Source of the DNA: Alphaproteobacteria bacterium
Lineage (GTDB): Bacteria > Pseudomonadota > Alphaproteobacteria > SHVP01
Reading direction: 5' to 3'
Length of the DNA stretch: 64,000 nucleotides
Assembly: GCA_947473325.1 (NCBI GenBank)
Contig: CANJEJ010000002.1
Location: 29,359-93,358, forward strand
The number at the start of each line of letters is the position of its first letter. Positions within the stretch are counted from its first letter, which is position 1. Shown in pieces: positions 1-64,000 of the stretch. The notes beneath the pieces are model-generated. The model did not search any database, was not told where the DNA came from, and was given only the letters and a program-made list of their open reading frames with translations. Position numbers and translations under genes: made by a program.

Positions 1-1189
1 CGGGCACGATGCCGCCGGTGATAAGCGAATCGATCTCGGCGGCGCTGAAGCCCGCCTCCTGCAACACCTCGCGGCTGTGCTCGCCGAAGCGCGGCGGCGT
101 GCGGCGCAGGCTGGCCGGCGTGCGGCTGAACTTGATCGCCGTGCCGACGCCTTTGTAGTTGCCCTGTTCCAACACCATCTTGCGGTGCTTGGCATGCGGG
201 TGGGTCAGGATGCCCTTCATGTCGAGGATCGGTCCGGCAGGGATGCCTGCGTCGAGGAGCTTGAGGCAGAAGGGTTCGGCATCCTTGTCGGCGAGGTGGC
301 GGACGATTTCGTCGCGTAGCACCTCCTTGTTCTTCAGCCGTTCGGAGTTGGTCAGGAAACGCGGGTCCTTCGCCATCTCCGGCACGCCGAGTTCCTGGCA
401 CAGCTTCAGGAACTGGCCGTCGTTGCCGACCGACAGGTAGACGCCGCCGGTCTTGGTCGGGAAGGCGTCATAGGGCGCGATGTTGGTGTGGGCGTTGCCG
501 ACCAGCACGGGCTTCTTGCCCGACATGAACCAGTTGGCCGCATGCGGGTGCTGCAGCGCGATGCCGGTGTCGAACAGGCTCGCCTCGACCGACTGGCCCT
601 TGCCCGATTTGTGGCGTTCCACCGCGGCCGCGAGAATCGCGTTGACGGCGAACAGGCCGGTGGCGATGTCGACGATGGGAATGCCCAGGCGCACGCCACC
701 CGCGTCCGGCGGACCGTTGACGCTGATCAGGCCGCACATGGCCTGCAGCACGGCGTCATAGCCGGGATAGCCACCCAGCGGCCCGTCGCCGCCGAAGCCA
801 GTGACGCGGCAATGGATGAGGGTGGGAAACTTCTTCGACAGGACCTCGTCATAGCCGAGGCCCCATTTCTCGAGCGAGCCAGTCTTGAAGTTCTCGACCA
901 GCGCATCGGCGCCCTCGAGCAGGCGCAGCAGCACAGCCTTGCCCTCGGGCTTCGCAAGATCGAGCGCCAGGCTTTTCTTGTTGCGGTTCACGCCGACGAA
1001 ATAAGCGGCTTCGCCGTCGGTGTAGGGCGGGCCCCATTCGCGTGTCTCATCGCCCTGCGGCGGTTCGATCTTGATGACCTCGGCGCCAAGGTCGCCAAGC
1101 AGCTGGGTGCAATAGGGGCCGCCCAGCACGCGCGACAGGTCAATGATCTTCCAGCCGGCCAGCGGGCCGACCTTGGCTGCATCCGTCAT
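1..1189 (-). CDS. CoA-transferase family III (CaiB/BaiF-type acyl-CoA transferase); C-terminus runs off window edge
   Basis: Own translation of minus strand from ATG at 1187-1189: MTDAAKVGPLAGWKIIDLSRVLGGPYCTQLLGDLGAEVIKIEPPQGDETREWGPPY..., the typical CaiB N-terminal motif. Frame stays open to position 1, which is why the ORF track does not list it. Confidence 0.8.
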   Translation of the reverse strand, partial: MTDAAKVGPLAGWKIIDLSRVLGGPYCTQLLGDLGAEVIKIEPPQGDETREWGPPYTDGEAAYFVGVNRNKKSLALDLAKPEGKAVLLRLLEGADALVENFKTGSLEKWGLGYDEVLSKKFPTLIHCRVTGFGGDGPLGGYPGYDAVLQAMCGLISVNGPPDAGGVRLGIPIVDIATGLFAVNAILAAAVERHKSGKGQSVEASLFDTGIALQHPHAANWFMSGKKPVLVGNAHTNIAPYDAFPTKTGGVYLSVGNDGQFLKLCQELGVPEMAKDPRFLTNSERLKNKEVLRDEIVRHLADKDAEPFCLKLLDAGIPAGPILDMKGILTHPHAKHRKMVLEQGNYKGVGTAIKFSRTPASLRRTPPRFGEHSREVLQEAGFSAAEIDSLITGGIVP

Positions 1190-1214
1190 CAAAACTCCCT
1201 CTTGGCGGGGCGGG

Positions 1215-1838
1215 TCAGCTCGAGACCGCCATGCCTTTCTGGACGCCAGGCCGGGCGCCCATCGAGGCGACCCAGCGCTGCAAATGGGTAAGCCCGGGGA
1301 TTCCCCCCGGCAGGCGCTGCACCGAGGTGGTTGCGCTCGGATAGGCCACCAGATCGGCAATTGTCATCGACGCGCCGGCCAGATAGGGCACCTCGCCTAG
1401 CCGCTGGTCGAGCACTTTCAGGAAGCGCATGGCGCGCCCCTCGAAGATGTCGATGGCCGACTGTACCTTCTCCTTCGCCGAAATCTTGGTGAAGTACTGC
1501 CCGGCAAAGGCCGGTGCCAGATTGGCGATGACGACCGACAGCCACTTGTAGACCTCAGCGCGGCCGGCGAGATCGGCGGGCATCAGTTTGCCGGTCTTGT
1601 CGGCAAGGTACAGCGCGATCGCGCCGCATTCGAACACGGTCAGCGGCTTCCCGCCCGGTCCGTCGCGATCGACGATCACCGGGCCCATGCCGTTCGGATT
1701 GATCGCCAGGAACTCCGGCTTCAGATGGTCGCCGCCCGGCAGGTTCACCTTGTGCACTGTGTAGGGCAGGCCGAATTCCTCTAGAAGGATCGAGGCTCGC
1801 TGCCCGTTCGATGTCGCCACGGTGTAAAGATCGATCAT
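1215..1838 (-). CDS. glutathione S-transferase
   Basis: ORF 1215..1949 trimmed to internal Met 38 (MIDLYTVATSNG...). GST N-terminal thioredoxin-like fold and C-terminal helical domain signatures. Confidence 0.85.
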   Translation of the reverse strand: MIDLYTVATSNGQRASILLEEFGLPYTVHKVNLPGGDHLKPEFLAINPNGMGPVIVDRDGPGGKPLTVFECGAIALYLADKTGKLMPADLAGRAEVYKWLSVVIANLAPAFAGQYFTKISAKEKVQSAIDIFEGRAMRFLKVLDQRLGEVPYLAGASMTIADLVAYPSATTSVQRLPGGIPGLTHLQRWVASMGARPGVQKGMAVSS

Positions 1839-1845
1839 GGCAGCC

Positions 1846-2481
1846 TCAGCGCATCGGCGGGATGAGCGCCATGCCCTTTTGGATGCCCGGGCGTTCGCCC
1901 ATCTTCGCCATCCAGCCCCGGACGTTGGGATACGGATCAAGCCCGCCATTGGCGAGCCGCGCGCCCGACACTGACATCATCGGATAGAGCAGCACGTCGA
2001 CATAGGAGCACTCGCCGCCCAGCATGTAGGGCATTTCGCCGAGCCGCGCCTCGATGGGACGGATGCAGCGATGTATCTGGCCGACGTAGTATTCCAGCGC
2101 CGTCGGGTTCTCGCCCTTCAGCCGCGACGTGATGTAGAACTGGGCGCTGAAGGCGGGCGCGAGATTTGCCGTGATGTGGGTCGCCCATTCGGCTGCCACG
2201 GTGCGCGCGGCGAGATCCTTCGGCATCAGCTTGCCCGACTTCTCGGCCAGGTATTGCGCGATCACCTGCGTCTCGAACACCGACAGCGGCTTGCCGCCCG
2301 GGCCGTCGTTGTCGACGATGGCCGGGATCTTGCCGATCGGGTTGACCTTCAGGAAGTCGGCCGTCTGGTGCGCGCCCTTCGCCATGTCGACGTAGTGGAA
2401 GCGATAGGGCAGCCCGGTTTCCTCCAGCATCAGCGCAACCTTGTGGCCGTTCGCCGTGCCGTAGCCGTAGAAGTCGATCAT
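1846..2481 (-). CDS. glutathione S-transferase (paralog of 1215..1838)
   Basis: ORF 1846..2496 trimmed to Met 6 (MIDFYGYGTANGHKV...). Clear similarity to the downstream GST. Stop lies 8 nt from the next start. Confidence 0.85.
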   Translation of the reverse strand: MIDFYGYGTANGHKVALMLEETGLPYRFHYVDMAKGAHQTADFLKVNPIGKIPAIVDNDGPGGKPLSVFETQVIAQYLAEKSGKLMPKDLAARTVAAEWATHITANLAPAFSAQFYITSRLKGENPTALEYYVGQIHRCIRPIEARLGEMPYMLGGECSYVDVLLYPMMSVSGARLANGGLDPYPNVRGWMAKMGERPGIQKGMALIPPMR

Positions 2482-2533
2482 TCTGCACTCCCCCAAACGG
2501 ACCGCTGAATGGCGGCCCGTCCTGTTTTTCTTG

Positions 2534-3241
2534 TTATTCGGCGGCCTTGGCGACCGCGCGGGCCGGCAGCGCTGCCAGCTTCTGCATCACCTCGGCCGTC
2601 GTCATCACGTCGGCATACTTCTCCGACATGTCGAACAGGTTCACCGCATGCGAGACCCTGCTGCGGTCATAGACGGCGTCCTGCGGCACGGTGACCCGCC
2701 AGTTGTAGGCAAAGGCGTCGACCACCGATCCGCGCACGCAGCCCGACGTGCTGCAGCCGGTGACGATCAGCGTGTCCGCTTCCGAATCGACAAGGTAGGA
2801 GGCGAGCGGCGTGCCGAAGAAGGCGCTCGGGTGACGCTTCGGCAGCAGGATGTCGGTTTCGCGCGGCGCGATCTGGGGCGGGAACTCATAGCCCTTCGCG
2901 GCCACCGTCATGATGGCCGGCACCTTGGCGGCGAGGCGTCCCTGGTCGTAGGACTGCTTCGGCGCGACATGCGGATAGAGCACCGGCCAGCCCTTTTCGC
3001 GGAACAGCTTGAGCAGGACCTCGATGTTCTTCACCGCGTCCCAGGCAATCTCGCCGCAGCTCGTCGGAAATTCCTTGATCGCCTCGTAGAAGGGCTTTGG
3101 CGTGGTGCCGGTGGTGCGGTACTGCACGTCGATGATCAGCAGGGCGGGGCGCTTGCCCATGCCGGTCGGGCGGCCGAAGCCGGCCGCGCGATAGGCCTTC
3201 TGTTCCTCTTCGCTGATGATTCCGTCCCAGGGCTTGGCCAT
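2534..3241 (-). CDS. isochorismatase-family cysteine hydrolase (N-carbamoylsarcosine amidase-like)
   Basis: 235 aa. LLIIDVQ... and TGCSTSGCVRGS motifs typical of the isochorismatase-like fold. Confidence 0.8.
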   Translation of the reverse strand: MAKPWDGIISEEEQKAYRAAGFGRPTGMGKRPALLIIDVQYRTTGTTPKPFYEAIKEFPTSCGEIAWDAVKNIEVLLKLFREKGWPVLYPHVAPKQSYDQGRLAAKVPAIMTVAAKGYEFPPQIAPRETDILLPKRHPSAFFGTPLASYLVDSEADTLIVTGCSTSGCVRGSVVDAFAYNWRVTVPQDAVYDRSRVSHAVNLFDMSEKYADVMTTAEVMQKLAALPARAVAKAAE

Positions 3242-3270
3242 GGCTGTCTCCTGATGCTGACGCCGTAATC

Positions 3271-4143
3271 CTACTTCGCGGCGTATTTCTTTTCGATGGC
3301 GTCGAAGGCCGCCTTGTTGACGATCTCCTGGCGCTCGCCGAAGCCGATCAGCTGGTCCTCGAAGCCGGTGGTCGAGCCGTGCGTCTTCAGGTGCTGCAGC
3401 GTCTTCTTCAGCGCCAGCATCGCCGCCTGCATCGGCGCGTTGGCGTAAATCACAACGCCATAGCCCATCTTCTCGAGGTCGGCGCGCTCCACAATGGGGG
3501 TCTTCCCGCCATGAACCATATTGATGAGCTGCGGCACCTTCAGCTGCTTCGGAATGGCGCGGATTTCATCCAGCCCCTCCGGCGCCTCTACGAAGGTGAC
3601 GTCGGCGCCCGCCTCGATGAAGGCCTGGGCGCGATCCATGGCGGCGTTGAAGCCGTGGACGGCGCGCGCGTCGGTGCGGGCGACGATGACGAAGTCCTGG
3701 TCGCGGCGCGCATCGACGGCGGCGCGAATCTTCTGCGCCGCCTCTTCCATCGAGATCACGTCCTTGCCGGCAAAGTGGCCGCACTTCTTCGGGAAGACCT
3801 GGTCTTCCAGCTGGATGCCGTTGGCGCCGGCGCGTTCCAGCACCCTGACGGTGCGGGTGACGTTCACGGCGTTGCCGAAGCCGGTGTCGCCGTCAGCGAC
3901 GATGGGCAGGCTAGTGACATCGCGCATGGCCGAAACGTTGTCGGCGAGTTCCGACAGGCTGATGAGCCCCAGGTCTGGAATGCCGAGATAGGTGTTGGTC
4001 ACGCCCGCACCGGTGACATAGATGCCCTCGAAGCCGGCATCCTCGATCATCTTGGCGGTCAGCGCGTTGGGCGCGCCGGGCAGCAGCACGGCCTTGCGGC
4101 GGTTGAAAAGGTTCTTCAGCGTCTTGTTGAGGCTGTCCGCCAT
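3271..4143 (-). CDS. isocitrate lyase/PEP mutase superfamily enzyme (2-methylisocitrate lyase / carboxyvinyl-carboxyphosphonate phosphorylmutase-like)
   Basis: ORF 3271..4185, ATG Met 15 chosen as start. KKCGH catalytic motif, DGDTGFG and EDQ motifs of the ICL/PEPM family. Confidence 0.8.
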   Translation of the reverse strand: MADSLNKTLKNLFNRRKAVLLPGAPNALTAKMIEDAGFEGIYVTGAGVTNTYLGIPDLGLISLSELADNVSAMRDVTSLPIVADGDTGFGNAVNVTRTVRVLERAGANGIQLEDQVFPKKCGHFAGKDVISMEEAAQKIRAAVDARRDQDFVIVARTDARAVHGFNAAMDRAQAFIEAGADVTFVEAPEGLDEIRAIPKQLKVPQLINMVHGGKTPIVERADLEKMGYGVVIYANAPMQAAMLALKKTLQHLKTHGSTTGFEDQLIGFGERQEIVNKAAFDAIEKKYAAK

Positions 4144-4312
4144 CGGGAAGGGCTCCGGCAGGGCTGTCTTTCGGGAAGGCGGCACCTTACCGGGACTCGC
4201 GCAGGCGGAACAAGCGGCTCTGCCCGGGACTGCGAACGGTCCTCATGGGGGTCGCCCTCGGCGGTGCAAACGCCTACATTTCCGCCATACCCGGAAACGA
4301 AGGACCCGCCCC

Positions 4313-4558
4313 ATGGCCGAACCGCAAGGCGCCTGGCCCGTCTGGCACGATCCCGCGGGCAAGCCGCTGTCGTGCCGCGACAAGATCAAGGTGCTCAACG
4401 AGAATCTCGACGAGATCAAGGGCATGGCCCAGGACGCGCTTGAGGACGCCATCCTGATGGGCGCCGACGAGGCGCAGATTCGCGCCACGCTGGCCAGGCT
4501 GGTCGACGGTCTCGTCAATCCCTACCGCGACCGCATGAGGAAGGGGCAGGCCTCGTGA
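4313..4558 (+). CDS. small hypothetical protein (81 aa), translationally coupled to the downstream hydratase
   Basis: Internal Met 98 of ORF 4022..4558 preceded by a GAAGGA-like SD. Its stop overlaps the GTG start of the next gene (GTGA). Confidence 0.4.
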   Translation: MAEPQGAWPVWHDPAGKPLSCRDKIKVLNENLDEIKGMAQDALEDAILMGADEAQIRATLARLVDGLVNPYRDRMRKGQAS

Positions 4559-5322
4559 CCGGCCTCGCCCGTGCCCTGTGGGACGCGCGCGTCGCCGGCC
4601 GCGCGATCGCCCTGACGCCCGCCGAAAAGCCGCAAAGCGAAGCGGACGGCTACCGGTTGCAGGCCGAGATGATCGCACTGGCTTCGGGCGCGCTGCGCGG
4701 CTGGAAGCTCGGTGCGACCAGCGCGGTGGCGCAGGCCAATCTCAAGACCGCCCAGCCCTTCTACGGTCCGCTGATCGACCGCTTCTGTCATGGCAACGCG
4801 GCATCCGTGCCGGCCCCTGCCGCCTTCACGCCAGGCATCGAGGTGGAATTTGCCCTGGAACTGGGCAGCGACATCGCGCCGCGTGCCCGGCCCTATTCGG
4901 GCAAGGAACTTGACGACGCGGTCGCCGCAGCGATTCCGGCGCTGGAATTTGCCGGTTCGCGCGCGGCGGGCGGCATCCCGGCCGCGGGCGTCTGCACGCT
5001 GATCGCCGACTCAGGCGGCAATGTCGCCTTCGTGGCAGGCCCGCGTGTCACCGACTGGCGCCGCTTCGATCTGGCCGTCCAGGCTTGCCGCCTGCGGGTC
5101 AATGGCGAGGAAAAGGCGGCGGGAACCGGCGCCTTGGCGCTTGGTCATCCGCTCGAGGCGCTGGCCTGGTTCGTCAACGCGATGGGCAAGGCGGGCCAGA
5201 CGATGAAAAAGGGCTGGGTCATATCGACCGGCACCTGTACCGGCTTCGTGCCGGTGCAATCCGGTGACCGGCTGGAAGGCGACTTCGGCGATCTCGGACG
5301 CGTCAGCGCAACGGTGGCATGA
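4555..5322 (+). CDS. 2-keto-4-pentenoate / 2-oxohepta-3-ene-1,7-dioate hydratase family (MhpD/HpcG, FAH fold)
   Basis: 255 aa. Pattern GYRLQAE...GWKLG...; typical length and motifs of hydratase-decarboxylase family enzymes. Confidence 0.7.
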   Translation: MTGLARALWDARVAGRAIALTPAEKPQSEADGYRLQAEMIALASGALRGWKLGATSAVAQANLKTAQPFYGPLIDRFCHGNAASVPAPAAFTPGIEVEFALELGSDIAPRARPYSGKELDDAVAAAIPALEFAGSRAAGGIPAAGVCTLIADSGGNVAFVAGPRVTDWRRFDLAVQACRLRVNGEEKAAGTGALALGHPLEALAWFVNAMGKAGQTMKKGWVISTGTCTGFVPVQSGDRLEGDFGDLGRVSATVA

Positions 5323-6053
5323 CCATGGCAAACATGAAACGCAGTGCCTGCATCGTCGGTGCCGGTGGCGGCATCGGCCGCGCCACCGCCGCGGCCTTTC
5401 ACGCCGCGGGCTATGGCCCGTTGCTGCTGATGGATTTGCCGGGCGCGGATCTCGACCGCGCGGCGGCGGAAAGCGGCGCCACGCCGATTGCCATCGATCT
5501 GCGCGATCCCGCGCGCATCAAGGCGGCCTTCGACGCCGGGCGGAAGCTGACGCCGAAACTTGACGCCCTGGTGCTGGTCTCCGGCATTGTCGAGAACCAC
5601 AACGTCGCCAGCATGACGCCCGAACTCTGGGCCAACATCCTCGCCGTCAACCTGACGGGGCCGTTCACCTGCGTGCAGACGGCCGACAGCTGGCTCGCCG
5701 ATGGCGGCCGCGTCGTGCTGCTGGGTTCGCTGGCGGGTCGGCAGGCGGGCGGCGTCACCGGACCGGCCTATGCCGCGTCGAAGGGGGGCATCGAAGGGCT
5801 GACCAAGAATTTCGCGCGTTATTTCGTGCCGCGCCGCATCACCGTGAACACGGTGGCGCCGGGCCCGATCGACACGCCGATGCTCGACGCCCATCCGCCG
5901 GAACGGATGAAAGTGCTGGCCGATTCGATTCCCTTCGGCCGCCTGGGGCGGCCGGAAGAAGTGGCCGCGCTGGTGCAATTTCTCTGCTCGCCCGAAGCGG
6001 GCTATATCACGGGCTGCATCCTGCCGATCAACGGCGGGTTGCGGATGGAATAG
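5319..6053 (+). CDS. SDR-family oxidoreductase
   Basis: 244 aa. N-terminal GAGGGIGRA Rossmann motif, YxxxK (YAASK) catalytic motif. Overlaps the upstream gene by 4 nt. Confidence 0.85.
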   Translation: MTMANMKRSACIVGAGGGIGRATAAAFHAAGYGPLLLMDLPGADLDRAAAESGATPIAIDLRDPARIKAAFDAGRKLTPKLDALVLVSGIVENHNVASMTPELWANILAVNLTGPFTCVQTADSWLADGGRVVLLGSLAGRQAGGVTGPAYAASKGGIEGLTKNFARYFVPRRITVNTVAPGPIDTPMLDAHPPERMKVLADSIPFGRLGRPEEVAALVQFLCSPEAGYITGCILPINGGLRME

Positions 6054-6074
6054 CCTCGAGTTCAAGGACCACAC

Positions 6075-6866
6075 ATGCTTGTCGAGCAAATCTGGACGAA
6101 CAACCAGTACCGCAACTTCAACTATCTCGTGGCCTGCCCGGAAACCGGCGAGGCACTCGCGATCGATCCGCTGGAACACGCGATGTGCCTGAAGATCGCG
6201 AAAGAGAAGGGCTGGCAGATCACCCAGATTCTCAACACGCATGAGCACAGCGACCACACCGGCGGCAACGCAGCGGTGGTGGCGGCGACGGGCGCCAAGG
6301 TGCTGGCGCACAAGGGCGCTCGGGACAAGATCGCCGGAATGGACCGCGGCCTCTCGGCGGGCGACATCATCAAGGTCGGCAAGACGGTGGAGCTCGAGGC
6401 GCTCGACACGCCGGGCCACACGATGAGCCATATCTGCCTGCGTTCGCACACCGACACGCCGTGCCTGTTCTGCGGCGACACGCTGTTCAACGCCGGTGCC
6501 GGCAACTGCAAGGGCGGCGGCGACGCGGTGTCGCTCTATGCCACCTTTACCAGGCAGCTCGCGATGCTGCCGGAAAACACGATCGTCTACCCGGGGCACG
6601 ACTACATCGTGAACAACCTCGGCTTCACGCTCAACCGCGAGCCGGACAACGAGGCGGCGAAGGAGCTGATGGCGCAGGTGAAGGACGAAGACCCCGCCAA
6701 CCGCCGTCCGACCACGATTTCCGAGGAGAAGGAGATCAACACCTTCTTCCGCCTGCACAGCCCGAGCGTGATCGACGAGCTGCGCGTGTCCTTTCCCGAC
6801 CTGCCGAAGGAGCCGGACGCGCAGACGGTGTTCGTGAAGCTGCGCGAGCTGCGCAACAGCTGGTAG
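6075..6866 (+). CDS. MBL-fold metallo-hydrolase (hydroxyacylglutathione hydrolase/GloB-like)
   Basis: 263 aa. HEHSDH metal-binding motif, DTPGHT, GDTLF motifs. Confidence 0.8.
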   Translation: MLVEQIWTNNQYRNFNYLVACPETGEALAIDPLEHAMCLKIAKEKGWQITQILNTHEHSDHTGGNAAVVAATGAKVLAHKGARDKIAGMDRGLSAGDIIKVGKTVELEALDTPGHTMSHICLRSHTDTPCLFCGDTLFNAGAGNCKGGGDAVSLYATFTRQLAMLPENTIVYPGHDYIVNNLGFTLNREPDNEAAKELMAQVKDEDPANRRPTTISEEKEINTFFRLHSPSVIDELRVSFPDLPKEPDAQTVFVKLRELRNSW

Positions 6867-6872
6867 GCAGCG

Positions 6873-7268
6873 CTAGAGGGGACGGTGATCCGTCCCCTCG
6901 CCGAAGGTGACGGCGAGCAGCGTGCCGGGTATGCGGACCTTGCCAGTGTGCCAGGTGTTGCGCGGCACGATGGTGCTTTCGCCCTCGTTCAGCGCCACTT
7001 CGCGCCGCGTCGATCCCTCGTCCAGGATCAGCGTCATCGCGCCCTTCAGCATGATCAGGATTTCCTCGCCCTTGGGATGGCGCTCCCAGTTGGCCCAGTC
7101 TTCGGCCTGGGGAAAGGCCGTCATCAGCCAGCCGCCGATCTCGCGCGTGCCCGCCATCACCTCGGGCCAGAAGGATTCCGTTACCGGAATCGCCGTGGCG
7201 GCATTGCCGTCGATGTTGATGTAGGTGGTCGTGGGATTGTAGGCGGGCGCGGGCTTGGCTTTGGCCAT
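6873..7268 (-). CDS. cupin-domain protein
   Basis: 131 aa, compact beta-barrel cupin-like sequence. Assigned by composition and size only. Confidence 0.6.
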   Translation of the reverse strand: MAKAKPAPAYNPTTTYINIDGNAATAIPVTESFWPEVMAGTREIGGWLMTAFPQAEDWANWERHPKGEEILIMLKGAMTLILDEGSTRREVALNEGESTIVPRNTWHTGKVRIPGTLLAVTFGEGTDHRPL

Positions 7269-7321
7269 ATCGACCTCCGGAATGGGTGTTCCGGTGTGAC
7301 CTAGAGCGGCCGTCTCGTCAA

Positions 7322-7409
7322 TTGGTCGCGCGAAGGCGCGCGTTCAGTTGGCCGCGCGAAGGCGCGCGTTCAGTTGGCCGCGCGAAGGCGCGCGTTCAGT
7401 TGGCCGCGT
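7322..7409. repeat. tandem direct repeat, 3 full + 1 partial copy of a 26-bp unit TTGGCCGCGCGAAGGCGCGCGTTCAG, each unit containing a CGCGCG-GAAG-CGCGCG hairpin
   Basis: Read directly. Copies at ~7322-7347, 7348-7373, 7374-7399, partial 7400-7409. The stop codon of the minus-strand gene 7396..7848 lies inside the third copy. Confidence 0.85.
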
Positions 7410-7848
7410 CGCGCAGACGGCGAAGCGCGTCACGCATCCGGGCCTGGAAGCCGGCGGCTTCCTTCTTGTCGTCGTCGGTGCGGGTGGCGAAGCCGGCCAT
7501 GCCGGCCAGGCGGGTGCCGAGGGTGTCGAACTCGTCGGCCATCTTCTTCAGCTGGATGCGGTCGGTGGCCGAGCCAGCGGCGTCGCTCAGTGTGTCCATC
7601 GCACTGATCGCGCCATTCATCAGGGACTTCACGCCGGTGAAGGTGAGCTGGCCGCGGCCGAGCAGGAGCAGCTTGGATGCAGCCTCGGCCAGGCCGGTCA
7701 GGCGGTCGCGGGCAAAGTTCAGGCCGGCGGCGGCGGCGCTCGCCTTCATGCGGCGGACGTCGGCAATGACGCCGTTCAGCGCGCGGCTCTGATCGCCAGT
7801 CGGCAGGACCGACGGCGGGGCTGTGGAAGCGCTTTGAACGGCAAGCAT
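7396..7848 (-). CDS. hypothetical Ala-rich protein (150 aa)
   Basis: More protein-like composition than the overlapping plus-strand ORFs, which are Arg/Ser-rich and would translate the tandem repeat. No recognisable domain. Confidence 0.4.
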   Translation of the reverse strand: MLAVQSASTAPPSVLPTGDQSRALNGVIADVRRMKASAAAAGLNFARDRLTGLAEAASKLLLLGRGQLTFTGVKSLMNGAISAMDTLSDAAGSATDRIQLKKMADEFDTLGTRLAGMAGFATRTDDDKKEAAGFQARMRDALRRLRDAAN

Positions 7849-7950
7849 GGCGTCAGCCTGGGCCCCGGGTGGTTAACAAAGGATGAATGACCGGCCGGGC
7901 GCGGGCCCTTAGAGTAGCGCCGCCCGAGAACAGACGCTGCCGGAACCGCT

Positions 7951-8625
7951 TTGCCCATGGCCAAGAAATCGCCGACGCCGCGCAAGCGCCTGCCCCAGGC
8001 CGAGCGCGAGGCGCAGATCATCCGCGACGCCATCCCCTTCTTCGCCAGCCGGGGCTTCAACGGCACGACGCGCGAGCTGGCCGACCATCTCGGCATCCAC
8101 CAGTCGCTGCTCTACCAGTATTTTCCCAGCAAGGACGCGCTGATCGACCGCCTGTATCGCGAGATCATCCTGGGCCGCTGGAAACGGGAATGGGAAGACT
8201 GGCTGCGCGACCGCGACACGCCGCTGAAGGACCGGCTGGAACGCTTTCTCCGCGCCTTCACCGACGGCATCTTCAGCTACGACTACATGCGCTTCTTCTT
8301 CCTGGCCTGGATGGACCGGCCCTATGCACGCGACCACTACAACAACCCGACCCAGGCGCGTGTGTTCCGCATCATCAGCAGCGAGTTGCGCCATGTTTCC
8401 GGCCTGCCCGGCCATGAAGCCTGGCCGATGAGTGTCGCCGAGCTGGAGATGCACCACGCCTTCCAGAGCAGCATCTTCTACTACGGCGTCCGCCAGTTCA
8501 TTTTCGGCGTCTCGCCGCGCATACCGCGCGATGAATTCATCACCCAGCAGGTCAAGCTTTTCCTGGCCGGTGCGCCGGAACAGCTGCGGGAAATGGCGAG
8601 GCTGCAGAAAGCGCCGATTGCCTGA
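7951..8625 (+). CDS. TetR/AcrR-family transcriptional regulator
   Basis: 224 aa. N-terminal HTH (TRELADHLGIHQSLLYQYFPSKDAL) matches the TetR signature. Confidence 0.85.
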   Translation: MPMAKKSPTPRKRLPQAEREAQIIRDAIPFFASRGFNGTTRELADHLGIHQSLLYQYFPSKDALIDRLYREIILGRWKREWEDWLRDRDTPLKDRLERFLRAFTDGIFSYDYMRFFFLAWMDRPYARDHYNNPTQARVFRIISSELRHVSGLPGHEAWPMSVAELEMHHAFQSSIFYYGVRQFIFGVSPRIPRDEFITQQVKLFLAGAPEQLREMARLQKAPIA

Positions 8626-8684
8626 GGATTGGCACGCTCTCCGGCGGTGCGCTTGACTCCCCGCGCGATTGCGGTCACCTTCAA

Positions 8685-8700
8685 CTAGTCAATTGACTAG
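8685..8700. promoter_or_regulatory. perfect 16-bp palindrome CTAGTCAATTGACTAG; candidate TetR operator, 17 nt upstream of the monooxygenase start
   Basis: Read directly. Lies between the tetR stop (8625) and the oxygenase ATG (8717). Contains a TTGACT hexamer. Confidence 0.5.
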
Positions 8701-8716
8701 GAAGATTGGGCCGACG

Positions 8717-9937
8717 ATGACGATCACGCTCGTGCAGGCGGAACATCCGACGCAACTGGGCGAGGCCGAACTGTGCGAACGCGCCCAGGCCATGGTCCCC
8801 ACGTTGCGTTCGCGCGCGCTGGCAACCGAACGCAACCGCGCCCTGCTCAACGAAACGGTGGACGATCTCTTTGCCGCCGGCCTGCTCCGCTACTTCCAGC
8901 CCAGGCGCTACGGCGGGCTTGAGCTGGACTGGCCCGTCCAGTTCAAGGTGGGTCGCATCCTCGCCCGGGGTTGCTCGGCGACGGCCTGGATCGTCTGTGT
9001 CGTCGGCGCCCATTCGTCCTACATCGCCCGCTACAACAAGGAACTGCAGGACGAGATCTGGGGCCAGGACCAGGACGTGCTCATCGCCACCGGGTCGGTG
9101 CAGAAGAGCGGCAAGGTTGTGCGCGTGCCCGGCGGCTACCGCTTGAACGGCACCTGGGGCTTTGCCAGCGGCGTCGATCATTCCAAGTGGGGGTCTGTAG
9201 CGGGCCGCGTCGAGGGCGAGAATGAGGCCATCAACTTCGTCTTCCCGCGCAAGGACTACAAGATTGCCGACACCTGGTTTGTCGCCGGCATGCGCGGCAC
9301 CGGCACCAAGGACATCGACGTCCAGGACGCCTTCGTACCGGAATATCGCACGCTGAAGCAGGAAGCCTTTGTCGGCCGCAACCCGCCGGGTTCGGCGGTG
9401 TCGAACCACTATATCCAGAAGGTGGAATTCCGGCCTTACACCGGCTCGGCGCTGCTGGGGCCGATCCTGGGCACGGCGGAAGGCGCGTTCGACGACTATC
9501 TCGCCATCACGCGCGGCCGCCGCGCCGCCATTGCGCGCAACACCATTGCCGACAATCCGCTGGTGCAGATTCGCGTCTCGGAAGCGGCGTCGGAAATCAC
9601 TGCTGCCGCGGCGCTGTGCGAACGGCATGTCGCCTTCCTGCACAAGAAGGGCCAGACGCTGGAGCCCTTCACCGAGGAAGAAAAGGTTTCCACCACGCGC
9701 GACCGCGCCTTCGCCACGAAGTTGTGCCTTGATGCCGTGGAGCGCCTGACGCGCATGATGGGTGCGCAGGGCCTGCATGACGACAACCCCGTCCAGCGCG
9801 CCTTCCGCGACCTGCACGCCATGTCGACGCAGATCGGCGTGGCCTGGGACGTCAACATGCCGGCCTATGGCAAATGGATTCTCGAACAGCCGTCGACGCC
9901 GACCGGATCCGGTGGGATCTCGGCCGCGCAGGCTTAG
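8717..9937 (+). CDS. acyl-CoA-dehydrogenase-fold flavin-dependent monooxygenase, oxygenase component (HsaA / HpaH-C2 / DszC-SfnB group)
   Basis: ORF 8669..9937 trimmed to Met 17 after an AGGAAG SD. ACAD-like fold without CoA-binding residues. Similarity to group D two-component monooxygenases. Confidence 0.8.
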   Translation: MTITLVQAEHPTQLGEAELCERAQAMVPTLRSRALATERNRALLNETVDDLFAAGLLRYFQPRRYGGLELDWPVQFKVGRILARGCSATAWIVCVVGAHSSYIARYNKELQDEIWGQDQDVLIATGSVQKSGKVVRVPGGYRLNGTWGFASGVDHSKWGSVAGRVEGENEAINFVFPRKDYKIADTWFVAGMRGTGTKDIDVQDAFVPEYRTLKQEAFVGRNPPGSAVSNHYIQKVEFRPYTGSALLGPILGTAEGAFDDYLAITRGRRAAIARNTIADNPLVQIRVSEAASEITAAAALCERHVAFLHKKGQTLEPFTEEEKVSTTRDRAFATKLCLDAVERLTRMMGAQGLHDDNPVQRAFRDLHAMSTQIGVAWDVNMPAYGKWILEQPSTPTGSGGISAAQA

Positions 9938-10006
9938 GACGTACGGTGTCCAGGACATCAAGCAGGGAGGCGCCGTACAGGAACTTCTAGACGGGGAGGA
10001 CAATCA

Positions 10007-11536
10007 ATGAGTTTGAACACATCGCGTCTGTCTGCCTACGCCGCGGCTGGCCTCGTGCTTGCCGGGGTGGTTGCCGTTTCCGGCACGGCCACCGCCCAGT
10101 CGGCGGCCAACACGCTGCGCATCGCCAACACCGTGGCCGCCCCCAACCGCGGCGAACCCACGGCTGGCCTCTCCAAGCAGTACCTGGCGACCTGGGAGCT
10201 GATGCACGAAGCCCTGACCAGCGTCGGCGGAACGGGCCAGGCCGAACCGCGCCTTGGCGCCTCGTGGCGCAACAAGGACCCGCAGACCTGGGAATTCAAG
10301 CTCGCGCCCAACCTGAAGTTCCATAGCGGCGAGCCCTTCAACGCCGATTCCGTCGTCTTCATGGTCGGCTACCTGAACTCCGACGAGGGCAAGGGCACGC
10401 CGCTCTACGGCAGCCTGCGGCATGTGGTCGGCGCGACCAAGGTCGATGACATGACGGTGGAGATCAAGACTGCGGGGCCGAGTCCGATCCTGCCGTCGGA
10501 AATCGCCGCCCTGCGCTTCATGGACCCCAAGGTGTGGCGCGACCTCGGCAAGCAGGGCTACGGCAACAAGCCGTCGGGCCTCGGCCCCTGGCGTGTCACC
10601 AACTGGGACGAAACCAAGGTGGAGCTGACACGCTTCGACGGTTCCCTGCGCAAGGCCAAGATCGACAACGTGCTCATGTATTTCATGCCCGAGTCGCCAA
10701 CGCGGGTGCAGGCCTTCCAGTCGAACGCAGCCGACATCGCGCTCTACATGTCGTCGGACGCCCGCGGCCTGATCGAAGGGGCAGGCGGCCGTCTGGCGAA
10801 TAACCCGTCGCCCTCGGTGATCGTGTCGATCTTCAACCAGTCCAAGGGCGGCATCACGCTCGACAAGCGCGTGCGCCAGGCCCTCAACTATGCGGTGGAC
10901 AAGAGCTATACCGAGACCCTGCTAGGCGGCAACACGATCGCCGCCAGCCAGCCGGCGACCCGCTCGGTCAACGGCTATCAGGCCGACATCAAGCCCTATG
11001 CCTACGACCCCGCCAAGGCCAAGGCGCTGCTGACCGAGGCCGGCTTCGGCGGCGGCCTCAAGATACTGGCCGAGGTGCTCAACACTGAGGCGGACAACAA
11101 CAACGTCTACCAGCATGTCGTCAACAACCTGCAGAAGGTGGGTATCGACATGGAGTTGCGCATCATGACCACGCCGGACCTCAACGCCCGCATCACCGGC
11201 GGCAAGGTGCCGGAAGGTCCGATGATGCATTTCAACTATGGCTCGGCCCCGTCGATCGACATGATGCGGCCGGTCAATACCTATCACTCGTGCAAGTTCC
11301 CGCGCGGCTGGACCTGCTTCCAGGAAATCGAACCGACGATCGAGGCCGTCAACTCCGAGTTCGACCCGAAGAAGCGGGCCGAAGGCCTGCGCAAGATCTC
11401 GCAGTATTACCACGAGGCCGCGCCGGCACTCTGGCTCTATGACGCGTTCGAGCTCGACGCCATCGCCAAGCGCGTGAAGAACTACAAGAACGAAAACTGG
11501 CGGCTCAACTGGGCTGACATCGAACTCCAGGGCTAG
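10007..11536 (+). CDS. ABC-transporter substrate-binding protein, family 5 (peptide/nickel/opine type), periplasmic
   Basis: 509 aa, N-terminal signal peptide (AVSGTATAQSA), family 5 SBP architecture. No permease or ATPase genes adjacent. Confidence 0.8.
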   Translation: MSLNTSRLSAYAAAGLVLAGVVAVSGTATAQSAANTLRIANTVAAPNRGEPTAGLSKQYLATWELMHEALTSVGGTGQAEPRLGASWRNKDPQTWEFKLAPNLKFHSGEPFNADSVVFMVGYLNSDEGKGTPLYGSLRHVVGATKVDDMTVEIKTAGPSPILPSEIAALRFMDPKVWRDLGKQGYGNKPSGLGPWRVTNWDETKVELTRFDGSLRKAKIDNVLMYFMPESPTRVQAFQSNAADIALYMSSDARGLIEGAGGRLANNPSPSVIVSIFNQSKGGITLDKRVRQALNYAVDKSYTETLLGGNTIAASQPATRSVNGYQADIKPYAYDPAKAKALLTEAGFGGGLKILAEVLNTEADNNNVYQHVVNNLQKVGIDMELRIMTTPDLNARITGGKVPEGPMMHFNYGSAPSIDMMRPVNTYHSCKFPRGWTCFQEIEPTIEAVNSEFDPKKRAEGLRKISQYYHEAAPALWLYDAFELDAIAKRVKNYKNENWRLNWADIELQG

Positions 11537-11593
11537 CGGCGTTCCGGTCGCGCAGGATCGGAGCCTCCCTCCCGCGTCCAAGGCAGACCGCAC

Positions 11594-11626
11594 CGGCGGG
11601 CCCGCAAGGCCCGCCGGTTTCTTTGT
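11594..11626 (+). terminator. rho-independent terminator after the SBP gene
   Basis: CCGGCGGGCC-CGCAA-GGCCCGCCGG stem-loop followed by TTTCTTTG. Confidence 0.6.
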
Positions 11627-11739
11627 GGGAACAAGGCATGCGTTTGGCGTCGAAGGCGCCGTGAGCCGCCGACACAACGTGTTGCGGCGAGCCAGGCATG
11701 GCCTATTGTTGGGGCCTCGCTGGCGAATGGAATTGGTCC

Positions 11740-12363
11740 ATGTTCTACGAACCTGAAAAGGGGCACGGGTTGCCCCATGATCCGATCAATGCGCTTGTCA
11801 TCCCGCGGCCCGTCGGCTGGATCTCGACCGTTGACGTGGATGGCGTAGTCAATCTGGCGCCGTTCGCGCTCTTCAACATCGTCGCCTATGAGCCGCCCCA
11901 TGTGATGTTCGCGCCCACGGGAAACCGAGGCGCGCCCTTCAAGGACAGCTTCAACAATGTCGCGGCAACCGGTGAATTCGTCGTGAACATGGCGACGTGG
12001 GCATTGAAGGACAAGGTCTGGCTCACCTCGACACCGGCGCCTCCCCATGTCGATGAAATGGAACTCGCAGGGCTGACCCCCGTTCCCTCAAGGCTGGTGC
12101 GGCCGCCACGTGTGAAGGAAAGCCCGGTACATCTTGAGTGCCGCCACGTGCAGACCGTTCGTCTGCCGCATACGGATCCCGGTTCGGCCAATCACATTGT
12201 GATCGGCAAGGTGGTGGGGGTTCATATCGACGATGTCGTCCTGAAGAACGGCATGGTGGACTATGCCTTGCTCACGCCGATGGCCCGGCTGGGCTACACC
12301 GATTACACCCGGATCACGGAAGTGTTCACCAAGCCATTTCCCAAGTGGCCGCCCACGGCCTAG
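11740..12363 (+). CDS. NAD(P)H-flavin reductase (HpaC/HsaB/DszD-type, flavin-reductase-like domain)
   Basis: ORF 11698..12363 trimmed to Met 15. Flavin reductase domain motifs (VVNLAPFALFN, SxxPP). Confidence 0.8.
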   Translation: MFYEPEKGHGLPHDPINALVIPRPVGWISTVDVDGVVNLAPFALFNIVAYEPPHVMFAPTGNRGAPFKDSFNNVAATGEFVVNMATWALKDKVWLTSTPAPPHVDEMELAGLTPVPSRLVRPPRVKESPVHLECRHVQTVRLPHTDPGSANHIVIGKVVGVHIDDVVLKNGMVDYALLTPMARLGYTDYTRITEVFTKPFPKWPPTA

Positions 12364-12402
12364 CCGCAAGACCGCCGCCGCGGGTTCCGCCGATCGCCGC
12401 CG

Positions 12403-14730
12403 CTAATTCTTTCCCTTGGCGCTCCGCAGCCGGTGCACGATCGGCGGCGGCTCGAATGCGCGCACCGGCGGCACGACGCCGTCGAAGCGCTCGATGTCGA
12501 CCAGGCAGCTATGCGCGCTCGGGCCCTGCGCCAGCTTCGACGAGCCGCTGTCGCGCGTCAGCACGTTGGGGTTGCCATGGGTGTCGAGCCCGCCGGGCTC
12601 GACCGGGTCATACCAGGCGCCGGTCGGCAGCTGGACGCAGCCCTGCATGACGCCGTCCGAAATCTGCGCACCGGCGAGCGAGGCGCCGCGGTCGTTGAAC
12701 AGGCGCACGATGTCGCCGTCCTTGATGCCCTTCTTTGCGGCGTCAGCGGGGTGGATCAACACCGGCTCGCGGTCCCTGATCTTGTTGCTGCGGGAATAGC
12801 CGCCATTGTCATACTGGCTGTGCAGCCGCGTCTTCGGCTGGTTGGACACGAGGTGGAAGGGGAACTTCTTCGCCAGCGGCGCACCCAGCCATTCCACCGG
12901 TTCCATCCAGGTTGCCTGCGGCGGGCAGTTGTCATAGCCGAAGCCGGCGATCGTCTCGGAATACAGCTCGAGCTTGCCCGACGGCGTCTTCAAGGGATTG
13001 CCCCTGGGGTCTTCCACGAAGGCCTGCATCAGCACTCGCGGCCGTTCCGGCGTCGGGAAGCGCAACTCGCCCGCGGCACGGAAGGTTTCGTAGTCGGGGA
13101 TTTCGGCGTTCTCACTTGCCGCCATCTGGCGCAGCTGGTTGTACATGTAGCGCAGCCAGCCGTCCTCATCGCGATTCTCAGTGTAATCCTCGCGGATGCC
13201 GAAGCGGTCCGACAGTTCGCTGAAGATGTCGAAGTCGCTCTTCGACTGGCCAAAGGGCTCCATCGCCTTGTGCATCGGGAAGAAATAGTCGTCGTTGAAG
13301 GCGGTGCCGATGTCGTTGCGCTCCAGCGGCGTCGTCACCGGCAGGACGATGTCGGCATGGCGCGCATTCGCGTTCCACCACGGCTCGTGCACGACAATGG
13401 TTTCCGGCTCCTGCCAGGCGCGCACCAGGCGGTTCAGGTCCTGGTGGTGGTGGAACGGATTGCCACCGACCCAATAGACCAGGCGCGTGTCGTTGAAGGT
13501 GATCTTCTGGCCGTTGTAGTCGATCACCTGGCCCGGGTTCAGCAGCATGTCGGCGATGCGTGCGACCGGGATGAAGTCCTTGAAGGTGCTGGTGCCGGAG
13601 CCGAACAGCGGCCCGCCGATGTTGCGCGCCGGATTGCCGATGTTGCTGATCGCGCCATAGCCCATGCCGAAGCCGCCGCCCGGCAGGCCGATCTGGCCGA
13701 CGATCGCGGCGAGCGTGGTCAGCGTCCAGAAGGCCATCTCGCCATGGTCCTGGCGCTGCAGCGACCAGCTGGCGGTGACGATGGTGCGGGTTGCTGCTGC
13801 ATCGCGGGCAAGGCGGCGGATGACGTCGGCGGGCAGGCCGGATTTCTCCGCCGCCCATTCCGCGGTCTTCGGCGTCCCGTCCGTCTCGCCCATCAGATAG
13901 GCGCGGACGCGGTCGAAGCCGACGGTGCAGCGGTCAAGGAAGTCCTGGTTGTGCAGGCCCTCCGACACCAGCGTGTGGGCCATGCCCATCATCACGGCGA
14001 CGTCTGAGTTGGGACGCGGGGTCAGCCACTCGGCGTCAAGGAAGTCGGCGGCGTCTTCGCGCACCGGGCCGAGATAGATGAAGCGGGCACCGTTCTCCTT
14101 CGCCTTACGCAACCAGTCCTTGACGATGTGGCGGCCGGCGCCGCCGCCATCCACCTGCGCGTTCTTCAGCGGGATGCCGCCGAACATGATGAAGAGCTTG
14201 GTGTTGTCCGCCAGGACCGGCCAGGAGGTGAAGCCGTTATAGAGCTCGGTCCACGAGCCGGCGACGTGCTGCATCACCACATCGCCCGCCGCCAGGCTGT
14301 AGCTGTTGACCGACTTCACATTGCCGCCCAGCAGGTTCAGGAACTTCCTCAAATGGGGCTGCGCCAGGTGGAACTTGCCTGCACTGGCCCAGCCATAGGA
14401 CCCGGCATAGATCGCGCCGGGGCCGAAGCCGTCGCGCACGCGCCGCACTTCTCCGGCCACGAGATCGAGCGCGCGCTCCCACGACACCGGAACGAAGGGT
14501 TCGGCGCCCCGGCGGTTGTCATGCTTGCGCGGGCCGTTTTCCAGCCAGCCCAGCCGCACCATCGGCTGGGCGATCCGCACCTGATCCTTCAGCGCCTGCG
14601 GCATGCCGGCGCCGATCGACGAGGGATCGGCATCGGCCTTGATGGGTGTCATCTTCACCACGTCGCCGTCGCGCACTTCGGCGTCATAGGCACCCCAATG
14701 GGTGTGCGTGCGCAGGGTCTTGGTGGTCAT
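12403..14730 (-). CDS. molybdopterin (bis-MGD) oxidoreductase, cytoplasmic biotin-sulfoxide/TMAO/DMSO reductase family (BisC-like)
   Basis: 775 aa. No Tat signal and no N-terminal Cys cluster. N-terminal HWGAY...GSYGW motifs very similar to E. coli BisC. Confidence 0.85.
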   Translation of the reverse strand: MTTKTLRTHTHWGAYDAEVRDGDVVKMTPIKADADPSSIGAGMPQALKDQVRIAQPMVRLGWLENGPRKHDNRRGAEPFVPVSWERALDLVAGEVRRVRDGFGPGAIYAGSYGWASAGKFHLAQPHLRKFLNLLGGNVKSVNSYSLAAGDVVMQHVAGSWTELYNGFTSWPVLADNTKLFIMFGGIPLKNAQVDGGGAGRHIVKDWLRKAKENGARFIYLGPVREDAADFLDAEWLTPRPNSDVAVMMGMAHTLVSEGLHNQDFLDRCTVGFDRVRAYLMGETDGTPKTAEWAAEKSGLPADVIRRLARDAAATRTIVTASWSLQRQDHGEMAFWTLTTLAAIVGQIGLPGGGFGMGYGAISNIGNPARNIGGPLFGSGTSTFKDFIPVARIADMLLNPGQVIDYNGQKITFNDTRLVYWVGGNPFHHHQDLNRLVRAWQEPETIVVHEPWWNANARHADIVLPVTTPLERNDIGTAFNDDYFFPMHKAMEPFGQSKSDFDIFSELSDRFGIREDYTENRDEDGWLRYMYNQLRQMAASENAEIPDYETFRAAGELRFPTPERPRVLMQAFVEDPRGNPLKTPSGKLELYSETIAGFGYDNCPPQATWMEPVEWLGAPLAKKFPFHLVSNQPKTRLHSQYDNGGYSRSNKIRDREPVLIHPADAAKKGIKDGDIVRLFNDRGASLAGAQISDGVMQGCVQLPTGAWYDPVEPGGLDTHGNPNVLTRDSGSSKLAQGPSAHSCLVDIERFDGVVPPVRAFEPPPIVHRLRSAKGKN

Positions 14731-14808
14731 GGCGGATATCCCGGGGAGAAGAAGGGCACAATCACAGCTGTATAATGCCCTTCCCAGGTGACCCGGGGGA
14801 AGGGCCGG

Positions 14809-15987
14809 TCAGCGATATGGGCTCGGCAAGTCGATCCCGAAGGCATGCCGGCCGAAGGGGAGCGCATTCTGGTCCCAGGCCATCACGCCATGCGAGGCCA
14901 GCGCGTTCAGGTCGCGGAACTTGAGCTGGATCGGGTTGTCTTCCCTCTGTCCCGTCACGCCCATGGCCATCACCAGCCGGTCCGTCGCGCGCCGGCACAG
15001 CAGCGCGGCATAGGCGACGTTGCGCTTGTAGCGAAGCTGAACATCCTGCGGGATGGGCTCGTCCGCGCGGGCCCGGCGATTCACGTCGGCAAGGTCGGCG
15101 CGCAGCAGCAGGTTGGCGCATTCGATCTCGGCGCCCGATTCCGCCACGCGGAGCTGCAGGTTGGCATGTTCGCCCAGTTGCTTGTCGGACAGGATGCCAA
15201 GCCGGCCGCCGGTCTGGCGCACATAAAGGTCAAGCGCGCTCTCCGCCACGCCGGTGACCGGACCGACGACGGTGAAAGGCCCCACGCCCATCATCGGCAG
15301 GCGATAGATCGGGTTTGTGTTCGCGGTGGTCCCGGGTGCCTTGCCGCTGTTGGCGGCAGGAAAGTCGAGCTCGCGCCAGCCCGGCACGAAGGCATCGCGC
15401 ACGATGACGTCGTTGGTCCCCGTGCCGCGCAGGCCGGTTGAGCGCCAGGTGTCGACGATTTCGAAATCGGCGCGCGGCACCAGCACCGTGGTGCGGCGGG
15501 GCGGCCCGTTGTCCTGCGCGACCAGCGCCAGCAGGATCACCCAGTCGGCCGAATCGATGCCGCTGGCGAAATGCCAGTGGCCCGACAGGCGATAGCCGTT
15601 GCGCTCTGGTACCGCCCGCGCCGACTCATGGGCATAGGCGGAGCAGACGATGGCGTCGGGGTCCTTCGCCCAGATGTCGTCCTGCGCCTCGGCCGGGAAC
15701 AGGCCGCAGACCCAGTGATGGCTGGCGACCACCGTGGCGATCCAGGCCGACGACGCACAGGCGCGGCCAATCTCGCCCGCGACGAAGACCTGAGCGCCAT
15801 AGTCGAGCTCATAGCCGCCATGGCGCTTCGGCTGGTTGACCTTGAACACGCCGGCCTTCTGGAAGTCGCGGATCGTCGCGGCCGGAATGCGGCGGCTCTC
15901 CTGCGTCTCGGCTATGCGTTGGGTAAGCGCGGGCAGCAGCGCGCGGGTGCGGTCGAGGACGGTGTCGAGGGTCGGCAGGGCGGTCAT
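14809..15987 (-). CDS. acyl-CoA-dehydrogenase-fold flavin-dependent monooxygenase, oxygenase component (paralog of 8717..9937)
   Basis: ORF 14809..16752 trimmed to Met 256 (MTALPTLDTVLDRT...). The 255-aa N-terminal extension is Arg-rich shadow sequence overlapping the divergent gene. Confidence 0.8.
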   Translation of the reverse strand: MTALPTLDTVLDRTRALLPALTQRIAETQESRRIPAATIRDFQKAGVFKVNQPKRHGGYELDYGAQVFVAGEIGRACASSAWIATVVASHHWVCGLFPAEAQDDIWAKDPDAIVCSAYAHESARAVPERNGYRLSGHWHFASGIDSADWVILLALVAQDNGPPRRTTVLVPRADFEIVDTWRSTGLRGTGTNDVIVRDAFVPGWRELDFPAANSGKAPGTTANTNPIYRLPMMGVGPFTVVGPVTGVAESALDLYVRQTGGRLGILSDKQLGEHANLQLRVAESGAEIECANLLLRADLADVNRRARADEPIPQDVQLRYKRNVAYAALLCRRATDRLVMAMGVTGQREDNPIQLKFRDLNALASHGVMAWDQNALPFGRHAFGIDLPSPYR

Positions 15988-16047
15988 ATCGCAAGGCTGG
16001 ACAGTTGGGCCTCGTCGCGCAAGGATTTTCCGGCAACGGAGGAACCC

Positions 16048-16866
16048 ATGACCGGACTCGTCAGCGTGCTCGACACTGCCGCCATGCCCTGGGCGCCGGA
16101 ACCGGCGATCCGCGGCATGCTGGTGAAAAAGCTGCATGTCGACGAGGCGACGGGCGGCACCGTGCAGATCCATTTCGCGCCGCCGGATTACGGCATCCAT
16201 GTGATGTTCCGGCGCCCGAACCGGCACTATCACCGCACCGCCTGGGAACGCTCGCTTTGCCTCTATGGCGACTTTCCCCACTGGGAATGGCGCGACGGCG
16301 CCGACCTGGAAGGCGAGATGATCGTTTTCCGGCGAGGCACCTTCATGGACCGTCCGCCACTGACCCTGCATGGGCTGAAGGCCGAACCTCGCAGCACCGT
16401 CGGCGCGCAGTTGCTGGAATGGAGCACCGGCGGCGGCACGGGCCTCGACGACCCCGCTGCGAAGCAGGAAACCTTCGACGTCCCCTTTGACGACAGCGCC
16501 CGTGGCATCAATCTGCCCTTTACCAGCCCGCGCATCTTCCCGGCGGATACTCTCCCCTGGCAGGCGGCGCGGCCCGGCTGGAAATGGAAGCCGCTGGCGG
16601 ATGATGCGCCGCGCGCGCCGGCCTGCGGGTTCCTGCATGTCGCGGCTGACACAGCGGGGGCAGGTGAGATCCTGACAACCCGCGGACCCTTCGCCTGGTT
16701 TTTCGTCTTTGCCGGTGACTTGCGCCTGCAGGTGGACGGCCGCCCGCTTCATTTGCGCGAAGGTGGCTTCGTGCGCTGGGAAGCCCCGGCCGATCTCCGG
16801 CTGGCCCAGGGTTTGCTGTCGGACACGGGCGCGACGCTGCTCTGCGTCGGCACGCAGCTCATCTAG
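16048..16866 (+). CDS. bicupin-domain protein of unknown function (paralog of 33766..34593)
   Basis: Internal Met 160 of ORF 15571..16866, preceded by a GGAGGA SD. Shares DTAAMPW, LEWSTGGGTGL and LLCVG motifs with 33766..34593. Confidence 0.6.
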   Translation: MTGLVSVLDTAAMPWAPEPAIRGMLVKKLHVDEATGGTVQIHFAPPDYGIHVMFRRPNRHYHRTAWERSLCLYGDFPHWEWRDGADLEGEMIVFRRGTFMDRPPLTLHGLKAEPRSTVGAQLLEWSTGGGTGLDDPAAKQETFDVPFDDSARGINLPFTSPRIFPADTLPWQAARPGWKWKPLADDAPRAPACGFLHVAADTAGAGEILTTRGPFAWFFVFAGDLRLQVDGRPLHLREGGFVRWEAPADLRLAQGLLSDTGATLLCVGTQLI

Positions 16867-17494
16867 TCAGCGCGGCATCCGCCATCAGGCGCAGGCCCAG
16901 CAGTGCCATCACGCTGCCGGCGCCGCGGTCGATCCATCGCTTCGCGCGGCCATAGGCGGCGCGCAGATGTGGACGGGAAAAGCCGAGCGCCAGCAGCGTG
17001 TACCAGCCAAGTTCCAACAGGAACAACGCAGCGGGCAGGGCGACGGCGAGTTCCAGCGGCACGGTCGCGGGCAGCAGCGCGACGAAGACGCTGGCATAGA
17101 CCACGGCTGTCTTCGGATTGCTCATCTGGACGGCGAAGGCCAGGGTAAAGGCGCGCAGTGTGGATGCACTGCGCGGCTCGCTCTCCGGCACCGCCACCAT
17201 CGGCTCTTGTGCCCCGCGCCACAGGCGCCAGCCGAGATAGAGAAGATAGGCGCCGCCGCCGATCTTAAAGGCGAGATACGCCCAGGGCGCCTGGGCCAGC
17301 AGTGCCGTCAGGCCCGCCATGGCCAACACGGCGAACAGGAAGCCGCCGAGGCCCATGCCGAGCGCGGCGGCAAGGCCCGCGCGCGCGCCAGCTTCGGCGG
17401 ACAGGCGCGCGACGAACAACACGCTCGGCCCCGGGCTCACCATCCCCACGGCAATGGCGCCCAGGATGCTGAAGAAGGCGAGCGTTGCGTCCAT
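16859..17494 (-). CDS. LysE/RhtB-family amino-acid exporter
   Basis: 211 aa, six predicted TM helices, LysE-type N-terminal motif (SPGPS). Confidence 0.85.
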   Translation of the reverse strand: MDATLAFFSILGAIAVGMVSPGPSVLFVARLSAEAGARAGLAAALGMGLGGFLFAVLAMAGLTALLAQAPWAYLAFKIGGGAYLLYLGWRLWRGAQEPMVAVPESEPRSASTLRAFTLAFAVQMSNPKTAVVYASVFVALLPATVPLELAVALPAALFLLELGWYTLLALGFSRPHLRAAYGRAKRWIDRGAGSVMALLGLRLMADAALTR

Positions 17495-17498
17495 CGCG

Positions 17499-18473
17499 TC
17501 AGGGAATCGTCACCACGACACGGCCGACGGCCCGCCGTTCGCGCAGTTCCAGCATGGCATCCTTGAACTGCGCCAGCGGGTAACGCGCCGAGACATGCGG
17601 CTTCAGTTTGCCGGCAGCAAGCCAGCCCAGCAGCTCCTGCACGCTCGCATCCAGCTTGTCGCGCGCGTGGTCGCGGAAATAGCGCAGGGACGAGCCCATG
17701 GCCGAGCGGTGCTTCACCAGAAGCCGATTGGCGGGGATCTGCGGGATGCCGCCGACAAAGCCGAAGACGAGATAGCGGCCGCCCCAGCCGAGCGACGAGA
17801 GTGCCGGGTCGAACAGGTCGCCGCCAATTGGATCGAAGACCACGTCGGCGCCCTTGCCGGCGGTGATCTCCTGCACCTTGTCCTTCCAGGCGGGATCGCT
17901 GTAGTTCACCAGCGCATCGGCGCCATGGGCTTTGGCGACGGCAAGCTTGTCGTCACTGCTCGCGCCGGCAATGACACGCGCGCCCATTGCCTTGCCGATC
18001 TCGACCGATGTCAGCCCGGTGCCGCCCGAGGCGCCGAGCACCAGCAGTGTCTCGCCCGGTTCCAGCCGCCCCTGCCAGCGGATCGCGACATGCGATGAGA
18101 CGTAGCCGACATAGAAAGAGCCGGCGATGTCGAAGGGCATGCTGTCGGGAATGACATGGGTGTCGAGCGCGGGCGCCAGCGCATGCTCGGCGAAGCCACC
18201 CCAGTCGAGCTTGGCCATCACGCGCTGGCCAGGCTTCACGCGGGTGACGCCGGAACCCACCGCAGCCACCACGCCCGCGCCTTCCAGCCCCGGTGCGAAG
18301 GGGAAGGGGGGCTTCGTCTGGTATTCGCCGCGCGTCATGACGATGTCGGCGAAATTCACCGACGCCGCCTTCATGTCGATCAGCACCTGGCCCGGCCCCG
18401 GGGTGGGCGCGGGCAGATCGCCCAGGGTGAGGCTTTCAACCTCACCCCAGGCGCGTGCGATCGCCGATCGCAC
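17499..18473 (-). CDS. NADPH:quinone oxidoreductase (MDR/zinc-ADH superfamily)
   Basis: 324 aa. GASGGTG nucleotide-binding motif. GTG start per ORF track. Confidence 0.85.
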   Translation of the reverse strand: MRSAIARAWGEVESLTLGDLPAPTPGPGQVLIDMKAASVNFADIVMTRGEYQTKPPFPFAPGLEGAGVVAAVGSGVTRVKPGQRVMAKLDWGGFAEHALAPALDTHVIPDSMPFDIAGSFYVGYVSSHVAIRWQGRLEPGETLLVLGASGGTGLTSVEIGKAMGARVIAGASSDDKLAVAKAHGADALVNYSDPAWKDKVQEITAGKGADVVFDPIGGDLFDPALSSLGWGGRYLVFGFVGGIPQIPANRLLVKHRSAMGSSLRYFRDHARDKLDASVQELLGWLAAGKLKPHVSARYPLAQFKDAMLELRERRAVGRVVVTIP

Positions 18474-18476
18474 GGA

Positions 18477-20081
18477 TCAGCGCAGGCCGAGCGAACCGGG
18501 GTTCACGAGGCGCTGCGGATCGACCAGATCCTTGACCTGCTGCAGCAGCTCGCGCGTTTCCGGCTCGCGGCCCTCGAGATACGGATACATCTTGCCGATC
18601 TGCAGGTGCACGCAGCCCTGTTCCATGAACAGCCGGGCCAGGCCCTTGCGGATCTCCAGCATGGCGTTGCGCGCTTTCAGGTTTTCCGGGAACTGCTTCA
18701 GCTTGGCGTAGTGCGCCTTTTCGATCATCCGGGTGTGCAGCGAATAGTGTGAATCCGGCCAGAAGAAGGTCGGCTCGAACAGGATCGCGTTGGTGCTGAT
18801 GACGGTCATCAGGTAACCCCACTCGATCTTGTTCTCCTCGACGAGCTGCTTGCGCTCGTTGAAGAAGGCATCGATGGCGCGCAGCAGCGTCTTTGCCCGC
18901 GAATGCGGCATGATGACGTGGATCGGCACCCAGCGCTCACCCTCGGGCCCGAGCAGCCGGTTGACCGGCGCGAAGGGCATGGCGCGGACAAGCTTCGGCA
19001 TCGACGGCTCGATCTCGGTGCCGTTGAACTGCGCGACGATGGCCTTCACACGCTTGAGCGCGCTGTCGGCCACTGCCTGGTCGCGGCCCTCGACGATGAC
19101 GTGCATCGCCCAGTTGACGTCATCGGCGAAACGGCGCCCGGCAACGGCGATCTTCGCCGCGTCCTTCAGGCCGCCGAGCAGCGTCTTGCCCGACTTCACC
19201 ACGCTGCCCAGCGCCTTGAAGTCCTTGGCCAGGCCTTCGAACTTCATGCGCATCGACAGGAGATAGGGGTCGAAGCCGAAGCACTCCGAAGCAAGACCCT
19301 CACGGCTGATCTGCGACATGGCCGAGGTCATGCTCACATCGTCGGGGAAGTCGTAGGAGCCGAACAAGGCAACCTCCGGCGTCTTCACCAGGCGCAAGGA
19401 CGCCCGCACCTTGAAGCCCATGGCGCCGGTGTCGCCGAGGAAGATGCCGGCAAGGTCGGGGCCATAGGTGCGGAAGAAGGGCGACGGGTTGTGCGGCGTC
19501 GCCCACGAGCCGGTCTTGACGAGGCGCCCGTCGGCGAGCGCGATCTCAAGGCTCAGCACCGATTCGACCGCGGTGCCATGGGTAGAGGAGCCGAAGAAAA
19601 TGCTGTTCTGGCTCAGCACGCCGCCGACCGTGGCATACATGCCCGAGAAGGGTCCGAAATAGGGTGTGCGGACGCCCTTTTCCTTCAGCGCTTCGTAGAG
19701 CTGCTTCCACGTTACGCCGCATTCGACGACGACATACATGTCCTCGGTGTTGATCTCGAGGATCCTGTTCAGCCGGCGCGTGTCGACCATCACCGTGTCG
19801 GTGCGCTCGGGCGCATAACCGGCGGTATAGGACATGCCGCCGCCGCGCGCGACCACGGCCATGCCGGCGCGCGTCGCCTCGCGCACCACGGCGGCCACTT
19901 CCTCGGGCGTGCCGGGTGCTACCACCAGTTCGGCGGGTTCGGGCTTGTAGAACACGTCGGTCGAGAAGAAGGCACGTTCCTCGGCGTCGGTGATGACGTG
20001 GTCCTTGCCGACGATGCCTTCGAGAGCCTGGATCAGGGGGCGGCGATTGTCGCCCGCAGCGGGTGCGGCCGTGGGGGTCAT
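18477..20081 (-). CDS. FAD-linked oxidase (PCMH-type FAD-binding, GlcD/vanillyl-alcohol-oxidase family)
   Basis: 534 aa. N-terminal FAD-binding domain (GGGMSYTAG) and C-terminal oxidase domain. Confidence 0.85.
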   Translation of the reverse strand: MTPTAAPAAGDNRRPLIQALEGIVGKDHVITDAEERAFFSTDVFYKPEPAELVVAPGTPEEVAAVVREATRAGMAVVARGGGMSYTAGYAPERTDTVMVDTRRLNRILEINTEDMYVVVECGVTWKQLYEALKEKGVRTPYFGPFSGMYATVGGVLSQNSIFFGSSTHGTAVESVLSLEIALADGRLVKTGSWATPHNPSPFFRTYGPDLAGIFLGDTGAMGFKVRASLRLVKTPEVALFGSYDFPDDVSMTSAMSQISREGLASECFGFDPYLLSMRMKFEGLAKDFKALGSVVKSGKTLLGGLKDAAKIAVAGRRFADDVNWAMHVIVEGRDQAVADSALKRVKAIVAQFNGTEIEPSMPKLVRAMPFAPVNRLLGPEGERWVPIHVIMPHSRAKTLLRAIDAFFNERKQLVEENKIEWGYLMTVISTNAILFEPTFFWPDSHYSLHTRMIEKAHYAKLKQFPENLKARNAMLEIRKGLARLFMEQGCVHLQIGKMYPYLEGREPETRELLQQVKDLVDPQRLVNPGSLGLR

Positions 20082-20118
20082 GGGGTCCTCCGGTTGTTGG
20101 TTGGGGTCAGCTTAGGGA

Positions 20119-21267
20119 TCAGCCGATGGAGTCGTAAAGTGCGCGCACGAGCGCGACGCCGCGGGGGCCAAGGCCCGGCGTCACGCCGAACAGGCCGCCC
20201 ACATAGCCAAAGGACAGGCCGCTCTTCGGGTCGGTGAAGCCGATGCGGTGCCCGGCGCCCATATGGCCAAAGGCCTCCATGCTGGTGCCCATCGGGTGCT
20301 CGCCCGGTGTGTTGAGCTGGTAGCCGAGGGCAAAGCGGTTGTGGATGGCGAAGACCGGGTCGTCGCTTTCGATCTGGAAGCTGGTGGCCTTCTTCACCGT
20401 GTCCGCCTTCAGGATGCGCGTGCCGTCCAGCTCGCCGCCGTTGCCGAGCGCGGCGAAGAAGCGCGCGATGCCGCGTGCCGTGCCATGGCCAGAGCCCGCA
20501 CCCATCTGCGCCTTGCGGAAGGCTTCGGAATTGATGCGGTCACCGGATGCGCCGCCGCGGCTGGTCAGCGCCACGATCTCCGGCTGGCCGCGCGCCGGCG
20601 GCGGCGGATTGGGCATTGGCGCCATGACGAGATGCGCGCAGCGCGCGATCTGCGCGTCGGTCAGCGCGAAGTGGAAATCGGCATCCAGCGGGCCCGTCAC
20701 CCATTCGCGCACCAGCGGTGCGATCGTCTTGCCGGTGACGCGGCGCAGCACCTCGCCGATCAGGTAGCCGAAGGTCATGCTGTGGTAGACCGGCGTTTCG
20801 CCCACCGGGCCCACGGGCTTCTGTGCGGCGAGCGCGCGGGTGACCAGTTCCCAGTCATAGGCGTCGCCCGGCTTCAGGTCCGCGTCGATGTAGTAAAGCC
20901 CGGCCTGATGCGTGAAGAGCTGGCGGACAAGGATCTTGTCCTTGCCGTTCGCGCCGAATTCCGGCCAGTAGCGTGCAACGGGCGCGTCGAGGTCGAGCAG
21001 CCCGCGTTCCACCGCCATATGGCCGGCGGTCGCGGTGAAGGCCTTGGAGATCGAGAAGGCCGCCGCCATCGTGTCGCGCTGCCACGGCGCGCCGCTGCGC
21101 GGGTCGGCCACGCCGCCCCACAGGTCGATGATGGGCTTGCCATGCCGATAGACGGCGACCGCGGCGCCGTGCTCGTCCTGCTCCGTGAAGTTGCGGGCGA
21201 AGGCGTCCTTTACCTTGCCGAAGGCAGGATCGCAGCTGCCCTGAATCGTGATCGCAGGCGTTTCCAT
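20119..21267 (-). CDS. serine hydrolase, beta-lactamase/class-C esterase family
   Basis: ORF 20119..21345 trimmed to Met 27. SxSK (SISK) active-site motif, YxN-like and later HxG motifs. Confidence 0.8.
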   Translation of the reverse strand: METPAITIQGSCDPAFGKVKDAFARNFTEQDEHGAAVAVYRHGKPIIDLWGGVADPRSGAPWQRDTMAAAFSISKAFTATAGHMAVERGLLDLDAPVARYWPEFGANGKDKILVRQLFTHQAGLYYIDADLKPGDAYDWELVTRALAAQKPVGPVGETPVYHSMTFGYLIGEVLRRVTGKTIAPLVREWVTGPLDADFHFALTDAQIARCAHLVMAPMPNPPPPARGQPEIVALTSRGGASGDRINSEAFRKAQMGAGSGHGTARGIARFFAALGNGGELDGTRILKADTVKKATSFQIESDDPVFAIHNRFALGYQLNTPGEHPMGTSMEAFGHMGAGHRIGFTDPKSGLSFGYVGGLFGVTPGLGPRGVALVRALYDSIG

Positions 21268-21325
21268 GCCCTGTTGCTCCCTATCGCCTTTTGACGGAAC
21301 CTGACTCGCCTGAAAGGAGAAGTCC

Positions 21326-21748
21326 ATGCCGCTTGGTACCATCAATCATATCGGCCTTTCCGTGACCGATCTCGACCGGTCGGAACGGTTCTACGACCCG
21401 TTGATGGCCTTCATGGGATATTCCCGCATGCCCGCCACCCCGGGCCAGCGCAAATGGAAGAAGCGCGGCGTTGGCATCTTCCTGATCTACGAGGCGCGGC
21501 CAGAATCGCGGACCAAGGTCCATGACCGCTACGCGCCCGGCCTGCATCACCTGTGCTTCGACGCCGAAACGCGGGAGGAGGTGGACCGCCTGCATCGCGT
21601 GATGGTTGCGGCGGGAGCCCGCATTCTCGATCCACCGGCCGAATACGCCTATACACCGGGTTACTACGCCGTGTTCTTCGCCGACCCGGACGGATTGAAG
21701 CTGGAACTCTGCCACGCGCCGGCGGCCTATCTGGGCGTGCCGGGCTGA
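21326..21748 (+). CDS. VOC-family (glyoxalase/bleomycin-resistance/dioxygenase) protein
   Basis: 140 aa. HIGLSVTDLDRSERFY VOC signature. AAAGGAGA SD. Confidence 0.8.
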   Translation: MPLGTINHIGLSVTDLDRSERFYDPLMAFMGYSRMPATPGQRKWKKRGVGIFLIYEARPESRTKVHDRYAPGLHHLCFDAETREEVDRLHRVMVAAGARILDPPAEYAYTPGYYAVFFADPDGLKLELCHAPAAYLGVPG

Positions 21749-21763
21749 CGCCGGACGGACGAC

Positions 21764-22213
21764 TCAACCGGCCGTCAGGGCGCCGCTGTCGTGAAGCTGT
21801 TGCAGCTTGGCGGCATCGCCGCGCGCAGCCTGGACCATGAATTTCAGGCAGTCGCCGACGCTGATGATGCCGACGACGCGGCCTTCGTGGATGACCGGCA
21901 TGTGGCGGAAGCCGCGCGTCTGCATGGTGCGCAGCACCTCGTCGACCTGGGTTTGCGGCCGGCAGGCCACCACCTTGGTGGTCACCACCGATTCCACCCG
22001 CATGCCGTGGATCAGGTCGGCCTGGTTGGCGATCGCCTTGACGATGTCGCGTTCCGACAGAACGCCGATGAACTTGCCCTTGCCGTCGACCACCATCAGC
22101 AGGCCGATGCGGTTCTGGTAGAGCAGCTTGGCCGCCGCGACCATCGTGTCCATCGGGTCGATGGTGATGACCGGTCGGTTCTTGAGGCGGAGGATCTGGT
22201 CGATCGTGCTCAT
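21764..22213 (-). CDS. CBS-domain pair protein
   Basis: C-terminal 149 aa of ORF 21764..23344 (MSTIDQILRLKNRPV...). Two CBS motifs. The upstream part of the ORF is a shadow of the plus-strand methyltransferase. Confidence 0.8.
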   Translation of the reverse strand: MSTIDQILRLKNRPVITIDPMDTMVAAAKLLYQNRIGLLMVVDGKGKFIGVLSERDIVKAIANQADLIHGMRVESVVTTKVVACRPQTQVDEVLRTMQTRGFRHMPVIHEGRVVGIISVGDCLKFMVQAARGDAAKLQQLHDSGALTAG

Positions 22214-22393
22214 GGCTCTGCTCGTGTGACGGCGTGCCGCAGGGGGGCTGGCCGGGCAGTATAGCGAAACTGATGGCCGATGGGCCGGAATACCGGACCG
22301 GAGCCCGCGACTTGTGCCGCAGGCCTTGCCATCGGGGCAAGCGGCGATGCACCCTTTCTCCACGTTTTCCCCGGTATCAGCGAGGACCCGACC

Positions 22394-23515
22394 ATGTCCG
22401 GCCAGACCCAGCACGCCATGTTGCCCGATGCGAGCCATGATGAAGGAGCGCGGCAGGAGTTTTCCGTCACGCTGGCCGGCCATGTCGCCCGCAATGTCCA
22501 GGGCGGCACCCGCAAGATTTATGACACCAAGGTGGAGCCCGCCTTCCGCCGCAAGCAGAACCGCAAGCCCAACCGGCTCGAGGTGCGCCGCGCCCTGCTG
22601 GAGGAGCCCTACTACCAGATGTGGTCGTCGCTGAAGCGCACCACGCAGGAAATCCTCTTCGATTCGGTGGGCGAAAGCGTGGAACGGCAGCTGCCGGCGC
22701 TGATCAAGCGGGCCAAGCCATCGGGCCGGCGCAAGGGGTCGCTCACGCTCGATCCCGCGGTGAAGGTGCCGACCTATCTGTCCGCCGTCGATATCCACTG
22801 CATGCCCGGCAACTATCACGGCGAGATCGCCGCCGATGACGTCTATGCGGGCGCGCTGTTCGACCGGGGCATCTATCTCTATGGCCTCGGTGGCCTCGGC
22901 CCCGACAATGACGACATGGGGCGCAGCATCTCGCACTGGCTGAAGCGCAACCATCCCGGGTTCAAGCCGAAGCGCATCCTCGACATGGGCTGCTCGGCCG
23001 GCACCAACACGGTGGCCTGGACGCGGACCTATCCGGGCGCTGCGGTGCATGCGATCGACGTGGCGGCGCCGATGTTGCGCTATGCCCATGCGCGCGCCGA
23101 GGCCTATGGCGCGCCGATCCATTTCAGCCAGCAGAATGCCGAGAAGACGAACTTCCCGTCCGGGCATTTCGATCTCGTCTATTCGCACATCCTGACGCAT
23201 GAGACGGCGACGACCGCCTATCACAACATCATCAGGGAATGCTTCCGCCTGCTGAAGCCGGGCGGGCTGATGATCCACCAGGAAACGCAGTGGGCGACGA
23301 AGGACGAACCCTTCAACCAGGCGACGCTCGACTGGGAAACCCACTACAACGCCGAGCCCTTCAAGACGAAGCTCGACACCCTCAACCTGCAGGCCATTGC
23401 CGAGCAGGCAGGATTCAAAGCGAAGAACGTGTTCTTCCAGACGGTGCCGAGCGAACAGGCCGGCACGAAATACTATCGCGGCCAGTGGAACCTGTTCGGG
23501 GCGTGGAAGAAGTAG
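22394..23515 (+). CDS. class I SAM-dependent methyltransferase with ~170-aa N-terminal extension (paralog 1 of 3)
   Basis: ORF 22280..23515 trimmed to Met 39. ILDMGCSAGTNT motif I. Shares VDIHCMPGNYH and IHFSQQNAEKT motifs with 23560..24702 and 35483..36625. Confidence 0.75.
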   Translation: MSGQTQHAMLPDASHDEGARQEFSVTLAGHVARNVQGGTRKIYDTKVEPAFRRKQNRKPNRLEVRRALLEEPYYQMWSSLKRTTQEILFDSVGESVERQLPALIKRAKPSGRRKGSLTLDPAVKVPTYLSAVDIHCMPGNYHGEIAADDVYAGALFDRGIYLYGLGGLGPDNDDMGRSISHWLKRNHPGFKPKRILDMGCSAGTNTVAWTRTYPGAAVHAIDVAAPMLRYAHARAEAYGAPIHFSQQNAEKTNFPSGHFDLVYSHILTHETATTAYHNIIRECFRLLKPGGLMIHQETQWATKDEPFNQATLDWETHYNAEPFKTKLDTLNLQAIAEQAGFKAKNVFFQTVPSEQAGTKYYRGQWNLFGAWKK

Positions 23516-23533
23516 CCGGTTCCTCCGGGCTCT

Positions 23534-23551
23534 CTCTCCCCTAGGGGAGAG
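23534..23551. terminator. palindrome TCTCTCCCCTAGGGGAGAG between convergent methyltransferase genes; possible bidirectional terminator
   Basis: Read directly. 9-bp arms centred on CTAG. No clear T-tract, so weak. Confidence 0.35.
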
Positions 23552-23559
23552 GGAGCTGC

Positions 23560-24702
23560 TTACTTCACCGCACCATTCACATAGAGCGAATCGGCATAGG
23601 TCTTCGGCGCCGGGCCGTTGTCAGAGATCGTCAGGTCCGCATTCATCGTCGCCAACATCGGCGTCTGCGGGAAGGACTTCGCCTTGGCGAAGCCGCTTTC
23701 CACCGCCACCGACTGCAGCTCCAGCTCATGCATCGTCGTCATGAAGGGTTCGGCGTTGAACTTGGTGCCCCAGCGGTGCCAGGCCGCGTCGAACTCGTCT
23801 TTCGCGTAATACTGGCGCGATTCACAATGCGCCATCACACCGCCGGGACGCAGCAGGCGCTTCGCCTCGCGGAATATGTTGCGCAGGGCCTTGCCTGACG
23901 TCTCGTGCAGGATGATCACCGACAGCACGAGGTCGAAATGCCCGTCAGGGAAGTCGGTCTTCTCGGCATTCTGCTGGCTGAAATGGATCGGCACCCCAGC
24001 TTCCTCGGCGCGCACATGGCCCCAGCGCAGGCAGGGGGCGGCGACGTCGATGGCATGCACCTCGGCATCCGGGAAGACCTGGGCGATGCCGAAGGTGGAA
24101 TGGCCCACGGTGCAGCCCATGTCGAGAATGCGCTTCGGCTTCAGGTCAGGGAAGTTGCGCCTGACGAATTCGGCGAGGCAGGTGCCGACCTCGTCGTTGT
24201 TCCTGCCCTTGTAGGCGTGGCTTGTGATTGTGCGGTCATAGAGCGCGCCGGCATAGACGTCGTCGTCCGTCAGCTCGGTGTGGTAGTTGCCCGGCATGCA
24301 GTGGATATCGACCGCCGTCAGGTAGGCTGGCGCAGCGACCGCCGGGTTCAGGCGCAGCGATCCCGTGGTCTTGCCACGCGCCGTCCGGCGCGCCGTCTCG
24401 ATCAGGTCGGGCAACTGGCGTTCGATGACGCCGCCGGCCACCTCATACATGTCTTCCTGGGCAATGCGGCGCAGCGCGCTGCGCATGGCATAGGGCGCTG
24501 TGCTTTCCCACAGCGTCTGCAGCTCCCAGCGATCCGGCGCGCGGCCGTACTTCTTCTCGAAGGCCGGTTTCGTCGTCCGGTCATAGACCTGCCGGTGCTG
24601 CACCATCAGCGGCCCGCTGACAAACTTGCGCAGCATGGCAGAGGCACTTTCGCGCGCCCTTTCATCATGGGTGGCTGAAAACAGCGGGGTAATGGCGGCC
24701 AT
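23560..24702 (-). CDS. class I SAM-dependent methyltransferase (paralog 2 of 3)
   Basis: ORF 23560..24831 trimmed to Met 44 (MAAITPLFSATHDE...). ILDMGCTVGHST motif and other conserved blocks shared with paralogs 1 and 3. Confidence 0.75.
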   Translation of the reverse strand: MAAITPLFSATHDERARESASAMLRKFVSGPLMVQHRQVYDRTTKPAFEKKYGRAPDRWELQTLWESTAPYAMRSALRRIAQEDMYEVAGGVIERQLPDLIETARRTARGKTTGSLRLNPAVAAPAYLTAVDIHCMPGNYHTELTDDDVYAGALYDRTITSHAYKGRNNDEVGTCLAEFVRRNFPDLKPKRILDMGCTVGHSTFGIAQVFPDAEVHAIDVAAPCLRWGHVRAEEAGVPIHFSQQNAEKTDFPDGHFDLVLSVIILHETSGKALRNIFREAKRLLRPGGVMAHCESRQYYAKDEFDAAWHRWGTKFNAEPFMTTMHELELQSVAVESGFAKAKSFPQTPMLATMNADLTISDNGPAPKTYADSLYVNGAVK

Positions 24703-24842
24703 GGCAAAACACCAGAATGATGTGGGGTATTGGTTCCCAGTATGGAACAAACGGGCGGCGGATTGAACCGCCTCGCAATCCTTTGCGCACGCGCCGCCGG
24801 TCGCTACCATGCCGGTCCATTCCCGCCGCACAAGGTTCTGCC

Positions 24843-25895
24843 ATGGCCGACGTTCACAAGCGCTACATTCTCGCCGCCTATCCCGACGGCATGCCCAAGG
24901 AAAGCGACTGGAAACTGGAAACCGGGCCCGTGCCCGTACCCGGCCCGGGCGAATTCCTGGTCCGCACGGTGTTCCTTGCGCCGGAACCGCGCCTGCGCCT
25001 GATGATGAACCCGACCAATGACAGCAACCGCGCCATGCGCCCCAATGGCGGCATGACCGACATCGGCAAGATCATGCCCTGCACCATCCTGGGCGAGGTC
25101 GTGCAATCCAACGACCCGGATTACAAGCCGGGCGACGTGGTCGAGGGCTTCCTCGGCTGGCAGAACTATGCCATCGCGACGCGAAAGGGCTTCAGCGCCA
25201 AGAACAACCCGAGCGGCATCGCCAAGATGGACCTGTCGCTTGGAACCCTGTCCTCCTTCGTCAGCGTGCTCGGCATTCCCGGCCTGACAGCCCACCTGGC
25301 GCTGCGCCATGAAGGCAAGGTGAAGCCCGGCGAGACGGTGGTGGTGACCAGCGCGGCCGGCACCGTCGGCTCGGTGGCGGCGCAGCTTGCCAAGCTGGCG
25401 GGCGCGCATGTCGTCGGCCTCACCTCGACGGATGAGAAATGCGAGCACCTGATCCAGGATCTCGGCCTCGACGTCGCGATCAACTACCGCAAGGAAAAGG
25501 ACCTCGCCGCCGCCATTCGCAAGGCCTGCCCGAAAGGCGTCGACTATTACTTCGACAATGTTGGCGGCGAGATGGCGGATGTGATCAAGGCGCAGCTCAA
25601 CCCGGGTGGCCGCGTCACCCGCTGCGGCATCGTCGCCAAATACAACAAGGACACCAGCCAGTGGCGGCAGTCCGACGAGTTCGCCGGCCAGTTCACCATC
25701 CATGACCATGTCGCGGAATATGACGGCGCGCGCAAGGAACTGTCGCAGCTCGTCAAGGCCGGCAAGCTGAAATATGCCGAGGAGATCTTCGACGGCTTCG
25801 AGAAGATTCCCAGGGTCTTCATCGACCTGCTCAACGGCAAGAACACCGGCAAGTTCCTCGTGCGCTGCGCGCCGGATCCCAAAGGCACGCGGTGA
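24843..25895 (+). CDS. NADP-dependent oxidoreductase, MDR family (alkenal/enone reductase, prostaglandin-reductase/CurA-like)
   Basis: ORF 24717..25895 trimmed to Met 43. AAGTVGS nucleotide-binding motif. Confidence 0.85.
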   Translation: MADVHKRYILAAYPDGMPKESDWKLETGPVPVPGPGEFLVRTVFLAPEPRLRLMMNPTNDSNRAMRPNGGMTDIGKIMPCTILGEVVQSNDPDYKPGDVVEGFLGWQNYAIATRKGFSAKNNPSGIAKMDLSLGTLSSFVSVLGIPGLTAHLALRHEGKVKPGETVVVTSAAGTVGSVAAQLAKLAGAHVVGLTSTDEKCEHLIQDLGLDVAINYRKEKDLAAAIRKACPKGVDYYFDNVGGEMADVIKAQLNPGGRVTRCGIVAKYNKDTSQWRQSDEFAGQFTIHDHVAEYDGARKELSQLVKAGKLKYAEEIFDGFEKIPRVFIDLLNGKNTGKFLVRCAPDPKGTR

Positions 25896-27958
25896 CCGAC
25901 GCACCGAAGCCCCCGCGCGCCGAAGCGCGGGCGGGGGAGGATCCCTATGCCTGGCTGCGCGATGAACAATGGCAGGCGGTGATCGCCGACCCGGCGAAGC
26001 TGTCGCCGGCGATCCGCGCCTATCTCGAAGCCGAGAATGCCTATACCGACCTGGTGCTGGCTCCGCTTGCCAGCCTGCGCACGGCGCTCGTCGCCGAGAT
26101 GCGGGCGCGCATCAAGGAAGACGATTCGACGGTGCCGGTGCCGGACGGGCCCTTTGCCTATTATTCGCGCCATGTGCCGGGCGGGCAGCATCCGATCTTC
26201 TGCCGCAGCCCGCGCAACGGCGGCGCGGAAACGGTGCTGCTGGACGGCAATGCCGCCGCCGCGGGCCTCGCCTATTTCCGCGTCGGTTCGCTGCAGCACA
26301 GCCCGGATCATCGCCGGCTCGCCTGGACGGTCGACACGGCGGGCTCGGAAATCTTCACGCTCTATGTGCGCGATCTCGACGGCGGGGCCCTGATCGGCAC
26401 GCCGGTGACGGGCGTGCATGGCGGCAGCGTTGCCTGGGCGAATGACAATGCCACGCTGTTCTACACCCGGCTTGATGCGCAGCACCGGCCGACCAAGGTG
26501 TTCCGCCACACGGCCGGCGCGCCGGACGCCGACGTTCTCGTCTACGAGGAAAAGGACGCCGCCTTTTATCTTGGCCTGGGCAAGACCGAGAGCGAAAAGT
26601 TCATCGTCATCGGCGCGTCGAGCCACGCCAACACGTCGGAATCCTGGCTGATCGATGCCGATGCGCCGCTGGCGCCGCCGCTGCTGGTGGAGCCTCGTGC
26701 CGACGGCATCGACTATGACGTCAGCCATCGCGACGACACGCTCTATATCCGGACCAACGCGGACGGGGCGGAGGACTACAAGATCGTGACCGCCCCCGTC
26801 GCCACGCCGGGCCGGGCACAATGGCGCAACCTTGTCGCCCATCGCGAGGGCGTTCTGATCCGCGGCCTCGAGCTTTATCGCGACTGGCTGGTGCGGTCGG
26901 AGCGGGCGGACGCGCTGCCGCGCATCGTCGTGCGCCAGCTTGAGACCGGTGCCGAGCACACGATTGCCTTCGACGAGGAGGCCTATGACCTGTCGTTACA
27001 CGGCGGCATGGAATTCGCGGGCGACACGCTGCGCTTCTCCTATTCCTCGATGGCGACGCCGTCCTCGGTCTTCGACTATGCGATGGCCAGCCGGACGCGC
27101 ACCCTGCGCAAGCGCCTGGAGGTGCCAAGCGGCCACAATCCGGATGACTATGTCGTTCGCCGCATCCAGGCGCCGGCGCGCGACGGCGAAGCCGTGCCGG
27201 TCAGCATCCTCTATCGCAAGGGAACGCCGCTCGACGGCTCGGCGCCGCTCCTGCTCTATGGCTATGGCTCCTACGGCATCAGCATCCCGCCGTCATTCTC
27301 GACCAACCGGCTCTCGCTGGTCGATCGCGGCATCGTCTATGCCATCGCCCATATCCGCGGCGGCATGGACAAGGGCTTCCGCTGGTATCGCGAAGGCAAG
27401 CTGACGAAGAAGCTCAACACCTTCCACGACTTCATCGACGCGGGCGAGGCGTTGGTGGCGCAGGGCTTCACCGCGCGCGGACGCATTGCCATCCATGGCG
27501 GCAGTGCGGGCGGGCTTCTCGTGGGCGCCAGCATCAACATGCGGCCCGACCTGTTCCGCGCCGCCGTCGCCGAGGTGCCCTTCGTCGACGTGCTCGCCAC
27601 CATCTCCGATGCGACACTGCCGCTGACGCCGCCGGAATGGTCGGAATGGGGCAATCCGCTGGAAGACGCGGCGGCGCGGGCGCTGATGGCCTCCTATTCG
27701 CCCTATGACAATGTGAAGGCGCAGGCCTATCCAGACCTGCTGGCGACGGCGGGCATTTCGGATCCGCGCGTGACCTATTGGGAGCCGGCGAAGTGGATCG
27801 CCAGGCTGCGCGCCCATGACACCGGCAATGCCACCATCCTGCTCAAGACCAACATGGGCGCGGGCCATGGCGGTGCCGCCGGCCGCTTCGACCGGCTGGA
27901 AGAGGTGGCGCTCACCTATGCCTTCATCCTGCGCGCATTCGAAAAGGCCATCGCATGA
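25892..27958 (+). CDS. S9-family serine peptidase (oligopeptidase B / prolyl oligopeptidase type)
   Basis: 688 aa. N-terminal beta-propeller, C-terminal GGSAGG nucleophile motif. GTG start overlapping the previous stop (GTGA). Confidence 0.85.
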   Translation: MTDAPKPPRAEARAGEDPYAWLRDEQWQAVIADPAKLSPAIRAYLEAENAYTDLVLAPLASLRTALVAEMRARIKEDDSTVPVPDGPFAYYSRHVPGGQHPIFCRSPRNGGAETVLLDGNAAAAGLAYFRVGSLQHSPDHRRLAWTVDTAGSEIFTLYVRDLDGGALIGTPVTGVHGGSVAWANDNATLFYTRLDAQHRPTKVFRHTAGAPDADVLVYEEKDAAFYLGLGKTESEKFIVIGASSHANTSESWLIDADAPLAPPLLVEPRADGIDYDVSHRDDTLYIRTNADGAEDYKIVTAPVATPGRAQWRNLVAHREGVLIRGLELYRDWLVRSERADALPRIVVRQLETGAEHTIAFDEEAYDLSLHGGMEFAGDTLRFSYSSMATPSSVFDYAMASRTRTLRKRLEVPSGHNPDDYVVRRIQAPARDGEAVPVSILYRKGTPLDGSAPLLLYGYGSYGISIPPSFSTNRLSLVDRGIVYAIAHIRGGMDKGFRWYREGKLTKKLNTFHDFIDAGEALVAQGFTARGRIAIHGGSAGGLLVGASINMRPDLFRAAVAEVPFVDVLATISDATLPLTPPEWSEWGNPLEDAAARALMASYSPYDNVKAQAYPDLLATAGISDPRVTYWEPAKWIARLRAHDTGNATILLKTNMGAGHGGAAGRFDRLEEVALTYAFILRAFEKAIA

Positions 27959-29289
27959 GCATCACGCAGACGCTTGCCGAAGAAGTGGTGGCGACTGCCT
28001 ATGACGGCGTGCCGGAAGCAGCGCGGCTGCAGGTCCGCCGCCTGATCGCCGACCAGGTGGGCGTCGCCTTCCTCGGCGCCCGGCTGACGGGTGCTGCCTA
28101 TGAGGGCTACGCCCGGGCGCTCGGCGGCACGCCGAATGCCGTGCTCATGGGCTCGGGCGTGCGCGTGCCGGCCGAGCTCGCTGCCGGCATCAACGCCCAG
28201 GTCTGCCGCAACACGGACTACGAGGAAACAGGACCCGGCCTTCACGCCGGTCCGGTCGTTGCCATGACGGCGCTGGCGGTGGGCGAGCGGGTCGGCGCCA
28301 GCGGGCGCGACATCGTTGCCGCGGCGGCCCTGGGCTATGAGCTCAACGCGCGCTTCTTCTTCGCGCGCCGCGACGGCGATATCCGCCATCTCGGTGTCAC
28401 GGCCGCCGCCATCTCGGCGCGCCTTCTCGGCCTCGACGCATCGGCAACCAACCGGGTGCTCGGTCTTGCCTGGGAGCTGCCGTCGAAGTCGGTTGTCTAC
28501 CAGGTGCCGAAGACGCCGAAGCGGGTCAGCCGTCTCGGCATGGCCAATGTTGTTTCGGCGCGTCAGGGAGTTCAGGCGGCGATGCTGGTGCAGCAGGGCT
28601 TCGATGCGCTGCCTGACGAGCTTGATACGTTGGCAGACCAGTACGACCTTGCCGCGCTGACTCATTCGCCCGCGCCATACCAGCACACGGCAACGCAACT
28701 GATGCTGAAGCCCTGGCCGGCCAGCCGGCTGTGCCATGGCGCTATCCAGTTGGGCCAGCGGATGATGGCGGAACACGCGCTGAAACCCGAGCAGATTGAA
28801 CGGGTGGTGCTCGGCCTTGCGGACATTTACCTGATGCCGCACCAGAACGACCCGGCGCCGGAGGACTACTGGCAGGCGATCTATTCCGTGCAATGGAACC
28901 TGGCCATGGCGCTGCTCGGCGTGCCGCCCGGCCCGGCCTGGTCCGATGCAACGCGGTTGCGCGATCCCGCGGCCCGCGCGCTCGCCGCCCGCGTCGAGCT
29001 CATGGAAGACCCGGAAGCCACGCGGGTGATGCGCACGCTGCGCTGGCTCGACCTGCCCAACAGCATCGAACTGCATGCCGCTGGCCGTGTCTTCCGCGAC
29101 CGGATTCTGTTTCACGATGTCTTGGGCAGCCCGGATACGCCAATGCCGCCGGCAATGTTCGACGGCAAGTTTCTCGGACTGGTCACACCCGCGCTGGGGG
29201 CCGGACGGGCGGCACAACTGCTCGCGGCGCTGCATGCGATCGAGGAAGTCGAGGATATCCGCACCATCACCCAGCTGATGGTTGAGTAG
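27955..29289 (+). CDS. MmgE/PrpD-family protein (2-methylcitrate dehydratase superfamily)
   Basis: 444 aa with MmgE/PrpD fold signatures. ATGA overlap with the upstream peptidase. Confidence 0.8.
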   Translation: MSITQTLAEEVVATAYDGVPEAARLQVRRLIADQVGVAFLGARLTGAAYEGYARALGGTPNAVLMGSGVRVPAELAAGINAQVCRNTDYEETGPGLHAGPVVAMTALAVGERVGASGRDIVAAAALGYELNARFFFARRDGDIRHLGVTAAAISARLLGLDASATNRVLGLAWELPSKSVVYQVPKTPKRVSRLGMANVVSARQGVQAAMLVQQGFDALPDELDTLADQYDLAALTHSPAPYQHTATQLMLKPWPASRLCHGAIQLGQRMMAEHALKPEQIERVVLGLADIYLMPHQNDPAPEDYWQAIYSVQWNLAMALLGVPPGPAWSDATRLRDPAARALAARVELMEDPEATRVMRTLRWLDLPNSIELHAAGRVFRDRILFHDVLGSPDTPMPPAMFDGKFLGLVTPALGAGRAAQLLAALHAIEEVEDIRTITQLMVE

Positions 29290-29302
29290 CCGGGGAAGCA
29301 GC

Positions 29303-29686
29303 GTGACGAAGAATTTCGCCTATTGGAGCGACGATCCGCCGATGGTGCGGAAACTCGTCGGCTTGACGCGGGAAGGGCGCAAGCTCGCAACCGTGCGGCC
29401 AGCGTCGTCCTGGCTGGCGCCGATCACGCAATGGGATGACGTTCCCTACACGGAGGGCGAGGAGGCGGTGCTGCGCGACCTCGACGGCACGGCGCATCTA
29501 CGCGTCCGCTTCACCGACATCTACGGGACGACGCTTAACACCATCCCCGAGAAGCTGTGGCGCGACGAGTTCGAGCCAAGCGCGGAGGAGTTCCGCCGCG
29601 TCCACCACGTCGCCTGGGATCCGCTCGGCATCACCGGAGATACCCCGCTGATGGCGATCCACTTCGAGGTTCTCGGGCCCGCCTGA
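29303..29686 (+). CDS. hypothetical small protein (possible ASCH-like domain), GTG start
   Basis: ORF 29282..29686 with GTG at 29303 after a GGGGAAG SD, immediately downstream of the PrpD stop. Domain assignment is weak. Confidence 0.4.
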   Translation: MTKNFAYWSDDPPMVRKLVGLTREGRKLATVRPASSWLAPITQWDDVPYTEGEEAVLRDLDGTAHLRVRFTDIYGTTLNTIPEKLWRDEFEPSAEEFRRVHHVAWDPLGITGDTPLMAIHFEVLGPA

Positions 29687-29687
29687 G

Positions 29688-30152
29688 CTATTCCGACACC
29701 GGAACGGCGCGGCTGGTGAAGGCGATGGACTGGCTGCCGCGCACCGACACATTGACCGATTCGACCAGCGGCGGGCTGACCGGCTGGTCGGATTCCCAGC
29801 CGACCAGGAAATTGGCGCCCGAGCCGCCCCTGGTGTCGCGCACTTCGACGAAATATTCGACCGTCGCCATGGGCGGGATCATGCGCGCGGCTGGTTGGTG
29901 GTTGCGCAGCAGCTTGCCGTCGGTGTCGTAGTAGCGCGCGAAGAGCAGGCGCAGGGGATAGGCGGGGTCGGTGTTGCGCACGCTCACCACCGCCGACAGC
30001 AGAACCTGGTCTGGTGTGCCATTGCCCGACAGGTTGCCGTGCGGCAGGTGCGAATAGACCGGGACATAGAGCGTCTCGCCGCTCTTGCGCTCCTGCGCCA
30101 GCGCCGCGATGGCGGCGAGGATGAGCGCGATGGCGAGCAGGCCGCGCTTCAT
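29688..30152 (-). CDS. secreted protein of unknown function (DUF3124-like)
   Basis: 154 aa. Signal peptide (MKRGLLAIALILAAIAALA). YVPVYSH motif. Confidence 0.55.
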   Translation of the reverse strand: MKRGLLAIALILAAIAALAQERKSGETLYVPVYSHLPHGNLSGNGTPDQVLLSAVVSVRNTDPAYPLRLLFARYYDTDGKLLRNHQPAARMIPPMATVEYFVEVRDTRGGSGANFLVGWESDQPVSPPLVESVNVSVRGSQSIAFTSRAVPVSE

Positions 30153-30979
30153 TGCGCTTTCCCGTCGAGCCAGGCGGCGATGGCGCGGCCCTTGGCTTCC
30201 TGCGAATCGTCGCCATGCGGCAGCGCCAGCAGTGTCGCGCCGGGAATCACCGCCGCCGTCGGCGCCATGTCGGCGAACACCTCGAGGTCGGGCTGGTACA
30301 GCACGGCGGTTGGCACCTTCAGCTGTGCAACGCGCTCTTCGCGCGGCCAGGACATGGCCGCGCCGTAGGAGCGGTTGAAGGTGGCGGCCGAGGTCAGGAG
30401 TTCGACCGTCATGTCATGCATGCGTTCCGGCGAAGGCTGGCTGAACTTTCGCCGATGCGCCGCGTCGCGCGACCACCAGGGATAGAAGATGAAATGGTCG
30501 TGCATGACCTGCCAGGCCCAGCGGAACTGGCTGCCGATCGCATCGGGCTTGGGTGGCGGCTCGCCGCTGCTGCCGGTGGCGCGTGCCGGGCCTGGCACCG
30601 CGAGCTCGTCAATGATCAGGTGCCGGACGCGGTCGGGTGCGGTGAGTGCCAGCTCCGTGGCAATCATTGAGCCGGTGCGCACGCCATACAGGTCGCAGTC
30701 GGCAATGCCCATCGTGTCGAGCAGGCGGCGCAGCGCGTCGGCGAAATAGGCGATGCCGGGGTTCTCGATGCCCGGCGCGCAGGATGATCCGTTGCCCAGC
30801 GTGTCGGGCGCGATGACAGGCCGCGTCTTGCCCAGTTCCTCGACCAGTGGCAGCAGGAAGCCACTTGCCACGGGCGACATGTGGATGGCGATCAGCGGGC
30901 GCCGGGCGGGCGAACCCACGGTGCGGCGCAGGTGGACCTGGCCCTCGGCGATGCGGACAAATTCGCGGTCGATATGCAT
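30149..30979 (-). CDS. alpha/beta-hydrolase-fold protein with non-canonical nucleophile motif (G-V-R-T-G-S), family member 1
   Basis: 276 aa. HxxP oxyanion region (IAIHMSP), GQVHLRR N-terminal motif. Arg at the nucleophile-elbow position. Confidence 0.65.
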   Translation of the reverse strand: MHIDREFVRIAEGQVHLRRTVGSPARRPLIAIHMSPVASGFLLPLVEELGKTRPVIAPDTLGNGSSCAPGIENPGIAYFADALRRLLDTMGIADCDLYGVRTGSMIATELALTAPDRVRHLIIDELAVPGPARATGSSGEPPPKPDAIGSQFRWAWQVMHDHFIFYPWWSRDAAHRRKFSQPSPERMHDMTVELLTSAATFNRSYGAAMSWPREERVAQLKVPTAVLYQPDLEVFADMAPTAAVIPGATLLALPHGDDSQEAKGRAIAAWLDGKAQ

Positions 30980-31061
30980 GGCCCAAGTTTCGCACGGCCG
31001 GGTGGACGCCGTCGCGTCCTTTAGGTCATGGTTGCAGCCATAGTTTCAAAAGGGGTCGTTG

Positions 31062-32468
31062 ATGGACTGGGACGTAATCGTGGTCGGCGCCGGTACGGCG
31101 GGCATGCCGCTCGCCATCTTTGCGGCGAAGCGGGGCGCCCGCGTGCTGGTGCTGGAACAGGCCGCCACCATCGGCGGCACGCTGCCGGTCTCGGCCGGGC
31201 AGGTCAGCGCCGCCGGAACGCGGCTGCAGGCCGAACGCGGCATCGTCGATTCGCCCGACATCCACTATGCCGACGTGGTCCGCATCTCCAATGGCAACAC
31301 CACGCATGCCTTCGCGCGCCTTGCCGCCGACAATTCTGCCGACACACTGCACTGGCTGCTCGATCTCGGCTGGACGCCAATGGCGGAACATCCCGTCAAG
31401 TTCGGACACAACCCCTATTCCGTGCCGCGCACCTATTGGGGCGTGAATGCGGGTCATGACCTGATGGCGGCGGTGGAGCCCGAATTCCGGCGCGCCATCG
31501 CAACCGGCCATGTGACCTTGCGCGTCAGCACCCCGGTGATCGACCTCATCCAGAACGAAGACGGCACAGTCACCGGCGTGGTGGCGCGCGAAGCCGGCAA
31601 GGCCGAAGAACGCATCACCGCGCCCAATGTCGTGCTCGCCACCGGCGGCTATGGCGCCAGCAAGGCGCTGTTCCCGCTGTTTACCAACGGCCTGCCCGGC
31701 TTTGGCTGGGCCAACCCCACCTCCAACGGCAGCGGCCATGTGCTGGCGCTGAAGGCCGGCGGCCAGGTGAAGCGGCAGGACTTCTTCCTGCCGCGCTGGG
31801 CCGGTGTGGAAAACCCGCACGATCCCGCCCGTGCCGAACGCTACACGGAAATGGCGCCGGCACGCCGCCTGCCCTGGGAAATCTGCGTCGATCGCAGGGG
31901 CCGCCGCTTCGTCGCGGAAGACCGTATCAGCCCGGACGAACGCGAGCGTGCGCTCCTCACCGTGCCGGACCTGACCTTCTGGGTGGTCTATGACGCGCGC
32001 ATCCGGCGCGAAGCGCCGCCGCTGTTCGACAGGCCGCCGGAACCCGGCCTCGACCACTGGCTTGGCCGGCATCCCGCCTATTGCGTGGGCGATACGCTCG
32101 ACGCCGTGGCGAGGGCTGCGGGCATCGATCCAGCCGGTCTCGCGCAGACGGTGGCCGACTACAACGGCTCGGTGAAAACCGGCAAGGACGCATTTGGGCG
32201 GACGCACATGCCGCTGCCGATCGCTGAAGGCCCGTTCTACGCCATCAAGCACCATGGCGCGGGCGCGACGACGATTCCCGGCATCGAGGTGGACACGGAC
32301 ATGCGCGTGCTGCGCGCCGATGGCTCGGCTGTTCCCGGGCTCTATGCCGCCGGCGAGATCCTCGGCATGGGCCTGCACTCGGGCGACGCCTTTGTCGGCG
32401 GCATGGGGTTGATGCCGGCGCTCACCTATGGCCGGCTGCTCGGAGAACGCCTGTTGAACTGGCGCTAA
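31062..32468 (+). CDS. FAD-dependent oxidoreductase (fumarate-reductase / 3-ketosteroid-dehydrogenase-like flavoprotein)
   Basis: N-terminal DVIVVGAGTAG dinucleotide-binding motif. C-terminal motif typical of the FRD/SDH flavoprotein family. ATG at 31062 chosen over TTG at 31059. Confidence 0.8.
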   Translation: MDWDVIVVGAGTAGMPLAIFAAKRGARVLVLEQAATIGGTLPVSAGQVSAAGTRLQAERGIVDSPDIHYADVVRISNGNTTHAFARLAADNSADTLHWLLDLGWTPMAEHPVKFGHNPYSVPRTYWGVNAGHDLMAAVEPEFRRAIATGHVTLRVSTPVIDLIQNEDGTVTGVVAREAGKAEERITAPNVVLATGGYGASKALFPLFTNGLPGFGWANPTSNGSGHVLALKAGGQVKRQDFFLPRWAGVENPHDPARAERYTEMAPARRLPWEICVDRRGRRFVAEDRISPDERERALLTVPDLTFWVVYDARIRREAPPLFDRPPEPGLDHWLGRHPAYCVGDTLDAVARAAGIDPAGLAQTVADYNGSVKTGKDAFGRTHMPLPIAEGPFYAIKHHGAGATTIPGIEVDTDMRVLRADGSAVPGLYAAGEILGMGLHSGDAFVGGMGLMPALTYGRLLGERLLNWR

Positions 32469-33706
32469 GCCGCCGCCCGCTTCCGCATTTCGGCGCGCAG
32501 CGGGATCAGCAGAAGGAACAGGAAGGCCGCGACGCCGACCAGGAAACTGAGCGCAGCGTCGAAACCGCCGGTCACGTCCGCCAGCCAGCCGATGGACAGC
32601 GGGCCCAGCACGCCGCCGATCTCGGCCGCCGAGAAGAAGAGCCCGCCGGCAGCACCCATGTGGCGCGGATCGACGCCACGGGTTTCCATCAGGATCAGCA
32701 TGGCGATGGTCATCATGGTCTGGCGCGTGGCGCCCTGCAGGAACAGGCCGCCGAACAGCGCCGGCTCTGCCGAGCTGTGCAGCAGGAAGGCCGAGAAGCC
32801 GGCCGCGATATAGAGCACCGCCAGGATCCAGAGCCGGCGGGACGGGATAGCCAGCCGCGGAATCGTCAGCGCGGAAGCAATGCCGACAAGCACCGGCACG
32901 GACGCCCAGAAGCCGGCACGCGCCGCGCTCATGCCGTGGTCCTGCAGGATCGCGGGCAGCCAGTTGTTCAGGCCATGGCTGAAGAAAAAGGAACCCAGCC
33001 CGGTGAGGAGCAGAATCTGTACCGCGCGCATCTTCAGCAGGGCGAGAAAGACGCTGAGCTGTGGCGTCTTGGGTGCGGCGGCTTCGTGCCTTTCGCGCGC
33101 GCGGACTTCCTGGTGCGAAGCAATGACCCACCACAGCCCGCCCGCGGCGAAGATGACCAGCGCATAGGTCAGCATCACCAGATGCCAGTCATTGTCGAAC
33201 AGCGGCATGAGCACGGCGTAGGTCAGCGACAGGGACAGCATGCCGCCGACCGAAGGTCCGCTCATGTAGATGCCCATGGCAAAGCCGCGTTCCTTGCCGC
33301 CGAACCACTGGGCGATCAGCTTGGGGGCGCCGATCGACACTAGCGGCGCGCCGAAGCCGAACACCGCCACCGCGAAGAACAGCATCGCATAGTCATAGGA
33401 TACGGCGCGCAGCAGCCCCGACACGCCCATCACGGCGGCGCAGAGCAGCAGGCCCCGGCGCAGGCCGATACGGTCAAGAAGAGCGCCGAGCGGGATCGCG
33501 GTGACGACATAGACGAGTGGCCAGGCGCCCAGGATGCTGCCCATCGCCGCCTGGCTGAGCCCCAGTTCGGCGATGATCAGCTTGACGAGCGGGGCCATCG
33601 CCGAAGACAGCAGGCCGAAGGAGCCGTAGATGACCCACACGCCCGCCAGCATCGCCCAGCGATGCGGATGGAGCAGGGCGGGCGCGGCCGGTGCGGCGCT
33701 GGTCAT
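32465..33706 (-). CDS. MFS transporter
   Basis: 413 aa, 12 predicted TM helices, MFS signature between TM2 and TM3. Confidence 0.85.
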   Translation of the reverse strand: MTSAAPAAPALLHPHRWAMLAGVWVIYGSFGLLSSAMAPLVKLIIAELGLSQAAMGSILGAWPLVYVVTAIPLGALLDRIGLRRGLLLCAAVMGVSGLLRAVSYDYAMLFFAVAVFGFGAPLVSIGAPKLIAQWFGGKERGFAMGIYMSGPSVGGMLSLSLTYAVLMPLFDNDWHLVMLTYALVIFAAGGLWWVIASHQEVRARERHEAAAPKTPQLSVFLALLKMRAVQILLLTGLGSFFFSHGLNNWLPAILQDHGMSAARAGFWASVPVLVGIASALTIPRLAIPSRRLWILAVLYIAAGFSAFLLHSSAEPALFGGLFLQGATRQTMMTIAMLILMETRGVDPRHMGAAGGLFFSAAEIGGVLGPLSIGWLADVTGGFDAALSFLVGVAAFLFLLLIPLRAEMRKRAAA

Positions 33707-33765
33707 GAGCTCACGGGGAAAATCGGCCCGGCGTGCGCCGGGCCGTCAGGAAACGGAAAATTCGA

Positions 33766-34593
33766 TCAGGCGAGTTCGTGCCCGACGCAGAGCAGTTCGG
33801 CACCGATCTCCGACGCCGCGCCAGCTTCGAAGCCCAGGGCGGCAGGGCCGGTCCACTCCACCCAGCCCCCTTCCTTCAGGTCAAAGCGCGTGCCGGATTT
33901 GGCATCGGCCGTCGGGTAAACCCAGACCGGCGCGTCGCCATGCAGCCCATAGATCCAGCGCCGCACCGGCTGAACATCGCCCCGCTTCATGCCGGCTTCC
34001 GGCTGCCAGCCGGGCGGAATATGCACGATGACGACGGGGTGATAGCCGGGCACGGGCGACTTGCCGCCGATAGACAGGCGCTTGATCTTCCAGCCCTTGA
34101 CGCGCGGATGCGGCTCCCAGGGCAGCTTTTCCGTGTCACCAACATGGGCAGGATTGTAGTCGGTGCCCAATGCGGCGAGGTCGCCTTCGAAGGGGATGTA
34201 GTTGAAGGACAAGGGCCCGGTGCCCCATTCCAGCAGGAAGCAGCCCAGCGTGGTGACCGGGTCGATCGACATGCCATGGATGCTGCGTGGCGGCCGGTCG
34301 AGCAGCTGGCCTTCCTTGAAGTTGATCGGCCTGCCCTTGGTCATCGTCGGGCCGTCATATTCCACATAAGGCACGTTGCCGAACATGATGTAGACGAACT
34401 CGCGCGTCGGGCCGTGATGGTGCCGCGTGTGCTTCGGCATCTTGAAGCCGGTCGGCACGAAGGCAACCTTCAGGTTCTCGCCGGTCTCCTTGTTCTCGAT
34501 CAGTGTCTTGGCATAGGTGCCGGGATATTGCGGGTGCCACGGCTCCCACGGCATGGCCTTGGTATCAACGAAACGAAACGGCTCGGCGCCCAT
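33766..34593 (-). CDS. bicupin-domain protein of unknown function (paralog of 16048..16866)
   Basis: 275 aa. Shares MPW, LEWGTGP and LLCVGHELA motifs with 16048..16866. Confidence 0.6.
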   Translation of the reverse strand: MGAEPFRFVDTKAMPWEPWHPQYPGTYAKTLIENKETGENLKVAFVPTGFKMPKHTRHHHGPTREFVYIMFGNVPYVEYDGPTMTKGRPINFKEGQLLDRPPRSIHGMSIDPVTTLGCFLLEWGTGPLSFNYIPFEGDLAALGTDYNPAHVGDTEKLPWEPHPRVKGWKIKRLSIGGKSPVPGYHPVVIVHIPPGWQPEAGMKRGDVQPVRRWIYGLHGDAPVWVYPTADAKSGTRFDLKEGGWVEWTGPAALGFEAGAASEIGAELLCVGHELA

Positions 34594-34668
34594 CTGTCAC
34601 TCCCCGTGCTTTTCTTACTCTGTGTATACATGGACTGTAGGGAGCGGCCGGGGCGGGGGTCAACTGCT

Positions 34669-35412
34669 TCAACTGCCGCTGGCGGGCTGGGTCATGCCAT
34701 AGGGCTTGGCCGCCGTCTGCTGGGTGACAATCGGGAGCGTGCTGCCGTCGGGTTCGAAGAACTTGCCGGTGTCGGCGAGCGTCAGGCGGTCGATCACGCC
34801 CCACAGCAGGCCGGCGCTTTCGTCGGCGGTCAGGGCACCGGTGTTGCCGGTCGCCCGCGTCGCCACCCAGCCGGGATGGGCGCAGGCGCAGATGATGCCG
34901 CGCGGGCGCAGCGCCAGCGCGCATTGATAGACGACCTGCGTCTGCGCCGACTTGCTCGAGCGCGATTCGATATGGCCGAAGGCGGGCGTCGGGCCGACGC
35001 GGCTGGCGATGAAAAACATGGTCTTCCGTTGGCTTGCAGCGACATGGTCGGCGAAGCGTTCGGCCAGGCGCATGGGCGCCATCGAGTTGACGCGGAAATG
35101 CTCGGCCCAGCTTTCGTAGTCGGTTTCACCGAACGGGTTGGCCCTGGCCCAGGTGACGGCGCCATTGCTCAGCAGCACGTCGATCGGTGTGCCGGCGAGG
35201 CTCGCGGCGATGCCGTCGATGGCGGCGAAGTCACCCAGGTCGAGGCGGTGCAGGCTCAGCTTTCCCGCCGATGATCCCGCCAGGGCCTGCAAATCCGAGG
35301 CCTTGTCCGGGTCGCGGGCCGTGGCCAGCACGCGATGGCCCAGCGCCAGCGCCTTTCTGGTCAGGCCAAGCCCCAGGCCGCGATTGGCCCCTGTAATCAA
35401 CACGGTGGACAT
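34669..35412 (-). CDS. SDR-family oxidoreductase (C-signal/CsgA-like subgroup)
   Basis: 247 aa. TGANRGLG Rossmann motif. Confidence 0.8.
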   Translation of the reverse strand: MSTVLITGANRGLGLGLTRKALALGHRVLATARDPDKASDLQALAGSSAGKLSLHRLDLGDFAAIDGIAASLAGTPIDVLLSNGAVTWARANPFGETDYESWAEHFRVNSMAPMRLAERFADHVAASQRKTMFFIASRVGPTPAFGHIESRSSKSAQTQVVYQCALALRPRGIICACAHPGWVATRATGNTGALTADESAGLLWGVIDRLTLADTGKFFEPDGSTLPIVTQQTAAKPYGMTQPASGS

Positions 35413-35482
35413 TGGCTCTCCCTTGGTTCGCGTTAGCCAGTCAGACTAGACTGGCGCTCCTCCCCTTGCGCCCGAGGTTGCC

Positions 35483-36625
35483 ATGCCTGTCCATGCCACG
35501 CATCCCATGTTTCCCGACGCCAACCATGACGAGCAGGCGCGGCAGGATTTCATCCGCCTCTTCAAGCTGTCGGTGCAGCGCGACATCGGCACCGGCAACA
35601 AGCGGCTCTACGAGGCCAAGGTGAAGCCCGACTTCGCCCGCCGCACCGGCCGCGCGCCGAAGTCGCGGCGCGAGGTGCGCCAGGCGATGCAGGCGGAACC
35701 CTATACCCAGATGTGGAGCGCGCTGCTGCGCACCTCGCAGGAAATGCTCTACGACACGGTCGGGCCGTCGATCGAACGCCAGTTGCCCGACCTCATCAGC
35801 AAGGCGAAAGCCTATGGCGACCGCCACGGCACGCTGTCGCTCGATCCGTCGGTGGCCGTGCCGCCCTACCACGCCGCGGTCAACATTCACTGCAAGCCAG
35901 GCGGCTACCACACCGAGCTGACGCAGGACGACCTGTTCGCCGGCGCCGAATATGACCGCACCGTGCACATGTACCTGATGGGCGCGATGGGACCGAACAA
36001 CGACGACCTCGGCCGTTCCGCCGCGCTATGGGTGAAGCAGCAGTATCCGCACCTGAAGGTACGCAAGGTCCTCGACATGGGTTGCACCATCGGCCATTCG
36101 ACGCTGGCCTGGTGCGACGTGTTCCCGGACGCCGAGATTCACGCCATCGACGTCGCCGCGCCCTGTCTGCGCTATGCCCATGCCCGGGCCGAGGCGATGG
36201 GCAAGCCCGCGCATTTCCACCAGATGAACGCCGAGAAGACGGCATTCGAAGCGGGCAGCTTCGATGTCGTCGTCTCGCACCTGATGATGCACGAAACCTC
36301 GTCCCAGGCGCTGCCGCGAATCTTCAAGGAGTGCCACCGCCTGCTGAAGCCGGGCGGCGTGATGCTGCATGTCGATGCGCGCAACGTGACGGGCGAGCCT
36401 TTCGACCAGTATCAGCAGGAATGGGACGCGCATTACAACAACGAGCCCTTCTTCGGCACGCTGCATGACACCGACCTGCAAAAGCTGTCGCGCGACGCGG
36501 GCTTCGCCAGGGAGAAGGTCTTCGAGCTCTGGATCCCGTCGCATTACAAGCCGCGATCCGGGACCGAACATCACATCAACGCGGCGATGAAGGGCGATTA
36601 CTTCATGTCGGGCGCGCAGAAGTAA
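35483..36625 (+). CDS. class I SAM-dependent methyltransferase (paralog 3 of 3)
   Basis: 380 aa. VLDMGCTIGHST motif. Same conserved blocks as 22394..23515 and 23560..24702. Confidence 0.75.
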   Translation: MPVHATHPMFPDANHDEQARQDFIRLFKLSVQRDIGTGNKRLYEAKVKPDFARRTGRAPKSRREVRQAMQAEPYTQMWSALLRTSQEMLYDTVGPSIERQLPDLISKAKAYGDRHGTLSLDPSVAVPPYHAAVNIHCKPGGYHTELTQDDLFAGAEYDRTVHMYLMGAMGPNNDDLGRSAALWVKQQYPHLKVRKVLDMGCTIGHSTLAWCDVFPDAEIHAIDVAAPCLRYAHARAEAMGKPAHFHQMNAEKTAFEAGSFDVVVSHLMMHETSSQALPRIFKECHRLLKPGGVMLHVDARNVTGEPFDQYQQEWDAHYNNEPFFGTLHDTDLQKLSRDAGFAREKVFELWIPSHYKPRSGTEHHINAAMKGDYFMSGAQK

Positions 36626-36642
36626 GTCCAGCGCCCGTTCGC

Positions 36643-36676
36643 GGAAAGGCCCGCCTGTCGCGGGCCTTTCGTTTCC
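36643..36676 (+). terminator. rho-independent terminator
   Basis: GAAAGGCCCGC-CTGTC-GCGGGCCTTTC stem-loop followed by GTTTCCC. Confidence 0.55.
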
Positions 36677-36687
36677 CGGGGTCTTTC

Positions 36688-37515
36688 ATGCATGACGTCC
36701 TCGCGCACGGCGCGCGCATTCCCGCCATCGGCCTTGGCACCTTCCGGCTCAAGGACGATCACGCGCGCCAGATGGTGGAACACGCCCTCCGCCACGGCTA
36801 TCGCCATGTCGACACCGCGCAGATGTATGGCAATGAAGCGGAGGTCGGCGACGGCATCGCCGCCGCGGGCGTACCGCGCGATTCGTTCTTCGTCACGACC
36901 AAGGTGTGGCCGGACAATTTTGCCGAGGGCACGCTGCAGAATTCGGTCGAGGAGAGTCTGAGGAAGCTGCGCCTGTCTGCCGTCGATCTCGTGCTGCTGC
37001 ACTGGCCGCGCTTCGACCGGCCGATGAAGGAAACGCTGAAGGCGCTCAACCAGGTCAAGCAGCGCGGCCTTGCCCGCCACATCGGCGTCAGCAACTTCAA
37101 CGTCGCGCTGCTGCGCGAGGCCTGGTCGCTGACGGATGAGCCGCTCGTCTGCAACCAGGTCGAGTATCATCCCTACCTCGACCAGGCACCGGTGCTGAAA
37201 GAGGTGCGGGCGCGCGGCATGGCGCTCACCGCCTATCAGCCGCTGTCGCTCGGCAAGGTGTTCGAGGATGATGTGCTGGTCGGGATCGCGAAGAAACATG
37301 GCAAGACAGCGGGGCAGGTGACGTTGCGCTGGCTGATCGACCAGCCCTCGGTTGCCGCCATTCCCAAGACCGGCACGCCGGCCCGGGCGGAGGAAAACCT
37401 CGCCCTCGACTTCACTCTCTCGCCGCAGGAGCAGCAGGCCATCACGGCCCTGCATCGCCCCAACGGACGCAACCTCAACCCCGCCCGCCTGGCGCCCGCA
37501 TGGGACAAGGCCTGA
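36688..37515 (+). CDS. aldo/keto reductase (2,5-diketo-D-gluconate-reductase-like)
   Basis: 275 aa. AKR catalytic tetrad context (D-Y-K-H), IGVSNF motif. Confidence 0.85.
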   Translation: MHDVLAHGARIPAIGLGTFRLKDDHARQMVEHALRHGYRHVDTAQMYGNEAEVGDGIAAAGVPRDSFFVTTKVWPDNFAEGTLQNSVEESLRKLRLSAVDLVLLHWPRFDRPMKETLKALNQVKQRGLARHIGVSNFNVALLREAWSLTDEPLVCNQVEYHPYLDQAPVLKEVRARGMALTAYQPLSLGKVFEDDVLVGIAKKHGKTAGQVTLRWLIDQPSVAAIPKTGTPARAEENLALDFTLSPQEQQAITALHRPNGRNLNPARLAPAWDKA

Positions 37516-37523
37516 AGGATGCC

Positions 37524-39206
37524 ATGACGAATGATCCGATGAAATGGTGGCGCACGCCCAAGGGCGTGCAGCGCGCCTATGCCGACAGCCGCTTCGGCCA
37601 GTTGCATTACGCCATCGCGCGGCCGGCCAAGGCGACGGCGCTGCCGCTCGTCTGCCTGCATGCCAGTCCGTCGTCCTGGCGCAGCTGGTTCAGCGTGATT
37701 CCGGAAATGGCGAGTGATCGCATCGTCGTGGCGCCGGACACGCCGGGCCATGGCGATTCCGACCTGCCGCCGTCGCAACCCGGCATCGAGGACTACGCCG
37801 CTGCGATCGGCGAGGCGCTCGACCAGATCGGCATCCGGCGCTTTGATGCCATCGGCAACCACACCGGGTCGAAGGTCGCGGTCGAACTCGCGCGCCAGCG
37901 CCCCGACCAGGTGCGCCGCCTCGTCCTGCTCTCGGCGCCGGTCTATTCCGACGAGGAATTGAAGGCGATCAAGGCGAAATATATGGAAGTGCCGCTGCAG
38001 GAAGACGGCGGTCACATGATCAAGCGCTGGTCATCGCTGATGAACGCGATGGGCAAGGTGCTGCCCATCGACATCGTGCAGCGCTCCTACAGCGAATCCC
38101 TCCGCGGCGGCATGGAATACGAATGGGGCCATCATGCGGCCTTCGCCTACCACCACGCCGACAACCTGCCGCACCTGCCCCACCGCATCACCGTGCTGAA
38201 TCCGAAAGACGAGATTCACGAGGCGACGAAGCGGGCGAAGAAATACCTGAAGAACGGCGAGGTGATGACGCTCGATGCGGGCCACGAGCTCCTCTATCTC
38301 GAGCCGGTGCGCTTTGGCCGCATGCTGCGCCAGCACCTCGACGGACCGGCACAGGATGTCGAGCCCGGCACGGTCACGCCGAAGCCGGCGCCACCGGCGC
38401 CGAAGATCACGCCGAAACTCGCCCGCAGGCACTATATCGACGGTGAACACGGCCAGATTCACTACCGGCGCACATCGCCGCTCAGCCCGACGCAAGTCCC
38501 GCTGCTCTGCCTGCATGCAAGCCCGCAGTCGAGCCTCAATTACGCCCAGCTGATGGAGGCCATCGGCACCGACCGCATCGTCGTCGCGCCCGACACGCCG
38601 GGCTATGGCAATTCGGAATGGCCAAAGACGGCACCGGCGATCGACGACTTCGCCCGCGCCATGATCCGCCTGGTGGCTGATCTCGGCCTAAAGACTGTCG
38701 ATGTCATGGGCTTCCACACCGGCTCGCTTACGGCGACCGAGATCGCGCGGCAGAAGCCGGGTCTCGTGCGCAAGATTGTCATGTATTCGGCACCGCTTTT
38801 CGCGGAAGAAGAACTTGCGTCTTTCCGTGCTGCCTATGCGCCGCTCGTGCTGCAGCCGGACGGGTCGCACACCGTCTACCGCTGGCGCCGCATGTGGAAA
38901 TGGAAGGACCCGAAGTTCCCGATCGAGGGCTATCACGTCATCAACGCGGAGCCCTTCCGCGCCGGGCCGAATTCCTGGTGGGGGCACAACGCGGCCTTCA
39001 ACTATCCCTTCCGCGAACGCCTGCCGCTCGTCGACAAGCCGATCCTCGTCCTCAACCCGAACGACGACCTCGTCGATCATTCGCGCAATGCCATGCCGCT
39101 GATGAAGCAGGGCCGCATCCACGAGCTGCCCGACTATGGCCATGGCATGATGGACGTGCACACGCCGGAAATCGCCAAAGTCATGCGGGGTTTCCTCGAT
39201 GGCTGA
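37524..39206 (+). CDS. tandem-duplicated alpha/beta-hydrolase-fold protein with non-canonical nucleophile motifs (G-N-H-T-G-S and G-F-H-T-G-S), family members 2 and 3 fused
   Basis: ORF 37500..39206 trimmed to Met 9 after an AAGGA SD. Two homologous ~280-aa halves, each with GQ[LI]HY...LCLHASP...APDTPG[HY]G. Confidence 0.7.
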   Translation: MTNDPMKWWRTPKGVQRAYADSRFGQLHYAIARPAKATALPLVCLHASPSSWRSWFSVIPEMASDRIVVAPDTPGHGDSDLPPSQPGIEDYAAAIGEALDQIGIRRFDAIGNHTGSKVAVELARQRPDQVRRLVLLSAPVYSDEELKAIKAKYMEVPLQEDGGHMIKRWSSLMNAMGKVLPIDIVQRSYSESLRGGMEYEWGHHAAFAYHHADNLPHLPHRITVLNPKDEIHEATKRAKKYLKNGEVMTLDAGHELLYLEPVRFGRMLRQHLDGPAQDVEPGTVTPKPAPPAPKITPKLARRHYIDGEHGQIHYRRTSPLSPTQVPLLCLHASPQSSLNYAQLMEAIGTDRIVVAPDTPGYGNSEWPKTAPAIDDFARAMIRLVADLGLKTVDVMGFHTGSLTATEIARQKPGLVRKIVMYSAPLFAEEELASFRAAYAPLVLQPDGSHTVYRWRRMWKWKDPKFPIEGYHVINAEPFRAGPNSWWGHNAAFNYPFRERLPLVDKPILVLNPNDDLVDHSRNAMPLMKQGRIHELPDYGHGMMDVHTPEIAKVMRGFLDG

Positions 39207-40263
39207 GATGCAGTACCGCCCGCTCGGCAGAAGCGGCCTGCGCGTGTCGCCGATCTGCCTTGGCGTGCTGCAGTTCGGCGCCGCCGCCACGCCGGCCGAC
39301 GCGGCGGCGATGATCGACAGCGCCCGCGCTGCCGGCGTCAACTTCCTCGACGTCGCCAATGTCTATGCGCTGGGCGAGGCGGAGCGCGCGCTCGGGCCGC
39401 TGATCGCGCGCGACCGCGATAGCTGGGTGCTGGCGACCAAGGCGGGCATCGCGATGGGGCCGGGGCCGCATCGCGGCGGCCTGTCGCGCAAGCATTTGTT
39501 CGACGCACTTGACGATTCGCTGCGCCGCCTCGGCACCGACTATGTCGATATCTTCTACCTGCATGTGCCGGACGAAGAGACACCGCTCGCGGAAACGCTG
39601 CGCGCGGTCGACGACATCATCCGCTCCGGCAAGGCGCGCTATTTCGGCATCAGCAACTACCGCGCCTTCGAGATTGCCGACATCGCGCTGACCTGCGACC
39701 GCATGGGCATCGCGCGGCCCGTCGTGTGCCAGATGCTCTACAACCTTGTCGACCGCGAGGCGGAGCGCGAGATCATTCCCGCCTGCCACCAGTTCGGCAT
39801 CGCGGTCGCGCCTTACAGCCCGCTGGCGCGTGGCGTGCTCACCGGCAAATACACGGTCAACGCGCCGCTGCCCGAAGGCTCGCGCGCGGCCCGCAAGGAC
39901 CGCCGCCTGATCGAGGCGGAGCTGCGCGACGAATCGATCCTGTTCGCCGCGCAGATGGCGGAACGGGCAAAGGCGCGCGGCCTCACCCCGTCGCAATTCG
40001 CCATCGCCTGGATGCTGCGCAACCGGTTGCTCACCAGCGTCGTCACCGGGCCGCGCACGCTCGCCCAGTGGGAAGACAATCTGTCGGCCGCGACCGTCAC
40101 GCTCACGGCCGAGGACGAAGCCTTTGTGAACGCCATCGTGCCGCCAGGCTGGGGCTCCACCCCCCAGTTCAACGATCCCCTGTGGCCGCCGCTCGGCCGC
40201 GAAGCCGCGGCGGGGGAGCGAATCCGCCCGGCCAAGGCACTGCCGCCGGGTCCCAAGGCCTGA
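39199..40263 (+). CDS. aldo/keto reductase (Tas/YajO-like AKR)
   Basis: 354 aa. AKR motifs. Start overlaps the upstream stop by 8 nt. Confidence 0.85.
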   Translation: MAEMQYRPLGRSGLRVSPICLGVLQFGAAATPADAAAMIDSARAAGVNFLDVANVYALGEAERALGPLIARDRDSWVLATKAGIAMGPGPHRGGLSRKHLFDALDDSLRRLGTDYVDIFYLHVPDEETPLAETLRAVDDIIRSGKARYFGISNYRAFEIADIALTCDRMGIARPVVCQMLYNLVDREAEREIIPACHQFGIAVAPYSPLARGVLTGKYTVNAPLPEGSRAARKDRRLIEAELRDESILFAAQMAERAKARGLTPSQFAIAWMLRNRLLTSVVTGPRTLAQWEDNLSAATVTLTAEDEAFVNAIVPPGWGSTPQFNDPLWPPLGREAAAGERIRPAKALPPGPKA

Positions 40264-40391
40264 CTTTTCGCCCTCGGGCTGTCCCAGGTCTGCACAAAAA
40301 CGCACCGCTGGACTGCGCGACAGCCCCGTGGAGGGGCGGATTTGACCCAGTTTGCTGCACGTGCGAAGAAAAAATTGACGGGTCTATAAGT

Positions 40392-40405
40392 CGCAGATTT
40401 CTGCG
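40392..40405. promoter_or_regulatory. lux/tra-box-like inverted repeat CGCAGA-TT-TCTGCG, ~155 nt upstream of luxR-family gene
   Basis: Read directly. Resembles the core of the tra-box (TGCAGATCTGCA). Further TCTGCG repeats lie at ~40455-40490. Confidence 0.3.
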
Positions 40406-40559
40406 GTTTTCCACAGGCTGAGCCATGCATTCGGCTCCGATCAGGGCCTCTGTTCTGCGAATCTGCATATCACTTCTGCGACCTTTCCGAATTCGCCGTG
40501 GCGGCCCCCCTCCCTAGACTGCAGGCGTTGCAAAGGATGCACGGCCTGGGGAGCCAAGC

Positions 40560-41288
40560 ATGTTCACGGAAGCAGCGGAATTCATGGAAGTGGCGCAGCG
40601 CCCGGGCAAGCCCGACGCGGTGCGGGATCGCTTCGCCAAGGCGGTCCGGGCGCTCGGCTTCGACGCCTTCGGCTATTTCGGCATGTACGCGCCGTTCGGG
40701 GCCGAAACCTCGCCCTTCATGGTGTCGACCTTCCCGCAGTCCTGGCAGGCCCGCTACGTCGAGCACCAGTACCACCGCCATGATCCGGTGGTGGCGGAGG
40801 CGATCCGCAGCGTGATCCCGCTGCGCTGGGATGAGCTTTCCCAGCGCCGCCCGCTCCGCCCCGAAGAGGTCGCGGTCCTGGTCGAGGCGCGCGAGCATGG
40901 CCTCGTTCACGGCTTCACCGTGCCTGTGCATGGCCTCGGCGGCGAACTGGGTGTCACCAGCGTCGTCGCTGGCCCCGGCACCCGCGACTTCGACCGCTTG
41001 GTCGAGGCACACCGCCACACAATCCACCTGATGGCCGTCTACCTGCACAACGCGTTGCGCGAGCAGGCCGCGGCAATGCCAACGCGCGAGGCGCGCCTGT
41101 CGCCGCGCGAGATCGAATGCATTGCATGGACGGCACAGGGCAAGACGACCTGGGAAGTGTCGCAGATCCTGCGCCTGTCAGAAGCGACGGTAAATTTCTA
41201 CCTGCGCAACGCCATGCGGAAGCTCGGCGTGCACAGCAAGGCGCACGCGGTCGCCAAGACCCTTGTACTCGGGCTGATCCACGCATGA
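40560..41288 (+). CDS. LuxR-family transcriptional regulator with N-terminal autoinducer (AHL)-binding domain; orphan, no luxI in the window
   Basis: 242 aa. Autoinducer-binding domain residues conserved (W in QSWQARY, Y in HQYH, D-P in HRHDPVV, W in PLRWDE, G). C-terminal LuxR HTH (LSPREIECIAWTAQGKTTWEVSQIL). Confidence 0.85.
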   Translation: MFTEAAEFMEVAQRPGKPDAVRDRFAKAVRALGFDAFGYFGMYAPFGAETSPFMVSTFPQSWQARYVEHQYHRHDPVVAEAIRSVIPLRWDELSQRRPLRPEEVAVLVEAREHGLVHGFTVPVHGLGGELGVTSVVAGPGTRDFDRLVEAHRHTIHLMAVYLHNALREQAAAMPTREARLSPREIECIAWTAQGKTTWEVSQILRLSEATVNFYLRNAMRKLGVHSKAHAVAKTLVLGLIHA

Positions 41289-41485
41289 CGCCCGTTCACT
41301 CCACTTCACCGATTGAGGGCCGGGGTGATCGCTTCGGCGATCTCGCCCCAGCTGCGTTCCGTGCCGCACCCGGAACGCAGATGTCGAAGGCTGCCGGCGC
41401 CCATCGCCGTCAGCCGGTCCCTACCTCCTCAGGGACTCCTCGGCGACCTGCCTGGCGGGAACTCCGTGCCCTCAACCCCGCATAT

Positions 41486-41521
41486 CCCGTCACGATCGCG
41501 CAGTCACACAGCTGTGACGGG
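41486..41521. promoter_or_regulatory. nested inverted repeat CCCGTCAC...GTGACGGG enclosing palindrome CACAGCTGTG, ~45 nt upstream of a small ORF
   Basis: Read directly. Candidate operator, function unknown. Confidence 0.3.
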
Positions 41522-41565
41522 AATAGCTTTCCGCAACCCCGCGTTTTCAATGGGAGATGACTGAC

Positions 41566-41739
41566 ATGGCGACGATGACGTCTCAAGGGCCAAACCCCTG
41601 GCTTCTCCTGAAGCGCGCCTTCGGCCTTGCGCCCAAGCCCGCGCCGGCCACACGGGCCGCGCCGCGCCAGGCGGCCTACGACGACTACTGGGCGCTGCAG
41701 AATCGCAAAGCCTCGCGTCCGGCACCGATCAAGAAGTAG
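41566..41739 (+). CDS. small basic Pro/Ala-rich peptide ORF (57 aa), hypothetical
   Basis: GGGAGA SD 8 nt upstream of the ATG. Sits directly upstream of the pentapeptide-repeat gene. No homology recognised. Confidence 0.3.
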   Translation: MATMTSQGPNPWLLLKRAFGLAPKPAPATRAAPRQAAYDDYWALQNRKASRPAPIKK

Positions 41740-41778
41740 CCGCGCGGCACCGAAACCCTCGCCCCTCGGGAGGAGGCG

Positions 41779-42900
41779 ATGACCATGACAGTGGGCCTAA
41801 ACAGCGGGACGAATGCCATGACCCCGCACCAGCTGATCGACCTGCTGCACAGCCACTCGCGCTATGTTGCGCGGCGGGATGGCGGCAAGCGCGCCGAGCT
41901 GGTGCGCCAGGATCTCTCCGGCCTGCGACTCAAGGGCGTGGTGCTGGAAGGGGCGCGGCTTGCCGGCGCCAACCTGTCCGGCTGCGACCTGACCGGGGCG
42001 AACCTGCGCGGCGCCGACCTGTTCGGGGCGCGCCTCGATGGTGCGACGCTAGCGGGCGCCGACATGGAGCGTGCCGACCTGCGCGGCGCCTCGCTGCAGG
42101 AAGCCAGCCTGCGTTACGCCAACCTGAAGGAAGTCGACCTGCGCTCGGGCATGCTGCTGCACCATGGCGGCGATGCGGCGATGACACGCGCGATGGCGCA
42201 GCGGCCGACCCACGCCGACTTGCGCGGCACCGACCTGCAGCGCGCCAACCTGACCGCGGCGCGGCTGAAAGACGCCAACCTGACTGGCAGCAACCTGCGA
42301 GGCGCCACCGTCACGCATGCCCGTTTCGAAGGCGCCAACCTGCGCGGCGCGGTGCTGGCGGATGTGAACCTGCCGTCGGCCAACTTCACCGGCGCACGCT
42401 ACAGCGCCGCTTCGGCCGAGCTGCCCTTTGACCTGCAGGTCATCCTGCGCGACCACGCGCTGTGGGCGGACTCAGCGGGGAGCCGCGGCGTGCGCGCCCT
42501 GCTGCGCGGCGTCGACCTGCGCGGCCTCAACCTCGCCTTCGCCTATCTCAACGGCGCCGACCTGCTGGGCGCCGACCTGCGCAACTGCAACCTGGCGGAC
42601 AGCGAGTTCGTACTCGCCAACCTGATGGAAGCGCGGCTCGACAAGGCGAACCTGCGCAAGGCCGACCTCTCGGGCGCCTGCCTGCGGGCGGCGACGCTGA
42701 CGGGCGCCTGCCTGGAACGCGCACGCTTCGCCACGGTCGACGTCAAGGACGCCAGGGGCCAGCCCACGGGGCGCAACCGCGCCACCGACCTGCGCGGCGC
42801 CGACCTGACCGATGCCGACCTGTCGCAGACCGACCTGTCGGCGGCCATCCCGGTCCATGGCGCCCCCGAACCGGAAACCGACGACGTGCCGCGCAACTAG
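41779..42900 (+). CDS. pentapeptide-repeat protein (two repeat domains)
   Basis: 373 aa. Long runs of A(D/N)LxG pentapeptides (ANLSGCDLTGANLRGADLFGARLDGATLAGADM...). Paralog of 56750..58021. Confidence 0.8.
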   Translation: MTMTVGLNSGTNAMTPHQLIDLLHSHSRYVARRDGGKRAELVRQDLSGLRLKGVVLEGARLAGANLSGCDLTGANLRGADLFGARLDGATLAGADMERADLRGASLQEASLRYANLKEVDLRSGMLLHHGGDAAMTRAMAQRPTHADLRGTDLQRANLTAARLKDANLTGSNLRGATVTHARFEGANLRGAVLADVNLPSANFTGARYSAASAELPFDLQVILRDHALWADSAGSRGVRALLRGVDLRGLNLAFAYLNGADLLGADLRNCNLADSEFVLANLMEARLDKANLRKADLSGACLRAATLTGACLERARFATVDVKDARGQPTGRNRATDLRGADLTDADLSQTDLSAAIPVHGAPEPETDDVPRN

Positions 42901-42985
42901 TCATCCAGCCCTTGCCCGCGCGTCCCGTCCTGTCACAATGACCTCGGCCCCGTTTCGGGGCCGTTGTCATTCAGGCGGGGCGGAC

Positions 42986-43417
42986 ATGGCAGGGTATTTC
43001 GAAACCCAGCGCGGCGTCGTGCAGGCGTGGGAATGTGACCACATGGGTCACCTCAACACGACCTTCTACATGCAGAAATTCAGCGAGGCGGGGGCGCAGC
43101 TCACCGCCCGCATCGGGCTGACGCGCCTCTACATGGACGAAAGCGGCGGCGGCATGGCCGCGCTCGAACACATCATCAAGTACCGCCGCGAGCTGCGCGC
43201 GGGCGATGTTACGCTGGTCGAAAGCGGCATGCTCGAGGTTGGCAACAAGACGATCCGCTTCCTCCACCGCCTGCTCAACGCGACGACGCTGGAGCTGGCG
43301 GCGACCATGGAAGGCGTCGCCTGCTATTTCGATCGCAACACGCGAAAATCCGAACCGCTGCCCGACTTCATGCGCGCGAAGTCGCTGGCCCTCATTGTCG
43401 AACGCAAGGATGACTGA
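42986..43417 (+). CDS. hotdog-fold acyl-CoA thioesterase (4HBT/YbgC-like)
   Basis: ORF 42812..43417 trimmed to Met 59 (MAGYFETQRGVVQAWECDHMGHLNTTFYM...), the typical 4HBT motif. Confidence 0.75.
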   Translation: MAGYFETQRGVVQAWECDHMGHLNTTFYMQKFSEAGAQLTARIGLTRLYMDESGGGMAALEHIIKYRRELRAGDVTLVESGMLEVGNKTIRFLHRLLNATTLELAATMEGVACYFDRNTRKSEPLPDFMRAKSLALIVERKDD

Positions 43418-43418
43418 C

Positions 43419-44201
43419 ATGCGTTGTGGTTACGTCGATCTTCCCGCCGGCCAGGTGCATTACCGCCGCGCCGGTGATTCCGGCCCCTGGGTGTTCCTGT
43501 TCCACCAGACTCCGCTGTCGTCGCGCATGTATGAACCGACGCTGCCCGAACTGGGCAAGACCTGTCGCGCGGTCGCCTTCGACACGCCGGGCTATGGCGG
43601 TTCGGCGCCGCCCGCCGGGCCGACCACGGTGAACGATTATGCGACGCGCCTGCTTGCGGCGATCGACACTTTCACCACCGGAAACTTCGTGTTGGTCGGC
43701 GTCGCCACCGGTTGCGCCGTGTCGCTGGAAATCGCCCGCCTCGCCGGCAAGCGGGTAACCCATGCCGTCTTCAGCGGCGCGCCGCTGCTCACCCCCGCAC
43801 GCATGGCGCATTTCCGCGCCCAGCTCGGCGAGCCCGCCGTCAAGGAAGACGGCAGCCACCTGCTGCAGGTGTGGAAAAGCCGCCGCGGCAACTGGGGTGA
43901 CGAAGCCCCCATGGACCAGATGATGATGGCGGCGTCGGAAACCATCCGGGTCTACGACCGGCTGAACTGGGGCCTGCTCGCTGTGACGCGCTATGACGTG
44001 CGCGCGGCGCTTGAGGCCCTGACCTGTCCGGTCCTGTTCATCTCGGCGGGCTTCGACAAGCTCGCGCCCGAGAATGAGGCGGCGGCCAGCGTCGTGCGCC
44101 ACAGCGTGCAGAAAGTCATCCCCGGTGTGCCGCCGCAGCTCTGCTGGACCGCGCCACAAGCTTACGCGCGGGAAATCAGCTCTTTCATTGGCGCTGGTTG
44201 A
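43419..44201 (+). CDS. alpha/beta-hydrolase-fold protein with non-canonical nucleophile motif (G-V-A-T-G-C), family member 4
   Basis: ORF 43206..44201 trimmed to Met 72 (an alternative ATG at 43410 overlaps the thioesterase stop). GQVHYRR and FLFHQTP motifs as in the other family members. Confidence 0.65.
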   Translation: MRCGYVDLPAGQVHYRRAGDSGPWVFLFHQTPLSSRMYEPTLPELGKTCRAVAFDTPGYGGSAPPAGPTTVNDYATRLLAAIDTFTTGNFVLVGVATGCAVSLEIARLAGKRVTHAVFSGAPLLTPARMAHFRAQLGEPAVKEDGSHLLQVWKSRRGNWGDEAPMDQMMMAASETIRVYDRLNWGLLAVTRYDVRAALEALTCPVLFISAGFDKLAPENEAAASVVRHSVQKVIPGVPPQLCWTAPQAYAREISSFIGAG

Positions 44202-44296
44202 CAGGTCGCAGCTCGCTCCCGATGTAACCCGGAACGAGGCGTTCGCCGCTGTAAGCCTTATGTAACAATGGCACAGGGGCTTTGGTGGGGCACCGC

Positions 44297-46567
44297 ATGG
44301 CAATCCGGTTGACGCGTTGGGTGGGGGCGGCGGTCGCTGCCCTGGGCTTGTCGGCCTGTGGGGTGCTCGCCCCATTGCCGCGTTCGACCACGGTCGAGGA
44401 ACGCCTGGCCATGCTGCCCACCACCGGCCTGCCGCTCAAGGGCAGGGTGACGGTGCGCTGGAACGACCAGATGGTCCCCTTCGTCGAAGCCGAGCATGAC
44501 GAGGACCTGGCGGTCGCGCTGGGCGTCATTCACGCGCATCTCCGGCTTGGCCAGATGGAAGTGGGCCGCCGCGCCGCGCGCGGGCGCATCGCCGAGATGG
44601 GTGGGCCGCTCGCCACCGACATCGACCACGCGTTGCGCATCATCGACTTCGGCAAGGCGACGCCGCAGGTTGTGGCGGCCATGCCGGCCGACAGCCGCGC
44701 CTGGCTCGACGGCTTCGTGCGCGGCCTCAACCACTACGTCGCCACGACCAGGGAGCTGCCGCACGAATTCGCCGTGCTCGGGCTGGAACGCGAGCCGTGG
44801 ACGGCGGAAGACGTGCTGACGGTGGGGCGCCTCGCATCGAGCGACGTCAACTGGTTCGTCTGGTTCGCCCTGCTGAAGCAGCGCAACCGTCCCGACTGGC
44901 CGCAGGTGTGGGAACGCCTGGTGGGCGAGGGGACGATGTCTGTGCCAAGTCACGCCGCCGGCCAGACGCGCGACTTCGCGGCGCTGCAGGACCTGCTGGT
45001 TGGCATGAGCCGGTCGGGCAGCAACTCGGTCGCCGTCACGGCACAGAAGAGCACGTCGGGCGGCGCGCTGATCGCCAGCGATCCGCATCTCGGCGTCACG
45101 CTGCCGAACCTGTGGCTGGTCGCGGGATACAAATCGCCGTCCTATCACGCGGTCGGGCTGATGCCCGCCGGCCTGCCGTTTCTCGCGATTGGCCGCAATG
45201 AACGCATCGCCTGGGGCGGCACCAATTTGCGCGCCGCATCGAGCGACCTGTTCGACGTCAGCAGCCTGCCCGCCGACCAGTTCCGCCTGCGCGCGGAGAA
45301 GATCAGGGTGCGCTTCTGGTTCGACCGCACGGTGCAGGTGCGCGAGACGAAGCTGGGCCCGGTCATTTCCGACGCGCCGATGATCGACATGGGCGGCGCC
45401 GGGCCGCTCGCCATCCGCTGGATCGGCCACAGCCCGACGGACGAGTTGAACGCCATGCTGCGCCTCAACCGTGCCGGCAACTGGGACGAGTTCCGTGCCG
45501 CACTGGACGGCTTCGCCATCTCGGCGCAGAACATGATCTACGCGGATATCGACGGCAACATCGGCCATGTCATGGCGGCGCATCTGCCGAAGCGGCCTAA
45601 CGCAGCGCCGGCCGATCTCGTCACGCCCTTTGCGGATGCCGGCCCGTGGGACGAAATCGTCACGGGCGCCAGCCTGCCGGTCACCTTCAATCCTCCGGGC
45701 GGTGTCATCGCCTCGGCGAACAACCGCGGCGCGGAAGCGGATGTGCCGATCGGCTATTTCTTCTCGCCCAACGATCGCGTGCTGCGGCTTGCCAGCGTGC
45801 TGGAGAAGCGCGAACGCGTCAGCGCAGCCGAACTAAGCGCCATCCAGCGCGACACGTTCCAGATTTCATCGCTCGACCTGCGCGATGTGCTGGTCGCGCG
45901 GGCCCGCCGCGAGATGCTTGCCGATGCCCTGCCCGCTGACCAGCGCACGCTGTTCGATCGCATGGCCGGCTGGGATGGGTACTACAGCGTGGCGTCGCCC
46001 GGCGCCCCGGCGTTTGAAATCTTCCTGTTCCATTTCGTGGCCGCCTTCTTCGACGCGCAACAGAAGTCGGTCTATGGCTCTACGGGGCGTCCCTTCAGCT
46101 TCTACCAGGCGGATATCGAAGCCGCGCCGGCGGATCGCTTCGCCGCCGCTTTCCGGGCGGCGCTGGCAGCGGCTGCGCCGCGCGCCACCGAGGTGCAGGC
46201 CTGGGGCGACATGCACCGCCTGTCGCTCGGCCACCCGCTCGGCTTCATCCCGGTTCTGGGCCGGCGCTACCAGATCGGTGGCGATATCCCGACAGGCGGC
46301 AGCTCCAACACCGTGATGAAGACGGCGCATGACCTGACCGACCAGCGCCACTTCACGCGCTATGGCTCCAACGCGCGCCATGTCTCCGACATGGCCGATC
46401 CGGACGCCAATTTCTTCACCCTGCTCGGCGGGCAGGACGGCTGGTTCAACAGCGCCGCCTTCAACGACCAGTCGGTGCTGTGGCGCGACGGCGCCCATGT
46501 CCAGGTGCCGATGCGACCCGAATCGGTACGCGCCAGCTTCCGCCACGTCACCGTGCTGTCGCCGTAG
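44297..46567 (+). CDS. penicillin-amidase/acylase family Ntn-hydrolase lipoprotein (AHL-acylase-like, PvdQ/QuiP/AiiD group)
   Basis: ORF 44282..46567 trimmed to Met 6. Lipobox LSAC signal. Conserved G-S-N-S-V-A-V autoproteolytic site with the Ser nucleophile of the beta subunit. ~756 aa, typical of the family. Confidence 0.85.
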   Translation: MAIRLTRWVGAAVAALGLSACGVLAPLPRSTTVEERLAMLPTTGLPLKGRVTVRWNDQMVPFVEAEHDEDLAVALGVIHAHLRLGQMEVGRRAARGRIAEMGGPLATDIDHALRIIDFGKATPQVVAAMPADSRAWLDGFVRGLNHYVATTRELPHEFAVLGLEREPWTAEDVLTVGRLASSDVNWFVWFALLKQRNRPDWPQVWERLVGEGTMSVPSHAAGQTRDFAALQDLLVGMSRSGSNSVAVTAQKSTSGGALIASDPHLGVTLPNLWLVAGYKSPSYHAVGLMPAGLPFLAIGRNERIAWGGTNLRAASSDLFDVSSLPADQFRLRAEKIRVRFWFDRTVQVRETKLGPVISDAPMIDMGGAGPLAIRWIGHSPTDELNAMLRLNRAGNWDEFRAALDGFAISAQNMIYADIDGNIGHVMAAHLPKRPNAAPADLVTPFADAGPWDEIVTGASLPVTFNPPGGVIASANNRGAEADVPIGYFFSPNDRVLRLASVLEKRERVSAAELSAIQRDTFQISSLDLRDVLVARARREMLADALPADQRTLFDRMAGWDGYYSVASPGAPAFEIFLFHFVAAFFDAQQKSVYGSTGRPFSFYQADIEAAPADRFAAAFRAALAAAAPRATEVQAWGDMHRLSLGHPLGFIPVLGRRYQIGGDIPTGGSSNTVMKTAHDLTDQRHFTRYGSNARHVSDMADPDANFFTLLGGQDGWFNSAAFNDQSVLWRDGAHVQVPMRPESVRASFRHVTVLSP

Positions 46568-46573
46568 CGCCGG

Positions 46574-48112
46574 ATGCTCGACGCCACGCCGCTCTTCCGC
46601 CTTTACGCGAAGTGGCGGCTCGCCCGGATCGACCGTCTTGATCCCATCGCGGCGCAGGAACGCACGCTGTCCCATCTGCTCCGCCTCGCGGCGAACACAG
46701 CCTTCGGCCAGGCCCATGACTTTGCGCATCTGCGCACGGTCGGCGAATACCAGCGCGCAGTGCCGCTGCGGCGCTATGACGACTTCTGGCGGGACTGGTG
46801 GCAACCGCGCTTCCCTCAGCTTACGGACTGCACCTGGCCGGGCACGATTCCCTATTTTGCGCTGTCCTCCGGCACCAGCACCGGCATCACCAAATACATC
46901 CCGCTGTCGCGTGCGATGATGCGCAGCAACCAGCGCGCCGGCATCGACCTGCTCGCGCATTTCATGCGCGACCAGCCCGACAGCGGTCTGTTCGCCGGGC
47001 GCAGCTTCATGCTGGGCGGCAGCACCGACGTGGTGCCGCTGGCGCCCGGCATCTTCAGCGGCGATCTCAGCGGCATCGCGGTGAAGGAAATGCCCCGCTG
47101 GGCCCGCTCGCGCAGCTTTCCGCCGGCCGATCTCGCCCTGATCGCCGACTGGGAGGAAAAGGTGGCGAAGCTCGCGCCCGCCGCGCTCAAGGCCGACCTG
47201 CGCCTCATCGGCGGCACACCGAGCTGGCTGCTGATCTTCTTCGACCGCCTCGCCGCGCTTCGGCCGGACAGCCAGGGCCAGCTCGGCGCGTTGTTTCCCG
47301 ACCTCGAACTGCTCATTCATGGCGGCGTCAACTTCGCGCCCTACCGCCAGCGCTTTGCCGAACTGCTCGCCGGCAGCCAGGCAGAGACGCGCGAGGTCTA
47401 TCCCGCCAGCGAAGGCTTCATCGCCTTTGCCGACCGGCCGGGCGAGACGGGCCTGCGCCTGACCCTCGACACCGGCCTGTTCTACGAATTCGTGCCGCTC
47501 GCCGAACTCGACAGCCCCAACCCGACCCGCCACTGGCTGGCGACGGTGGAAACGGGCATCGACTACGCCATCGTCGTCACCACCTGCGCCGGGCTGTGGT
47601 CCTATGTCGTCGGCGACACGGTGCGCTTCGTCGAGACGCGGCCGCCGCGCCTGATCGTTACCGGCCGCACCTCCTACATGCTGTCGGCCTTTGGCGAGCA
47701 TGTGATCGACCTCGAGGTCGAGCAGGCGGTGGCGGTGGCGGCCAGCGCGATTGGCGCGGCAGTGACCGATTTCTCGGTCGGCGCGCTGTTCCCCGCCAAG
47801 GCAGGCGAACTCGGCGGCCATCTATATGTGGTGGAGTTTGCCGGTGGGGTACCGGATGACGTGGCGCAGGCCCGTTTCACCGCCGCGCTGGATGCCAGCC
47901 TGCAAGCCGCCAACGACGACTATCGCGCCCACCGCAGTGGCGGTTTCGGGCTGCGCGCGCCGACGTTGCTGCCGATGCTGCCGGGCGGCTTCGCCGCCTG
48001 GATGAAGCAGCGGGGCAAGCTTGGCGGCCAGAACAAGGTGCCGCGCATCGTCGCCGGCGCGGCGCTGTTTGCCGACTTGCGCGCCTTCGCCGCGCGCTTC
48101 CAGCAAGGCTGA
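46574..48112 (+). CDS. GH3-family acyl-acid amido synthetase (adenylate-forming, auxin-responsive GH3-like)
   Basis: 512 aa. SSGTSTGITKYIP adenylation motif and YxSSE-type motifs characteristic of GH3 proteins. Begins 7 nt after the acylase stop. Confidence 0.8.
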   Translation: MLDATPLFRLYAKWRLARIDRLDPIAAQERTLSHLLRLAANTAFGQAHDFAHLRTVGEYQRAVPLRRYDDFWRDWWQPRFPQLTDCTWPGTIPYFALSSGTSTGITKYIPLSRAMMRSNQRAGIDLLAHFMRDQPDSGLFAGRSFMLGGSTDVVPLAPGIFSGDLSGIAVKEMPRWARSRSFPPADLALIADWEEKVAKLAPAALKADLRLIGGTPSWLLIFFDRLAALRPDSQGQLGALFPDLELLIHGGVNFAPYRQRFAELLAGSQAETREVYPASEGFIAFADRPGETGLRLTLDTGLFYEFVPLAELDSPNPTRHWLATVETGIDYAIVVTTCAGLWSYVVGDTVRFVETRPPRLIVTGRTSYMLSAFGEHVIDLEVEQAVAVAASAIGAAVTDFSVGALFPAKAGELGGHLYVVEFAGGVPDDVAQARFTAALDASLQAANDDYRAHRSGGFGLRAPTLLPMLPGGFAAWMKQRGKLGGQNKVPRIVAGAALFADLRAFAARFQQG

Positions 48113-48384
48113 CTCCGACGTCCAGGATGTGCGTCAGATCACGCGGCGGAAATTTTTATCCCCGTGGGGTCACTTTTCTATTGCATGGGGGGGCAACAGG
48201 TCTTATTTCGCGAACCTGTCGGACGTCACGGATCGTGGCTTCCGGCGTCGGCGGGTGAAGAGCCCGCTCCTAGGACCCGGCCCATCCTTCGATTTGGGAC
48301 CGGCACACTTGAAAACGGTGGTCACTCCGTTCAGTGGCCAGTTTTGGTGCGTCGTGTCCCGGCGCGTATCTGGAGGATGAAGGA

Positions 48385-48780
48385 ATGCTGTCTTTGGCAC
48401 AGTCGCCGGAGCCGTTGGTCGCTGACATCGGTCTGCACGTCATTGGTGACTTCCAGGACGTCGACCCAAGGGTCCTCGCGGACGAGAAATTCCTCATGAA
48501 GGCCCTGGACGAGGCGCTGCGCGACGCACGCTTCACCATCCTGGGCGAGAAGAGCATCAAGTTCCCGGGCGAAGAGTCGGGCGTGACCGGCATCATCATC
48601 CTGTCGGAATCGCACGCCGCCTTCCACAGCTACCCGGAATACGGCTACATCGCCGTCGATGTCTTTTCCTGCGGCGACACCAGCCCGGAAGCGGTGGTCG
48701 ACGGGTTCGCCCGCCGGCTGCGTGCCGGCACGGTGAACAAGCGAATCATGGAGCGCGGCAAGGACGTCCGCCGCTTCTGA
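48385..48780 (+). CDS. speD: S-adenosylmethionine decarboxylase proenzyme, pyruvoyl-dependent class 1b
   Basis: ORF 48334..48780 trimmed to Met 18 after a GGAGGA SD. GVTGIIILSESHAAFHSYPEYGYIAVDVFSCGD closely matches the B. subtilis SpeD self-cleavage/active-site region (ISESH...HSFPEHGY...DVYTCGD). Confidence 0.85.
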   Translation: MLSLAQSPEPLVADIGLHVIGDFQDVDPRVLADEKFLMKALDEALRDARFTILGEKSIKFPGEESGVTGIIILSESHAAFHSYPEYGYIAVDVFSCGDTSPEAVVDGFARRLRAGTVNKRIMERGKDVRRF

Positions 48781-48787
48781 TGTTTCA

Positions 48788-48820
48788 AGGGCCCGGCCGA
48801 AAGGCCGGGCCTTTCTGCAA
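48788..48820 (+). terminator. rho-independent terminator after speD
   Basis: GGCCCGGCC-GAAA-GGCCGGGCC stem-loop followed by TTTCTGC. Confidence 0.6.
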
Positions 48821-48913
48821 CCGCGGGTCGCTTTCCCGGGTTGAAGGACCTGAACCGGACAGGTGTTGCGCCGCTCCTTGTGACGGTGCCCGAAATCCCG
48901 GCCGTACAACCGC

Positions 48914-50269
48914 ATGACCGATGTGACCGACGCCCAAGCCCCCGCTCTGCCCGCCGGCCAGCGTATTGCCGTGATCGGCGCGGGCGTGGCTGGCCTGGCC
49001 GCCGCCTGGCTGCTGTCGAAGCGCCACCAGGTCACGTTGTTCGAGGCGAATGGCTATGCCGGCGGTCACAGCAACACGGTCGAGGCCGAGGTCAGGGGCC
49101 GCCGCGTCGTCGTCGACACCGGCTTCATCGTCTTCAACGACATCAACTACCCGAACCTGCTGCACCTGTTCGACCGGCTGCAGGTGCCGAGCGAGCCGTC
49201 GAACATGTCCTTCGCACTGTCGCTCGACGAAGGCCGCTTTGAATATGCGAGCAGCCTGCCCTTCGCGCCCTTCGCGCAAGCCTCCAATCTGCTGCGCCCG
49301 CACTTCCTGCGCATGCTGTGGGAAATCCCGCGCTTCTACCGCGAGGCGCTGGCCCTGCAGCGCCGCGGCGTACCCGGCGACCTCACCATCGGCGACCTGC
49401 TGACGCGCAGCGGCTATTCCGACACCTATCGCCTGTATCACCTGCTGCCGATGGCGGCGGCGATCTGGTCGACGCCGGTCGACCGCATCGGCGAATTTCC
49501 CGCCGACGAGTTCATCCGCTTCTATGACGAGCACGGCCTGCTGCGCTTCACCCGGCGGCCGCGCTGGCGCACCGTCACCGGCGGCAGCCGCGAATATGTC
49601 CGCCGCGTGCTGGCCGATTTCGGCGGCACGCTGATGCTGAATGCGCCGGTGGCGAAGATCGTCCGTGCCGCCAATGTCGTCACCCTGCACCTCAGGAATG
49701 GCGCGCAGGCGCAGTTCGACCAGGTGGTCTGCGCCAGCCATGCCGATCAGACGCTGCGCATGCTCGAAGCGCCCAGCGCGGGGGAGCGCGAGGCACTGGG
49801 GTCCTTCGCCTATGCGTCCAGCCACGCCATCCTCCACAGCGACACGCGCCTGATGCCGAAGCGCCACGCGGCGTGGTCGAGCTGGAATTTTGAAGCGCGG
49901 CGCGACCAACCGGCCGGGCGCGGCGTCGCGCTCACCTACTGGATGAACCAGCTGCAGAACCTCGATCCGGCGCATCCGCTGTTCGTCTCGCTCAACCCGT
50001 GGCACGACCCCGCCCCCGAAAGTGTGATCGCTGCCTTCGACTACGAGCATCCCGTGTATACATTGGCCGCGCCGCGGGCCCAGAAGGCGCTGCCGGCGCT
50101 GCAGGGCGTCAACCGCACATGGTTCTGCGGCAGCTATTGCGGGTATGGTTTCCATGAAGACGCCTTCAAGTCGGGTCTCGCCGTGGCGGAAAAATTGGGT
50201 GCAAGCGTGCCGTGGGGCGGCGTGCTGAACGTGACGGGGAAACCCGTCGTGGTTCGGCCGGCGGCTTGA
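48914..50269 (+). CDS. NAD/FAD-binding oxidoreductase (amine-oxidase/phytoene-desaturase-like flavoprotein of the cfa-like cluster)
   Basis: 451 aa. N-terminal IAVIGAGVAGLAAA dinucleotide-binding motif. Conserved neighbourhood with DUF1365 and CFA-synthase-like genes. Confidence 0.8.
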   Translation: MTDVTDAQAPALPAGQRIAVIGAGVAGLAAAWLLSKRHQVTLFEANGYAGGHSNTVEAEVRGRRVVVDTGFIVFNDINYPNLLHLFDRLQVPSEPSNMSFALSLDEGRFEYASSLPFAPFAQASNLLRPHFLRMLWEIPRFYREALALQRRGVPGDLTIGDLLTRSGYSDTYRLYHLLPMAAAIWSTPVDRIGEFPADEFIRFYDEHGLLRFTRRPRWRTVTGGSREYVRRVLADFGGTLMLNAPVAKIVRAANVVTLHLRNGAQAQFDQVVCASHADQTLRMLEAPSAGEREALGSFAYASSHAILHSDTRLMPKRHAAWSSWNFEARRDQPAGRGVALTYWMNQLQNLDPAHPLFVSLNPWHDPAPESVIAAFDYEHPVYTLAAPRAQKALPALQGVNRTWFCGSYCGYGFHEDAFKSGLAVAEKLGASVPWGGVLNVTGKPVVVRPAA

Positions 50270-51102
50270 TGCGCTCCGCGCTCTACACCGGGCGGGTCAT
50301 GCACTTGCGTCTGCGGCCGGTGCGGCACCAGTTCCACTACCGCATCTTCACGCTGCTGCTCGATCTCGACGAACTGCCGGTGCTCGACAAGAAGCTGCGC
50401 CTGTTCGGCCACAACCGCAGCAGCCTGTTCAGCTTCCATGACCGCGACCATGGGCCGGGTGACGGCTCCAACCTGAAGGCCTGGGCGCAGGCGCAGGTAC
50501 GGGCAGCGGGCCTCGCCGGCGACGGTGCGGTGCTGCTGCAATGCCTGCCGCGCATGCTCGGCTATGTCTTCAACCCGCTCAGCGTCTATTACTGCTACGA
50601 CCGCCATGGCCGGCTCGAGGCGCTGCTGCACCAGGTCAGCAACACCTTCGGCGAACGCCACAGCTACCTTCTGCCGGTCACGGCCCGCGATGATCGCGGC
50701 GTGGTTGCCCAGTCGGTCGACAAGGCGCTCTTCGTCTCGCCCTTCAACGGCATGGATCACCGCTATCACTTCCAGGTGCGCGACCCCGACGATCGCCTGT
50801 CGGTTGTCATCCGGCAGACTGACGCGCAGGGAAACCTGTTGTTTGCCACCGTCACCGGCAACCGCCAGGTGTTGTCCGACCGGGTGCTTTTCGCTCGTTT
50901 TCTGGCCTTTCCGGCCATGACCCTGACGGTTCTGGCGGCCATTCACTGGCATGCGCTGCGCCTTTGGATCAAAGGCGTGCCGCTGGCGAAAAAGCCCCCC
51001 GCGCCACAGGAAGCTGTTTCGATTCAAGGTCTTGTTGCCCAGAAGCCCGGTTTTGACGACACTGCGCCCGCCCGGCCGGTCATCCAGTCGGCCCGCGTCT
51101 GA
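50269..51102 (+). CDS. DUF1365-family protein
   Basis: ORF 50212..51102 trimmed to Met 20 (MRSALYTGRVMHLRLRP...), the typical DUF1365 N-terminus. ATGA overlap with the upstream gene. Confidence 0.75.
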   Translation: MRSALYTGRVMHLRLRPVRHQFHYRIFTLLLDLDELPVLDKKLRLFGHNRSSLFSFHDRDHGPGDGSNLKAWAQAQVRAAGLAGDGAVLLQCLPRMLGYVFNPLSVYYCYDRHGRLEALLHQVSNTFGERHSYLLPVTARDDRGVVAQSVDKALFVSPFNGMDHRYHFQVRDPDDRLSVVIRQTDAQGNLLFATVTGNRQVLSDRVLFARFLAFPAMTLTVLAAIHWHALRLWIKGVPLAKKPPAPQEAVSIQGLVAQKPGFDDTAPARPVIQSARV

Positions 51103-51142
51103 GTATCTGAACAAAGCCCACTGCGAGACAAAATAGCCCGCC

Positions 51143-52390
51143 ATGGTTGACCTCCGATCGCGCTCCGAGACTGCGGACCCGCTTGCCCTGCTCGACCACG
51201 CAGCCAAGGGCGACAGCGGCATTCCGCTGCTCTTGCGGCCCTTCGTGCGCAGTTTCCGCCGCCGCTTCCGCGTCGGACGCCTCGTCTACCAGCTGCCCGG
51301 CGGCTACAGCGGCGCCATCCAGGGCGACATGCCGGGCCCGGAGGCGGGCCTTGTGCTGCACAGCTGGCGCGCCATCCGCCGCCTCATTACCGGCAGCGGC
51401 CTCGGTTTCGCCGAAGCCTATCTCGACGGTGAATGGGACACGCCCGACCTCGCCACCTTCATCGAGCTGATGAGCCTCAACCGCGTCGCCTCGGAACAGG
51501 TGACGGGTCATGCCTGGAAGCGCTGGCTCGGCCGGCTGCGCCATGGCCGGCGCCGCAACACGGTGGACGGCAGCCGCCGCAACATCGCCGCGCATTACGA
51601 CCTCGGCAACGAATTCTATGCCACCTGGCTCGATCCCAGCATGACCTACTCCTCGGCGGTCTATGCGCCGGGCATGGCAAGGCTGGAAGATGCGCAGCGC
51701 GTCAAGTATGCCCGCCTGCTCGGCTTGCTCGGCGCCAGGCCGGGCGACCACATCCTGGAAATCGGCTGCGGCTGGGGCGGTTTCGCCCAATACGCCGCCG
51801 AACAGGGTATGCACGTCACCGGCATCACCATCTCGCAGGCCCAGCACGACTACGCGGTGCAGCGCATCCGCAACGCCGGGCTCAGCGACAAGGTGGAAAT
51901 CCGTCTCTGCGACTATCGCAAGGTCGAGGGCCAGTTCGACCATGTCGTCTCGATCGAAATGATCGAGGCGGTGGGCGAGGCCTTCTGGCCGACCTATTTC
52001 CACAAGATCGCCGAATGCGTGCGCTCGGGCGGCCGCATCGCCATCCAGGCGATCACCGTCAGCGACGAAGCCTTCGAAAGCTATCGCCGCCGCGCCGATT
52101 TCATCCAGACATACATCTTCCCGGGCGGCATGCTGCCGTGTCGCGCCGCGCTGCGGCGGGAAACGGAAAAGTTCGGCCTGCGCTGGCTGGGCGACGACGG
52201 CTTCGCGCTCGACTATGCGAAGACGCTGGAAGAATGGCGCCAGTCGTTCCTGGCCAACTGGGCGCGCATCGCGCCACTCGGCTTCGACGAACGCTTCCGC
52301 CGCATCTGGACGTTCTATCTCGCCGGCTGCGAAGGCTCATTCCGCGCCCGCAGCATCGACGTGCTGCAGATCACATTGCAGCGCGCCTAG
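51143..52390 (+). CDS. cyclopropane-fatty-acyl-phospholipid-synthase-family SAM-dependent methyltransferase
   Basis: 415 aa. ILEIGCGWGGFA SAM-binding motif and CFA-synthase-family C-terminal motifs (YLAGCEGSF). Confidence 0.85.
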   Translation: MVDLRSRSETADPLALLDHAAKGDSGIPLLLRPFVRSFRRRFRVGRLVYQLPGGYSGAIQGDMPGPEAGLVLHSWRAIRRLITGSGLGFAEAYLDGEWDTPDLATFIELMSLNRVASEQVTGHAWKRWLGRLRHGRRRNTVDGSRRNIAAHYDLGNEFYATWLDPSMTYSSAVYAPGMARLEDAQRVKYARLLGLLGARPGDHILEIGCGWGGFAQYAAEQGMHVTGITISQAQHDYAVQRIRNAGLSDKVEIRLCDYRKVEGQFDHVVSIEMIEAVGEAFWPTYFHKIAECVRSGGRIAIQAITVSDEAFESYRRRADFIQTYIFPGGMLPCRAALRRETEKFGLRWLGDDGFALDYAKTLEEWRQSFLANWARIAPLGFDERFRRIWTFYLAGCEGSFRARSIDVLQITLQRA

Positions 52391-52518
52391 CGCGCTGCAT
52401 CAGCCAAGACACAGCACACCTAGCGCGCTGGACCGGCCAGGACACAGCGCGCCTAGCGCGCTGCATCAGCCAAGACACAGCACACCTAGCGCGCTGGACC
52501 GGCCAGGACGCAGCGCGC
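52387..52518. repeat. tandem array of four 33-bp units (two alternating variants: CTAGCGCGCTGCATCAGCCAAGACACAGCACAC / CTAGCGCGCTGGACCGGCCAGGACACAGCGCGC) with GC-rich hairpins at unit junctions
   Basis: Read directly. The array begins inside the TAG stop codon of the CFA-synthase-like gene and fills the convergent intergenic region up to the SDR gene stop (52523). Junctions CAGCGCGC-CTA-GCGCGCTG form perfect 8-bp stems. Confidence 0.85.
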
Positions 52519-52522
52519 GTGG

Positions 52523-53299
52523 TCACCGCTGCCCGCGCGTGATGCGCTCGGTGATCGGAAGGTAGAGCGCGTAAGGCAACAGCCGCATCAGCTTCATGAG
52601 CCAGGTGAACCGCTTCGGGAAGGTGATCTCGAAGCGATCCGTCAGCAGGCCCTCGTAGAGCTGCCGTCCCGCCTTTTCCACCGGCATCAGGAAGGGCATG
52701 GGGAAAGTGTTCTTGTCGGTCAGCGGCGTGCGCACGAAGCCGGGATTGACCAGCTGCAGCTTGACCCCGTGGCGCTTCAACTCGATGTGCAGCGCCTCGC
52801 TCATGTTGATCAGCGCCGCCTTGCTGGCGCCATAGGCCGACGCCGTCGGCAGGCCGCGGTATCCAGCGACCGATGACACGACGACGACATGGCCGCGCCT
52901 CTGCGCGATGAAGCGCGGAACCACCGCCTCCAGCGCATGCACCGTGCCCATCACGTTTGTGTCCAGCAGCTTGCGGAACGGTGAGGACGAGAAGGTCTCC
53001 GCCTTCATCGGCACATGCGTGCCGGCGCAGGCGACCATCAGGTCGAGATCGCCCAGGAGGCGCATGGCTTCCTCGCCGACGCGCAGCGTGGCATCCCGGT
53101 CGGCGACGTCGAGCGGCAGGGAGATGACCTTGCCGGGCAGGTCCTTTGCCTCGGCCTCCAGCGATTGCAGGGAGTCGATCGCGCGCCCGCTCACCGCCAC
53201 ATGGGCGCCGCGGCGTACGAGCTCGAGCACCAGCGCCCGGCCGATGCCGGTGCTGCCGCCGGTGATCCAGGCGGTGCGAAAAGGGGTGGAATTTGACAT
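52523..53299 (-). CDS. SDR-family NAD(P)-dependent oxidoreductase
   Basis: 258 aa. TGGSTGIGRA motif. YxxxK (YGASK). Confidence 0.85.
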   Translation of the reverse strand: MSNSTPFRTAWITGGSTGIGRALVLELVRRGAHVAVSGRAIDSLQSLEAEAKDLPGKVISLPLDVADRDATLRVGEEAMRLLGDLDLMVACAGTHVPMKAETFSSSPFRKLLDTNVMGTVHALEAVVPRFIAQRRGHVVVVSSVAGYRGLPTASAYGASKAALINMSEALHIELKRHGVKLQLVNPGFVRTPLTDKNTFPMPFLMPVEKAGRQLYEGLLTDRFEITFPKRFTWLMKLMRLLPYALYLPITERITRGQR

Positions 53300-53418
53300 G
53301 AGGGGGGTACGGTCTGGGCGGTGAAAGGCGATAGCCTAAAGGTGATGGAACAGCTTGAACAGCCAGCCGTTTTTACCTCTGTTCGACCCCTCCCCAGTTG
53401 ACGTGGTAGACTGCCGCC

Positions 53419-54126
53419 ATGACCAAGCCGTTTGTTTCTGCCGCCCTTCGCGCCCGCCGCTGGGCGGTTCCGCTGGTGATGGCGCTGTTTGTGGCGACGG
53501 CCGGGCTTCCGGCGCAGGCGCAGTCCACGCTGCCGTATGGCGGGCTCCTGTCCTTTTCGGTCTTCCGCGGCGCCAGCCCGATCGGGGAACACCGCTTCGC
53601 CTTCGAACAGGTCGGCAATCAGCTGCATGTCCGCATCAATGTCGAACTGCAGGTGAAACTCGGCTTCATCACCGTCTTCCGCTACAGCCACGAAAATCAC
53701 GAGGTCTGGGAAGACGGCAAGCTGGTCGCCATCGACACGAAGACGAATGACGACGGCAAGCCGTTCGAGGTCAGCGCCCGCCGTGTCGGCACCGCACTGG
53801 AAGTGCAGACCCTCGCGGGCCGCGCCACGCTGCCGGGCGACCTGATGCCGTCCAGTTACTGGCATCCCGACACGCCGAAGCACACCCGCTTCCTCGACAC
53901 CCAGCGCGGCGTCCTGCTCAACCTGGACTTCGCGCCCGGCGGCACCGAGGTTGTCGCCATCAGCGATGGCCAGCGCATTCCCGCGCGGCGCTACGACGTG
54001 ACGGGCGATCTCAAGGTCACCGCCTGGTACGCCCAGAACGGTGGCGCCTGGGGCAAGCTGTCCTTCCCGGCGCGCGGCAGCGAGATCGAATATGTGATGG
54101 CGGCCGGCGAGCCCCGGGTGCCGTAG
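53419..54126 (+). CDS. secreted protein of unknown function (signal peptide)
   Basis: 235 aa. N-terminal signal (AVPLVMALFVATAGLPAQAQS). No recognised catalytic motif. Confidence 0.5.
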   Translation: MTKPFVSAALRARRWAVPLVMALFVATAGLPAQAQSTLPYGGLLSFSVFRGASPIGEHRFAFEQVGNQLHVRINVELQVKLGFITVFRYSHENHEVWEDGKLVAIDTKTNDDGKPFEVSARRVGTALEVQTLAGRATLPGDLMPSSYWHPDTPKHTRFLDTQRGVLLNLDFAPGGTEVVAISDGQRIPARRYDVTGDLKVTAWYAQNGGAWGKLSFPARGSEIEYVMAAGEPRVP

Positions 54127-54133
54127 CGCCGGC

Positions 54134-54667
54134 CTATTTCGCTGCGGGGCGCTGAATGAACAGCGTGATCTCGCCCACGCCGACCCCGAACTTGCTCAGC
54201 GCCGCGCGGTTGATGGCGACACCGCCCGGCTGCAGGAACAGCCAGTCATCCACATCGACCGTCAGGGTGCCCTCGCCGCGCGGAATCTCCAGCGGATAGC
54301 GCAGGTTGAACGTGTTGCCGGCGATCGTGCCGATGGCAACGCCCGGCACGTCGGCGGCGCGGCCCTCATAGGTGGCGGGGCCGGTCTTCACCAGGCTCCA
54401 CTGGCGCTTCTGCGTGCGGCCGGAGTCATAGACGAAGTCCTCGTCCAGGATCAGCGCCTGGCCGTCCCAGCGGCCGTTCAGCTCAACCGTGAACTGGCTG
54501 AGCACGCCGCCGAAGCGATCCTCGATCATGCCCCAGCCGCGCGTCGGCCCGGCGAAGAACTGCTCCGGCAGCAGGCGCGGTTCCTTGCCGGCAAAGTCGG
54601 CGGGTTCCCGGCCGGCGCAGGCGACGGCAAAGGGAATCAGGGCGAGCAGCAGAAGGTGTCGGATCAT
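54134..54667 (-). CDS. lipoprotein of unknown function (DUF3833-like)
   Basis: 177 aa. Lipobox AVAC. This family commonly neighbours cfa-like clusters (recollection, not verified). Confidence 0.5.
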   Translation of the reverse strand: MIRHLLLLALIPFAVACAGREPADFAGKEPRLLPEQFFAGPTRGWGMIEDRFGGVLSQFTVELNGRWDGQALILDEDFVYDSGRTQKRQWSLVKTGPATYEGRAADVPGVAIGTIAGNTFNLRYPLEIPRGEGTLTVDVDDWLFLQPGGVAINRAALSKFGVGVGEITLFIQRPAAK

Positions 54668-54704
54668 CTTCGATTAACCTCTGGATACCGGGCCGCGTTC
54701 CCGC

Positions 54705-56108
54705 TCAGGCGGGCCGGGCGGCCATGGAGTGCTTGTGATCGTCGCGCCGCACGATGAGATTGCGAATGCGGGCCTGCATCGGCGCGTCGATCGGGAAGCG
54801 CCACATCAGCGCGATGGCGCCCAGCTTCAGCAGTACCGGCAGCGTGCTGTAGAGGATCGCCAGCGTGATCAGCGCCAAGGGTGTCTGCACCACGGCGATA
54901 CCGGTCTCCGCGATGACATGCTCGCTCGCGCCCTGGAAACCGGCGAGGTCGAGGATGGGGAAGGAAATGCCGACGGCAAGCGCAAGCGCCACCTTGGTGA
55001 TGACGCTCCACATCGCGAAATAGACACCGGCGCGCTGCTGGCGCGTACGCAACTCGTCGAAATCGACGACGTCGGCCTGCATGGCGGGCGGCAGCACGAG
55101 GTCGCCGCCCAGGCACAACCCGTTGATCACCGACATCGCAAGCAGCCAGTATGCGTCGCCCTCACCCAGGAACGGCGCCCAGATGAAAACGGCGCTGACG
55201 ATCAGCATCGACAGGCACCACATGCGGTGCTTGCCGAACCTGTACGAAAGCCGCAGCCACAGCGGCACGCTCAGGATCGCGGTGGCGAAATAGACACCCA
55301 GGATGACATAGGTCAGCCCGCCCGCCTTCAGCACATGCTGCGCGAACAGGAAGTAGAGCGTGATCGGCAACCCGTTCGCCGTGCTGTTGAGCAGGAAGGC
55401 GCTCAGCAGGCGCAGGAAGGGCTTGTTCTGCCACACCACGCGGAGCGCGCGCCCCAGCCGGATATGCGGCCGCGGCGTGGCCCGGTCGGGCACCATCAGC
55501 ACCGCGATCAGCACCGCCGTCGGCAGCACGATGGTGGCGAGCCAGGCGATGAAGGCGAGCGAGTCGGCGGTGGTCAGCGGCGTACCGCGGATACCGCCCA
55601 GGATCTGTGCGCCACCCACCGCAACAACCGTGCCGGACACGACGAACAGCTCGCGAAAGGCGGTGATGCGCGTGCGCTCGTGATAGTTGGTCGAAATCTC
55701 GGCGCCCCAGGCGTTGTAGACCAGGTGCAGCATCGTGCCGCCGAAATAGAGCAGGAAGGACCAGACCAGCAGGTGGACTGCGCCGACGCCGGGCGGCGGG
55801 CTGAACAGGAACCACATGCTGACGATGACGATCGGCGTGCCGATCACCATCCACGGACGGCGGCGGCCCCAGCGCAGGTTGGTGTGGTCGCTGACCATGC
55901 CGATGAAAGGATCGGTGATCGCGTCGAGGATGCGGGCGGCGAGCAGGACGCCGCCAACCACGCCGAAGCCGAGCCCGAGATCCTGCGCGTAGTAGGTCGG
56001 CAGGAACAGGAACAGCGGGAACAGCAGGAAGGCGATCGGCATTCCCGGGAAGCCATAGGCAAGCAGAATGGACGTCGGCAGGCGCGCGGCGCGGTTAACA
56101 ACGGACAT
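54705..56108 (-). CDS. MFS transporter, glycoside-pentoside-hexuronide:cation symporter-like
   Basis: 467 aa, 12 predicted TM helices. GPH-family-like N-terminal motif (DxxTDPxxG). Confidence 0.75.
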   Translation of the reverse strand: MSVVNRAARLPTSILLAYGFPGMPIAFLLFPLFLFLPTYYAQDLGLGFGVVGGVLLAARILDAITDPFIGMVSDHTNLRWGRRRPWMVIGTPIVIVSMWFLFSPPPGVGAVHLLVWSFLLYFGGTMLHLVYNAWGAEISTNYHERTRITAFRELFVVSGTVVAVGGAQILGGIRGTPLTTADSLAFIAWLATIVLPTAVLIAVLMVPDRATPRPHIRLGRALRVVWQNKPFLRLLSAFLLNSTANGLPITLYFLFAQHVLKAGGLTYVILGVYFATAILSVPLWLRLSYRFGKHRMWCLSMLIVSAVFIWAPFLGEGDAYWLLAMSVINGLCLGGDLVLPPAMQADVVDFDELRTRQQRAGVYFAMWSVITKVALALAVGISFPILDLAGFQGASEHVIAETGIAVVQTPLALITLAILYSTLPVLLKLGAIALMWRFPIDAPMQARIRNLIVRRDDHKHSMAARPA

Positions 56109-56212
56109 GACCGGGAAGGCTCCCTTGAGGCGCCCGCCGCCGTTCTCAGGGGCGGTGCCAATGCGGTCACGGTAGCCCGGTGCAGGCCCGGTTGAACAGG
56201 GCCTCCCCTGCG

Positions 56213-56692
56213 TCAGAGCGCCTCAAAGACTTCAAGGAAATGGCCGTCGGGGTCGCTCGCGAACATAACCTGCGCGGGAATGAAATTGCCCGCGGCATCG
56301 CCGAGATTGCGCCCTGCCTTCGGCGCCATCAGCATCCGCCCGCCAAGCCGGGGGATCGCCGCCGCGACATGGCCGATATCGTGGGTTTCCAGCACTAGGG
56401 CGGGCTGGTTGAAGCCAAGTCGCGTGGGTGGCCCATGCGGGTCCTCGAGCGGCGGGTCGCGCGGTTCCATGAAGCCGATCATGCCGATCAGCGGATCCCA
56501 GCCCTTGAGAATGACAAAGCGCATCGACCCGCCCCGGCCGGGCTGGCCAAGCGGCAGGTCAGGCAGGATGGCGAGGTCGATGATGCGGTCGATATAGGGC
56601 GTCAGGCCGAAGGTCTCGCCATAGAAGGAAAGCGTGCGCTCCATGTCGCGCACGAACAGCGAGGCGCGGCGCAGGACAGATTGAGTCGGCAT
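56213..56692 (-). CDS. VOC-family (glyoxalase-like) protein
   Basis: ORF 56213..56728 trimmed to Met 13. Tandem VOC modules. Confidence 0.65.
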
Positions 56693-56749
56693 GGGGATCT
56701 CCGGCGGCTGGGCCGGAAAGTGTGCCACCGCAACCGGCGGCTGGCGATG

Positions 56750-58021
56750 CTACTTTGCGAGTGTGGTACCGGTGGTGTCGGCGCCGGTCAGTGTCGCGTT
56801 GGCGAAATCTGCCCCGGCGATCTGGGCAAAGCGCAGGTTGGCATATTGCAGGTTGGCGCCGCCCATCCGGGCGCCCTCGAGCCTGGCCTCGCTGAGGTCG
56901 GATTGCAGCAGGCGGGCGCCTTCGAAATTGGCGCCCTGTAGGTCGGCGCCGTGCAGCACCGCCCGCTCGATGATGGCGCGGGCAAAGCTGCTCTCGCGCA
57001 TCTGCGCCTGGCTGAAATTGGCTTCGCTCAGCAGCGCATCGTCGAACACGGCCTTGTCGGCGGTGCTGACGCGGCTTTGGCCTGTCTTGCGTCCATCCGG
57101 GCCCATGATGTCGATCGGCGCAAGCCGCGCCGCGCCCAGCCGTGTCTTGCGCAGCGTCGCGCCGTTCAGGTTGGCGCCGGCCAGGTCGGACTGGCGCAGG
57201 TCGGCGCCATCCAGGTTGGCTTCCTTGAGGTCAACCAGCACAAGCATGGCGCGGGCGAGATTCGCGCCGGCCAGGTTGCAGCCGCGCAGGTCGGCGCCGC
57301 TGAGATAGGTGCCCGACAGGTCGATGCCGCGCAGATCGAACTGGCGCAGCGAGGCGCGCGTTCCTTCGGCGCCAAACGTATCGACCCACAAGGCATGTTC
57401 GCGCAGCACCACCTGCAGGTTGGCGGGCAGGCGGCTCGCCGCCAGGCTGACCAGCGCCTCGTGCAGGTCGACCTGGGCCAGGTTGACATCGGCCAGCACC
57501 GCGCCGCGCAGGTTGGTGCCGCGGGTGCGGGCGCGCGCCAGGTTGGCAGCGGTCAGGTTGCTGGCGCTGATATTGGCGTCGCGCAGGTCGGCGCCTTCGA
57601 AATCGGCGCGCGACAGGTCGGCGCCCTGCAGCGTGGCGGGCGATTCCTTGCCGCTTTCCGACCAGGCCCGGCTGACCCGCCGTCCGCCGGGCCGCAGGTC
57701 GGCGCCACGGAAATTGGTGTCGCGCAGCTTGGCGCCGCGCATCGACACGCCGCGCAGGTCGGCGCGCTCGAAGGTGGCCCCGGCCGCGTCGATCCGGTCG
57801 AGATTGGCGCCGAACAGGTCGGCGAAGCTGAAATCGGTGCCCGTCAGGGTGCAGCCGCTGAAATCGGTGCCGCTCAGCACCGCGTTGCTCAGGTTTATGC
57901 CGGGCAGCCGCAGGCCGGACAGGTTCTCGTTGCGCAGTTCGGCGCGCACGCCGTCCGCCTGGCCCAGCGCGAAGCGCTCATGGCCGCGGAGAATTTCCAC
58001 GAAGCGTTGGGCGGTCAGCAT
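56750..58021 (-). CDS. pentapeptide-repeat protein (paralog of 41779..42900)
   Basis: 423 aa. Two pentapeptide-repeat domains. Shares the linker [13 protein letters not shown] with 41779..42900 (LQVILRDHALWAD). Confidence 0.8.
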
Positions 58022-58107
58022 CGACCCTGGGCCCGTCTGAAGCGGCGTTGTGCCATGTAATTATTGGAGGCGCTGTCTCTTGGTGGAACAGGCGCCCCGG
58101 TTCGGCC

Positions 58108-59244
58108 TTATCGAGCAGTGTCCCGGAAACGCCGGGGTGACAATATGTCGGCGGTCACACCCTTTTGTGCCAGATCGGCCGGCATGTCCGCCCCGGATGC
58201 CAGGGCGGCAGTGACCCGGCTGAGCGCGGGCGACGTCATGATGCCATAGCCCCCCTGGCCCGCGAGCCAGAAAAACCCTTCCAGATCAGGATCAAAGCCG
58301 ACAACCGGGGTGCGATCGGGGGCGAAGGTGCGCAGGCCGGCCCAGCGTCTGACAATGCGTTGCACCCGCAGTGTCGTTGCCTGTTCGAAACGATCGATGG
58401 CGAGCGCGAGGTCGAGTTCCTCGGGCTGGGCGTCGGCCGGGTCCTGGGGTGTCTCGTCTGCCGGGGTCAGGAGGATGCGGCCGGATTCCGGCTTGAAATA
58501 GTATTGCTCGTCGATGTCGATGACGTGCGGCCAGCGCGCGATGTCGAAGCCCGCCGGAGGGTCGAAGGTCAGCACCGAGCGTCGCTTGGGCACCAGTCCC
58601 ACCGGTTGCCCGCCAGCCAACACCGCGATCTGGTCGGCCCAGGCGCCGGCGGCGTTGACCACAACCTCGGCCTCGAACGCGCCGGCGGCCGTTGCGGCGT
58701 GCCAGACGCCGCCCTTGCGGGCAAGCGCACTGACGCCGGCATTGGTGACCACGCTGCCACCGCGCTGGCGCAACAGCCGCAGCCAGCCCTGGTGGATCGC
58801 GTTGACGTCCATGTCCATCGCGTCCGGCTCGACGAAGGCGCCGGCGAGGTAGTCGGGCCGCATCATCGGCAGGCGGGCCAGCGCCGCCGCGCGATCGAGC
58901 CACACCAGGTTGCCCACCAGCTTGCGCGCCGCTGCAAACTCCGCGGCGAGCCGCTCCATCTGGTCGGCGCGCGCCACCGTCACCGTCTGGCGATCGGCGA
59001 GCAGGGGCGTTTCGGCGGCGCCGGCGGGTGGCTGGTCGAACCAGGGGCGGCTCGCGATGGTCAGCGCGCGGATGGTGGCGTTGCCATAGGCCTCGGAATA
59101 GACGGCCGCTGATCGCCCCGTGGTGTGATAGCCGGGAAATTCCTCGCGCTCGACGACGCGCGTGCTGCCCAGCTCGGCGAGCATCGCGCCGGCGGACGCA
59201 CCGGCAACGCCGGCGCCGATGACAAGGAAACGGGTGCGTGACAT
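58108..59244 (-). CDS. FAD-dependent oxidoreductase, D-amino-acid-oxidase/glycine-oxidase (DAO) family
   Basis: 378 aa. FLVIGAGVAGASAG dinucleotide-binding motif. Confidence 0.8.
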   Translation of the reverse strand: MSRTRFLVIGAGVAGASAGAMLAELGSTRVVEREEFPGYHTTGRSAAVYSEAYGNATIRALTIASRPWFDQPPAGAAETPLLADRQTVTVARADQMERLAAEFAAARKLVGNLVWLDRAAALARLPMMRPDYLAGAFVEPDAMDMDVNAIHQGWLRLLRQRGGSVVTNAGVSALARKGGVWHAATAAGAFEAEVVVNAAGAWADQIAVLAGGQPVGLVPKRRSVLTFDPPAGFDIARWPHVIDIDEQYYFKPESGRILLTPADETPQDPADAQPEELDLALAIDRFEQATTLRVQRIVRRWAGLRTFAPDRTPVVGFDPDLEGFFWLAGQGGYGIMTSPALSRVTAALASGADMPADLAQKGVTADILSPRRFRDTAR

Positions 59245-59355
59245 GGAAAGCCCCTTCTAAAGGAACGCATCGGCAGGGCCAAGGTCGGCGGCATCCCTTG
59301 CGACAAAAGGGGGATTCTGCCGCTACGATGGCGCCAACCGGACAGGGAGACCCTC

Positions 59356-60777
59356 GTGCCCACACACAAGCAGCCACCGCAGGATCACTACATCGTCGAG
59401 GCCAGCTGGATCCTCGGCTACCAGAAGGGTCAGCTCGTCCTGCTGCCCGACGCGTCCATGCGCGTGCAGGGCGACCGCATCGCCGCGGTACAGCCGGGCA
59501 AGATCGAAGGCGACCTGCCGCGGCTGAAGCTGAAGGGGCATCTCGTCGTGCCGGGCTTCATCAACGGCCACACCCATGTCGCGAGCGGCACGGCGACACG
59601 CGGCATCATCGAGGGCGGCCGGTCCTATTCGCGCCCGCTCAAGATCATGGAAACGCTGAGCGACGAGGAGCTCGACGACCTGACGGCGTTCAACCTCGCC
59701 GAAATCCTCAAGTCCGGCTGCACGACACAGATCGAGATGAGCCTGTCGCTGCGCCAGGCCGAAGCCTATGTGCGTGTGGCGGAGAAATGGGGCGTGCGCG
59801 GCTATCCCGGCGGCATGATCCCGGGCACGGGCCGGCTCGACAAGGTGTGGTTCCGCAAGGATGACAAGGCGCTGTTCGACAGCGTGCCCGACACGCTGGC
59901 GGAGATCGCCGCCAACCTGGAATTCGGCCGCCGCGCCATGAACGCCGGCAATGGCCGCATCCGGCCGATGATCGCGCCGCACGCGACCGACACGCACACC
60001 GAGGAGACGATGAAGGCGCTGGTCGCCGCGTCGCGCGAGCTTGGCACCGGCATCCACATCCACCTGTCGCAGGGCGCGATGGAGACGGCGGCGGTGCGCC
60101 GGCTGTGGGGCGGCCTTTCGCCGACACAGTGGCTGGAGAAGATGGGCGCCTTCGAAGGGCCGCTGTTCGGCGCGCATATGTCGGCGCTCGACTGGTCGAC
60201 CGATCCGCAAATTCTTGTCCGTCATGGTGCCGTCTATGCTCATTGCCCGTCGGCGGGCGGCGCCGGCGGCCACACGCAGCCTTACCCGGAAGCGCTTGGC
60301 GCCGGCATGCAGGTGAATGTCGCCATCGACACCCACTCCAACGACTATCTCGAGAACATGAAGCTCGCCGTCATCGGCGGCCGCGCGCGGGCCAGGCTGA
60401 TGGCGGACCGCGGCCTGCCGGTGAAGATCCCGACCATGTGGACGGCGATGGGAGGCGCGACGCTGGTGCCGGCCAAGGCGCTCGGCCGCGACGACATCGG
60501 CCGCATCGCGCCGGGTGCGAAGGCGGATTTCGCCAGCATCGACGTGTCGGGCTTCCTGGTCGGGGCCGGCGCGCCGCCGCCCGAGCCGCTCAACAACCTG
60601 CTCTACGCAACCGGTGCGGCGGTGCGCCATGTCGCCACCGACGGGCGCTTCCAGGTGTTCGACGGCACGCTCATGGTGGACGATGAAAAGGCCGTCTACC
60701 GCCGCGGCGGCGTCGTGGTGAAGAAGATCTGGAAGCAGCTGCAGAAGGAAGGCTGGTTCACGCCCACGCCGCACTGA
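59356..60777 (+). CDS. metal-dependent amidohydrolase (chlorohydrolase/aminohydrolase superfamily; deaminase-like)
   Basis: 473 aa. GHTHVASG HxH metal-binding motif. GTG start after a GGGAGA SD. Confidence 0.8.
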   Translation: MPTHKQPPQDHYIVEASWILGYQKGQLVLLPDASMRVQGDRIAAVQPGKIEGDLPRLKLKGHLVVPGFINGHTHVASGTATRGIIEGGRSYSRPLKIMETLSDEELDDLTAFNLAEILKSGCTTQIEMSLSLRQAEAYVRVAEKWGVRGYPGGMIPGTGRLDKVWFRKDDKALFDSVPDTLAEIAANLEFGRRAMNAGNGRIRPMIAPHATDTHTEETMKALVAASRELGTGIHIHLSQGAMETAAVRRLWGGLSPTQWLEKMGAFEGPLFGAHMSALDWSTDPQILVRHGAVYAHCPSAGGAGGHTQPYPEALGAGMQVNVAIDTHSNDYLENMKLAVIGGRARARLMADRGLPVKIPTMWTAMGGATLVPAKALGRDDIGRIAPGAKADFASIDVSGFLVGAGAPPPEPLNNLLYATGAAVRHVATDGRFQVFDGTLMVDDEKAVYRRGGVVVKKIWKQLQKEGWFTPTPH

Positions 60778-60814
60778 GCCATGTGGTCTTGCGCAACGCA
60801 TTGGCTCGAGCCAC

Positions 60815-61888
60815 ATGGCCAGCATGACCCGGCCCGTTCCCGTCAACATCGTCACCGGCTTCCTTGGCGCCGGCAAGACGACCGCGATCCGCTTCCTGCT
60901 CGCCCACCGGCCGGCGGACGAACGCTGGGCGCTGATCGTCAATGAATTCGGCGCCATCGGCATCGACGGCGTGGATATCGCGGGCGAGGGACCCGTGCGC
61001 ACGATCGCCGGCGGCTGCCTATGCTGCGTCGCCAGCCCGGGCATGGCGCTGGCGTTGCGCGACATCCTGCGCCAGAAGCCCGACCGCATCCTGATCGAGC
61101 CTTCGGGCCTTGGCCACCCCGCCGGCCTGTTCGACCTGCTGCGCGAGGCGGAGAAGGCCGGAACCATCGACCTGCGCGCCACCCTGTGCCTGGTCGATGC
61201 GCGCAAGCTTGCCGATTCGCGCTATGCCGAGAACGAAACCTTCCACGACCAGGCGCAGATGGCCGACGTGCTGCTGGCAAGCAAGGGCGATCTCGCGACC
61301 GGCGATGATCTCGCGCGGTTTCAGTCCCTTGCCGCGTCCTTCTTTCCGGCGAAGCGCCATGCCGGCTTCATCGTCGACGGCGCGATCGACCCGGCGCTGC
61401 TCGACCTCGATGCCGGCGACGACCGCGCGCCGCTGTTTCCCGATCTTCATCGCGAGGCGCGCGCGGCGCCGGGTAGCGGCGTCCTTCCGTTGCCGCCACG
61501 GCCGGCTGCGCCGCTGTTCCAGACCTCCGTCGCGCTCGGCCACCGCTATGGCGGCTGGCTGTTCCATGCCGACGACCAGTTCGACCGCGGCCAGGTGCTC
61601 GCGCTGCTGCGCCGCCTCGATCTCGCGGCGCTGCTCAAGGTCTCCGGTCCGCTGCGCGTCAAGGCCGTGCTGCGCACCGGGCGCACCGCGCTGCTGATCG
61701 ACCGCGTCGGCGACGAGACGACGCAACGCGCGGTGGCTTACCGGCGTGATAGCCGCCTTGAATGCATTGTTCCCGACGATGGCGGCGAACCCGACTGGCC
61801 CGCCCTGCAGGCCGCGCTATTGGCCAGCCTGCAATTGCCGGGCGAAAAGATCAGCGCTCCGTCAGGGCCCGTTCCCGCGCGCGGATGA
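60815..61888 (+). CDS. CobW/COG0523-family G3E GTPase (putative metallochaperone)
   Basis: 357 aa. GFLGAGKTT P-loop, GCLCC metal-binding motif, ExSG Walker B region. Confidence 0.85.
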   Translation: MASMTRPVPVNIVTGFLGAGKTTAIRFLLAHRPADERWALIVNEFGAIGIDGVDIAGEGPVRTIAGGCLCCVASPGMALALRDILRQKPDRILIEPSGLGHPAGLFDLLREAEKAGTIDLRATLCLVDARKLADSRYAENETFHDQAQMADVLLASKGDLATGDDLARFQSLAASFFPAKRHAGFIVDGAIDPALLDLDAGDDRAPLFPDLHREARAAPGSGVLPLPPRPAAPLFQTSVALGHRYGGWLFHADDQFDRGQVLALLRRLDLAALLKVSGPLRVKAVLRTGRTALLIDRVGDETTQRAVAYRRDSRLECIVPDDGGEPDWPALQAALLASLQLPGEKISAPSGPVPARG

Positions 61889-63173
61889 CCGGCTTGAGGA
61901 AATAGTCGAGCACGGTGCGTTTGCCGGTCAGGATGTCGACCTCGGCCATCATGCCGGGAATGATCGGCAGCGGCTTCTCCGGGCTGCCGAGCGAGCTGCG
62001 CGCGGTGCGCACGCGAATCTGGAAGAAGCTCTGGCCCTGCTGCTGGGGATCGGCGATGGCGTCGGCGCTGATATGCTCGAGCTTGCCGTCGAGCATGCCG
62101 TAGAGCGCGAAGTCATAGGCCGTGACCTTCACCTTGGCGTCCTGGCCGGGCCGCAGGAAGGCGATGTCCTGCGGCCGGATGCTCGCCTCGACCAGCAGGG
62201 ATTCCTCCAGCGGCACAATCTCGACGAGGTCCATGCCGGGCTGGATGACGCCGCCCACGGTGTTGACCTTGATCTGCTTCACCGTACCGCGCACCGGCGC
62301 GCGCACTTCCGTGCGGCGCACGCGGTCGGCGACCGCGCCGATCGATTCGTTCAGTGCGTTGAGGCGCATGCGCGCATCCGTCAGCTCGTTCTGCGCGGCG
62401 CTCTGGAAGGTCGCCTGCCGCTCCTCGATCCGCCGCCGCGTTTCCGCCAGCGTCGATTGCACGCGTGGCATGGCAAGGCGTGCGGCCTCCTGGTCGCGCT
62501 CCAGGTCGGTCACCTGGCGCTGCACGCGCAGCAGCTCGACGCGGGACGACACGCCGCGCTCGACCATCGGGCGCAGGATGCCAAGCTCCTCGCGCGCCAG
62601 TGTCAGGCTTTCCTGCAGCTTGGCGGTGCGGTTGGTGAGTTCGAGAATCTCCTGCTGCCGCTGCTCCATCTGGCGGCGCAGGACGTCGATGGTCGATTGC
62701 AGCTCGGTGCGCCGCGCCCGGTACAGGTCGATCTCGGGCGCGACAGCGGGATGCGTGACCGGCAGGTCGGCGGGATAGACCGGGTCCTTGCCGTCCGCCT
62801 CGCCCTGCAGGCGGGCGATGCGGGCGATCAGCGAATCGCGACGGACGACATTCTCGCGGAAGGTGGAGGCGAAATTGGTGTCGTCGATGCGCACCAGCAC
62901 ATCGCCCGGTTCCACGATCTGGCCGACGCGCACCAGGATCTCACCGACGATGCCGCCCTCCAGGTTCTGCACGATCTGCACCTGGCCGGACGGGATGATG
63001 CGGCCCTGGCCGCGCGTCACTTCGTCCACCTGCGAGAAGGCCGCCCAGATCAGGGCCGTCGCCACCAGCAGGGCCAGCGCCACCAGCATCAGGTTGGCGG
63101 CCAGGCGCGGCCTCTGGGTTGTCAGGGCCCGCAGGTCCGATGAGAAGAGGGAATCGTCGCTGCGCGCCGTCAT
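61851..63173 (-). CDS. HlyD-family type I secretion periplasmic adaptor (membrane fusion protein)
   Basis: 440 aa. N-terminal TM helix, long coiled coil, C-terminal lipoyl/beta-barrel region. ATGA overlap with the upstream ABC gene. Confidence 0.85.
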   Translation of the reverse strand: MTARSDDSLFSSDLRALTTQRPRLAANLMLVALALLVATALIWAAFSQVDEVTRGQGRIIPSGQVQIVQNLEGGIVGEILVRVGQIVEPGDVLVRIDDTNFASTFRENVVRRDSLIARIARLQGEADGKDPVYPADLPVTHPAVAPEIDLYRARRTELQSTIDVLRRQMEQRQQEILELTNRTAKLQESLTLAREELGILRPMVERGVSSRVELLRVQRQVTDLERDQEAARLAMPRVQSTLAETRRRIEERQATFQSAAQNELTDARMRLNALNESIGAVADRVRRTEVRAPVRGTVKQIKVNTVGGVIQPGMDLVEIVPLEESLLVEASIRPQDIAFLRPGQDAKVKVTAYDFALYGMLDGKLEHISADAIADPQQQGQSFFQIRVRTARSSLGSPEKPLPIIPGMMAEVDILTGKRTVLDYFLKPVIRARERALTER

Positions 63174-64000
63174 GCGCCGGCCCCCATCGCGGCGACGCCG
63201 CCGGCGGCGATGGCTTCCAGCACCTTCTGCTTCGGCCCGTCGGCGGCCACCGCGCCATGGTCGAGCACGATCAGGCGATCGACGAGCGACAGCAGCGACG
63301 CCCGATGCGTCACCAGCACCAGCGTGCGGCCCGGCAGCATGGCTGTCAGGTTCGCCTTGATCTGGGATTCCGAGGCGTTGTCCATGCTGCTCGACGGCTC
63401 GTCCATCAGCAGGATGCCGGGCGTGCCCAGCAGCGCGCGCGCCACCGCAATCGCCTGGCGCTGACCGCCCGACAGGGTCTCGCCGCGCTCGCCCACCGGC
63501 ATGTCATAGCCCATGGGATGACGGCTCGCGAACTCATCGACGCCGGCGAGCCTCGCCGCCGTCAGCACCGCGTCATCGCCGGCGAAGCGGTTGCCGGCGG
63601 TAATGTTGTCGCGCAGCGTGCCGCGGAACAGGAAGCTTTCCTGCGGCACCGCGCCGATGTTGCGGCGCAGGTCGATGGGATCGATCTGGCGGATGTCGGT
63701 GCCGTCCACCAGCACCGCGCCCTCCTGCGCCTGATAGAGGCCAAGGATCAGCTTCTGCACGGTCGACTTGCCGGAGCCGACGCGGCCGATCAGGCCGACG
63801 CGCTCGCCGGGCTGAATGGTGAACGATGCGCCCTTAAGCGCCGGGCCGCTCTGGCCGGGATAGGCGAAGGTGACGTCGCGAAACTCGATCTTGCCGTCGA
63901 GCAGCGGGCGATGGAGGAACTGGCGCGACGCGGGGCGTTCCACCGGCAGTTGCATGATGCGGTCGAGTGAACGGAACGCGGTGCGTGCCTGGTTGAGCCG
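63170..64000 (-). CDS. type I secretion ABC transporter ATPase/permease (C-terminal NBD in window; gene continues beyond window end)
   Basis: Walker A GRVGSGKST, signature LSGGQRQ, Walker B LLMDE. The transmembrane N-terminus must lie beyond 64000. Confidence 0.8.
   Translation of the reverse strand, partial: RLNQARTAFRSLDRIMQLPVERPASRQFLHRPLLDGKIEFRDVTFAYPGQSGPALKGASFTIQPGERVGLIGRVGSGKSTVQKLILGLYQAQEGAVLVDGTDIRQIDPIDLRRNIGAVPQESFLFRGTLRDNITAGNRFAGDDAVLTAARLAGVDEFASRHPMGYDMPVGERGETLSGGQRQAIAVARALLGTPGILLMDEPSSSMDNASESQIKANLTAMLPGRTLVLVTHRASLLSLVDRLIVLDHGAVAADGPKQKVLEAIAAGGVAAMGAGA

Follow-up and report, generated by a model that had tools for sequence, protein, structure and literature searches.

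The genes gathered around two flavin-dependent oxygenases in the window (the whole 64-kb stretch of DNA that was analysed) belong to two independent units that are neighbours by accident of insertion, and do not form the single TetR-controlled set proposed in a preliminary description of the region. Unit A (7910–12413, plus strand) is a strain-variable cassette comprising tetR, a palindrome, the oxygenase gene oxy1, an SBP_bac_5 gene, a terminator and a flavin reductase gene. Unit B (minus strand) is the older, conserved part, in which the gene for a second oxygenase, Oxy2, is followed by that for a predicted cytoplasmic BisC/DorA-type molybdoenzyme (hereafter, the reductase). As the best explanation we tentatively propose, at a likelihood somewhat short of an even chance, that the two units are functionally separate and that unit B processes one phenolic or heteroaromatic S-/N-oxide in sequential steps.

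Layout of the region

Gene calls made independently on the source contig (ENA metagenome scaffold MEHR18-2_SAMN08331103 scaffold_678), along with ORF, Pfam and NCBIfam scans, recovered the genes and sites where the preliminary description had placed them. The features referred to below are:

7957..8625, plus strand: TetR-family regulator, 222 aa, first gene of the cassette (PF00440, E = 9e-11)
8685..8700, no strand assigned: perfect 16-bp palindrome, candidate TetR operator, 17 nt before the Oxy1 ATG
8717..9937, plus strand: Oxy1, predicted oxygenase component of a group D two-component flavin monooxygenase, 406 aa (ACAD-fold, PF08028)
10007..11536, plus strand: orphan periplasmic SBP_bac_5 solute-binding protein (SBP), 509 aa (PF00496, E = 5e-60)
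11592..11628, plus strand: intrinsic-terminator-like hairpin after the SBP gene (stem, loop, T-rich tail)
11698 (or 11740)..12363, plus strand: flavin reductase, last cassette gene (PF01613, E = 2e-21)
7910..12413, no strand assigned: span of the strain-variable cassette, measured against the 83%-identical locus L082 (blastn)
12403..14730, minus strand: predicted cytoplasmic BisC/DorA-type (type III DMSO-reductase family) molybdopterin S-/N-oxide reductase, 775 aa (TIGR00509, DorA alignment)
14731..14808, minus strand: Oxy2–reductase spacer, 78 nt (from the sequence)
14809..15987, minus strand: Oxy2, predicted HsaA-like oxygenase component of a group D flavin monooxygenase, 392 aa (NCBIfam scores)
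16048..16866, plus strand: 272-aa bicupin from a small family without annotation, encoded divergently from Oxy2; accessory partner (fold model)
17499..18473, minus strand: PIG3-type NADPH quinone oxidoreductase (QOR), 324 aa (TIGR02824, 215 bits)

Thus, oxy1 and oxy2 lie on opposite strands and in separate units. A promoter scan of the region found no consensus sites, so the transcription units are ones that we infer.

A BisC/DorA-type molybdoenzyme predicted to be cytoplasmic

The reductase has the Pfam architecture Molybdopterin_N, Molybdopterin and Molydop_binding. Its residue 8 aligns with residue 10 of mature DorA, the alignment with E. coli BisC likewise starting at residue 9 of the latter, and its residues 1–60 hold neither a twin-arginine motif nor a cysteine. 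It therefore is signal-less and free of an Fe-S motif, just as previously described, and is predicted to be cytoplasmic like BisC, with no Tat signal. The closest solved structure is that of the periplasmic DMSO reductase DorA from Rhodobacter (1eu1; 735 bits), whose Mo ligand Ser147 and residues Tyr114 and Trp116 align to Ser145, Tyr112 and Trp114 of the reductase. Judged by this alignment the active site is complete and of the DorA/BisC type, and S-/N-oxide reductase activity is predicted. Unlike DorA, the protein has no Tat signal peptide, and no genes for a DorC-type cytochrome or a DorD chaperone lie nearby.

Like E. coli BisC and the biotin sulfoxide reductase of Rhodobacter, the reductase is predicted to be a signal-less, single-subunit enzyme of bis-MGD architecture without an Fe-S cluster. 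It is 40% identical to, and colinear over its full length with, E. coli BisC, and its score against TIGR00509 (bisC_fam) is 955.8 bits, marginally under the trusted cutoff of 1017.55 (TorA, 721 bits), which argues that it is not a simple BisC orthologue. A further difference is that E. coli bisC stands alone, whereas the reductase gene is linked to those for an oxygenase and the QOR. A relative of 66% identity is named S/N-oxide reductase by NCBI. Scanning positions 7000–17500 against Rfam revealed neither a Moco riboswitch nor any other leader ahead of the reductase gene.

The Oxy2–reductase linkage is conserved in one clade

Oxy2 is encoded immediately upstream of the reductase on the same strand, with 78 nt from the stop of the former to the start of the latter, in agreement with the preliminary description. 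The conservation of this gene pair, suggested there as a check, was borne out by comparison with related loci. In a neighbour-joining tree of 84 reductase sequences (built without support values), linkage of the two genes was seen in 11 out of 11 loci of one monophyletic clade, mostly across gaps of 26–86 nt (five lineages). The window, P0002, L082, L083/84, L001–3, L088 and L085–87 all have Oxy2 upstream of the reductase. Reductase identity across these loci goes from 86% down to 59%, and the Oxy2 orthologues encoded upstream of the reductase in L001–3 and L082–88 are 55–91% identical. The Oxy2–bisC-like pair is thus a genuinely conserved linkage in one clade of uncultured Alphaproteobacteria. 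The flanks have been reshuffled, the window and L085/L088 having only the QOR, bicupin, SBP, Oxy2 and reductase genes in common. Ancestrally, the arrangement appears to have been a tight QOR–Oxy2–reductase operon like that of L083/84, where the three genes are packed with gaps of 26–31 nt. The relatives of the locus come from freshwater or soil-type metagenomes.

In three lineages, different genes have come to lie between Oxy2 and the reductase: P0002 has an AAA_33 gene there, while in both L085 and L088 the intervening genes are unrelated ones on the opposite strand. Co-transcription of the pair is therefore dispensable. Outside the clade, an ACAD-fold oxygenase was encoded within about 10 kb in 0 of 69 reductase loci; the pair arose once only, which leaves room for its retention by descent. 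The two enzymes might accordingly share no pathway, with the BisC-like protein serving general repair or salvage, as E. coli BisC does, through the reduction of biotin sulfoxide, free methionine sulfoxide or small molecules that have been oxidised, and with the gene order inherited within the clade. We regard this as possible, if on the unlikely side. In its favour, the association is limited to a single clade and was split by three independent insertions, the active site is generically DorA/BisC-like, an MsrA gene lies near the pair in L088, and reductases of the sister clade are encoded alone or beside xanthine-dehydrogenase-family genes, the only association to emerge when recurrent neighbours were clustered over 60+ reductase loci. 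E. coli BisC, moreover, is a cytoplasmic biotin sulfoxide reductase induced by H2O2 (PMC12096835). Against it, the adjacency of Oxy2 and reductase outlasts divergence to 59% identity while nearly all other neighbours change, the close packing in L083/84 extends to the QOR gene, and both the bisC_fam score and the distance from E. coli BisC speak against simple orthology.

The 78-nt spacer carries a hairpin-forming GGGAAGGGC / GCCCTTC element that is kept in L082. With a fold z-score of −1.58 the spacer is not significantly structured, and it gave no terminator consensus and no Rfam match; on account of this z-score we do not claim a terminator or attenuator at this site. Literature on BisC with flavin monooxygenase clusters, or with HsaA, yielded nothing relevant. 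Taken singly, the parts of the locus are ordinary; what is undescribed is solely that Oxy2 and the reductase occur as a pair.

A quinone oxidoreductase often, and a bicupin sometimes, accompanies the pair

L001/2 and L083/84 encode QOR orthologues (67–68% identical) directly ahead of Oxy2, and L085 encodes one close by. Unit B has, in certain lineages, been joined by an SBP_bac_5 gene and a gene for a novel bicupin: two bicupin copies adjoin SBP–Oxy2–reductase in L085 and L088, and bicupin genes are missing from L082, L083 and L001. The bicupin sequence falls under the Pfam cupin thresholds, and its family comprises only 21 clusters as found here, in none of which a Pfam domain rises above threshold. 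Because a search of PDB sequences returned zero matches, the fold was predicted. The resulting AF2 model (pLDDT 92.5) had quercetin 2,3-dioxygenases as its best Foldseek matches (E about 1e-11, TM about 0.6), and in it the protein consists of two cupin barrels with a dioxygenase-like fold and a conserved predicted metal site. The latter draws on an invariant RHYH..ER motif and H108, with H60, H62, E67 and H108 as the putative His/His/Glu/His ligands.

The bicupin was rejected as a core partner, its distant homologues being found in other contexts, unlinked to Oxy2 or the reductase. We also dropped a DMSP/DMSOP lyase-type reading of the cupin and the DMSO-reductase-like enzyme: the bicupin's fold matches are of a generic kind, the QOR does not resemble AcuI (E = 1e-8; cutoff 440 bits), and the origin of the relatives given above further counters it.

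In the sequential processing that we favour for unit B, the Mo enzyme would deoxygenate the S-/N-oxide group of a phenolic or heteroaromatic compound, and Oxy2 would then hydroxylate the ring with flavin that has been reduced by an enzyme encoded elsewhere (in this locus, next door). The QOR would hold the hydroquinone/quinone product in its reduced state and, where a bicupin is present, this enzyme would cleave the ring. Quite unlikely, in our estimate, is that QOR, Oxy2 and reductase (with the bicupin as an accessory) constitute a dedicated, hitherto undescribed cytoplasmic pathway of uncultured Alphaproteobacteria with Oxy2 and the molybdoenzyme acting on the same molecule, either as a one-heteroatom couple or as the entry into aromatic S-/N-oxide catabolism. 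Heteroaromatic N-oxide antibiotics are example substrates for a pathway of this kind.

Both oxygenases fall with aromatic hydroxylases

Oxy1 and Oxy2, which are 34% identical to each other, both match the ACAD-fold domains (PF02771/PF08028). Against the NCBIfam profiles for HsaA, C2-HpaH, SfnB and DszC, Oxy1 scored 289, 222, 62 and 49 bits and Oxy2 320, 201, 44 and 26 bits, the curated cutoffs being 450, 650, 431 and 850 bits, respectively. Both proteins thus stay below the equivalog cutoffs for HsaA and C2-HpaH, and we assign them, by these profile scores, to the HsaA/C2-HpaH clade as orthologues of neither enzyme. Their PDB matches (HsaA, C2, 2or0 and XiaF) rank in agreement with the profiles. 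The SfnB and DszC scores, in contrast, are far under the respective cutoffs as well as far under the HsaA/C2 scores, and the DszC/SfnB-type chemistry considered in the preliminary description is not upheld. That description had named two findings that would jointly speak against it, oxygenases in an aromatic-hydroxylase clade and a pair unlinked in related genomes; the profile scores do point to such a clade, whereas the pair is linked throughout.

For Oxy1 and Oxy2 alike, HsaA came out as the best match among HMMs and among PDB entries. The resemblance to HsaAB, the 3-HSA hydroxylase of steroid catabolism in Mycobacterium/Rhodococcus, lies in an ACAD-fold oxygenase that uses reduced flavin and in a PF01613-type reductase; the differences, besides the sub-cutoff scores, are that hsaC, hsaD and kst steroid-degradation genes are absent from the surroundings and that Oxy2 has a Mo reductase as its partner. 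The p-hydroxyphenylacetate 3-hydroxylase C1–C2 of Acinetobacter baumannii and the resorcinol hydroxylase GraA/GraD belong to the same clade of two-component phenol hydroxylases. Residues H120, S146, S171 and H396 of C2-HpaH, which we take to be the catalytic and phenol-binding ones, correspond to H90, S116, S142 and H366 in Oxy2 and are kept in Oxy2 orthologues. Oxy1 retains only the equivalents of H120 and S171, with Thr in place of S146 and Gln in place of H396, and neither oxygenase, at 201–222 bits, comes near the C2-HpaH cutoff. As for GraA/GraD, a tblastn search of plasmids with Oxy2 found best homologues of about 35–38% identity and none above 38%, one of them annotated graA.

Rv3094c of M. 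tuberculosis is an ACAD-fold two-component S-oxygenase that sulfoxidises ethionamide (PMC9904262). It matches Oxy1 and Oxy2 at about 1e-27 to 1e-28 (about 100 bits) and is closer to them than DszC. The Rv3093c–Rv3094c–Rv3095 locus resembles the present genes in combining a repressor, an ACAD-fold flavin-dependent monooxygenase and a flavin reductase, and shows that relatives of the Oxy1/Oxy2 clade can oxygenate sulfur (PMC9904262). It differs in that the match is one of about 100 bits only and the regulator is of another family; a Mo reductase partner is not mentioned in the portion of PMC9904262 used. Together with the conserved pairing of an oxygenase and an S-/N-oxide reductase, this relationship could suit a redox couple, as raised in the preliminary description, in which Oxy2 would add oxygen to S or N of a substrate and the Mo enzyme would reduce the oxide formed at that atom, giving a buffer for detoxification or an oxidation switch that can be reversed. 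We hold this to be very unlikely: the two oxygenases group with the C-hydroxylating HsaA and C2, Oxy2 retains the phenol-binding His/Ser residues of C2-HpaH, an oxygenation/deoxygenation cycle in the cytoplasm would waste NAD(P)H, and the conserved QOR and dioxygenase-like bicupin suit ring chemistry better.

Still further down ranks an assimilation of organosulfur compounds or DMSO/DMS, with DszC/SfnB/MsuC-like oxygenases acting on sulfides, sulfoxides or sulfinates and a Mo enzyme feeding them by reducing DMSO or an alkyl sulfoxide. The DorA-like active site including the Tyr114 equivalent, the adjacent flavin reductase and the weak SfnB and DszC matches would fit, but these matches amount to 26–62 bits, and ssu, tau and sfn-regulator (sulfonate/sulfur-starvation) genes were not seen anywhere in the window, making this highly improbable.

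Unit A is a strain-variable cassette

When L082 was compared with the window by blastn, homology ended at 7909 and restarted at 12414, with merely 18 bp between these points in L082. The genes in between were found at the same site only in an 86% relative and are missing from all other loci of the clade. Because neither L082 nor any more distant relative has the cassette, it represents a strain-variable insertion. A repeat search at its boundaries detected no IS-like, direct or flanking repeats, and the long inverted repeats in the region reflect Oxy1/Oxy2 paralogy only. A metagenome scan for Oxy1 relatives returned matches of at most 34% identity and nothing on cassette conservation. The cassette as a widespread unit was discarded, as Oxy1 homologues of 59–61% identity have other neighbours (WelO5-like, M24 peptidase, MFS, OYE-type reductases).

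A TetR repressor with an adjacent operator is suggested by two features that are both present, an N-terminal TetR HTH and a palindrome between regulator and target gene; no NCBIfam equivalog was matched by the regulator. The perfect 16-bp palindrome reported earlier, CTAGTCAATTGACTAG, was confirmed and occurs once in the window even when 3 mismatches are allowed (matches in 0 of 100 shuffles), its 12-nt core being likewise single at 2 mismatches. The repressor probably binds this unique candidate operator upstream of Oxy1, and probably controls an Oxy1–SBP transcript ending at the terminator at 11592–11628. The hairpin of the latter (11592–11618) has an 11-bp stem with 10 G-C pairs and a 5-nt loop, is followed by TTTCTTTGT and was seen in MFE and centroid folds alike. 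It is the sole terminator-like site in 7700–16300 and, being strong, separates the SBP gene from that of the flavin reductase.

By its domain the SBP belongs to cluster C, family 5, of the ABC-transporter SBPs. By inspection, it has a Sec-type signal peptide, and its PDB matches are at a generic Dpp/Nik/AccA level only. Opp/Dpp-type permease or ATPase genes were not found across the 64-kb window, so the SBP is an orphan within it, as had been noted. The flavin reductase, of 221 aa (or 207 aa with a start at 11740), is encoded 1.8 kb downstream of Oxy1, behind the terminator, and its PDB matches include NtaB (3bpk) as well as the nitroreductase NbaA (4z85). It would supply reduced flavin, and unit A would be a standard inducible two-component phenol-type hydroxylase module. 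Near the Oxy2–reductase pair of relatives, no flavin reductase gene was found.

That one repressor governs Oxy1, SBP, flavin reductase, Oxy2 and reductase together is hardly credible: physical proximity and the fact that the cassette holds the only flavin reductase near Oxy2 would favour it, but no copy of the palindrome precedes the flavin reductase, Oxy2, reductase or tetR genes, relatives keep Oxy2–reductase without the cassette, the two units run on opposite strands, and the cassette itself contains a terminator.

Discussion

The apparent two-oxygenase set is a product of cassette insertion. All of the components are ordinary members of well-known families, and the pair is a modest lead, not a discovery. 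To our knowledge, cytoplasmic BisC-type molybdoenzymes are known essentially as enzymes for the repair or salvage of biotin sulfoxide or methionine sulfoxide. That the reductase is tied, across a whole clade, to an aromatic hydroxylase and a quinone reductase hints at its use in the catabolism or detoxification of aromatic S-/N-oxides. If this is true, a BisC-type enzyme would gain a catabolic role instead of the known repair role, and the physiological scope of the family would widen.

Gene content of the interval

Gene calls were those stored for the ENA metagenome scaffold containing the window (MEHR18-2_SAMN08331103 scaffold_678, 156.7 kb), and they were concordant with our own ORF, Pfam and NCBIfam scans. 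G+C content of the window is ~65%, and the closest genomes with related genes are MAGs of uncultured Alphaproteobacteria. ORF, domain and motif checks recovered every physical feature of the preliminary description, which had proposed a single TetR-controlled oxygenase set together with a BisC-like reductase. The genes concerned are:

7957-8625, + strand, TetR regulator
8717-9937, + strand, ACAD-fold flavin oxygenase 1 (Oxy1)
10007-11536, + strand, SBP_bac_5 solute-binding protein (SBP)
11698 or 11740 (start) to 12363, + strand, flavin reductase (Flavin_Reduct)
12403-14730, - strand, molybdopterin oxidoreductase, 775 aa (the reductase)
14809-15987, - strand, ACAD-fold flavin oxygenase 2 (Oxy2)
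16048-16866, + strand, 272-aa protein without a Pfam domain (the bicupin)
16859-17494, - strand, LysE
17499-18473, - strand, PIG3-type quinone oxidoreductase (QOR)
18477-20081, - strand, FAD_binding_4 oxidase

Oxy2 and the reductase form a conserved pair

In the window, Oxy2 ends 78 nt before the start of the reductase on the same strand. Of the 80 loci recovered by scanning genomes with the reductase, an Oxy2 orthologue was present only in the closest three (L001-3; 63-64% reductase identity to the window copy), in each case directly upstream of the reductase and on the same strand. Among metagenomic contexts of homologues, Oxy2 stood upstream of the reductase in P0002 (86%), L082 (83%), L083/84 (66%), L088 (61%) and L085-87 (59%), the Oxy2 orthologues of these loci showing 55-91% identity; P0016/L089 (58%) had no Oxy2 orthologue upstream of the reductase. 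In a neighbor-joining tree of 84 reductases, computed without support values, the Oxy2-linked enzymes constituted a single clade. The linkage originally noted for the window is thus conserved across one reductase clade. QOR, Oxy2 and reductase are tightly packed in L083/84 (gaps of ~31 and 26 nt), and the Oxy2-reductase gap measures at most 47 nt in L001/2 and 86 nt in L082.

The only neighbors common to the window and L085/L088 are QOR, the 272-aa protein, SBP_bac_5, Oxy2 and the reductase; in L085/L088 the 272-aa protein occurs in two copies (46-50% identical), and the SBP_bac_5 protein (30% identical) is encoded directly upstream of Oxy2. That the pair is kept despite turnover of its flanks argues for selection on the cluster. 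Against this, the association arose only once, the surroundings of the other 69 reductase loci hold nothing similar, sister-clade reductases either stand alone or have xanthine-dehydrogenase-family genes beside them, and the Oxy2/reductase junction has received three different insertions: P0002 has an AAA_33 kinase-like gene, and L085 (junction at 5436-6000) and L088 (junction at 5224-6000) have unrelated genes on the opposite strand with coding-like GC3. Of these two opposite-strand inserts, one codes for a 113-aa coiled-coil-like protein and the other for 229 aa.

The Oxy2-reductase spacers of the window (14731-14808) and L082 (7915-8000) both keep CCCTTCCCC ... GGGAAGG(G)CATTATACA ... TTGTGCCCTTC, elements from which either of two hairpins, each excluding the other, could form around an AT-rich core; the spacer fold was not statistically distinct from shuffles and had no Rfam match. 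A second indel hot spot flanks the conserved pair at window 15976-17495, where L082 has an AbiEii toxin and a PhdYeFM-type antitoxin instead of the bicupin and LysE genes.

The TetR-Oxy1 genes are a variable cassette

The tetR-Oxy1-SBP-flavin reductase genes are a separate, strain-variable cassette, and the interval comprises two units, not one set. In blastn comparison with L082, homology extended up to window position 7909 and resumed at 12414, with 18 bp between in L082; the 4.5-kb block coincides exactly with this indel, at whose boundaries no repeats were found. Genes for a 150-aa hypothetical and a Cupin_2 protein, which directly follow the reductase gene in L082, both lie left of tetR in the window. 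L001-3 and L083-88 lack all four cassette genes in the 6-10 kb around the reductase, making a gain in the window's lineage the parsimonious explanation. The 86% relative (sample ERZ1426826) carries tetR-Oxy1 at the equivalent site, with an alpha/beta hydrolase in place of the flavin reductase, and Oxy1 homologues at 59-61% identity reside in unrelated contexts.

A perfect palindrome between tetR and Oxy1, as first described, is indeed present (CTAGTCAATTGACTAG, 8685-8700, 17 nt ahead of the Oxy1 ATG). It is the single match in 64 kb with up to three mismatches allowed (0/100 shuffles match), and its 12-nt core, with two mismatches allowed, had no second occurrence in the window. An intrinsic terminator is predicted after the SBP gene (11592-11628; 11-bp stem with 10 G-C pairs, 5-nt loop, tail TTTCTTTGT), the sole terminator-like site detected in 7700-16300. 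Given the single palindrome and this terminator, any TetR control would be expected over Oxy1-SBP only; it is doubtful for the flavin reductase and would not be expected to extend to Oxy2 or the reductase. With the cassette being an indel, its palindrome occurring once and a terminator inside it, a single TetR regulon over the whole interval is poorly supported.

The SBP bears a Sec-type signal peptide (by inspection), and its description as an orphan holds: the 64-kb window contains no Opp/Dpp-type permease or ATPase genes. PDB relatives of the flavin reductase (11740-12363, +) include NtaB and the 2-nitrobenzoate nitroreductase NbaA (4z85, E 8e-19), and a nitro- or hydroxylamino-reducing role is conceivable from this similarity.

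Oxy1 and Oxy2 are HsaA/C2-HpaH-type oxygenases

Profile scores place Oxy1 and Oxy2 in the HsaA/C2-HpaH branch, not the DszC/SfnB branch, of the group D flavin monooxygenases. With NCBIfam models, they scored 289 and 320 bits (HsaA), 222 and 201 bits (C2-HpaH), 62 and 44 bits (SfnB), and 49 and 26 bits (DszC), respectively, which leaves the organosulfur chemistry proposed earlier poorly supported. Both fall under the equivalog cutoffs and are therefore clade members, not orthologues of HsaA or C2. Their top solved relatives in a PDB search were HsaA (2rfq, 3afe), the Rhodococcus hydroxylase 2or0, XiaF and C2. Oxy1 and Oxy2 share only 34% identity and are not recent duplicates.

In a HMMER alignment, H120, S146, S171 and H396 of C2 (2jbr), which we take to be the phenol-binding and catalytic residues, correspond to Oxy2 H90, S116, S142 and H366. 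All Oxy2 orthologues keep these four positions; Thr and Gln replace the S146 and H396 equivalents in Oxy1 and its relatives. The ACAD-fold enzyme Rv3094c, which sulfoxidises ethionamide (PMC9904262), matches both oxygenases at ~1e-27, better than DszC does. Clade placement thus makes C-hydroxylation the default, with heteroatom oxygenation a less likely alternative.

The reductase and the bicupin

The reductase contains Molybdopterin_N, Molybdopterin and Molydop_binding domains (Pfam) and scored 955.8 bits against TIGR00509 bisC_fam (cutoff 1017.55) and 721 bits against TorA. Mature Rhodobacter DorA (1eu1) matched at 735 bits, reductase residue 8 aligning with DorA residue 10 and DorA Ser147, Tyr114 and Trp116 with Ser145, Tyr112 and Trp114; E. 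coli BisC is colinear from residue 5/9 (40% identity). The N-terminus has neither a twin-arginine motif nor a cysteine, indicating a cytoplasmic BisC/DorA-type enzyme without an Fe-S cluster. N-terminus, domains and alignments thereby bear out the initial assignment to a signal-less BisC/TorA family lacking an Fe-S motif. Homologues without Oxy2 in sister clades (L005-L013, L024, L025, L043, L060, L089) often have xanthine-dehydrogenase/aldehyde-oxidase-family genes (large, FAD and 2Fe-2S subunits) within a few kb, co-locating two molybdoenzyme types.

For the 272-aa protein, the search recovered a small family (21 clusters found), all labelled hypothetical and none with a Pfam domain above threshold, whose members all share RHYH..ER and a His further on (H60, H62, E67, H108). 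An AlphaFold model from the family alignment (pLDDT 92.5, pTM 0.91) had quercetin 2,3-dioxygenases and other bicupins as top PDB folds (E ~1e-11, TM ~0.6). Missing from L082, L083 and L001, and with distant homologues in other contexts, the bicupin is accessory. A second family copy (33766-34593, -; 29% identical to the 16048-16866 protein, E 1e-32), with RHHH..RE in place of the RHYH..ER metal motif, adjoins an SDR (34669-35412) and a methyltransferase (35483-36625).

Three SAM-methyltransferase genes (~375 aa) share one Pfam signature (22394-23515, +; 23560-24702, -; 35483-36625, +), and an L082 counterpart of one matches window 35481-35902 at 69% DNA identity. L092, a locus with a distant bicupin homologue, has a similar methyltransferase, a Cupin_7/DUF4437 protein and a QOR nearby; this methyltransferase/cupin/QOR co-location may point to a more loosely linked gene set that recurs. 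Elsewhere in the window, 40560-48112 (+) encodes a LuxR-type autoinducer-binding regulator (40560-41288), a pentapeptide-repeat protein (41779-42900), a penicillin-amidase-family protein (44285-46567) and a GH3-family adenylating enzyme (46574-48112). AHL acylases belong to the penicillin-amidase family, and these genes form a possible quorum-sensing or quorum-quenching neighborhood. An amine oxidase, DUF1365 and cyclopropane-fatty-acyl-phospholipid-synthase-like (CMAS) trio follows at 48914-52390 (+).

Proposed functions of the two units

The cassette would represent a conventional inducible two-component hydroxylase system, with TetR at its operator controlling Oxy1-SBP and the flavin reductase supplied downstream. 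For the Oxy2-reductase unit, we favor a scheme in which the enzymes act in turn on one phenolic or heteroaromatic S-/N-oxide: the Mo enzyme would remove oxygen from the S-/N-oxide, Oxy2 would hydroxylate the ring, QOR would hold the quinone/hydroquinone product reduced and the bicupin, where present, would cleave the ring. Of this, only family membership, the conserved active sites and the gene linkage are observed directly; reaction order, substrate and co-transcription are inferred.

The main rival to this sequential scheme is that the reductase serves, like BisC in E. coli (PMC12096835), as a general MetSO/biotin-sulfoxide repair enzyme that has stayed beside Oxy2 by descent. The earlier suggestion of a redox couple, Oxy2 oxygenating and the reductase deoxygenating the same heteroatom, is possible but disfavored by the aromatic-hydroxylase signature of Oxy2.

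Individually, the proteins are new members of known families: HsaA/C2/GraA-type hydroxylases (Oxy1, Oxy2), BisC/DorA-type reductases, NtaB-type flavin reductases, cluster-C SBPs and TetR regulators. We found no literature description of a conserved pair of a group D oxygenase and a cytoplasmic Dor/BisC-type reductase. The Oxy2-reductase pairing is an undescribed arrangement of parts that all come from well-known families, confined to a small uncultured clade.

Follow-up and report, generated by a model that had tools for sequence, protein, structure and literature searches.

Genes and domains at the locus

The window analysed here is a 64,000-nucleotide (64 kb) stretch of alphaproteobacterial DNA. 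Three of its genes encode four related domains of the α/β-hydrolase (ABH) fold, as the initial annotation had reported, at the coordinates given there. These genes and their neighbours are as follows.

30149..30979, minus strand: ABH1, single-domain ABH protein, 276 aa, Arg-elbow sub-clade
31059..32468, plus strand: FAD_binding_2 flavoprotein (flavocytochrome c / TcuA / KstD-like), divergent from ABH1
33766..34593, minus strand: weakly cupin-like protein, 275 aa (Cupin_7 23.3 bits, below cutoff; 3ebr E 0.012)
35483..36625, plus strand: SAM-dependent methyltransferase, 380 aa (Pfam; N-terminal half without assignment)
36688..37515, plus strand: DkgB-like aldo-keto reductase, 275 aa, directly upstream of ABH2 (Pfam E 1e-56)
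37524..39206, plus strand: ABH2, tandem two-domain ABH protein, 560 aa
39199..40263, plus strand: aldo-keto reductase, 354 aa (AKR354; Pfam E 6e-64), conserved partner of tandem ABH genes
42812..43417, plus strand: 4HBT-fold thioesterase, directly upstream of ABH3 (Pfam 4HBT_2 E 7e-25)
43419..44201, plus strand: ABH3, single-domain ABH protein, 260 aa, Ala-elbow sub-clade

ABH1 matches the Pfam Abhydrolase_1 model with 32.2 bits (cutoff 25.8) and the family profile with an E value of 7e-82; its gene and the downstream DUF3124 gene share 4 bp. An alternative in-frame ATG for ABH2 is present at 37500, but the start at 37524 is favoured, as it agrees with the 560-residue homologues and keeps clear of the upstream gene. 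Pfam finds two Abhydrolase_1/6 stretches in ABH2, and the N-terminal and C-terminal halves share 38% identity (E 1e-57 to 2e-62), which bears out the proposed internal tandem duplication. Full-length homologues of ABH2 fall into more than 75 clusters, its AlphaFold model is confident (pLDDT 95, pTM 0.93) and its dN/dS relative to locus L001 is 0.11. Pairwise identities among all four domains are 29–38% (E 1e-9 to 1e-62), and a family profile search of the 64 kb window found no further members. Two motifs that had been described as common to the domains are only partly so: GQ[VLI]H[YL]RR is missing from the N-terminal half of ABH2 (GQLHYAI), and APDTPG[HY]G from ABH1 (APDTLGNG) and ABH3 (AFDTPGYG).

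The ABH genes sit in conserved operon-like clusters. ABH2 is co-operonic with the two aldo-keto reductases, as had been noted, beginning shortly after the first ends at 37515 and overlapping the second by 8 bp; likewise, ABH3 follows the end of the thioesterase gene at 43417 and precedes an acylase that starts at 44282. The 275-residue aldo-keto reductase, which scores 265 bits with the NCBIfam DkgB model (under the cutoff of 327), was found only in the close relatives L001 and L015. Orthologues of AKR354 lie directly 3′ of tandem ABH genes in L003 and L005/6 (57% identity), and another (38%) is near a secreted family member in L012. Methyltransferase orthologues or paralogues with 46–96% identity adjoin family genes in L001, L005/6, L007/8 and L009/10, a 57% orthologue of the cupin-like protein adjoins a tandem ABH gene in L005, and flavoprotein orthologues (about 50%) are found directly 5′ of the ABH3 orthologue in L007/8 and also in L003. 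No thioesterase orthologue was found in the other loci compared, and its pairing with ABH3 is local. The alphaproteobacterial arrangement is a tandem ABH gene followed by AKR354 with the methyltransferase nearby, while three actinobacterial genera have cupin-like, ABH and ECH genes in that order, with 4 bp overlaps, in CoA-dependent catabolic clusters. A defined pathway is not given by the neighbouring genes.

The nucleophile elbow

The elbows and the residues considered as their partners are located as follows.

30668..30685, minus strand: ABH1 elbow G-V-R-T-G-S, Arg101 at the nucleophile position
37656..37670, plus strand: ABH2 N-domain, Ser of LHASP
37731..37760, plus strand: ABH2 N-domain, Thr of APDTPG
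37854..37871, plus strand: ABH2 N-domain elbow G-N-H-T-G-S, His at the nucleophile position
38199..38213, plus strand: ABH2 N-domain, Asp of NPKDE
38274..38288, plus strand: ABH2 N-domain, His of DAGHE
38511..38525, plus strand: ABH2 C-domain, Ser of LHASP
38586..38615, plus strand: ABH2 C-domain, Thr of APDTPG
38709..38726, plus strand: ABH2 C-domain elbow G-F-H-T-G-S, His at the nucleophile position
38859..38870, plus strand: ABH2 C-domain, cap DGSH
38979..38990, plus strand: ABH2 C-domain, WGH
39054..39068, plus strand: ABH2 C-domain, Asp of NPNDD
39132..39146, plus strand: ABH2 C-domain, His of DYGHG
43698..43715, plus strand: ABH3 elbow G-V-A-T-G-C, Ala96 at the nucleophile position
44133..44147, plus strand: ABH3 loop P-Q-L-C-W after β8, Cys242 where the catalytic His normally sits

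The four elbows read exactly as first reported, with Arg, His, His and Ala at the nucleophile position. In HMM alignments (phmmer, hmmsearch) the elbow histidine is matched to the nucleophilic Asp in epoxide hydrolases (Cif-like and soluble) and to the Ser in chloroperoxidase L (GHSTGG) and in Est1; its column corresponds to Asp106 of DhaA, and the arginine of ABH1 shares that column with the histidine of sister clades. In two confident AlphaFold models the elbow residue lies between strand β5 and helix αC: the ABH2 N-domain elbow occupies the strand–turn–helix position, and Ala96 of ABH3 falls between strand 90–95 and helix 97–112. The ABH3 loop was placed relative to β8 in its model. This confirms that the elbow was assigned correctly and that a canonical Ser, Cys or Asp nucleophile is absent from all four domains.

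It had been suggested that a conserved Ser/Cys two residues further on serves as a shifted nucleophile. That residue is in fact three after the elbow residue, and although it is Ser, Ser, Ser and Cys in the four window domains, it is not conserved in homologues: Ala is commonest family-wide, being found in 95 of 121 ABH3-group proteins and in 63% of His-type domains. The position lies in the first turn of αC, where canonical ABH proteins carry Gly, Ala or Ser, and ABH elbows normally have a small residue here (GHSMGG, or HDWGS in DhaA). We therefore regard catalysis by this residue as very improbable.

The HTG clade

The four domains belong to a large uncharacterized clade of the ABH superfamily, here named the HTG clade after its consensus elbow G-x-H-T-G, which comprises about 2280 representatives (50%-identity clusters) at E ≤ 1e-30. 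Its closest kin are the lactonases, haloperoxidases, epoxide hydrolases and dehalogenases of the Abhydrolase_1 group. As the initial annotation supposed, we found no curated family, solved structure or paper covering the elbow motif. Its description of the nucleophile position as not conserved does not hold, since each clade conserves its own residue. Among 708 domains the elbow residue is His in 498, Gly in 61, Arg in 54, Ala in 33, Ser in ten and Asp in seven; Ala, Ser, Asp, Arg or Lys are also seen at the elbow in related proteins, so histidine is not universally required. In tandem orthologues the elbow His is present in 67/71 N-terminal and 70/71 C-terminal halves, the following Thr in 66/71 and 71/71, respectively, and the C-domain elbow Gly in all 71. 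When 118 tandem representatives are considered, a His site survives in one or both domains of 99, and 75 pair it with a non-His-type domain, commonly with Gly.

The arginine of ABH1 and the alanine of ABH3 are each fixed within their own sub-clade. GVRTG[SAG] is kept in about 50 ABH1-clade homologue clusters, in which both acid and base have been lost. ABH3 lacks the classical base His; elbow Ala pairs with a β8-loop Cys in 18 of 19 sequences, compared with one in 100 for elbow His, suggesting that this cysteine compensates for the alanine. Among His-type domains with an aligned loop, 60 of 101 likewise lack the base His, and 41 of these 60 keep the β7 Asp.

Residues that co-vary with the elbow histidine

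Five positions differ markedly between His-elbow and other domains: the Ser of HxSP (77% versus 20%), the Thr of DT (75% versus 19%), the Thr next to the elbow (92% versus 38%), the cap Tyr (65% versus 24%) and the β7 Asp (83% versus 43%). Mean-field DCA (Meff 528) ranks the couplings of the elbow to these positions from 20th to 69th of 30,643 pairs. The Ser and Thr of the His-type site map to Asn41 and Trp107 of DhaA, both known to bind halide in the active site, and our spatial description of the elbow site rests on this homology and on covariation.

We note that covariation of this kind may stem from shared descent or shared function instead of contact. We also note that conservation of the HxSP Ser and the β7 Asp in His-type domains is incomplete, which counts against a His-centred site.

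One reading of these couplings is a relocated triad, with the Ser/Thr of H-x-[ST]-P in the β3 loop as the covalent nucleophile, activated by the elbow His and with the β7 Asp in an orienting role. The three residues are co-conserved (143 of 218 non-redundant His-type domains have the H/S/T/D quartet), positions 33–98 and 98–216 are coupled (ranks 42 and 69), and the serine takes the place of DhaA Asn41, the side chain of which points to the nucleophile. However, Thr or Ala stands in for the serine in about 8% and about 6% of His-type domains, respectively, which leaves it less constant than an essential nucleophile should be, and we consider this reading unlikely.

Less likely again is a catalytic metal ion whose ligands would be the elbow His (or, in the Ala clade, the loop Cys) and other His, Asp and Tyr residues. 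Metal ligands typically show such an exchange of His for Cys between neighbouring positions, ABH2 has a conserved elbow His, loop His, cap DG-x-H, WG[HY] and Asp around the site, and metal-dependent VOC and cupin-like proteins occur among fusions and neighbourhoods. Against this, degenerate domains retain the cap DG-x-H equally well (81% versus 91%), this motif is uncoupled from the elbow (rank 29,858), the loop His is dispensable and the Arg clade cannot ligate a metal. We know of no precedent for such a site in the ABH fold.

Comparison with other ABH proteins

Compared with Asp-nucleophile enzymes, namely Cif-like and soluble epoxide hydrolases, fluoroacetate dehalogenase and haloalkane dehalogenases (7jqz, 7ac0, 3r3u, DhaA), the HTG clade has His (or Arg/Ala) for Asp, lacks the Gly of HGXP, carries Thr rather than Trp/Arg after the elbow and treats the base His as optional; NCBIfam scores are far under the cutoffs (80.6 versus 241). 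Relative to the Ser-nucleophile Abhydrolase_1 enzymes chloroperoxidase L/F (GHSTGG), Est1, PcaD, AidH and BphD/HsaD, it has His for Ser and no conserved base His, and the PcaD model gives scores of 102, 62 and 41, where the cutoff is 255.85.

Some ABH enzymes dispense with a nucleophile, among them hydroxynitrile lyases and tomato methylketone synthase MKS1, which has Ala at the elbow; there the fold achieves catalysis with no covalent intermediate, via general acid–base residues and the oxyanion region. We take their likeness to the HTG clade at the level of the fold. They need the classical His after β8, whereas in the HTG clade this His is dispensable and the conserved imidazole is on the elbow.

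Non-catalytic ABH proteins are also well known (NDRG, neuroligins and GID1), and like these the HTG clade lacks the canonical nucleophile. The domains might accordingly be pseudo-enzymes for ligand binding, sensing or scaffolding, with an elbow residue that merely shapes a binding pocket. The optional base His, the tolerance of Arg, Ala, Gly, Ser, Asp and Lys at the elbow across the clade and the loss of both acid and base in the ABH1 clade are in keeping with this. The Ndr match, however, is weak (23.0 bits, below the gathering cutoff of 23.3), and the HTG clade differs from these families in keeping a co-varying polar site and in lying in metabolic operons. The co-variation of the polar constellation with the elbow His, the pairing of elbow Ala with Cys, the retention of at least one His site by most tandem proteins and the translational coupling of the genes within conserved catabolic operons lean against pseudo-enzymes, which we judge improbable, if the least so of the alternatives.

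A proposed His-centred site

On the reading we favour, the domains would be active enzymes with a non-canonical, His-centred site that works without a classical acyl- or alkyl-enzyme on Ser or Asp; we put the probability at roughly 0.45. In the HTG clade the nucleophile has been replaced by a histidine set among co-evolving residues: the Ser/Thr of H-x-[ST]-P (position X in the HGXP oxyanion loop), the Thr of D-T-x-G, the Thr after the His, the cap Tyr/His and the Asp after strand β7, with the classical His after β8 being optional. On our proposal the elbow His, oriented by the β7 Asp, would serve as general base towards water or substrate. The intact oxyanion-hole backbone and the Ser and Thr hydroxyls would bind a carbonyl or carboxylate oxygen, and departure of the leaving group would be aided by the cap Tyr/His. 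To our knowledge, a His–Asp dyad acting at the nucleophile position is without precedent in the ABH fold, which counts against this reading. Histidine in place of the catalytic Ser/Asp makes unfamiliar chemistry probable in this branch.

On this model ABH2 would have two complete His-centred sites. In ABH1, with Arg fixed and the Asp lost in its sub-clade, the arginine probably binds an anionic group instead of acting as a base, and the sub-clade of ABH3 has fixed Ala and gained the compensating Cys in the β8 loop. Small carbonyl or carboxylate metabolites, for instance esters, lactones or ring-fission products, are the probable substrates, and they may be processed jointly with the conserved neighbours. 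In the window these are the aldo-keto reductase, methyltransferase and flavoprotein, and in actinobacteria a cupin-like protein, an enoyl-CoA hydratase and a CoA ligase. Some members of the HTG clade carry signal peptides, which agrees with cofactor-free, hydrolase-type chemistry.

Gene models and assignment of the nucleophile elbow

The GC content of the window is approximately 66%, and the three open reading frames that encode its α/β-hydrolase (ABH) domains show the third-position GC bias typical of coding sequence (GC3 0.78–0.85). The ORFs named in the initial annotation are real.

Genes encoding ABH domains
30149..30979, minus strand, ABH1, 276 aa
37524..39206, plus strand, ABH2, 560 aa, a tandem of N-terminal (ABH2-N) and C-terminal (ABH2-C) domains
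43419..44201, plus strand, ABH3, 260 aa

An in-frame ATG at 37500 is a less likely start for ABH2 than 37524, given the 560-aa length of the homologues and the end of the preceding gene at 37515. All three proteins exceed the Pfam Abhydrolase_1 cutoff of 25.8 bits (PF00561/PF12697 superfamily test; ABH1, 32.2; ABH2, 105.7; ABH3, 43.3 bits), with ABH2 matching as two stretches. In BLASTP comparisons the four domains share 29–38% identity with each other (E values of 1e-9 to 1e-62), the two halves of ABH2 being 38% identical. A family profile search found no further member in the 64-kb window.

The elbow reads GVRTGS in ABH1, GNHTGS in ABH2-N, GFHTGS in ABH2-C and GVATGC in ABH3, which places Arg, His, His and Ala, respectively, where the Sm-X-Nu-X-Sm motif of classical ABH enzymes has a Ser, Cys or Asp nucleophile. 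In a phmmer comparison with PDB sequences, the segment IGNHTGS falls opposite AAHDVGA of Cif-like 2 and IGHDWGG of soluble epoxide hydrolase. In alignments of a 57-sequence family profile, GvhTGa pairs with GHSTGG in chloroperoxidase L and with GVSMGG in Est1, and the elbow also pairs with IHDWGS in DhaA. AlphaFold2 models of ABH2 (pLDDT 95.0, pTM 0.93) and ABH3 (pLDDT 94.8) have the central β-sheet with flanking helices and the cap between β6 and β7 of the ABH fold, and in both the elbow residue forms a single-residue turn from strand β5 to helix αC. The alignments with Ser and Asp enzymes and the secondary structure of the models concur that the elbow was correctly assigned, and they rule out both a misplaced elbow and a hidden canonical triad. 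The rare relatives with Ser or Asp at the elbow likewise lack the canonical base His. The ORF, alignment and model checks thus confirm the initial observation of four related ABH domains with noncanonical elbows.

Comparison with characterized families

The four domains fall within a large uncharacterized group with the consensus elbow G-x-H-T-G, referred to here as the HTG clade. The clade belongs to the ABH superfamily by sequence and structure, and fails the nucleophile test that defines the catalytic members. Its signature comprises H-x-[ST]-P, D-T-x-G-x-G-x-S, G-x-H-T-G and D-x-L after β7, in that order, together with a match to the family profile. The full signature is found in both ABH2 domains; ABH1 (E = 7e-82) and ABH3 (E = 4e-98) match the profile, and both are elbow variants.

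The window proteins differ from epoxide hydrolases, haloalkane dehalogenases and fluoroacetate dehalogenases in lacking the Asp nucleophile, in falling below the family cutoffs and in their oxyanion-loop motif, which is H-[AMQ]-[ST]-P rather than the HGXP of epoxide hydrolase and the dehalogenases. Against the NCBIfam haloalkane dehalogenase (HLD) model they scored 80.6 (ABH2), 43.6 and 22.2 bits compared with a cutoff of 241; against 3-oxoadipate enol-lactonase PcaD (TIGR02427), whose Ser is absent here, 102.0, 62.4 and 41.5 bits compared with 255.85; and against the pimeloyl-ACP methyl ester esterase BioH (TIGR01738), membership of which also demands a Ser nucleophile, 47.6, 38.7 and 16.2 bits compared with 206.95. 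BioH is the name given by JGI to the homologues and is a generic label. Scores for RutD, MenH, BchO and PHA depolymerase were far below the cutoffs. For the noncatalytic Ndr/NDRG family (PF03096), ABH2 scored 23.0 bits against a gathering cutoff of 23.3, and ABH1 and ABH3 were unmatched.

Searches of PDB entries found no solved structure of any HTG-clade member. The full-text literature searched, the coverage of which is incomplete, yielded nothing relevant on His at the ABH elbow, noncanonical sites or the GXHXG motif; a classification paper from 2024 likewise makes no mention of a His elbow. In present annotations the clade appears simply as 'alpha/beta hydrolase' or, misleadingly, as BioH-type esterase, haloacetate dehalogenase or tropinesterase; the automatic names carried by homologues include 'pimeloyl-ACP methyl ester carboxylesterase', 'haloalkane dehalogenase', 'Haloacetate dehalogenase H-1' and 'Tropinesterase'.

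Conservation of the elbow across the clade

The HTG clade comprises thousands of sequence clusters from aquatic alphaproteobacteria and actinomycetes. When 1.84 billion representatives were searched with the family profile, 2,280 proteins matched at E ≤ 1e-30; nearly all of the best 150 have two domains and a length of about 560 aa. In an alignment of 708 domains the residue at the elbow is His in 498, Gly in 61, Arg in 54, Ala in 33, Ser in 10 and Asp in seven. The initial annotation had described the nucleophile position as not conserved. This is true of the four window domains, whose sites are His, His, Arg and Ala plus Cys, but is misleading for the family, which has His as its consensus residue and Arg and Ala as fixed variants; the absence of a canonical nucleophile stands. 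The initial interpretation is supported in part.

ABH2 has more than 75 full-length two-domain homologue clusters, chiefly from alphaproteobacterial metagenome bins. The elbow His is present in 67/71 aligned orthologues in the N-terminal half and in 70/71 in the C-terminal half, and the Thr and Gly that follow it are near-invariant. Comparison with the 90%-identical gene of a close relative (contig L001) gives dN/dS values of 0.13 and 0.09 for the two halves, both of which are under purifying selection. The ABH1 sub-clade (about 50 clusters, extending to approximately 45% identity) reads GVRTG[SAG] throughout and has lost the Asp after β7 and the His in the loop after β8; in its sister clade the elbow is G[ST]HTGA and the β7 Asp is retained. 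The ABH3 sub-clade reads G[FV]ATG[ASC] and its sister clades GxHTGA. The Arg elbow of ABH1 and the Ala elbow plus loop Cys of ABH3 are therefore variants, each conserved in its own sub-clade.

It had also been suggested, as one of two alternatives, that the Ser or Cys following the elbow motif in all four window domains acts as a shifted nucleophile. This position lies in αC, within its first turn and three residues beyond the elbow residue. Of 121 ABH3-group proteins, 95 have Ala here, and Ala is also the commonest residue (63%) in His-type domains clade-wide; Gly, Ala and Ser are also found there in canonical ABH enzymes. Since Ser/Cys is not conserved in the homologues, the suggestion is unsupported and we give it almost no weight.

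Other family members carry VOC/glyoxalase fusions or signal peptides. Among homologues P0081, P0083, P0085, P0089, P0090, P0076–P0108 and P0361 we noted proteins in which a VOC/glyoxalase domain is fused to a hydrolase domain with the GYHTGA elbow, members that have a single domain preceded by a signal or Tat-like leader, and one protein of 736 aa with three domains. One member of the ABH1 clade (P0273; 57% identity to the window protein) is labelled 'Laminaria digitata' by NCBI; it lies on a contig of 1,085 bp and is most likely to be bacterial contamination of an algal assembly.

Residues associated with the elbow histidine

Residue frequencies in sets made non-redundant at 60% identity (218 His-type domains and 138 others)
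Ser of H-x-S-P: 77% of His-type, 20% of others
Thr of D-T-x-G: 75% of His-type, 19% of others (usually Leu)
Thr following the elbow residue: 92% of His-type, 38% of others
Tyr of the cap: 65% of His-type, 24% of others (His is second commonest at this position)
Asp after β7: 83% of His-type, 43% of others

Mean-field direct-coupling analysis (Meff 528) ranks the couplings of the elbow to these positions, and to the residue after β6, between 20th and 69th of 30,643 pairs. The Ser of HxSP and the post-elbow Thr align with Asn41 and Trp107 of DhaA in the profile alignment. Since these are the two halide-stabilizing residues beside the nucleophile in haloalkane dehalogenases, the Ser and Thr side chains of the HTG domains very probably face the elbow residue. 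The same Ser would be the nucleophile of a relocated Ser–His–Asp triad; it is replaced by Thr or Ala in approximately 14% of His-type domains, and we regard such a triad as quite unlikely. The cap motif D-G-x-H...W is as well conserved in degenerate domains as in His-type ones, shows no coupling with the elbow and looks structural.

The acid expected after β7 (or β6) is an Asp in ABH2-N (NPKDE), ABH2-C (NPNDD) and ABH3 (GFDKL), with conservation of 93% and 99% in the two ABH2 domains and invariance in ABH3. ABH1 also has an Asp (QPDLE), yet this residue is not conserved within its clade. The His in the loop after β8 is present in ABH1, ABH2-N and ABH2-C and absent from ABH3. It is found in 51/71 and 48/71 of the tandem ABH2 orthologues (N- and C-terminal halves) and in 41 of the 101 His-type domains with an aligned loop, and lies outside the set that covaries with the elbow His; the β7 Asp is retained in 41 of the 60 domains without it. 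In the ABH3 group, the β8 loop carries a Cys (P-Q-L-C-W; Cys242 in ABH3) in 18/19 proteins with an Ala elbow compared with 1/100 with a His elbow, where His or Pro is found instead. In the Ala clade a functional group has apparently shifted from elbow to adjoining loop.

Of 118 tandem representatives, the elbow His is found in each half of 24, in a single half of 75 and in neither half of 19. Where one His is present, the other half commonly has Gly and has lost the partner residues too; where both are absent, the N-terminal half usually has Ala, Ser, Asp, Arg or Lys and the C-terminal half Gly. Retention of at least one complete site in most tandems is what would be expected if the site does something.

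Possible mechanism

The ABH fold is among the largest enzyme superfamilies; its plasticity is well known, and its taught chemistry requires a nucleophile (Ser, Cys or Asp), a His and an acid. The HTG proteins form a large clade with a conserved noncanonical site centred on His, the function and mechanism of which are inferred here. In our view, the most economical reading (probability roughly 0.45) is that the HTG domains are enzymes with noncovalent catalysis in which the elbow His serves as general base. Such an enzyme would have given up covalent catalysis. Its elbow His would be oriented by the β7 Asp, a carbonyl or carboxylate oxygen would be held by the backbone oxyanion hole together with the Ser and Thr hydroxyls, and the cap Tyr or His would help the leaving group.

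The elbow His may itself be reactive, either as a metal ligand or as a nucleophile that is covalently modified to an acyl-, alkyl- or phospho-imidazole. A covalent intermediate would be stabilized by the αC helix dipole and the oxyanion hole, and the G-x-H-T-G-A elbow resembles the phosphohistidine loop of succinyl-CoA synthetase, G-H-A-G-A. The exchange of His for Cys in the Ala clade is as would be expected of a nucleophile or ligand. We nevertheless consider a reactive His to be of low probability, and a metal site as such less probable still.

A noncatalytic role in binding is also unlikely. The Arg clade of ABH1, from which the β7 Asp has been lost, probably binds an anionic group, and among the four domains ABH1 may be the least like an enzyme. 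If the proteins are inactive, they constitute one of the largest bacterial pseudo-hydrolase families. With an imidazole kept at the nucleophile position, the classical His dropped and the genes in conserved metabolic operons, the HTG clade may use a well-known fold for catalysis of a different kind. The covarying residues, the natural Arg and Ala/Cys variants and the half-degenerate tandems provide a ready mutational design for testing this.

Genomic context

Genes flanking the ABH genes, in order along the window
22280..23515, plus, and 23560..24831, minus, SAM-dependent methyltransferases
25892..29686, plus, prolyl oligopeptidase (S9), MmgE/PrpD-family (27955..29289) and ASCH-domain genes
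DUF3124 protein, minus
ABH1, minus
31059..32468, FAD_binding_2 flavoprotein
MFS transporter, minus
33766..34593, minus, cupin-like protein, 275 aa
SDR, minus
35483..36625, plus, SAM-dependent methyltransferase, 380 aa
Aldo-keto reductase (AKR), 275 aa
ABH2
AKR, 354 aa (AKR354)
40560..41288, plus, LuxR-type autoinducer-binding regulator
41779..42900, plus, pentapeptide-repeat protein, 373 aa
4HBT thioesterase
ABH3
44282..46567, plus, penicillin-amidase family protein
46574..48112, plus, bacterial GH3-family (acyl-acid amido synthetase) homologue
48914..52390, plus, amine oxidase, DUF1365 and cyclopropane-fatty-acid-synthase-like cluster

Contexts were compared using contigs that encode homologues; a single-protein contig scan gave one close relative. 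Two close relatives (L001 and L015) are syntenic with the window. In distant alphaproteobacterial contigs a tandem ABH gene followed by AKR354 recurs, as do a methyltransferase near an ABH gene, the flavoprotein, the pentapeptide protein and the cupin-like protein, and several family paralogues are grouped together. The thioesterase and acylase beside ABH3 do not recur in the other genome contigs compared. A family member with the GVHTGA elbow is encoded in Actinomadura, Nocardioides and Micromonospora within a conserved operon of, in order, an SBP_bac_5 ABC transporter, a Cupin_7-like protein, the ABH protein, enoyl-CoA hydratase, a small protein, CoA ligase, GntR, MaoC/mesaconyl-CoA hydratase, a luciferase-like oxygenase, a family III CoA-transferase and a PrpD-family protein; the cupin-like, ABH and enoyl-CoA hydratase genes overlap by 4 bp. 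This gene content points to small-molecule catabolism, in which one may reasonably guess at a hydrolysis that follows a dioxygenase-like reaction or accompanies carbonyl reduction. No known pathway matched the neighbourhood genes.

The 380-aa methyltransferase gave only generic class-I matches. It is one of three paralogues in the window (380–423 aa), and the N-terminal 190–230 or so residues of each have no Pfam match. Such methyltransferases lie beside HTG-clade genes in four other genome contexts, with adjacent duplicates in two, and the two families appear to expand together. The 275-aa cupin-like protein has a weak cupin signal (Cupin_7, 23 bits; PDB entry 3ebr, E = 0.012) and a His-rich HTRHHHG segment, and a 57% identical orthologue adjoins a tandem hydrolase in one contig (L005). 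In three actinobacterial operons the gene immediately before the hydrolase encodes a Cupin_7-like protein that seems unrelated to the cupin-like protein of the window: the BLASTP match is not significant (E = 0.075) and the PDB matches are weak.

No LuxI synthase is found among the genes annotated here to accompany the LuxR-type regulator. A quorum-quenching role for the ABH3 operon was dropped because the penicillin-amidase family protein is closest to D-succinylase (7ea4, E = 3e-39) and not to AHL acylases. The GH3-family gene begins 7 bp after it, and adjoining amide-cleaving and amide-forming enzymes are an unusual pairing. The pentapeptide protein, which follows the regulator, has counterparts of 45–92% identity in L001, L003 and L005/6, again in the vicinity of tandem or ABH3-type hydrolase genes. 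The amine oxidase cluster is syntenic with L003 (GCA_009694165.1), which also has two tandem hydrolases, the AKR and an ABH3 orthologue. The S9, MmgE/PrpD and ASCH genes have overlapping stops and starts and form an apparent operon convergent with ABH1–DUF3124; an MmgE/PrpD gene is also the last gene of the actinobacterial hydrolase operons in L013 and L014.

Follow-up and report, generated by a model that had tools for sequence, protein, structure and literature searches.

The window analysed here is a stretch of 64,000 nucleotides from an uncultured alphaproteobacterium (GenBank assembly GCA_947473325.1, contig CANJEJ010000002.1), in which positions 40264–48820 hold a compact run of genes. 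All features described below lie on the + strand. The eight items that an earlier note on this DNA had listed were each found where it had placed them. The first is a gene for an AHL-type LuxR-family regulator (40560–41288; Pfam Autoind_bind, 9.7e-36; GerE, 8.7e-20). Aligned with LasR, the protein retains the hallmark residues W60, Y64, D73, P74, W88 and G (LasR numbering), and the only hallmark change is Y56 to Phe. None of the autoinducer-synthase Pfam families is present among the genes called between 25.5 and 64 kb, where the window ends. Over that range, and apart from position 56, its description as an orphan AHL receptor with conserved ligand-binding residues stands. The protein shares its domain architecture, the hallmark residues and the absence of an adjacent luxI with AHL-type LuxR solos such as QscR and SdiA. 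It differs from them in the Phe at position 56 and in its probable target operon, which would be a lipid-modifying cluster.

The regulator gene is followed by a putative regulatory region of exactly 277 nt (41289–41565). This region had been called palindrome-rich, and five inverted-repeat pairs were indeed located in it. Within it lie the inverted repeat TCCCGTCAC-N20-GTGACGGGA (41485–41522) and an inner imperfect palindrome, GTCACAcagcTGTGAC. The inner palindrome is conserved in L165 and the outer arms are not; the outer repeat is missing in lineages 2 and 3, the two sister lineages that share the cluster with the lineage of the window. The small peptide reading frame noticed earlier was called by a public gene caller as a gene for a 57-residue basic peptide (41566–41739) and is conserved in all three lineages. 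Its motif is W-x-x-L-K/R ... A-x-Y-x-D-Y-W ... K-K, and homologues of 57–67 residues (pairwise E-value 3e-07) precede the pentapeptide gene in L087, L089, L092, L093, L095, L099 and L153.

Next is a pentapeptide-repeat protein (41785–42900; Pfam Pentapeptide, 1.4e-60) that has two blocks with seven stretches of repeats and no signal peptide, and is found in all three lineages at 45–49% identity. A GC-rich hairpin with 8 G-C pairs and a weak T tail (42945–42963) occupies the gap between it and a hotdog thioesterase (42986–43417; Pfam 4HBT_2, 2.5e-25), whose matches in the PDB are hypothetical proteins only. The thioesterase is also found in L087/L005. Beyond an alpha/beta-hydrolase-fold protein (43419–44201) lie the acylase and the GH3 protein on which the interpretation turns, and the run ends with a pyruvoyl S-adenosylmethionine (AdoMet) decarboxylase (48385–48780; TIGR03330, 99.5 bits, cutoff 75.65). 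Alignment with the Thermotoga enzyme matches both its ES cleavage site and the Cys of its FSCG motif. It had been credited with its own leader and terminator, and both were located: a leader of 272 nt that ends in a GGAGGA ribosome-binding site, and a terminator-like GC-rich hairpin followed by TTTCT just past the stop codon (approximately 48789–48812). The position of this polyamine-pathway enzyme directly 3′ of the GH3 gene recurs in lineage 2; the other sister lineage lacks the gene, which is missing from L087.

The acylase gene (44297–46567) encodes a predicted periplasmic lipoprotein, an S45 Ntn hydrolase of the penicillin-acylase family that matches Pfam Penicil_amidase over its full length (1.1e-142). 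The lipobox is L-S-A-C and the nucleophile site G-S-N; C21 and G241-S242-N243 are unchanged across 22 homologues, and nearly all homologues at the loci have the lipobox Cys. Full-length Penicil_amidase, the G-S-N autoproteolytic/nucleophile site and export are common to other S45 acylases (D-succinylase 7ea4, penicillin G acylase, glutaryl-7-ACA acylase and PvdQ), but the window enzyme, unlike the soluble periplasmic members, carries a lipoprotein anchor. The label "AHL-acylase-like" was not upheld. In a comparison with solved structures, which left out the AHL acylases QuiP, HacB and AiiD because they have none, the closest relative was D-succinylase at 234 bits, as against 34 bits for PvdQ, and the NCBIfam PvdQ model scored 18 bits against a cutoff of 950. 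D-succinylase cleaves N-acyl amino acids (PMC11241749). The acylase belongs to a separate, large and mostly alphaproteobacterial subfamily (51–62% identity) that includes no characterised member.

The GH3 protein (46574–48112) has the N, M and C Pfam domains of its family and is predicted to be a cytoplasmic, ATP-dependent ligase of the fatty-acid–amino-acid type. Its nearest described relative is OlsH, a planctomycete lyso-ornithine-lipid synthetase reported in 2025, which joins a free fatty acid to an amino acid with ATP and Mg2+ to give an N-acyl amino acid (PMC12493201). Against the NCBIfam OlsH model the window protein scored 598.9 bits, below the equivalog cutoff of 620; true planctomycete OlsH proteins scored 905–909 and a Bacteroidota GH3 403. 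In the tree the proteobacterial GH3 clade is sister to planctomycete OlsH, and the window protein shares some 50% of its residues with planctomycete relatives of OlsH. Its nucleotide-binding motif residues do not vary, among them the counterpart of Ser115, which is essential in OlsH, and those of motifs 2 and 3. The window GH3 thus shares fold, domains and nucleotide-binding motifs with OlsH of the OlsH-OlsI(-OlsG) pathway of Singulisphaera acidiphila (PMC12493201), and the same chemistry is expected of it; the cluster lacks OlsI and OlsG, and the partner of the GH3 is instead an exported S45 acylase. Membership in the OlsH family points to membrane aminolipid synthesis rather than to signal chemistry. 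It also gives the nearby thioesterase a rationale, since OlsH uses free fatty acid and was inactive in living E. coli, where, the authors of that work proposed, this substrate may have been too scarce (PMC12493201). The thioesterase, which the earlier note had remarked beside the pair, fits as the supplier of that substrate.

As had been noticed, the GH3 gene starts just after the acylase gene stops, with only 6 nt between the TAG at 46565–46567 and the ATG at 46574. The coupling of the two genes is a real, conserved adjacency. Of 27 proteobacterial species genomes, 15 have them side by side, as do all three metagenome relatives, in either gene order and with the remaining neighbours unrelated among loci; at most loci the spacing is 3–87 nt. 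No acylase lies next to GH3 at any of 53 loci in Bacteroidota or Planctomycetota. A search seeded with the acylase found GH3 adjacent in two of four loci and absent from two, and at eight proteobacterial GH3 loci with adequate flanks neither the acylase nor a substitute hydrolase was found. Distance matrices of the two proteins are correlated (Mantel r 0.56, reached in 0 of 5000 permutations), which shared species phylogeny alone could produce. No description of the pairing was found in the searchable literature; the earlier impression of an undescribed combination holds to that extent, although the GH3 itself falls in a family characterised in 2025.

That a substantial minority of genomes have either gene alone suits the idea of independent, co-regulated enzymes, in which the acylase draws carbon or nitrogen from unrelated amides in the environment (N-acyl amino acids, beta-lactams, lipopeptides) while the product of the GH3 is a membrane aminolipid. 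A common stress regulon, not a common substrate, would in that case explain the adjacency, and the broad and varied substrates of S45 acylases (PMC11241749) would allow it. We consider this unlikely, as the tight spacing, the persistence of adjacency through reversal of gene order and full turnover of the other neighbours, and the restriction of the association to one GH3 clade all speak against it. In addition, the amide chemistries match: the predicted product class of the GH3 is the substrate class of D-succinylase.

The surroundings of the cluster point in the same direction as the GH3. Immediately downstream, Pfam families identify a ufaD-like FAD desaturase (48914–50269), a ufaO-like DUF1365 protein (50269–51102) and a ufaM-like CMAS methylase (51143–52390). 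The roles of ufaD, ufaO and ufaM as furan fatty acid genes were described for Rhodobacter and Rhodopseudomonas (PMC7380195), and the window has the same three families (FAD amine-oxidase-like desaturase, DUF1365 and CMAS-type methylase) in the same order. It differs in that no ChrR or sigma-E gene was seen near the ufa-like genes, and PMC7380195 makes no mention of a GH3 cluster linked to ufa genes. Furan-fatty-acid genes adjoin the GH3 cluster in all three lineages, and lineage 2 has a GPAT-like acyltransferase in addition. Because the stretch runs straight into these genes, its setting is one of lipid remodelling, and it is best explained as one arm of a roughly 16-kb island devoted to the remodelling of membrane lipids.

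The earlier note had proposed a remodelling or salvage cycle for an N-acylated signal under quorum-sensing-type control, and its interpretation is partly supported. Such a cycle would have the periplasmic acylase cleave exogenous AHLs or other N-acyl signals and the GH3 re-conjugate the imported fatty acid, with the AHL-sensing LuxR solo inducing the operon. The full-length receptor just upstream, with no luxI from 25.5 to 64 kb, speaks for it, as do a lux-box-like imperfect palindrome about 55 nt before the first gene of the operon and the predicted export of the acylase, a feature of known AHL acylases. The LuxR arrangement is also kept in relatives whose GH3 is 87–94% identical. In lineage 2, however, the counterpart is an HTH-only protein, 63% identical in the DNA-binding domain and devoid of the autoinducer-binding domain, and no LuxR homologue was detected in the other sister lineage. 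Among the other acylase-GH3 loci there is a single weak LuxR-family match (L031; 26% identity, E 3e-06, about 5 kb upstream), so that of the predicted conservation with luxR solos only the acylase-GH3 adjacency held. Judged by these comparisons, AHL-type control is peculiar to the lineage of the window. With the acylase far from PvdQ (QuiP, HacB and AiiD standing outside that comparison) and the neighbouring genes devoted to fatty-acid and lipid modification, we regard signal salvage as improbable; the OlsH kinship and the furan-fatty-acid neighbours lead us to prefer lipid remodelling.

Our favored reading of the pair, held tentatively and at somewhat less than even confidence, is that an aminolipid synthetase in the cytoplasm and an amidase in the periplasm together maintain homeostasis of one lipid. 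The hotdog thioesterase would release free fatty acid, which the GH3 would adenylate and couple to a basic amino acid, or a similar amine, at its amino group, yielding an N-acyl amino acid (a lyso-aminolipid). The translationally coupled acylase, exported and lipid-anchored, would hydrolyse the same type of amide on the periplasmic side, so that the two enzymes jointly set the level of the aminolipid in the envelope. In the lineage of the window the AHL-type LuxR would control the operon, with the conserved small peptide, the pentapeptide-repeat protein and the triad-less alpha/beta-fold protein as companions. Gene identities, catalytic motifs, the lipoprotein signal and the conserved adjacency are established by the sequence comparisons; what the enzymes act on, how the cycle is arranged across the membrane and how it is regulated we infer. 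A pair that synthesizes and hydrolyses the same bond would be a futile cycle unless compartments or regulation separate the reactions. A precedent for the design is the lpiA-acvB operon of Agrobacterium, a two-gene unit in which a Lys-PG synthase at the cytoplasmic face and an exported periplasmic hydrolase that undoes the same modification hold its level steady (PMC13197417). The likeness is one of design only: Agrobacterium pairs a tRNA-dependent synthase of the MprF type with an alpha/beta hydrolase, families that have no kinship with the GH3 ligase and the Ntn acylase described here, and it forms an ester bond to PG in place of the probable amide bond to a fatty acid. Counting against the homeostasis reading are the GH3 score under the OlsH cutoff, the lack of an OlsI-type O-acyltransferase in the cluster and the fact that D-succinylase removes short succinyl groups instead of long acyl chains.

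In pyoverdine maturation, an adenylating step adds a fatty acid that a periplasmic Ntn acylase, PvdQ, later takes off. By this precedent the GH3 could acylate an amine-bearing precursor and thereby let it enter or pass through the inner membrane, after which the periplasmic acylase would remove the acyl group and free the mature product. Candidates for such a precursor are an amino acid derivative, a polyamine whose synthesis draws on the AdoMet decarboxylase, and conceivably the 57-residue peptide. The topology of an ATP-dependent cytoplasmic ligase with a lipoprotein acylase suits this scheme, and the peptide and decarboxylase genes recur in the cluster. We nevertheless think it very unlikely: the loci examined, acylase-seeded ones included, have no conserved exporter gene next to the pair, the peptide and decarboxylase are both missing from most acylase-GH3 loci, and OlsH products are end-product lipids. 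Lineage 2, moreover, has peptide and decarboxylase without the acylase. Under the homeostasis reading, the same lineage, which lacks both acylase and thioesterase and keeps the rest of the cluster, indicates that these two genes are dispensable to the larger cluster and that the acylase is an accessory and not an obligate partner.

The alpha/beta-hydrolase-fold protein, whose gene immediately adjoins GH3 in lineage 2, had been described as a nucleophile variant. Motif comparison bears this out and extends it, since the nucleophile elbow reads G-V-A-T-G, with Ala in place of Ser, and the position of the catalytic His is occupied by another residue. Its AlphaFold2 model (pLDDT 94.3) has only generic esterase-fold structural neighbours. 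A role as OlsI was ruled out (E 0.05 to OlsI, no match to the NCBIfam OlsI model, no catalytic Ser). Upstream of the LuxR gene, Pfam matches identify an aldo-keto reductase (36688–37515), a tandem double alpha/beta-fold protein (37500–39206) and a second aldo-keto reductase (39199–40263). In L087 and L092, homologues of these genes likewise precede the cluster, and the L092 homologue of the double alpha/beta-fold protein has a G-x-H-T-G motif in each half.

The window derives from a 156.7-kb metagenome scaffold (ENA ERZ28612979, scaffold_678); its G+C content is about 66%, and the closest relatives of its genes are found in alphaproteobacterial MAGs. All genes listed in the earlier note were found, all on the + strand, with coordinates refined from public gene calls. 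Between the genes for the pentapeptide-repeat protein (41785-42900) and the hotdog thioesterase (42986-43417) lies a perfect 8-bp G-C hairpin on the + strand, CGGCCCCG ttt CGGGGCCG (42945-42963), which may be an internal attenuator or RNA-processing site of the operon. One nucleotide separates the thioesterase stop from the start of the alpha/beta-fold protein (43419-44201), and six separate the stop of the penicillin-acylase-family protein (44297-46567) from the start of the GH3 protein (46574-48112). A scan for sigma-70 promoters, uninformative for a GC-rich alphaproteobacterium, gave zero sites.

The GH3 protein belongs to the acyl-acid amido synthetase superfamily and has the N-terminal, middle and C-terminal domains (PF03321, 91.7 bits; PF23571, 54.2 bits; PF23572, 57.7 bits; cutoff 23.6 each). 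Three motifs, S99-G100-T101...T106-K107, Y276-x-A278-S279-E280 and G340...G347-D348, are invariant in 19 GH3 homologues and match TSGTTQGATK, TYPCSE and GMWSHLIGD of OlsH, the planctomycete lyso-ornithine-lipid synthetase, including its essential Ser, S115. The only NCBIfam match of the window protein was OlsH_GH3_orni, at 598.9 bits, below the curated NF052613 cutoff of 620. On this model seven proteobacterial homologues, the window protein among them, scored 553-610, planctomycete OlsH proteins 905-909 and one Bacteroidota GH3 protein 403; judged by the curated threshold, the window protein falls outside the OlsH equivalogs. A neighbour-joining tree places the proteobacterial GH3 proteins as the sister clade of planctomycete OlsH. 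Because of the NCBIfam OlsH match, the sister-clade position and the invariant nucleotide-binding motifs, the protein is very probably a fatty-acid–amine ligase. Membrane aminolipid synthesis by bacterial GH3 enzymes was first shown in 2025, and the authors left open the function of the homologues outside planctomycetes (PMC12493201). On a contig labelled as a Reyranella massiliensis MAG, the GH3 protein is 37% identical to that of the window and groups with Bacteroidota rather than with the proteobacterial clade, a placement for which horizontal transfer or a binning error may be responsible.

The acylase matched PF01804 (Penicil_amidase) with 477.8 bits over profile positions 2-674 of 675. 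Its nucleophile site, G241-S242-N243, is invariant in 22 acylase homologues, and position 241 aligns with residue 1 of the beta chain of solved acylases. Read from an upstream in-frame start, the N-terminus is MAIRLTRWVGAAVAALGLSAC, by inspection a lipobox, the Cys of which is invariant in the 22 homologues and kept by almost every homologue from the loci fetched for comparison. The label "AHL-acylase-like" used in the earlier note was not borne out: in a comparison with acylases of solved structure, a set that does not include QuiP, HacB and AiiD, a profile of the family scored 234 bits for D-succinylase, 147 for glutaryl-7-ACA acylase and about 138 for penicillin G acylase versus 34 for PvdQ, and the NCBIfam PvdQ model gave 18.4 bits against a cutoff of 950. 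Naming such a protein an AHL acylase from membership in S45 (the penicillin-acylase-type Ntn hydrolases) and a nearby LuxR is unreliable. We consider an acylate-export-deacylate maturation route like that of PvdQ quite improbable. D-succinylase is an S45 enzyme with N-succinyl-D-amino acids as substrates (PMC11241749). Since it acts on such compounds, the nearest solved relative of the acylase cleaves the product class of GH3 enzymes.

How general is the association of the two genes? A GH3 alignment was scanned against one genome per GTDB species, which gave at least 80 loci, and these were then searched by tblastn with the window proteins. The adjacency, the absence of which the earlier note had named as grounds for giving up its interpretation, proved to be conserved: among the matches listed, the acylase lies directly upstream of GH3 on the same strand, at a distance of 3-87 nt, in 15 of 27 proteobacterial-clade loci. 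Carriers include Inquilinus limosus, Paracraurococcus lichenis, MAGs of Micropepsaceae and Acetobacteraceae, and MAGs labelled Bordetella and Acidithiobacillus. Eight of the 27 have adequate flanks and no acylase beside GH3 (Stella vacuolata and two Bdellovibrionota among them), and the remaining four have truncated flanks. By tblastn, the 53 Planctomycetota or Bacteroidota loci among the matches listed all lack an acylase beside GH3. A look-up seeded on the acylase found GH3 adjacent in two of four loci. Three metagenome relatives found through their GH3 all have the pair, one of them in reversed order with GH3 before the acylase, and the genes around the pair differ in every case. Acylase-linked and unlinked genes are interspersed across the proteobacterial clade of the GH3 tree, which suggests that the linkage is old and has been lost repeatedly. 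Pairwise distances of acylase and GH3 are correlated over 18 loci (mirror-tree on gap-free columns; r 0.56, reached by 0 of 5000 permutations), a value that was obtained with only 187 usable acylase columns and that shared phylogeny alone could explain.

A substitute hydrolase was sought at GH3 loci lacking the acylase; no consistent candidate emerged from ten flanking proteins of six such loci, among which were methylmalonyl-CoA mutase, a solute-binding protein, GNAT, UDG, HAD, an enolase-family protein and cobW. All-against-all clustering of ORFs, on crude ORF calls in high-GC DNA, gave no further conserved neighbours of the pair beyond the lineage of the window and the related locus L005.

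The reading that fits most of the evidence is that of a homeostasis pair. The thioesterase would free a fatty acid; GH3, which is ATP-dependent and has no signal sequence, would join it to an amine in the cytoplasm to give a lipid of the N-acyl amino-acid type; and the lipoprotein acylase would hydrolyse that amide in the periplasm, the pair thereby setting the level of the lipid. The ATP requirement and missing signal sequence of GH3, together with the lipoprotein nature of the acylase, would put the two enzymes on either side of the inner membrane. The lpiA-acvB operon, a lysyl-phosphatidylglycerol synthase with a periplasmic hydrolase (PMC13197417), has the same design, which here would be built from unrelated proteins. 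A scarcity of free fatty acid was offered by the authors of the OlsH study as a possible reason for the inactivity of OlsH in living E. coli (PMC12493201); since free fatty acid may be limiting there, a dedicated thioesterase would be sensible. We give this reading somewhat less than an even chance, because we infer the substrates and because each gene occurs alone in a sizeable minority of genomes. Such solitary occurrence would also be compatible with enzymes that are co-regulated and otherwise independent, an explanation which we regard as unlikely next to the conserved adjacency.

The acylase-GH3 pair of the window is embedded in a larger cluster, three lineages of which were defined by scanning metagenomes with the alpha/beta-fold protein as seed and by look-ups of close relatives. 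Lineage 1, comprising the window and relatives with GH3 proteins 87-94% identical, has LuxR, the small peptide, the pentapeptide-repeat protein, thioesterase, alpha/beta-fold protein, acylase, GH3, AdoMet decarboxylase and the furan-fatty-acid-type genes ufaD-ufaO-ufaM, the downstream genes being represented by the window only because the contigs of its relatives stop at GH3 or the decarboxylase. Lineage 3 (L087 and L005) has the peptide, pentapeptide-repeat protein, thioesterase, alpha/beta-fold protein, acylase, GH3 and ufaD-ufaO-ufaM; no decarboxylase and no LuxR homologue were detected in it, and the L087 contig covers the upstream region. Lineage 2 (L089, L092-L095 and L099) is without thioesterase and acylase, and consists of an HTH-only regulator, the peptide, a 152-aa protein, the pentapeptide-repeat protein, the alpha/beta-fold protein, GH3, the decarboxylase, a GPAT-like acyltransferase on the opposite strand and ufaD-ufaO-ufaM. 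The core that is constant across lineages is thus the peptide, pentapeptide-repeat protein, alpha/beta-fold protein, GH3 and ufa genes, and what varies is the thioesterase, acylase, decarboxylase and type of regulator. The 57-aa ORF (41566-41739, + strand) carries the motif W-x-x-L-K/R ... A-x-Y-x-D-Y-W ... K-K in each of the three lineages and is, on the evidence of this conservation, a real gene. The GPAT/PlsB-like acyltransferase (Pfam Acyltransferase and GPAT_C; L089:12900-14588, - strand, also in L093) lies between the decarboxylase and ufaD, and might perform a second acylation step in the acylase-less lineage.

The description of the alpha/beta-fold protein as a nucleophile variant was correct and understated, as Ser is absent from the elbow (G-V-A-T-G) and the catalytic His position is likewise not His; the protein does not have the canonical Ser-His-Asp features of a hydrolase. 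An alignment of 49 members of the family shows His at the nucleophile position in 38 and Ala in 11, without a single Ser; at the catalytic His position there is Pro or Gln. H29, a D-T-P-G-Y-G stretch, G98 and D213 do not vary. The window protein and its closest homologues belong to the Ala group, and all GH3-adjacent copies in the fetched loci have Ala. AlphaFold2 predicted a confident canonical alpha/beta fold (pLDDT 94.3), and the Foldseek matches were limited to esterase and lactonase folds of a generic kind (16-21% identity). The OlsH operon also holds an alpha/beta-fold O-acyltransferase, OlsI, and a methylase, OlsG (PMC12493201). Identity of the window protein with OlsI was rejected: it had no NCBIfam OlsI match and aligned to a true OlsI with an E value of 0.05 (the OlsI used for comparison, from L029, scored 461.6 bits on NF052614). 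Upstream, a 568-aa tandem double-domain protein is encoded at 37500-39206 (+ strand), which belongs to the same fold family; its homologue in L092 carries the H-T-G version of the nucleophile motif in both halves.

LuxR (40560-41288, + strand) has an autoinducer-binding domain and a GerE HTH domain. In an alignment with LasR all the TraR hallmarks W57, Y61, D70, P71, W85 and G113 are conserved, and LasR Y56 is replaced by Phe. No autoinducer synthase of the Autoind_synth family was found among the genes called from 25.5 kb to 64 kb of the window. At the position of LuxR, lineage 2 encodes an HTH-only LuxR-type protein of 122-126 aa (L089:7474-7842, L092:7382-7762), the DNA-binding domain of which is 63% identical to that of the window protein and which is without an autoinducer-binding domain. 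As the lineage-2 regulator is HTH-only and lineage 3 gave no LuxR homologue, this regulator family would exert control in two of the three lineages, with AHL sensing limited to the window's own. Salvage of an AHL or other N-acyl signal, for which the conserved ligand-binding residues of LuxR might speak, has in our view a low probability beside the profile scores of the acylase and this narrow distribution of AHL sensing, and the weakest point of the earlier interpretation is its quorum-sensing framing. The spacer between LuxR and the 57-aa ORF is exactly 277 nt long and palindrome-rich, as had been described, with five inverted-repeat pairs. One of these repeats, at 41485-41522 with 9-nt arms, was considered as a conserved element and rejected, being absent from the other lineages and having its outer arms mutated already in a 94% relative; its inner imperfect palindrome is kept in that relative.

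The AdoMet decarboxylase (48385-48780, + strand), a pyruvoyl enzyme of the short bacterial/archaeal SpeD type, scored 99.5 bits on TIGR03330, against a cutoff of 75.65, and keeps the Glu-Ser self-cleavage site and the catalytic Cys, LSESHAAFHSYPEYGY...FSCG aligning with ISESHLTIHTWPEYGY...FTCG of the Thermotoga proenzyme. Its leader of 272 nt has a GGAGGA ribosome-binding site at its end, and downstream of the stop lies a GC-rich hairpin. Rfam detected no riboswitch in this leader and, at gathering thresholds, no RNA element in the whole window. The only sub-threshold matches of the window fall on both strands of the palindromic terminator hairpin after the decarboxylase (48782-48815; CRISPR-DR9, E 0.017; Caulobacter sRNA CC0196, E 0.19); they are a hairpin artefact and do not indicate a CRISPR repeat. 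Among the genes called from 25.5 kb to the window end there is no spermidine synthase or aminopropyltransferase. As the decarboxylase directly follows GH3 in lineages 1 and 2, the association of the two is probably functional. Directly after the decarboxylase come ufaD-, ufaO- and ufaM-like genes (48914-52390, + strand; Pfam FAD amine-oxidase-like, DUF1365 and CMAS). They share families and order with ufaD-ufaO-ufaM, the furan-fatty-acid genes of Rhodobacter and Rhodopseudomonas (PMC7380195, the source of the assigned roles), a likeness drawn from Pfam families and gene order. Their vicinity showed no ChrR or ECF sigma gene. The stretch runs on to about 56700 with SDR, DUF6134, DUF3833 and MFS genes, kinds often found with ufa genes.

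More broadly, we tentatively suggest that the proteobacterial OlsH sister clade and the lipoprotein S45 acylase constitute a synthase/amidase pair that is widespread and acts across the inner membrane on an N-acyl amino-acid or N-acyl-amine lipid, in which case the acylase would be the first hydrolase dedicated to this class of lipid. As part of the same suggestion, the lineage-1 pair would sit in a LuxR-controlled island with the thioesterase, the triad-less alpha/beta-fold protein, the peptide, the decarboxylase and the ufa genes; because the pair is built into an island with those genes, its product may be a new aminolipid (modified acyl chain or polyamine-derived head group). The bacterial GH3 enzyme class and the ufa genes are already known. 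What is new is that a large and uncharacterised clade of GH3 proteins has a conserved alternative partner and that, in the lineage of the window, the two are placed within a composite lipid-remodelling island. An acylase or amidase partner is not mentioned in the OlsH paper, in a 2026 ornithine-lipid review or in what full-text literature searches on GH3 and acylase returned, and the literature search found no paper naming GH3 together with a penicillin-acylase-family neighbour. The conserved partner gene gives a concrete functional hypothesis for the whole proteobacterial GH3 clade, with Inquilinus limosus and Paracraurococcus lichenis as cultured carriers. Should the acylase prove to be an aminolipid or N-acyl-amino-acid amidase, ornithine-lipid-type metabolism would gain its degradative half, and the arrangement of synthase and periplasmic hydrolase known for aminoacyl-phosphatidylglycerol would extend to a second, unrelated lipid class. 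N-acyl amino acids are also of interest as biosurfactants, and a ligase that depends on neither ACP nor CoA, together with a matching amidase, would make a useful enzyme pair.

Some minor observations concern the surroundings of these genes. Genes for cobW-family GTPases occur near GH3 or acylase-GH3 loci in the window (59356-61888, + strand), L171 (3502-5770) and L022 (12242-13222), in two cases accompanied by an amidohydrolase. The window and L171 copies are family-level relatives only (32% identity over half the protein), and the recurrence near the pair, rejected as a conserved feature, is probably due to chance. A second pentapeptide-repeat paralogue of 423 aa is encoded 9 kb downstream in the window (56750-58021, - strand), with tblastn segments 31-45% identical to the protein of the cluster. 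In L168 (4422-5777, - strand) an acylase orthologue, 61% identical and without a GH3 neighbour, is divergently paired with a fusion of a receiver domain and pentapeptide repeats, a second, independent link of a pentapeptide-repeat protein to this acylase.
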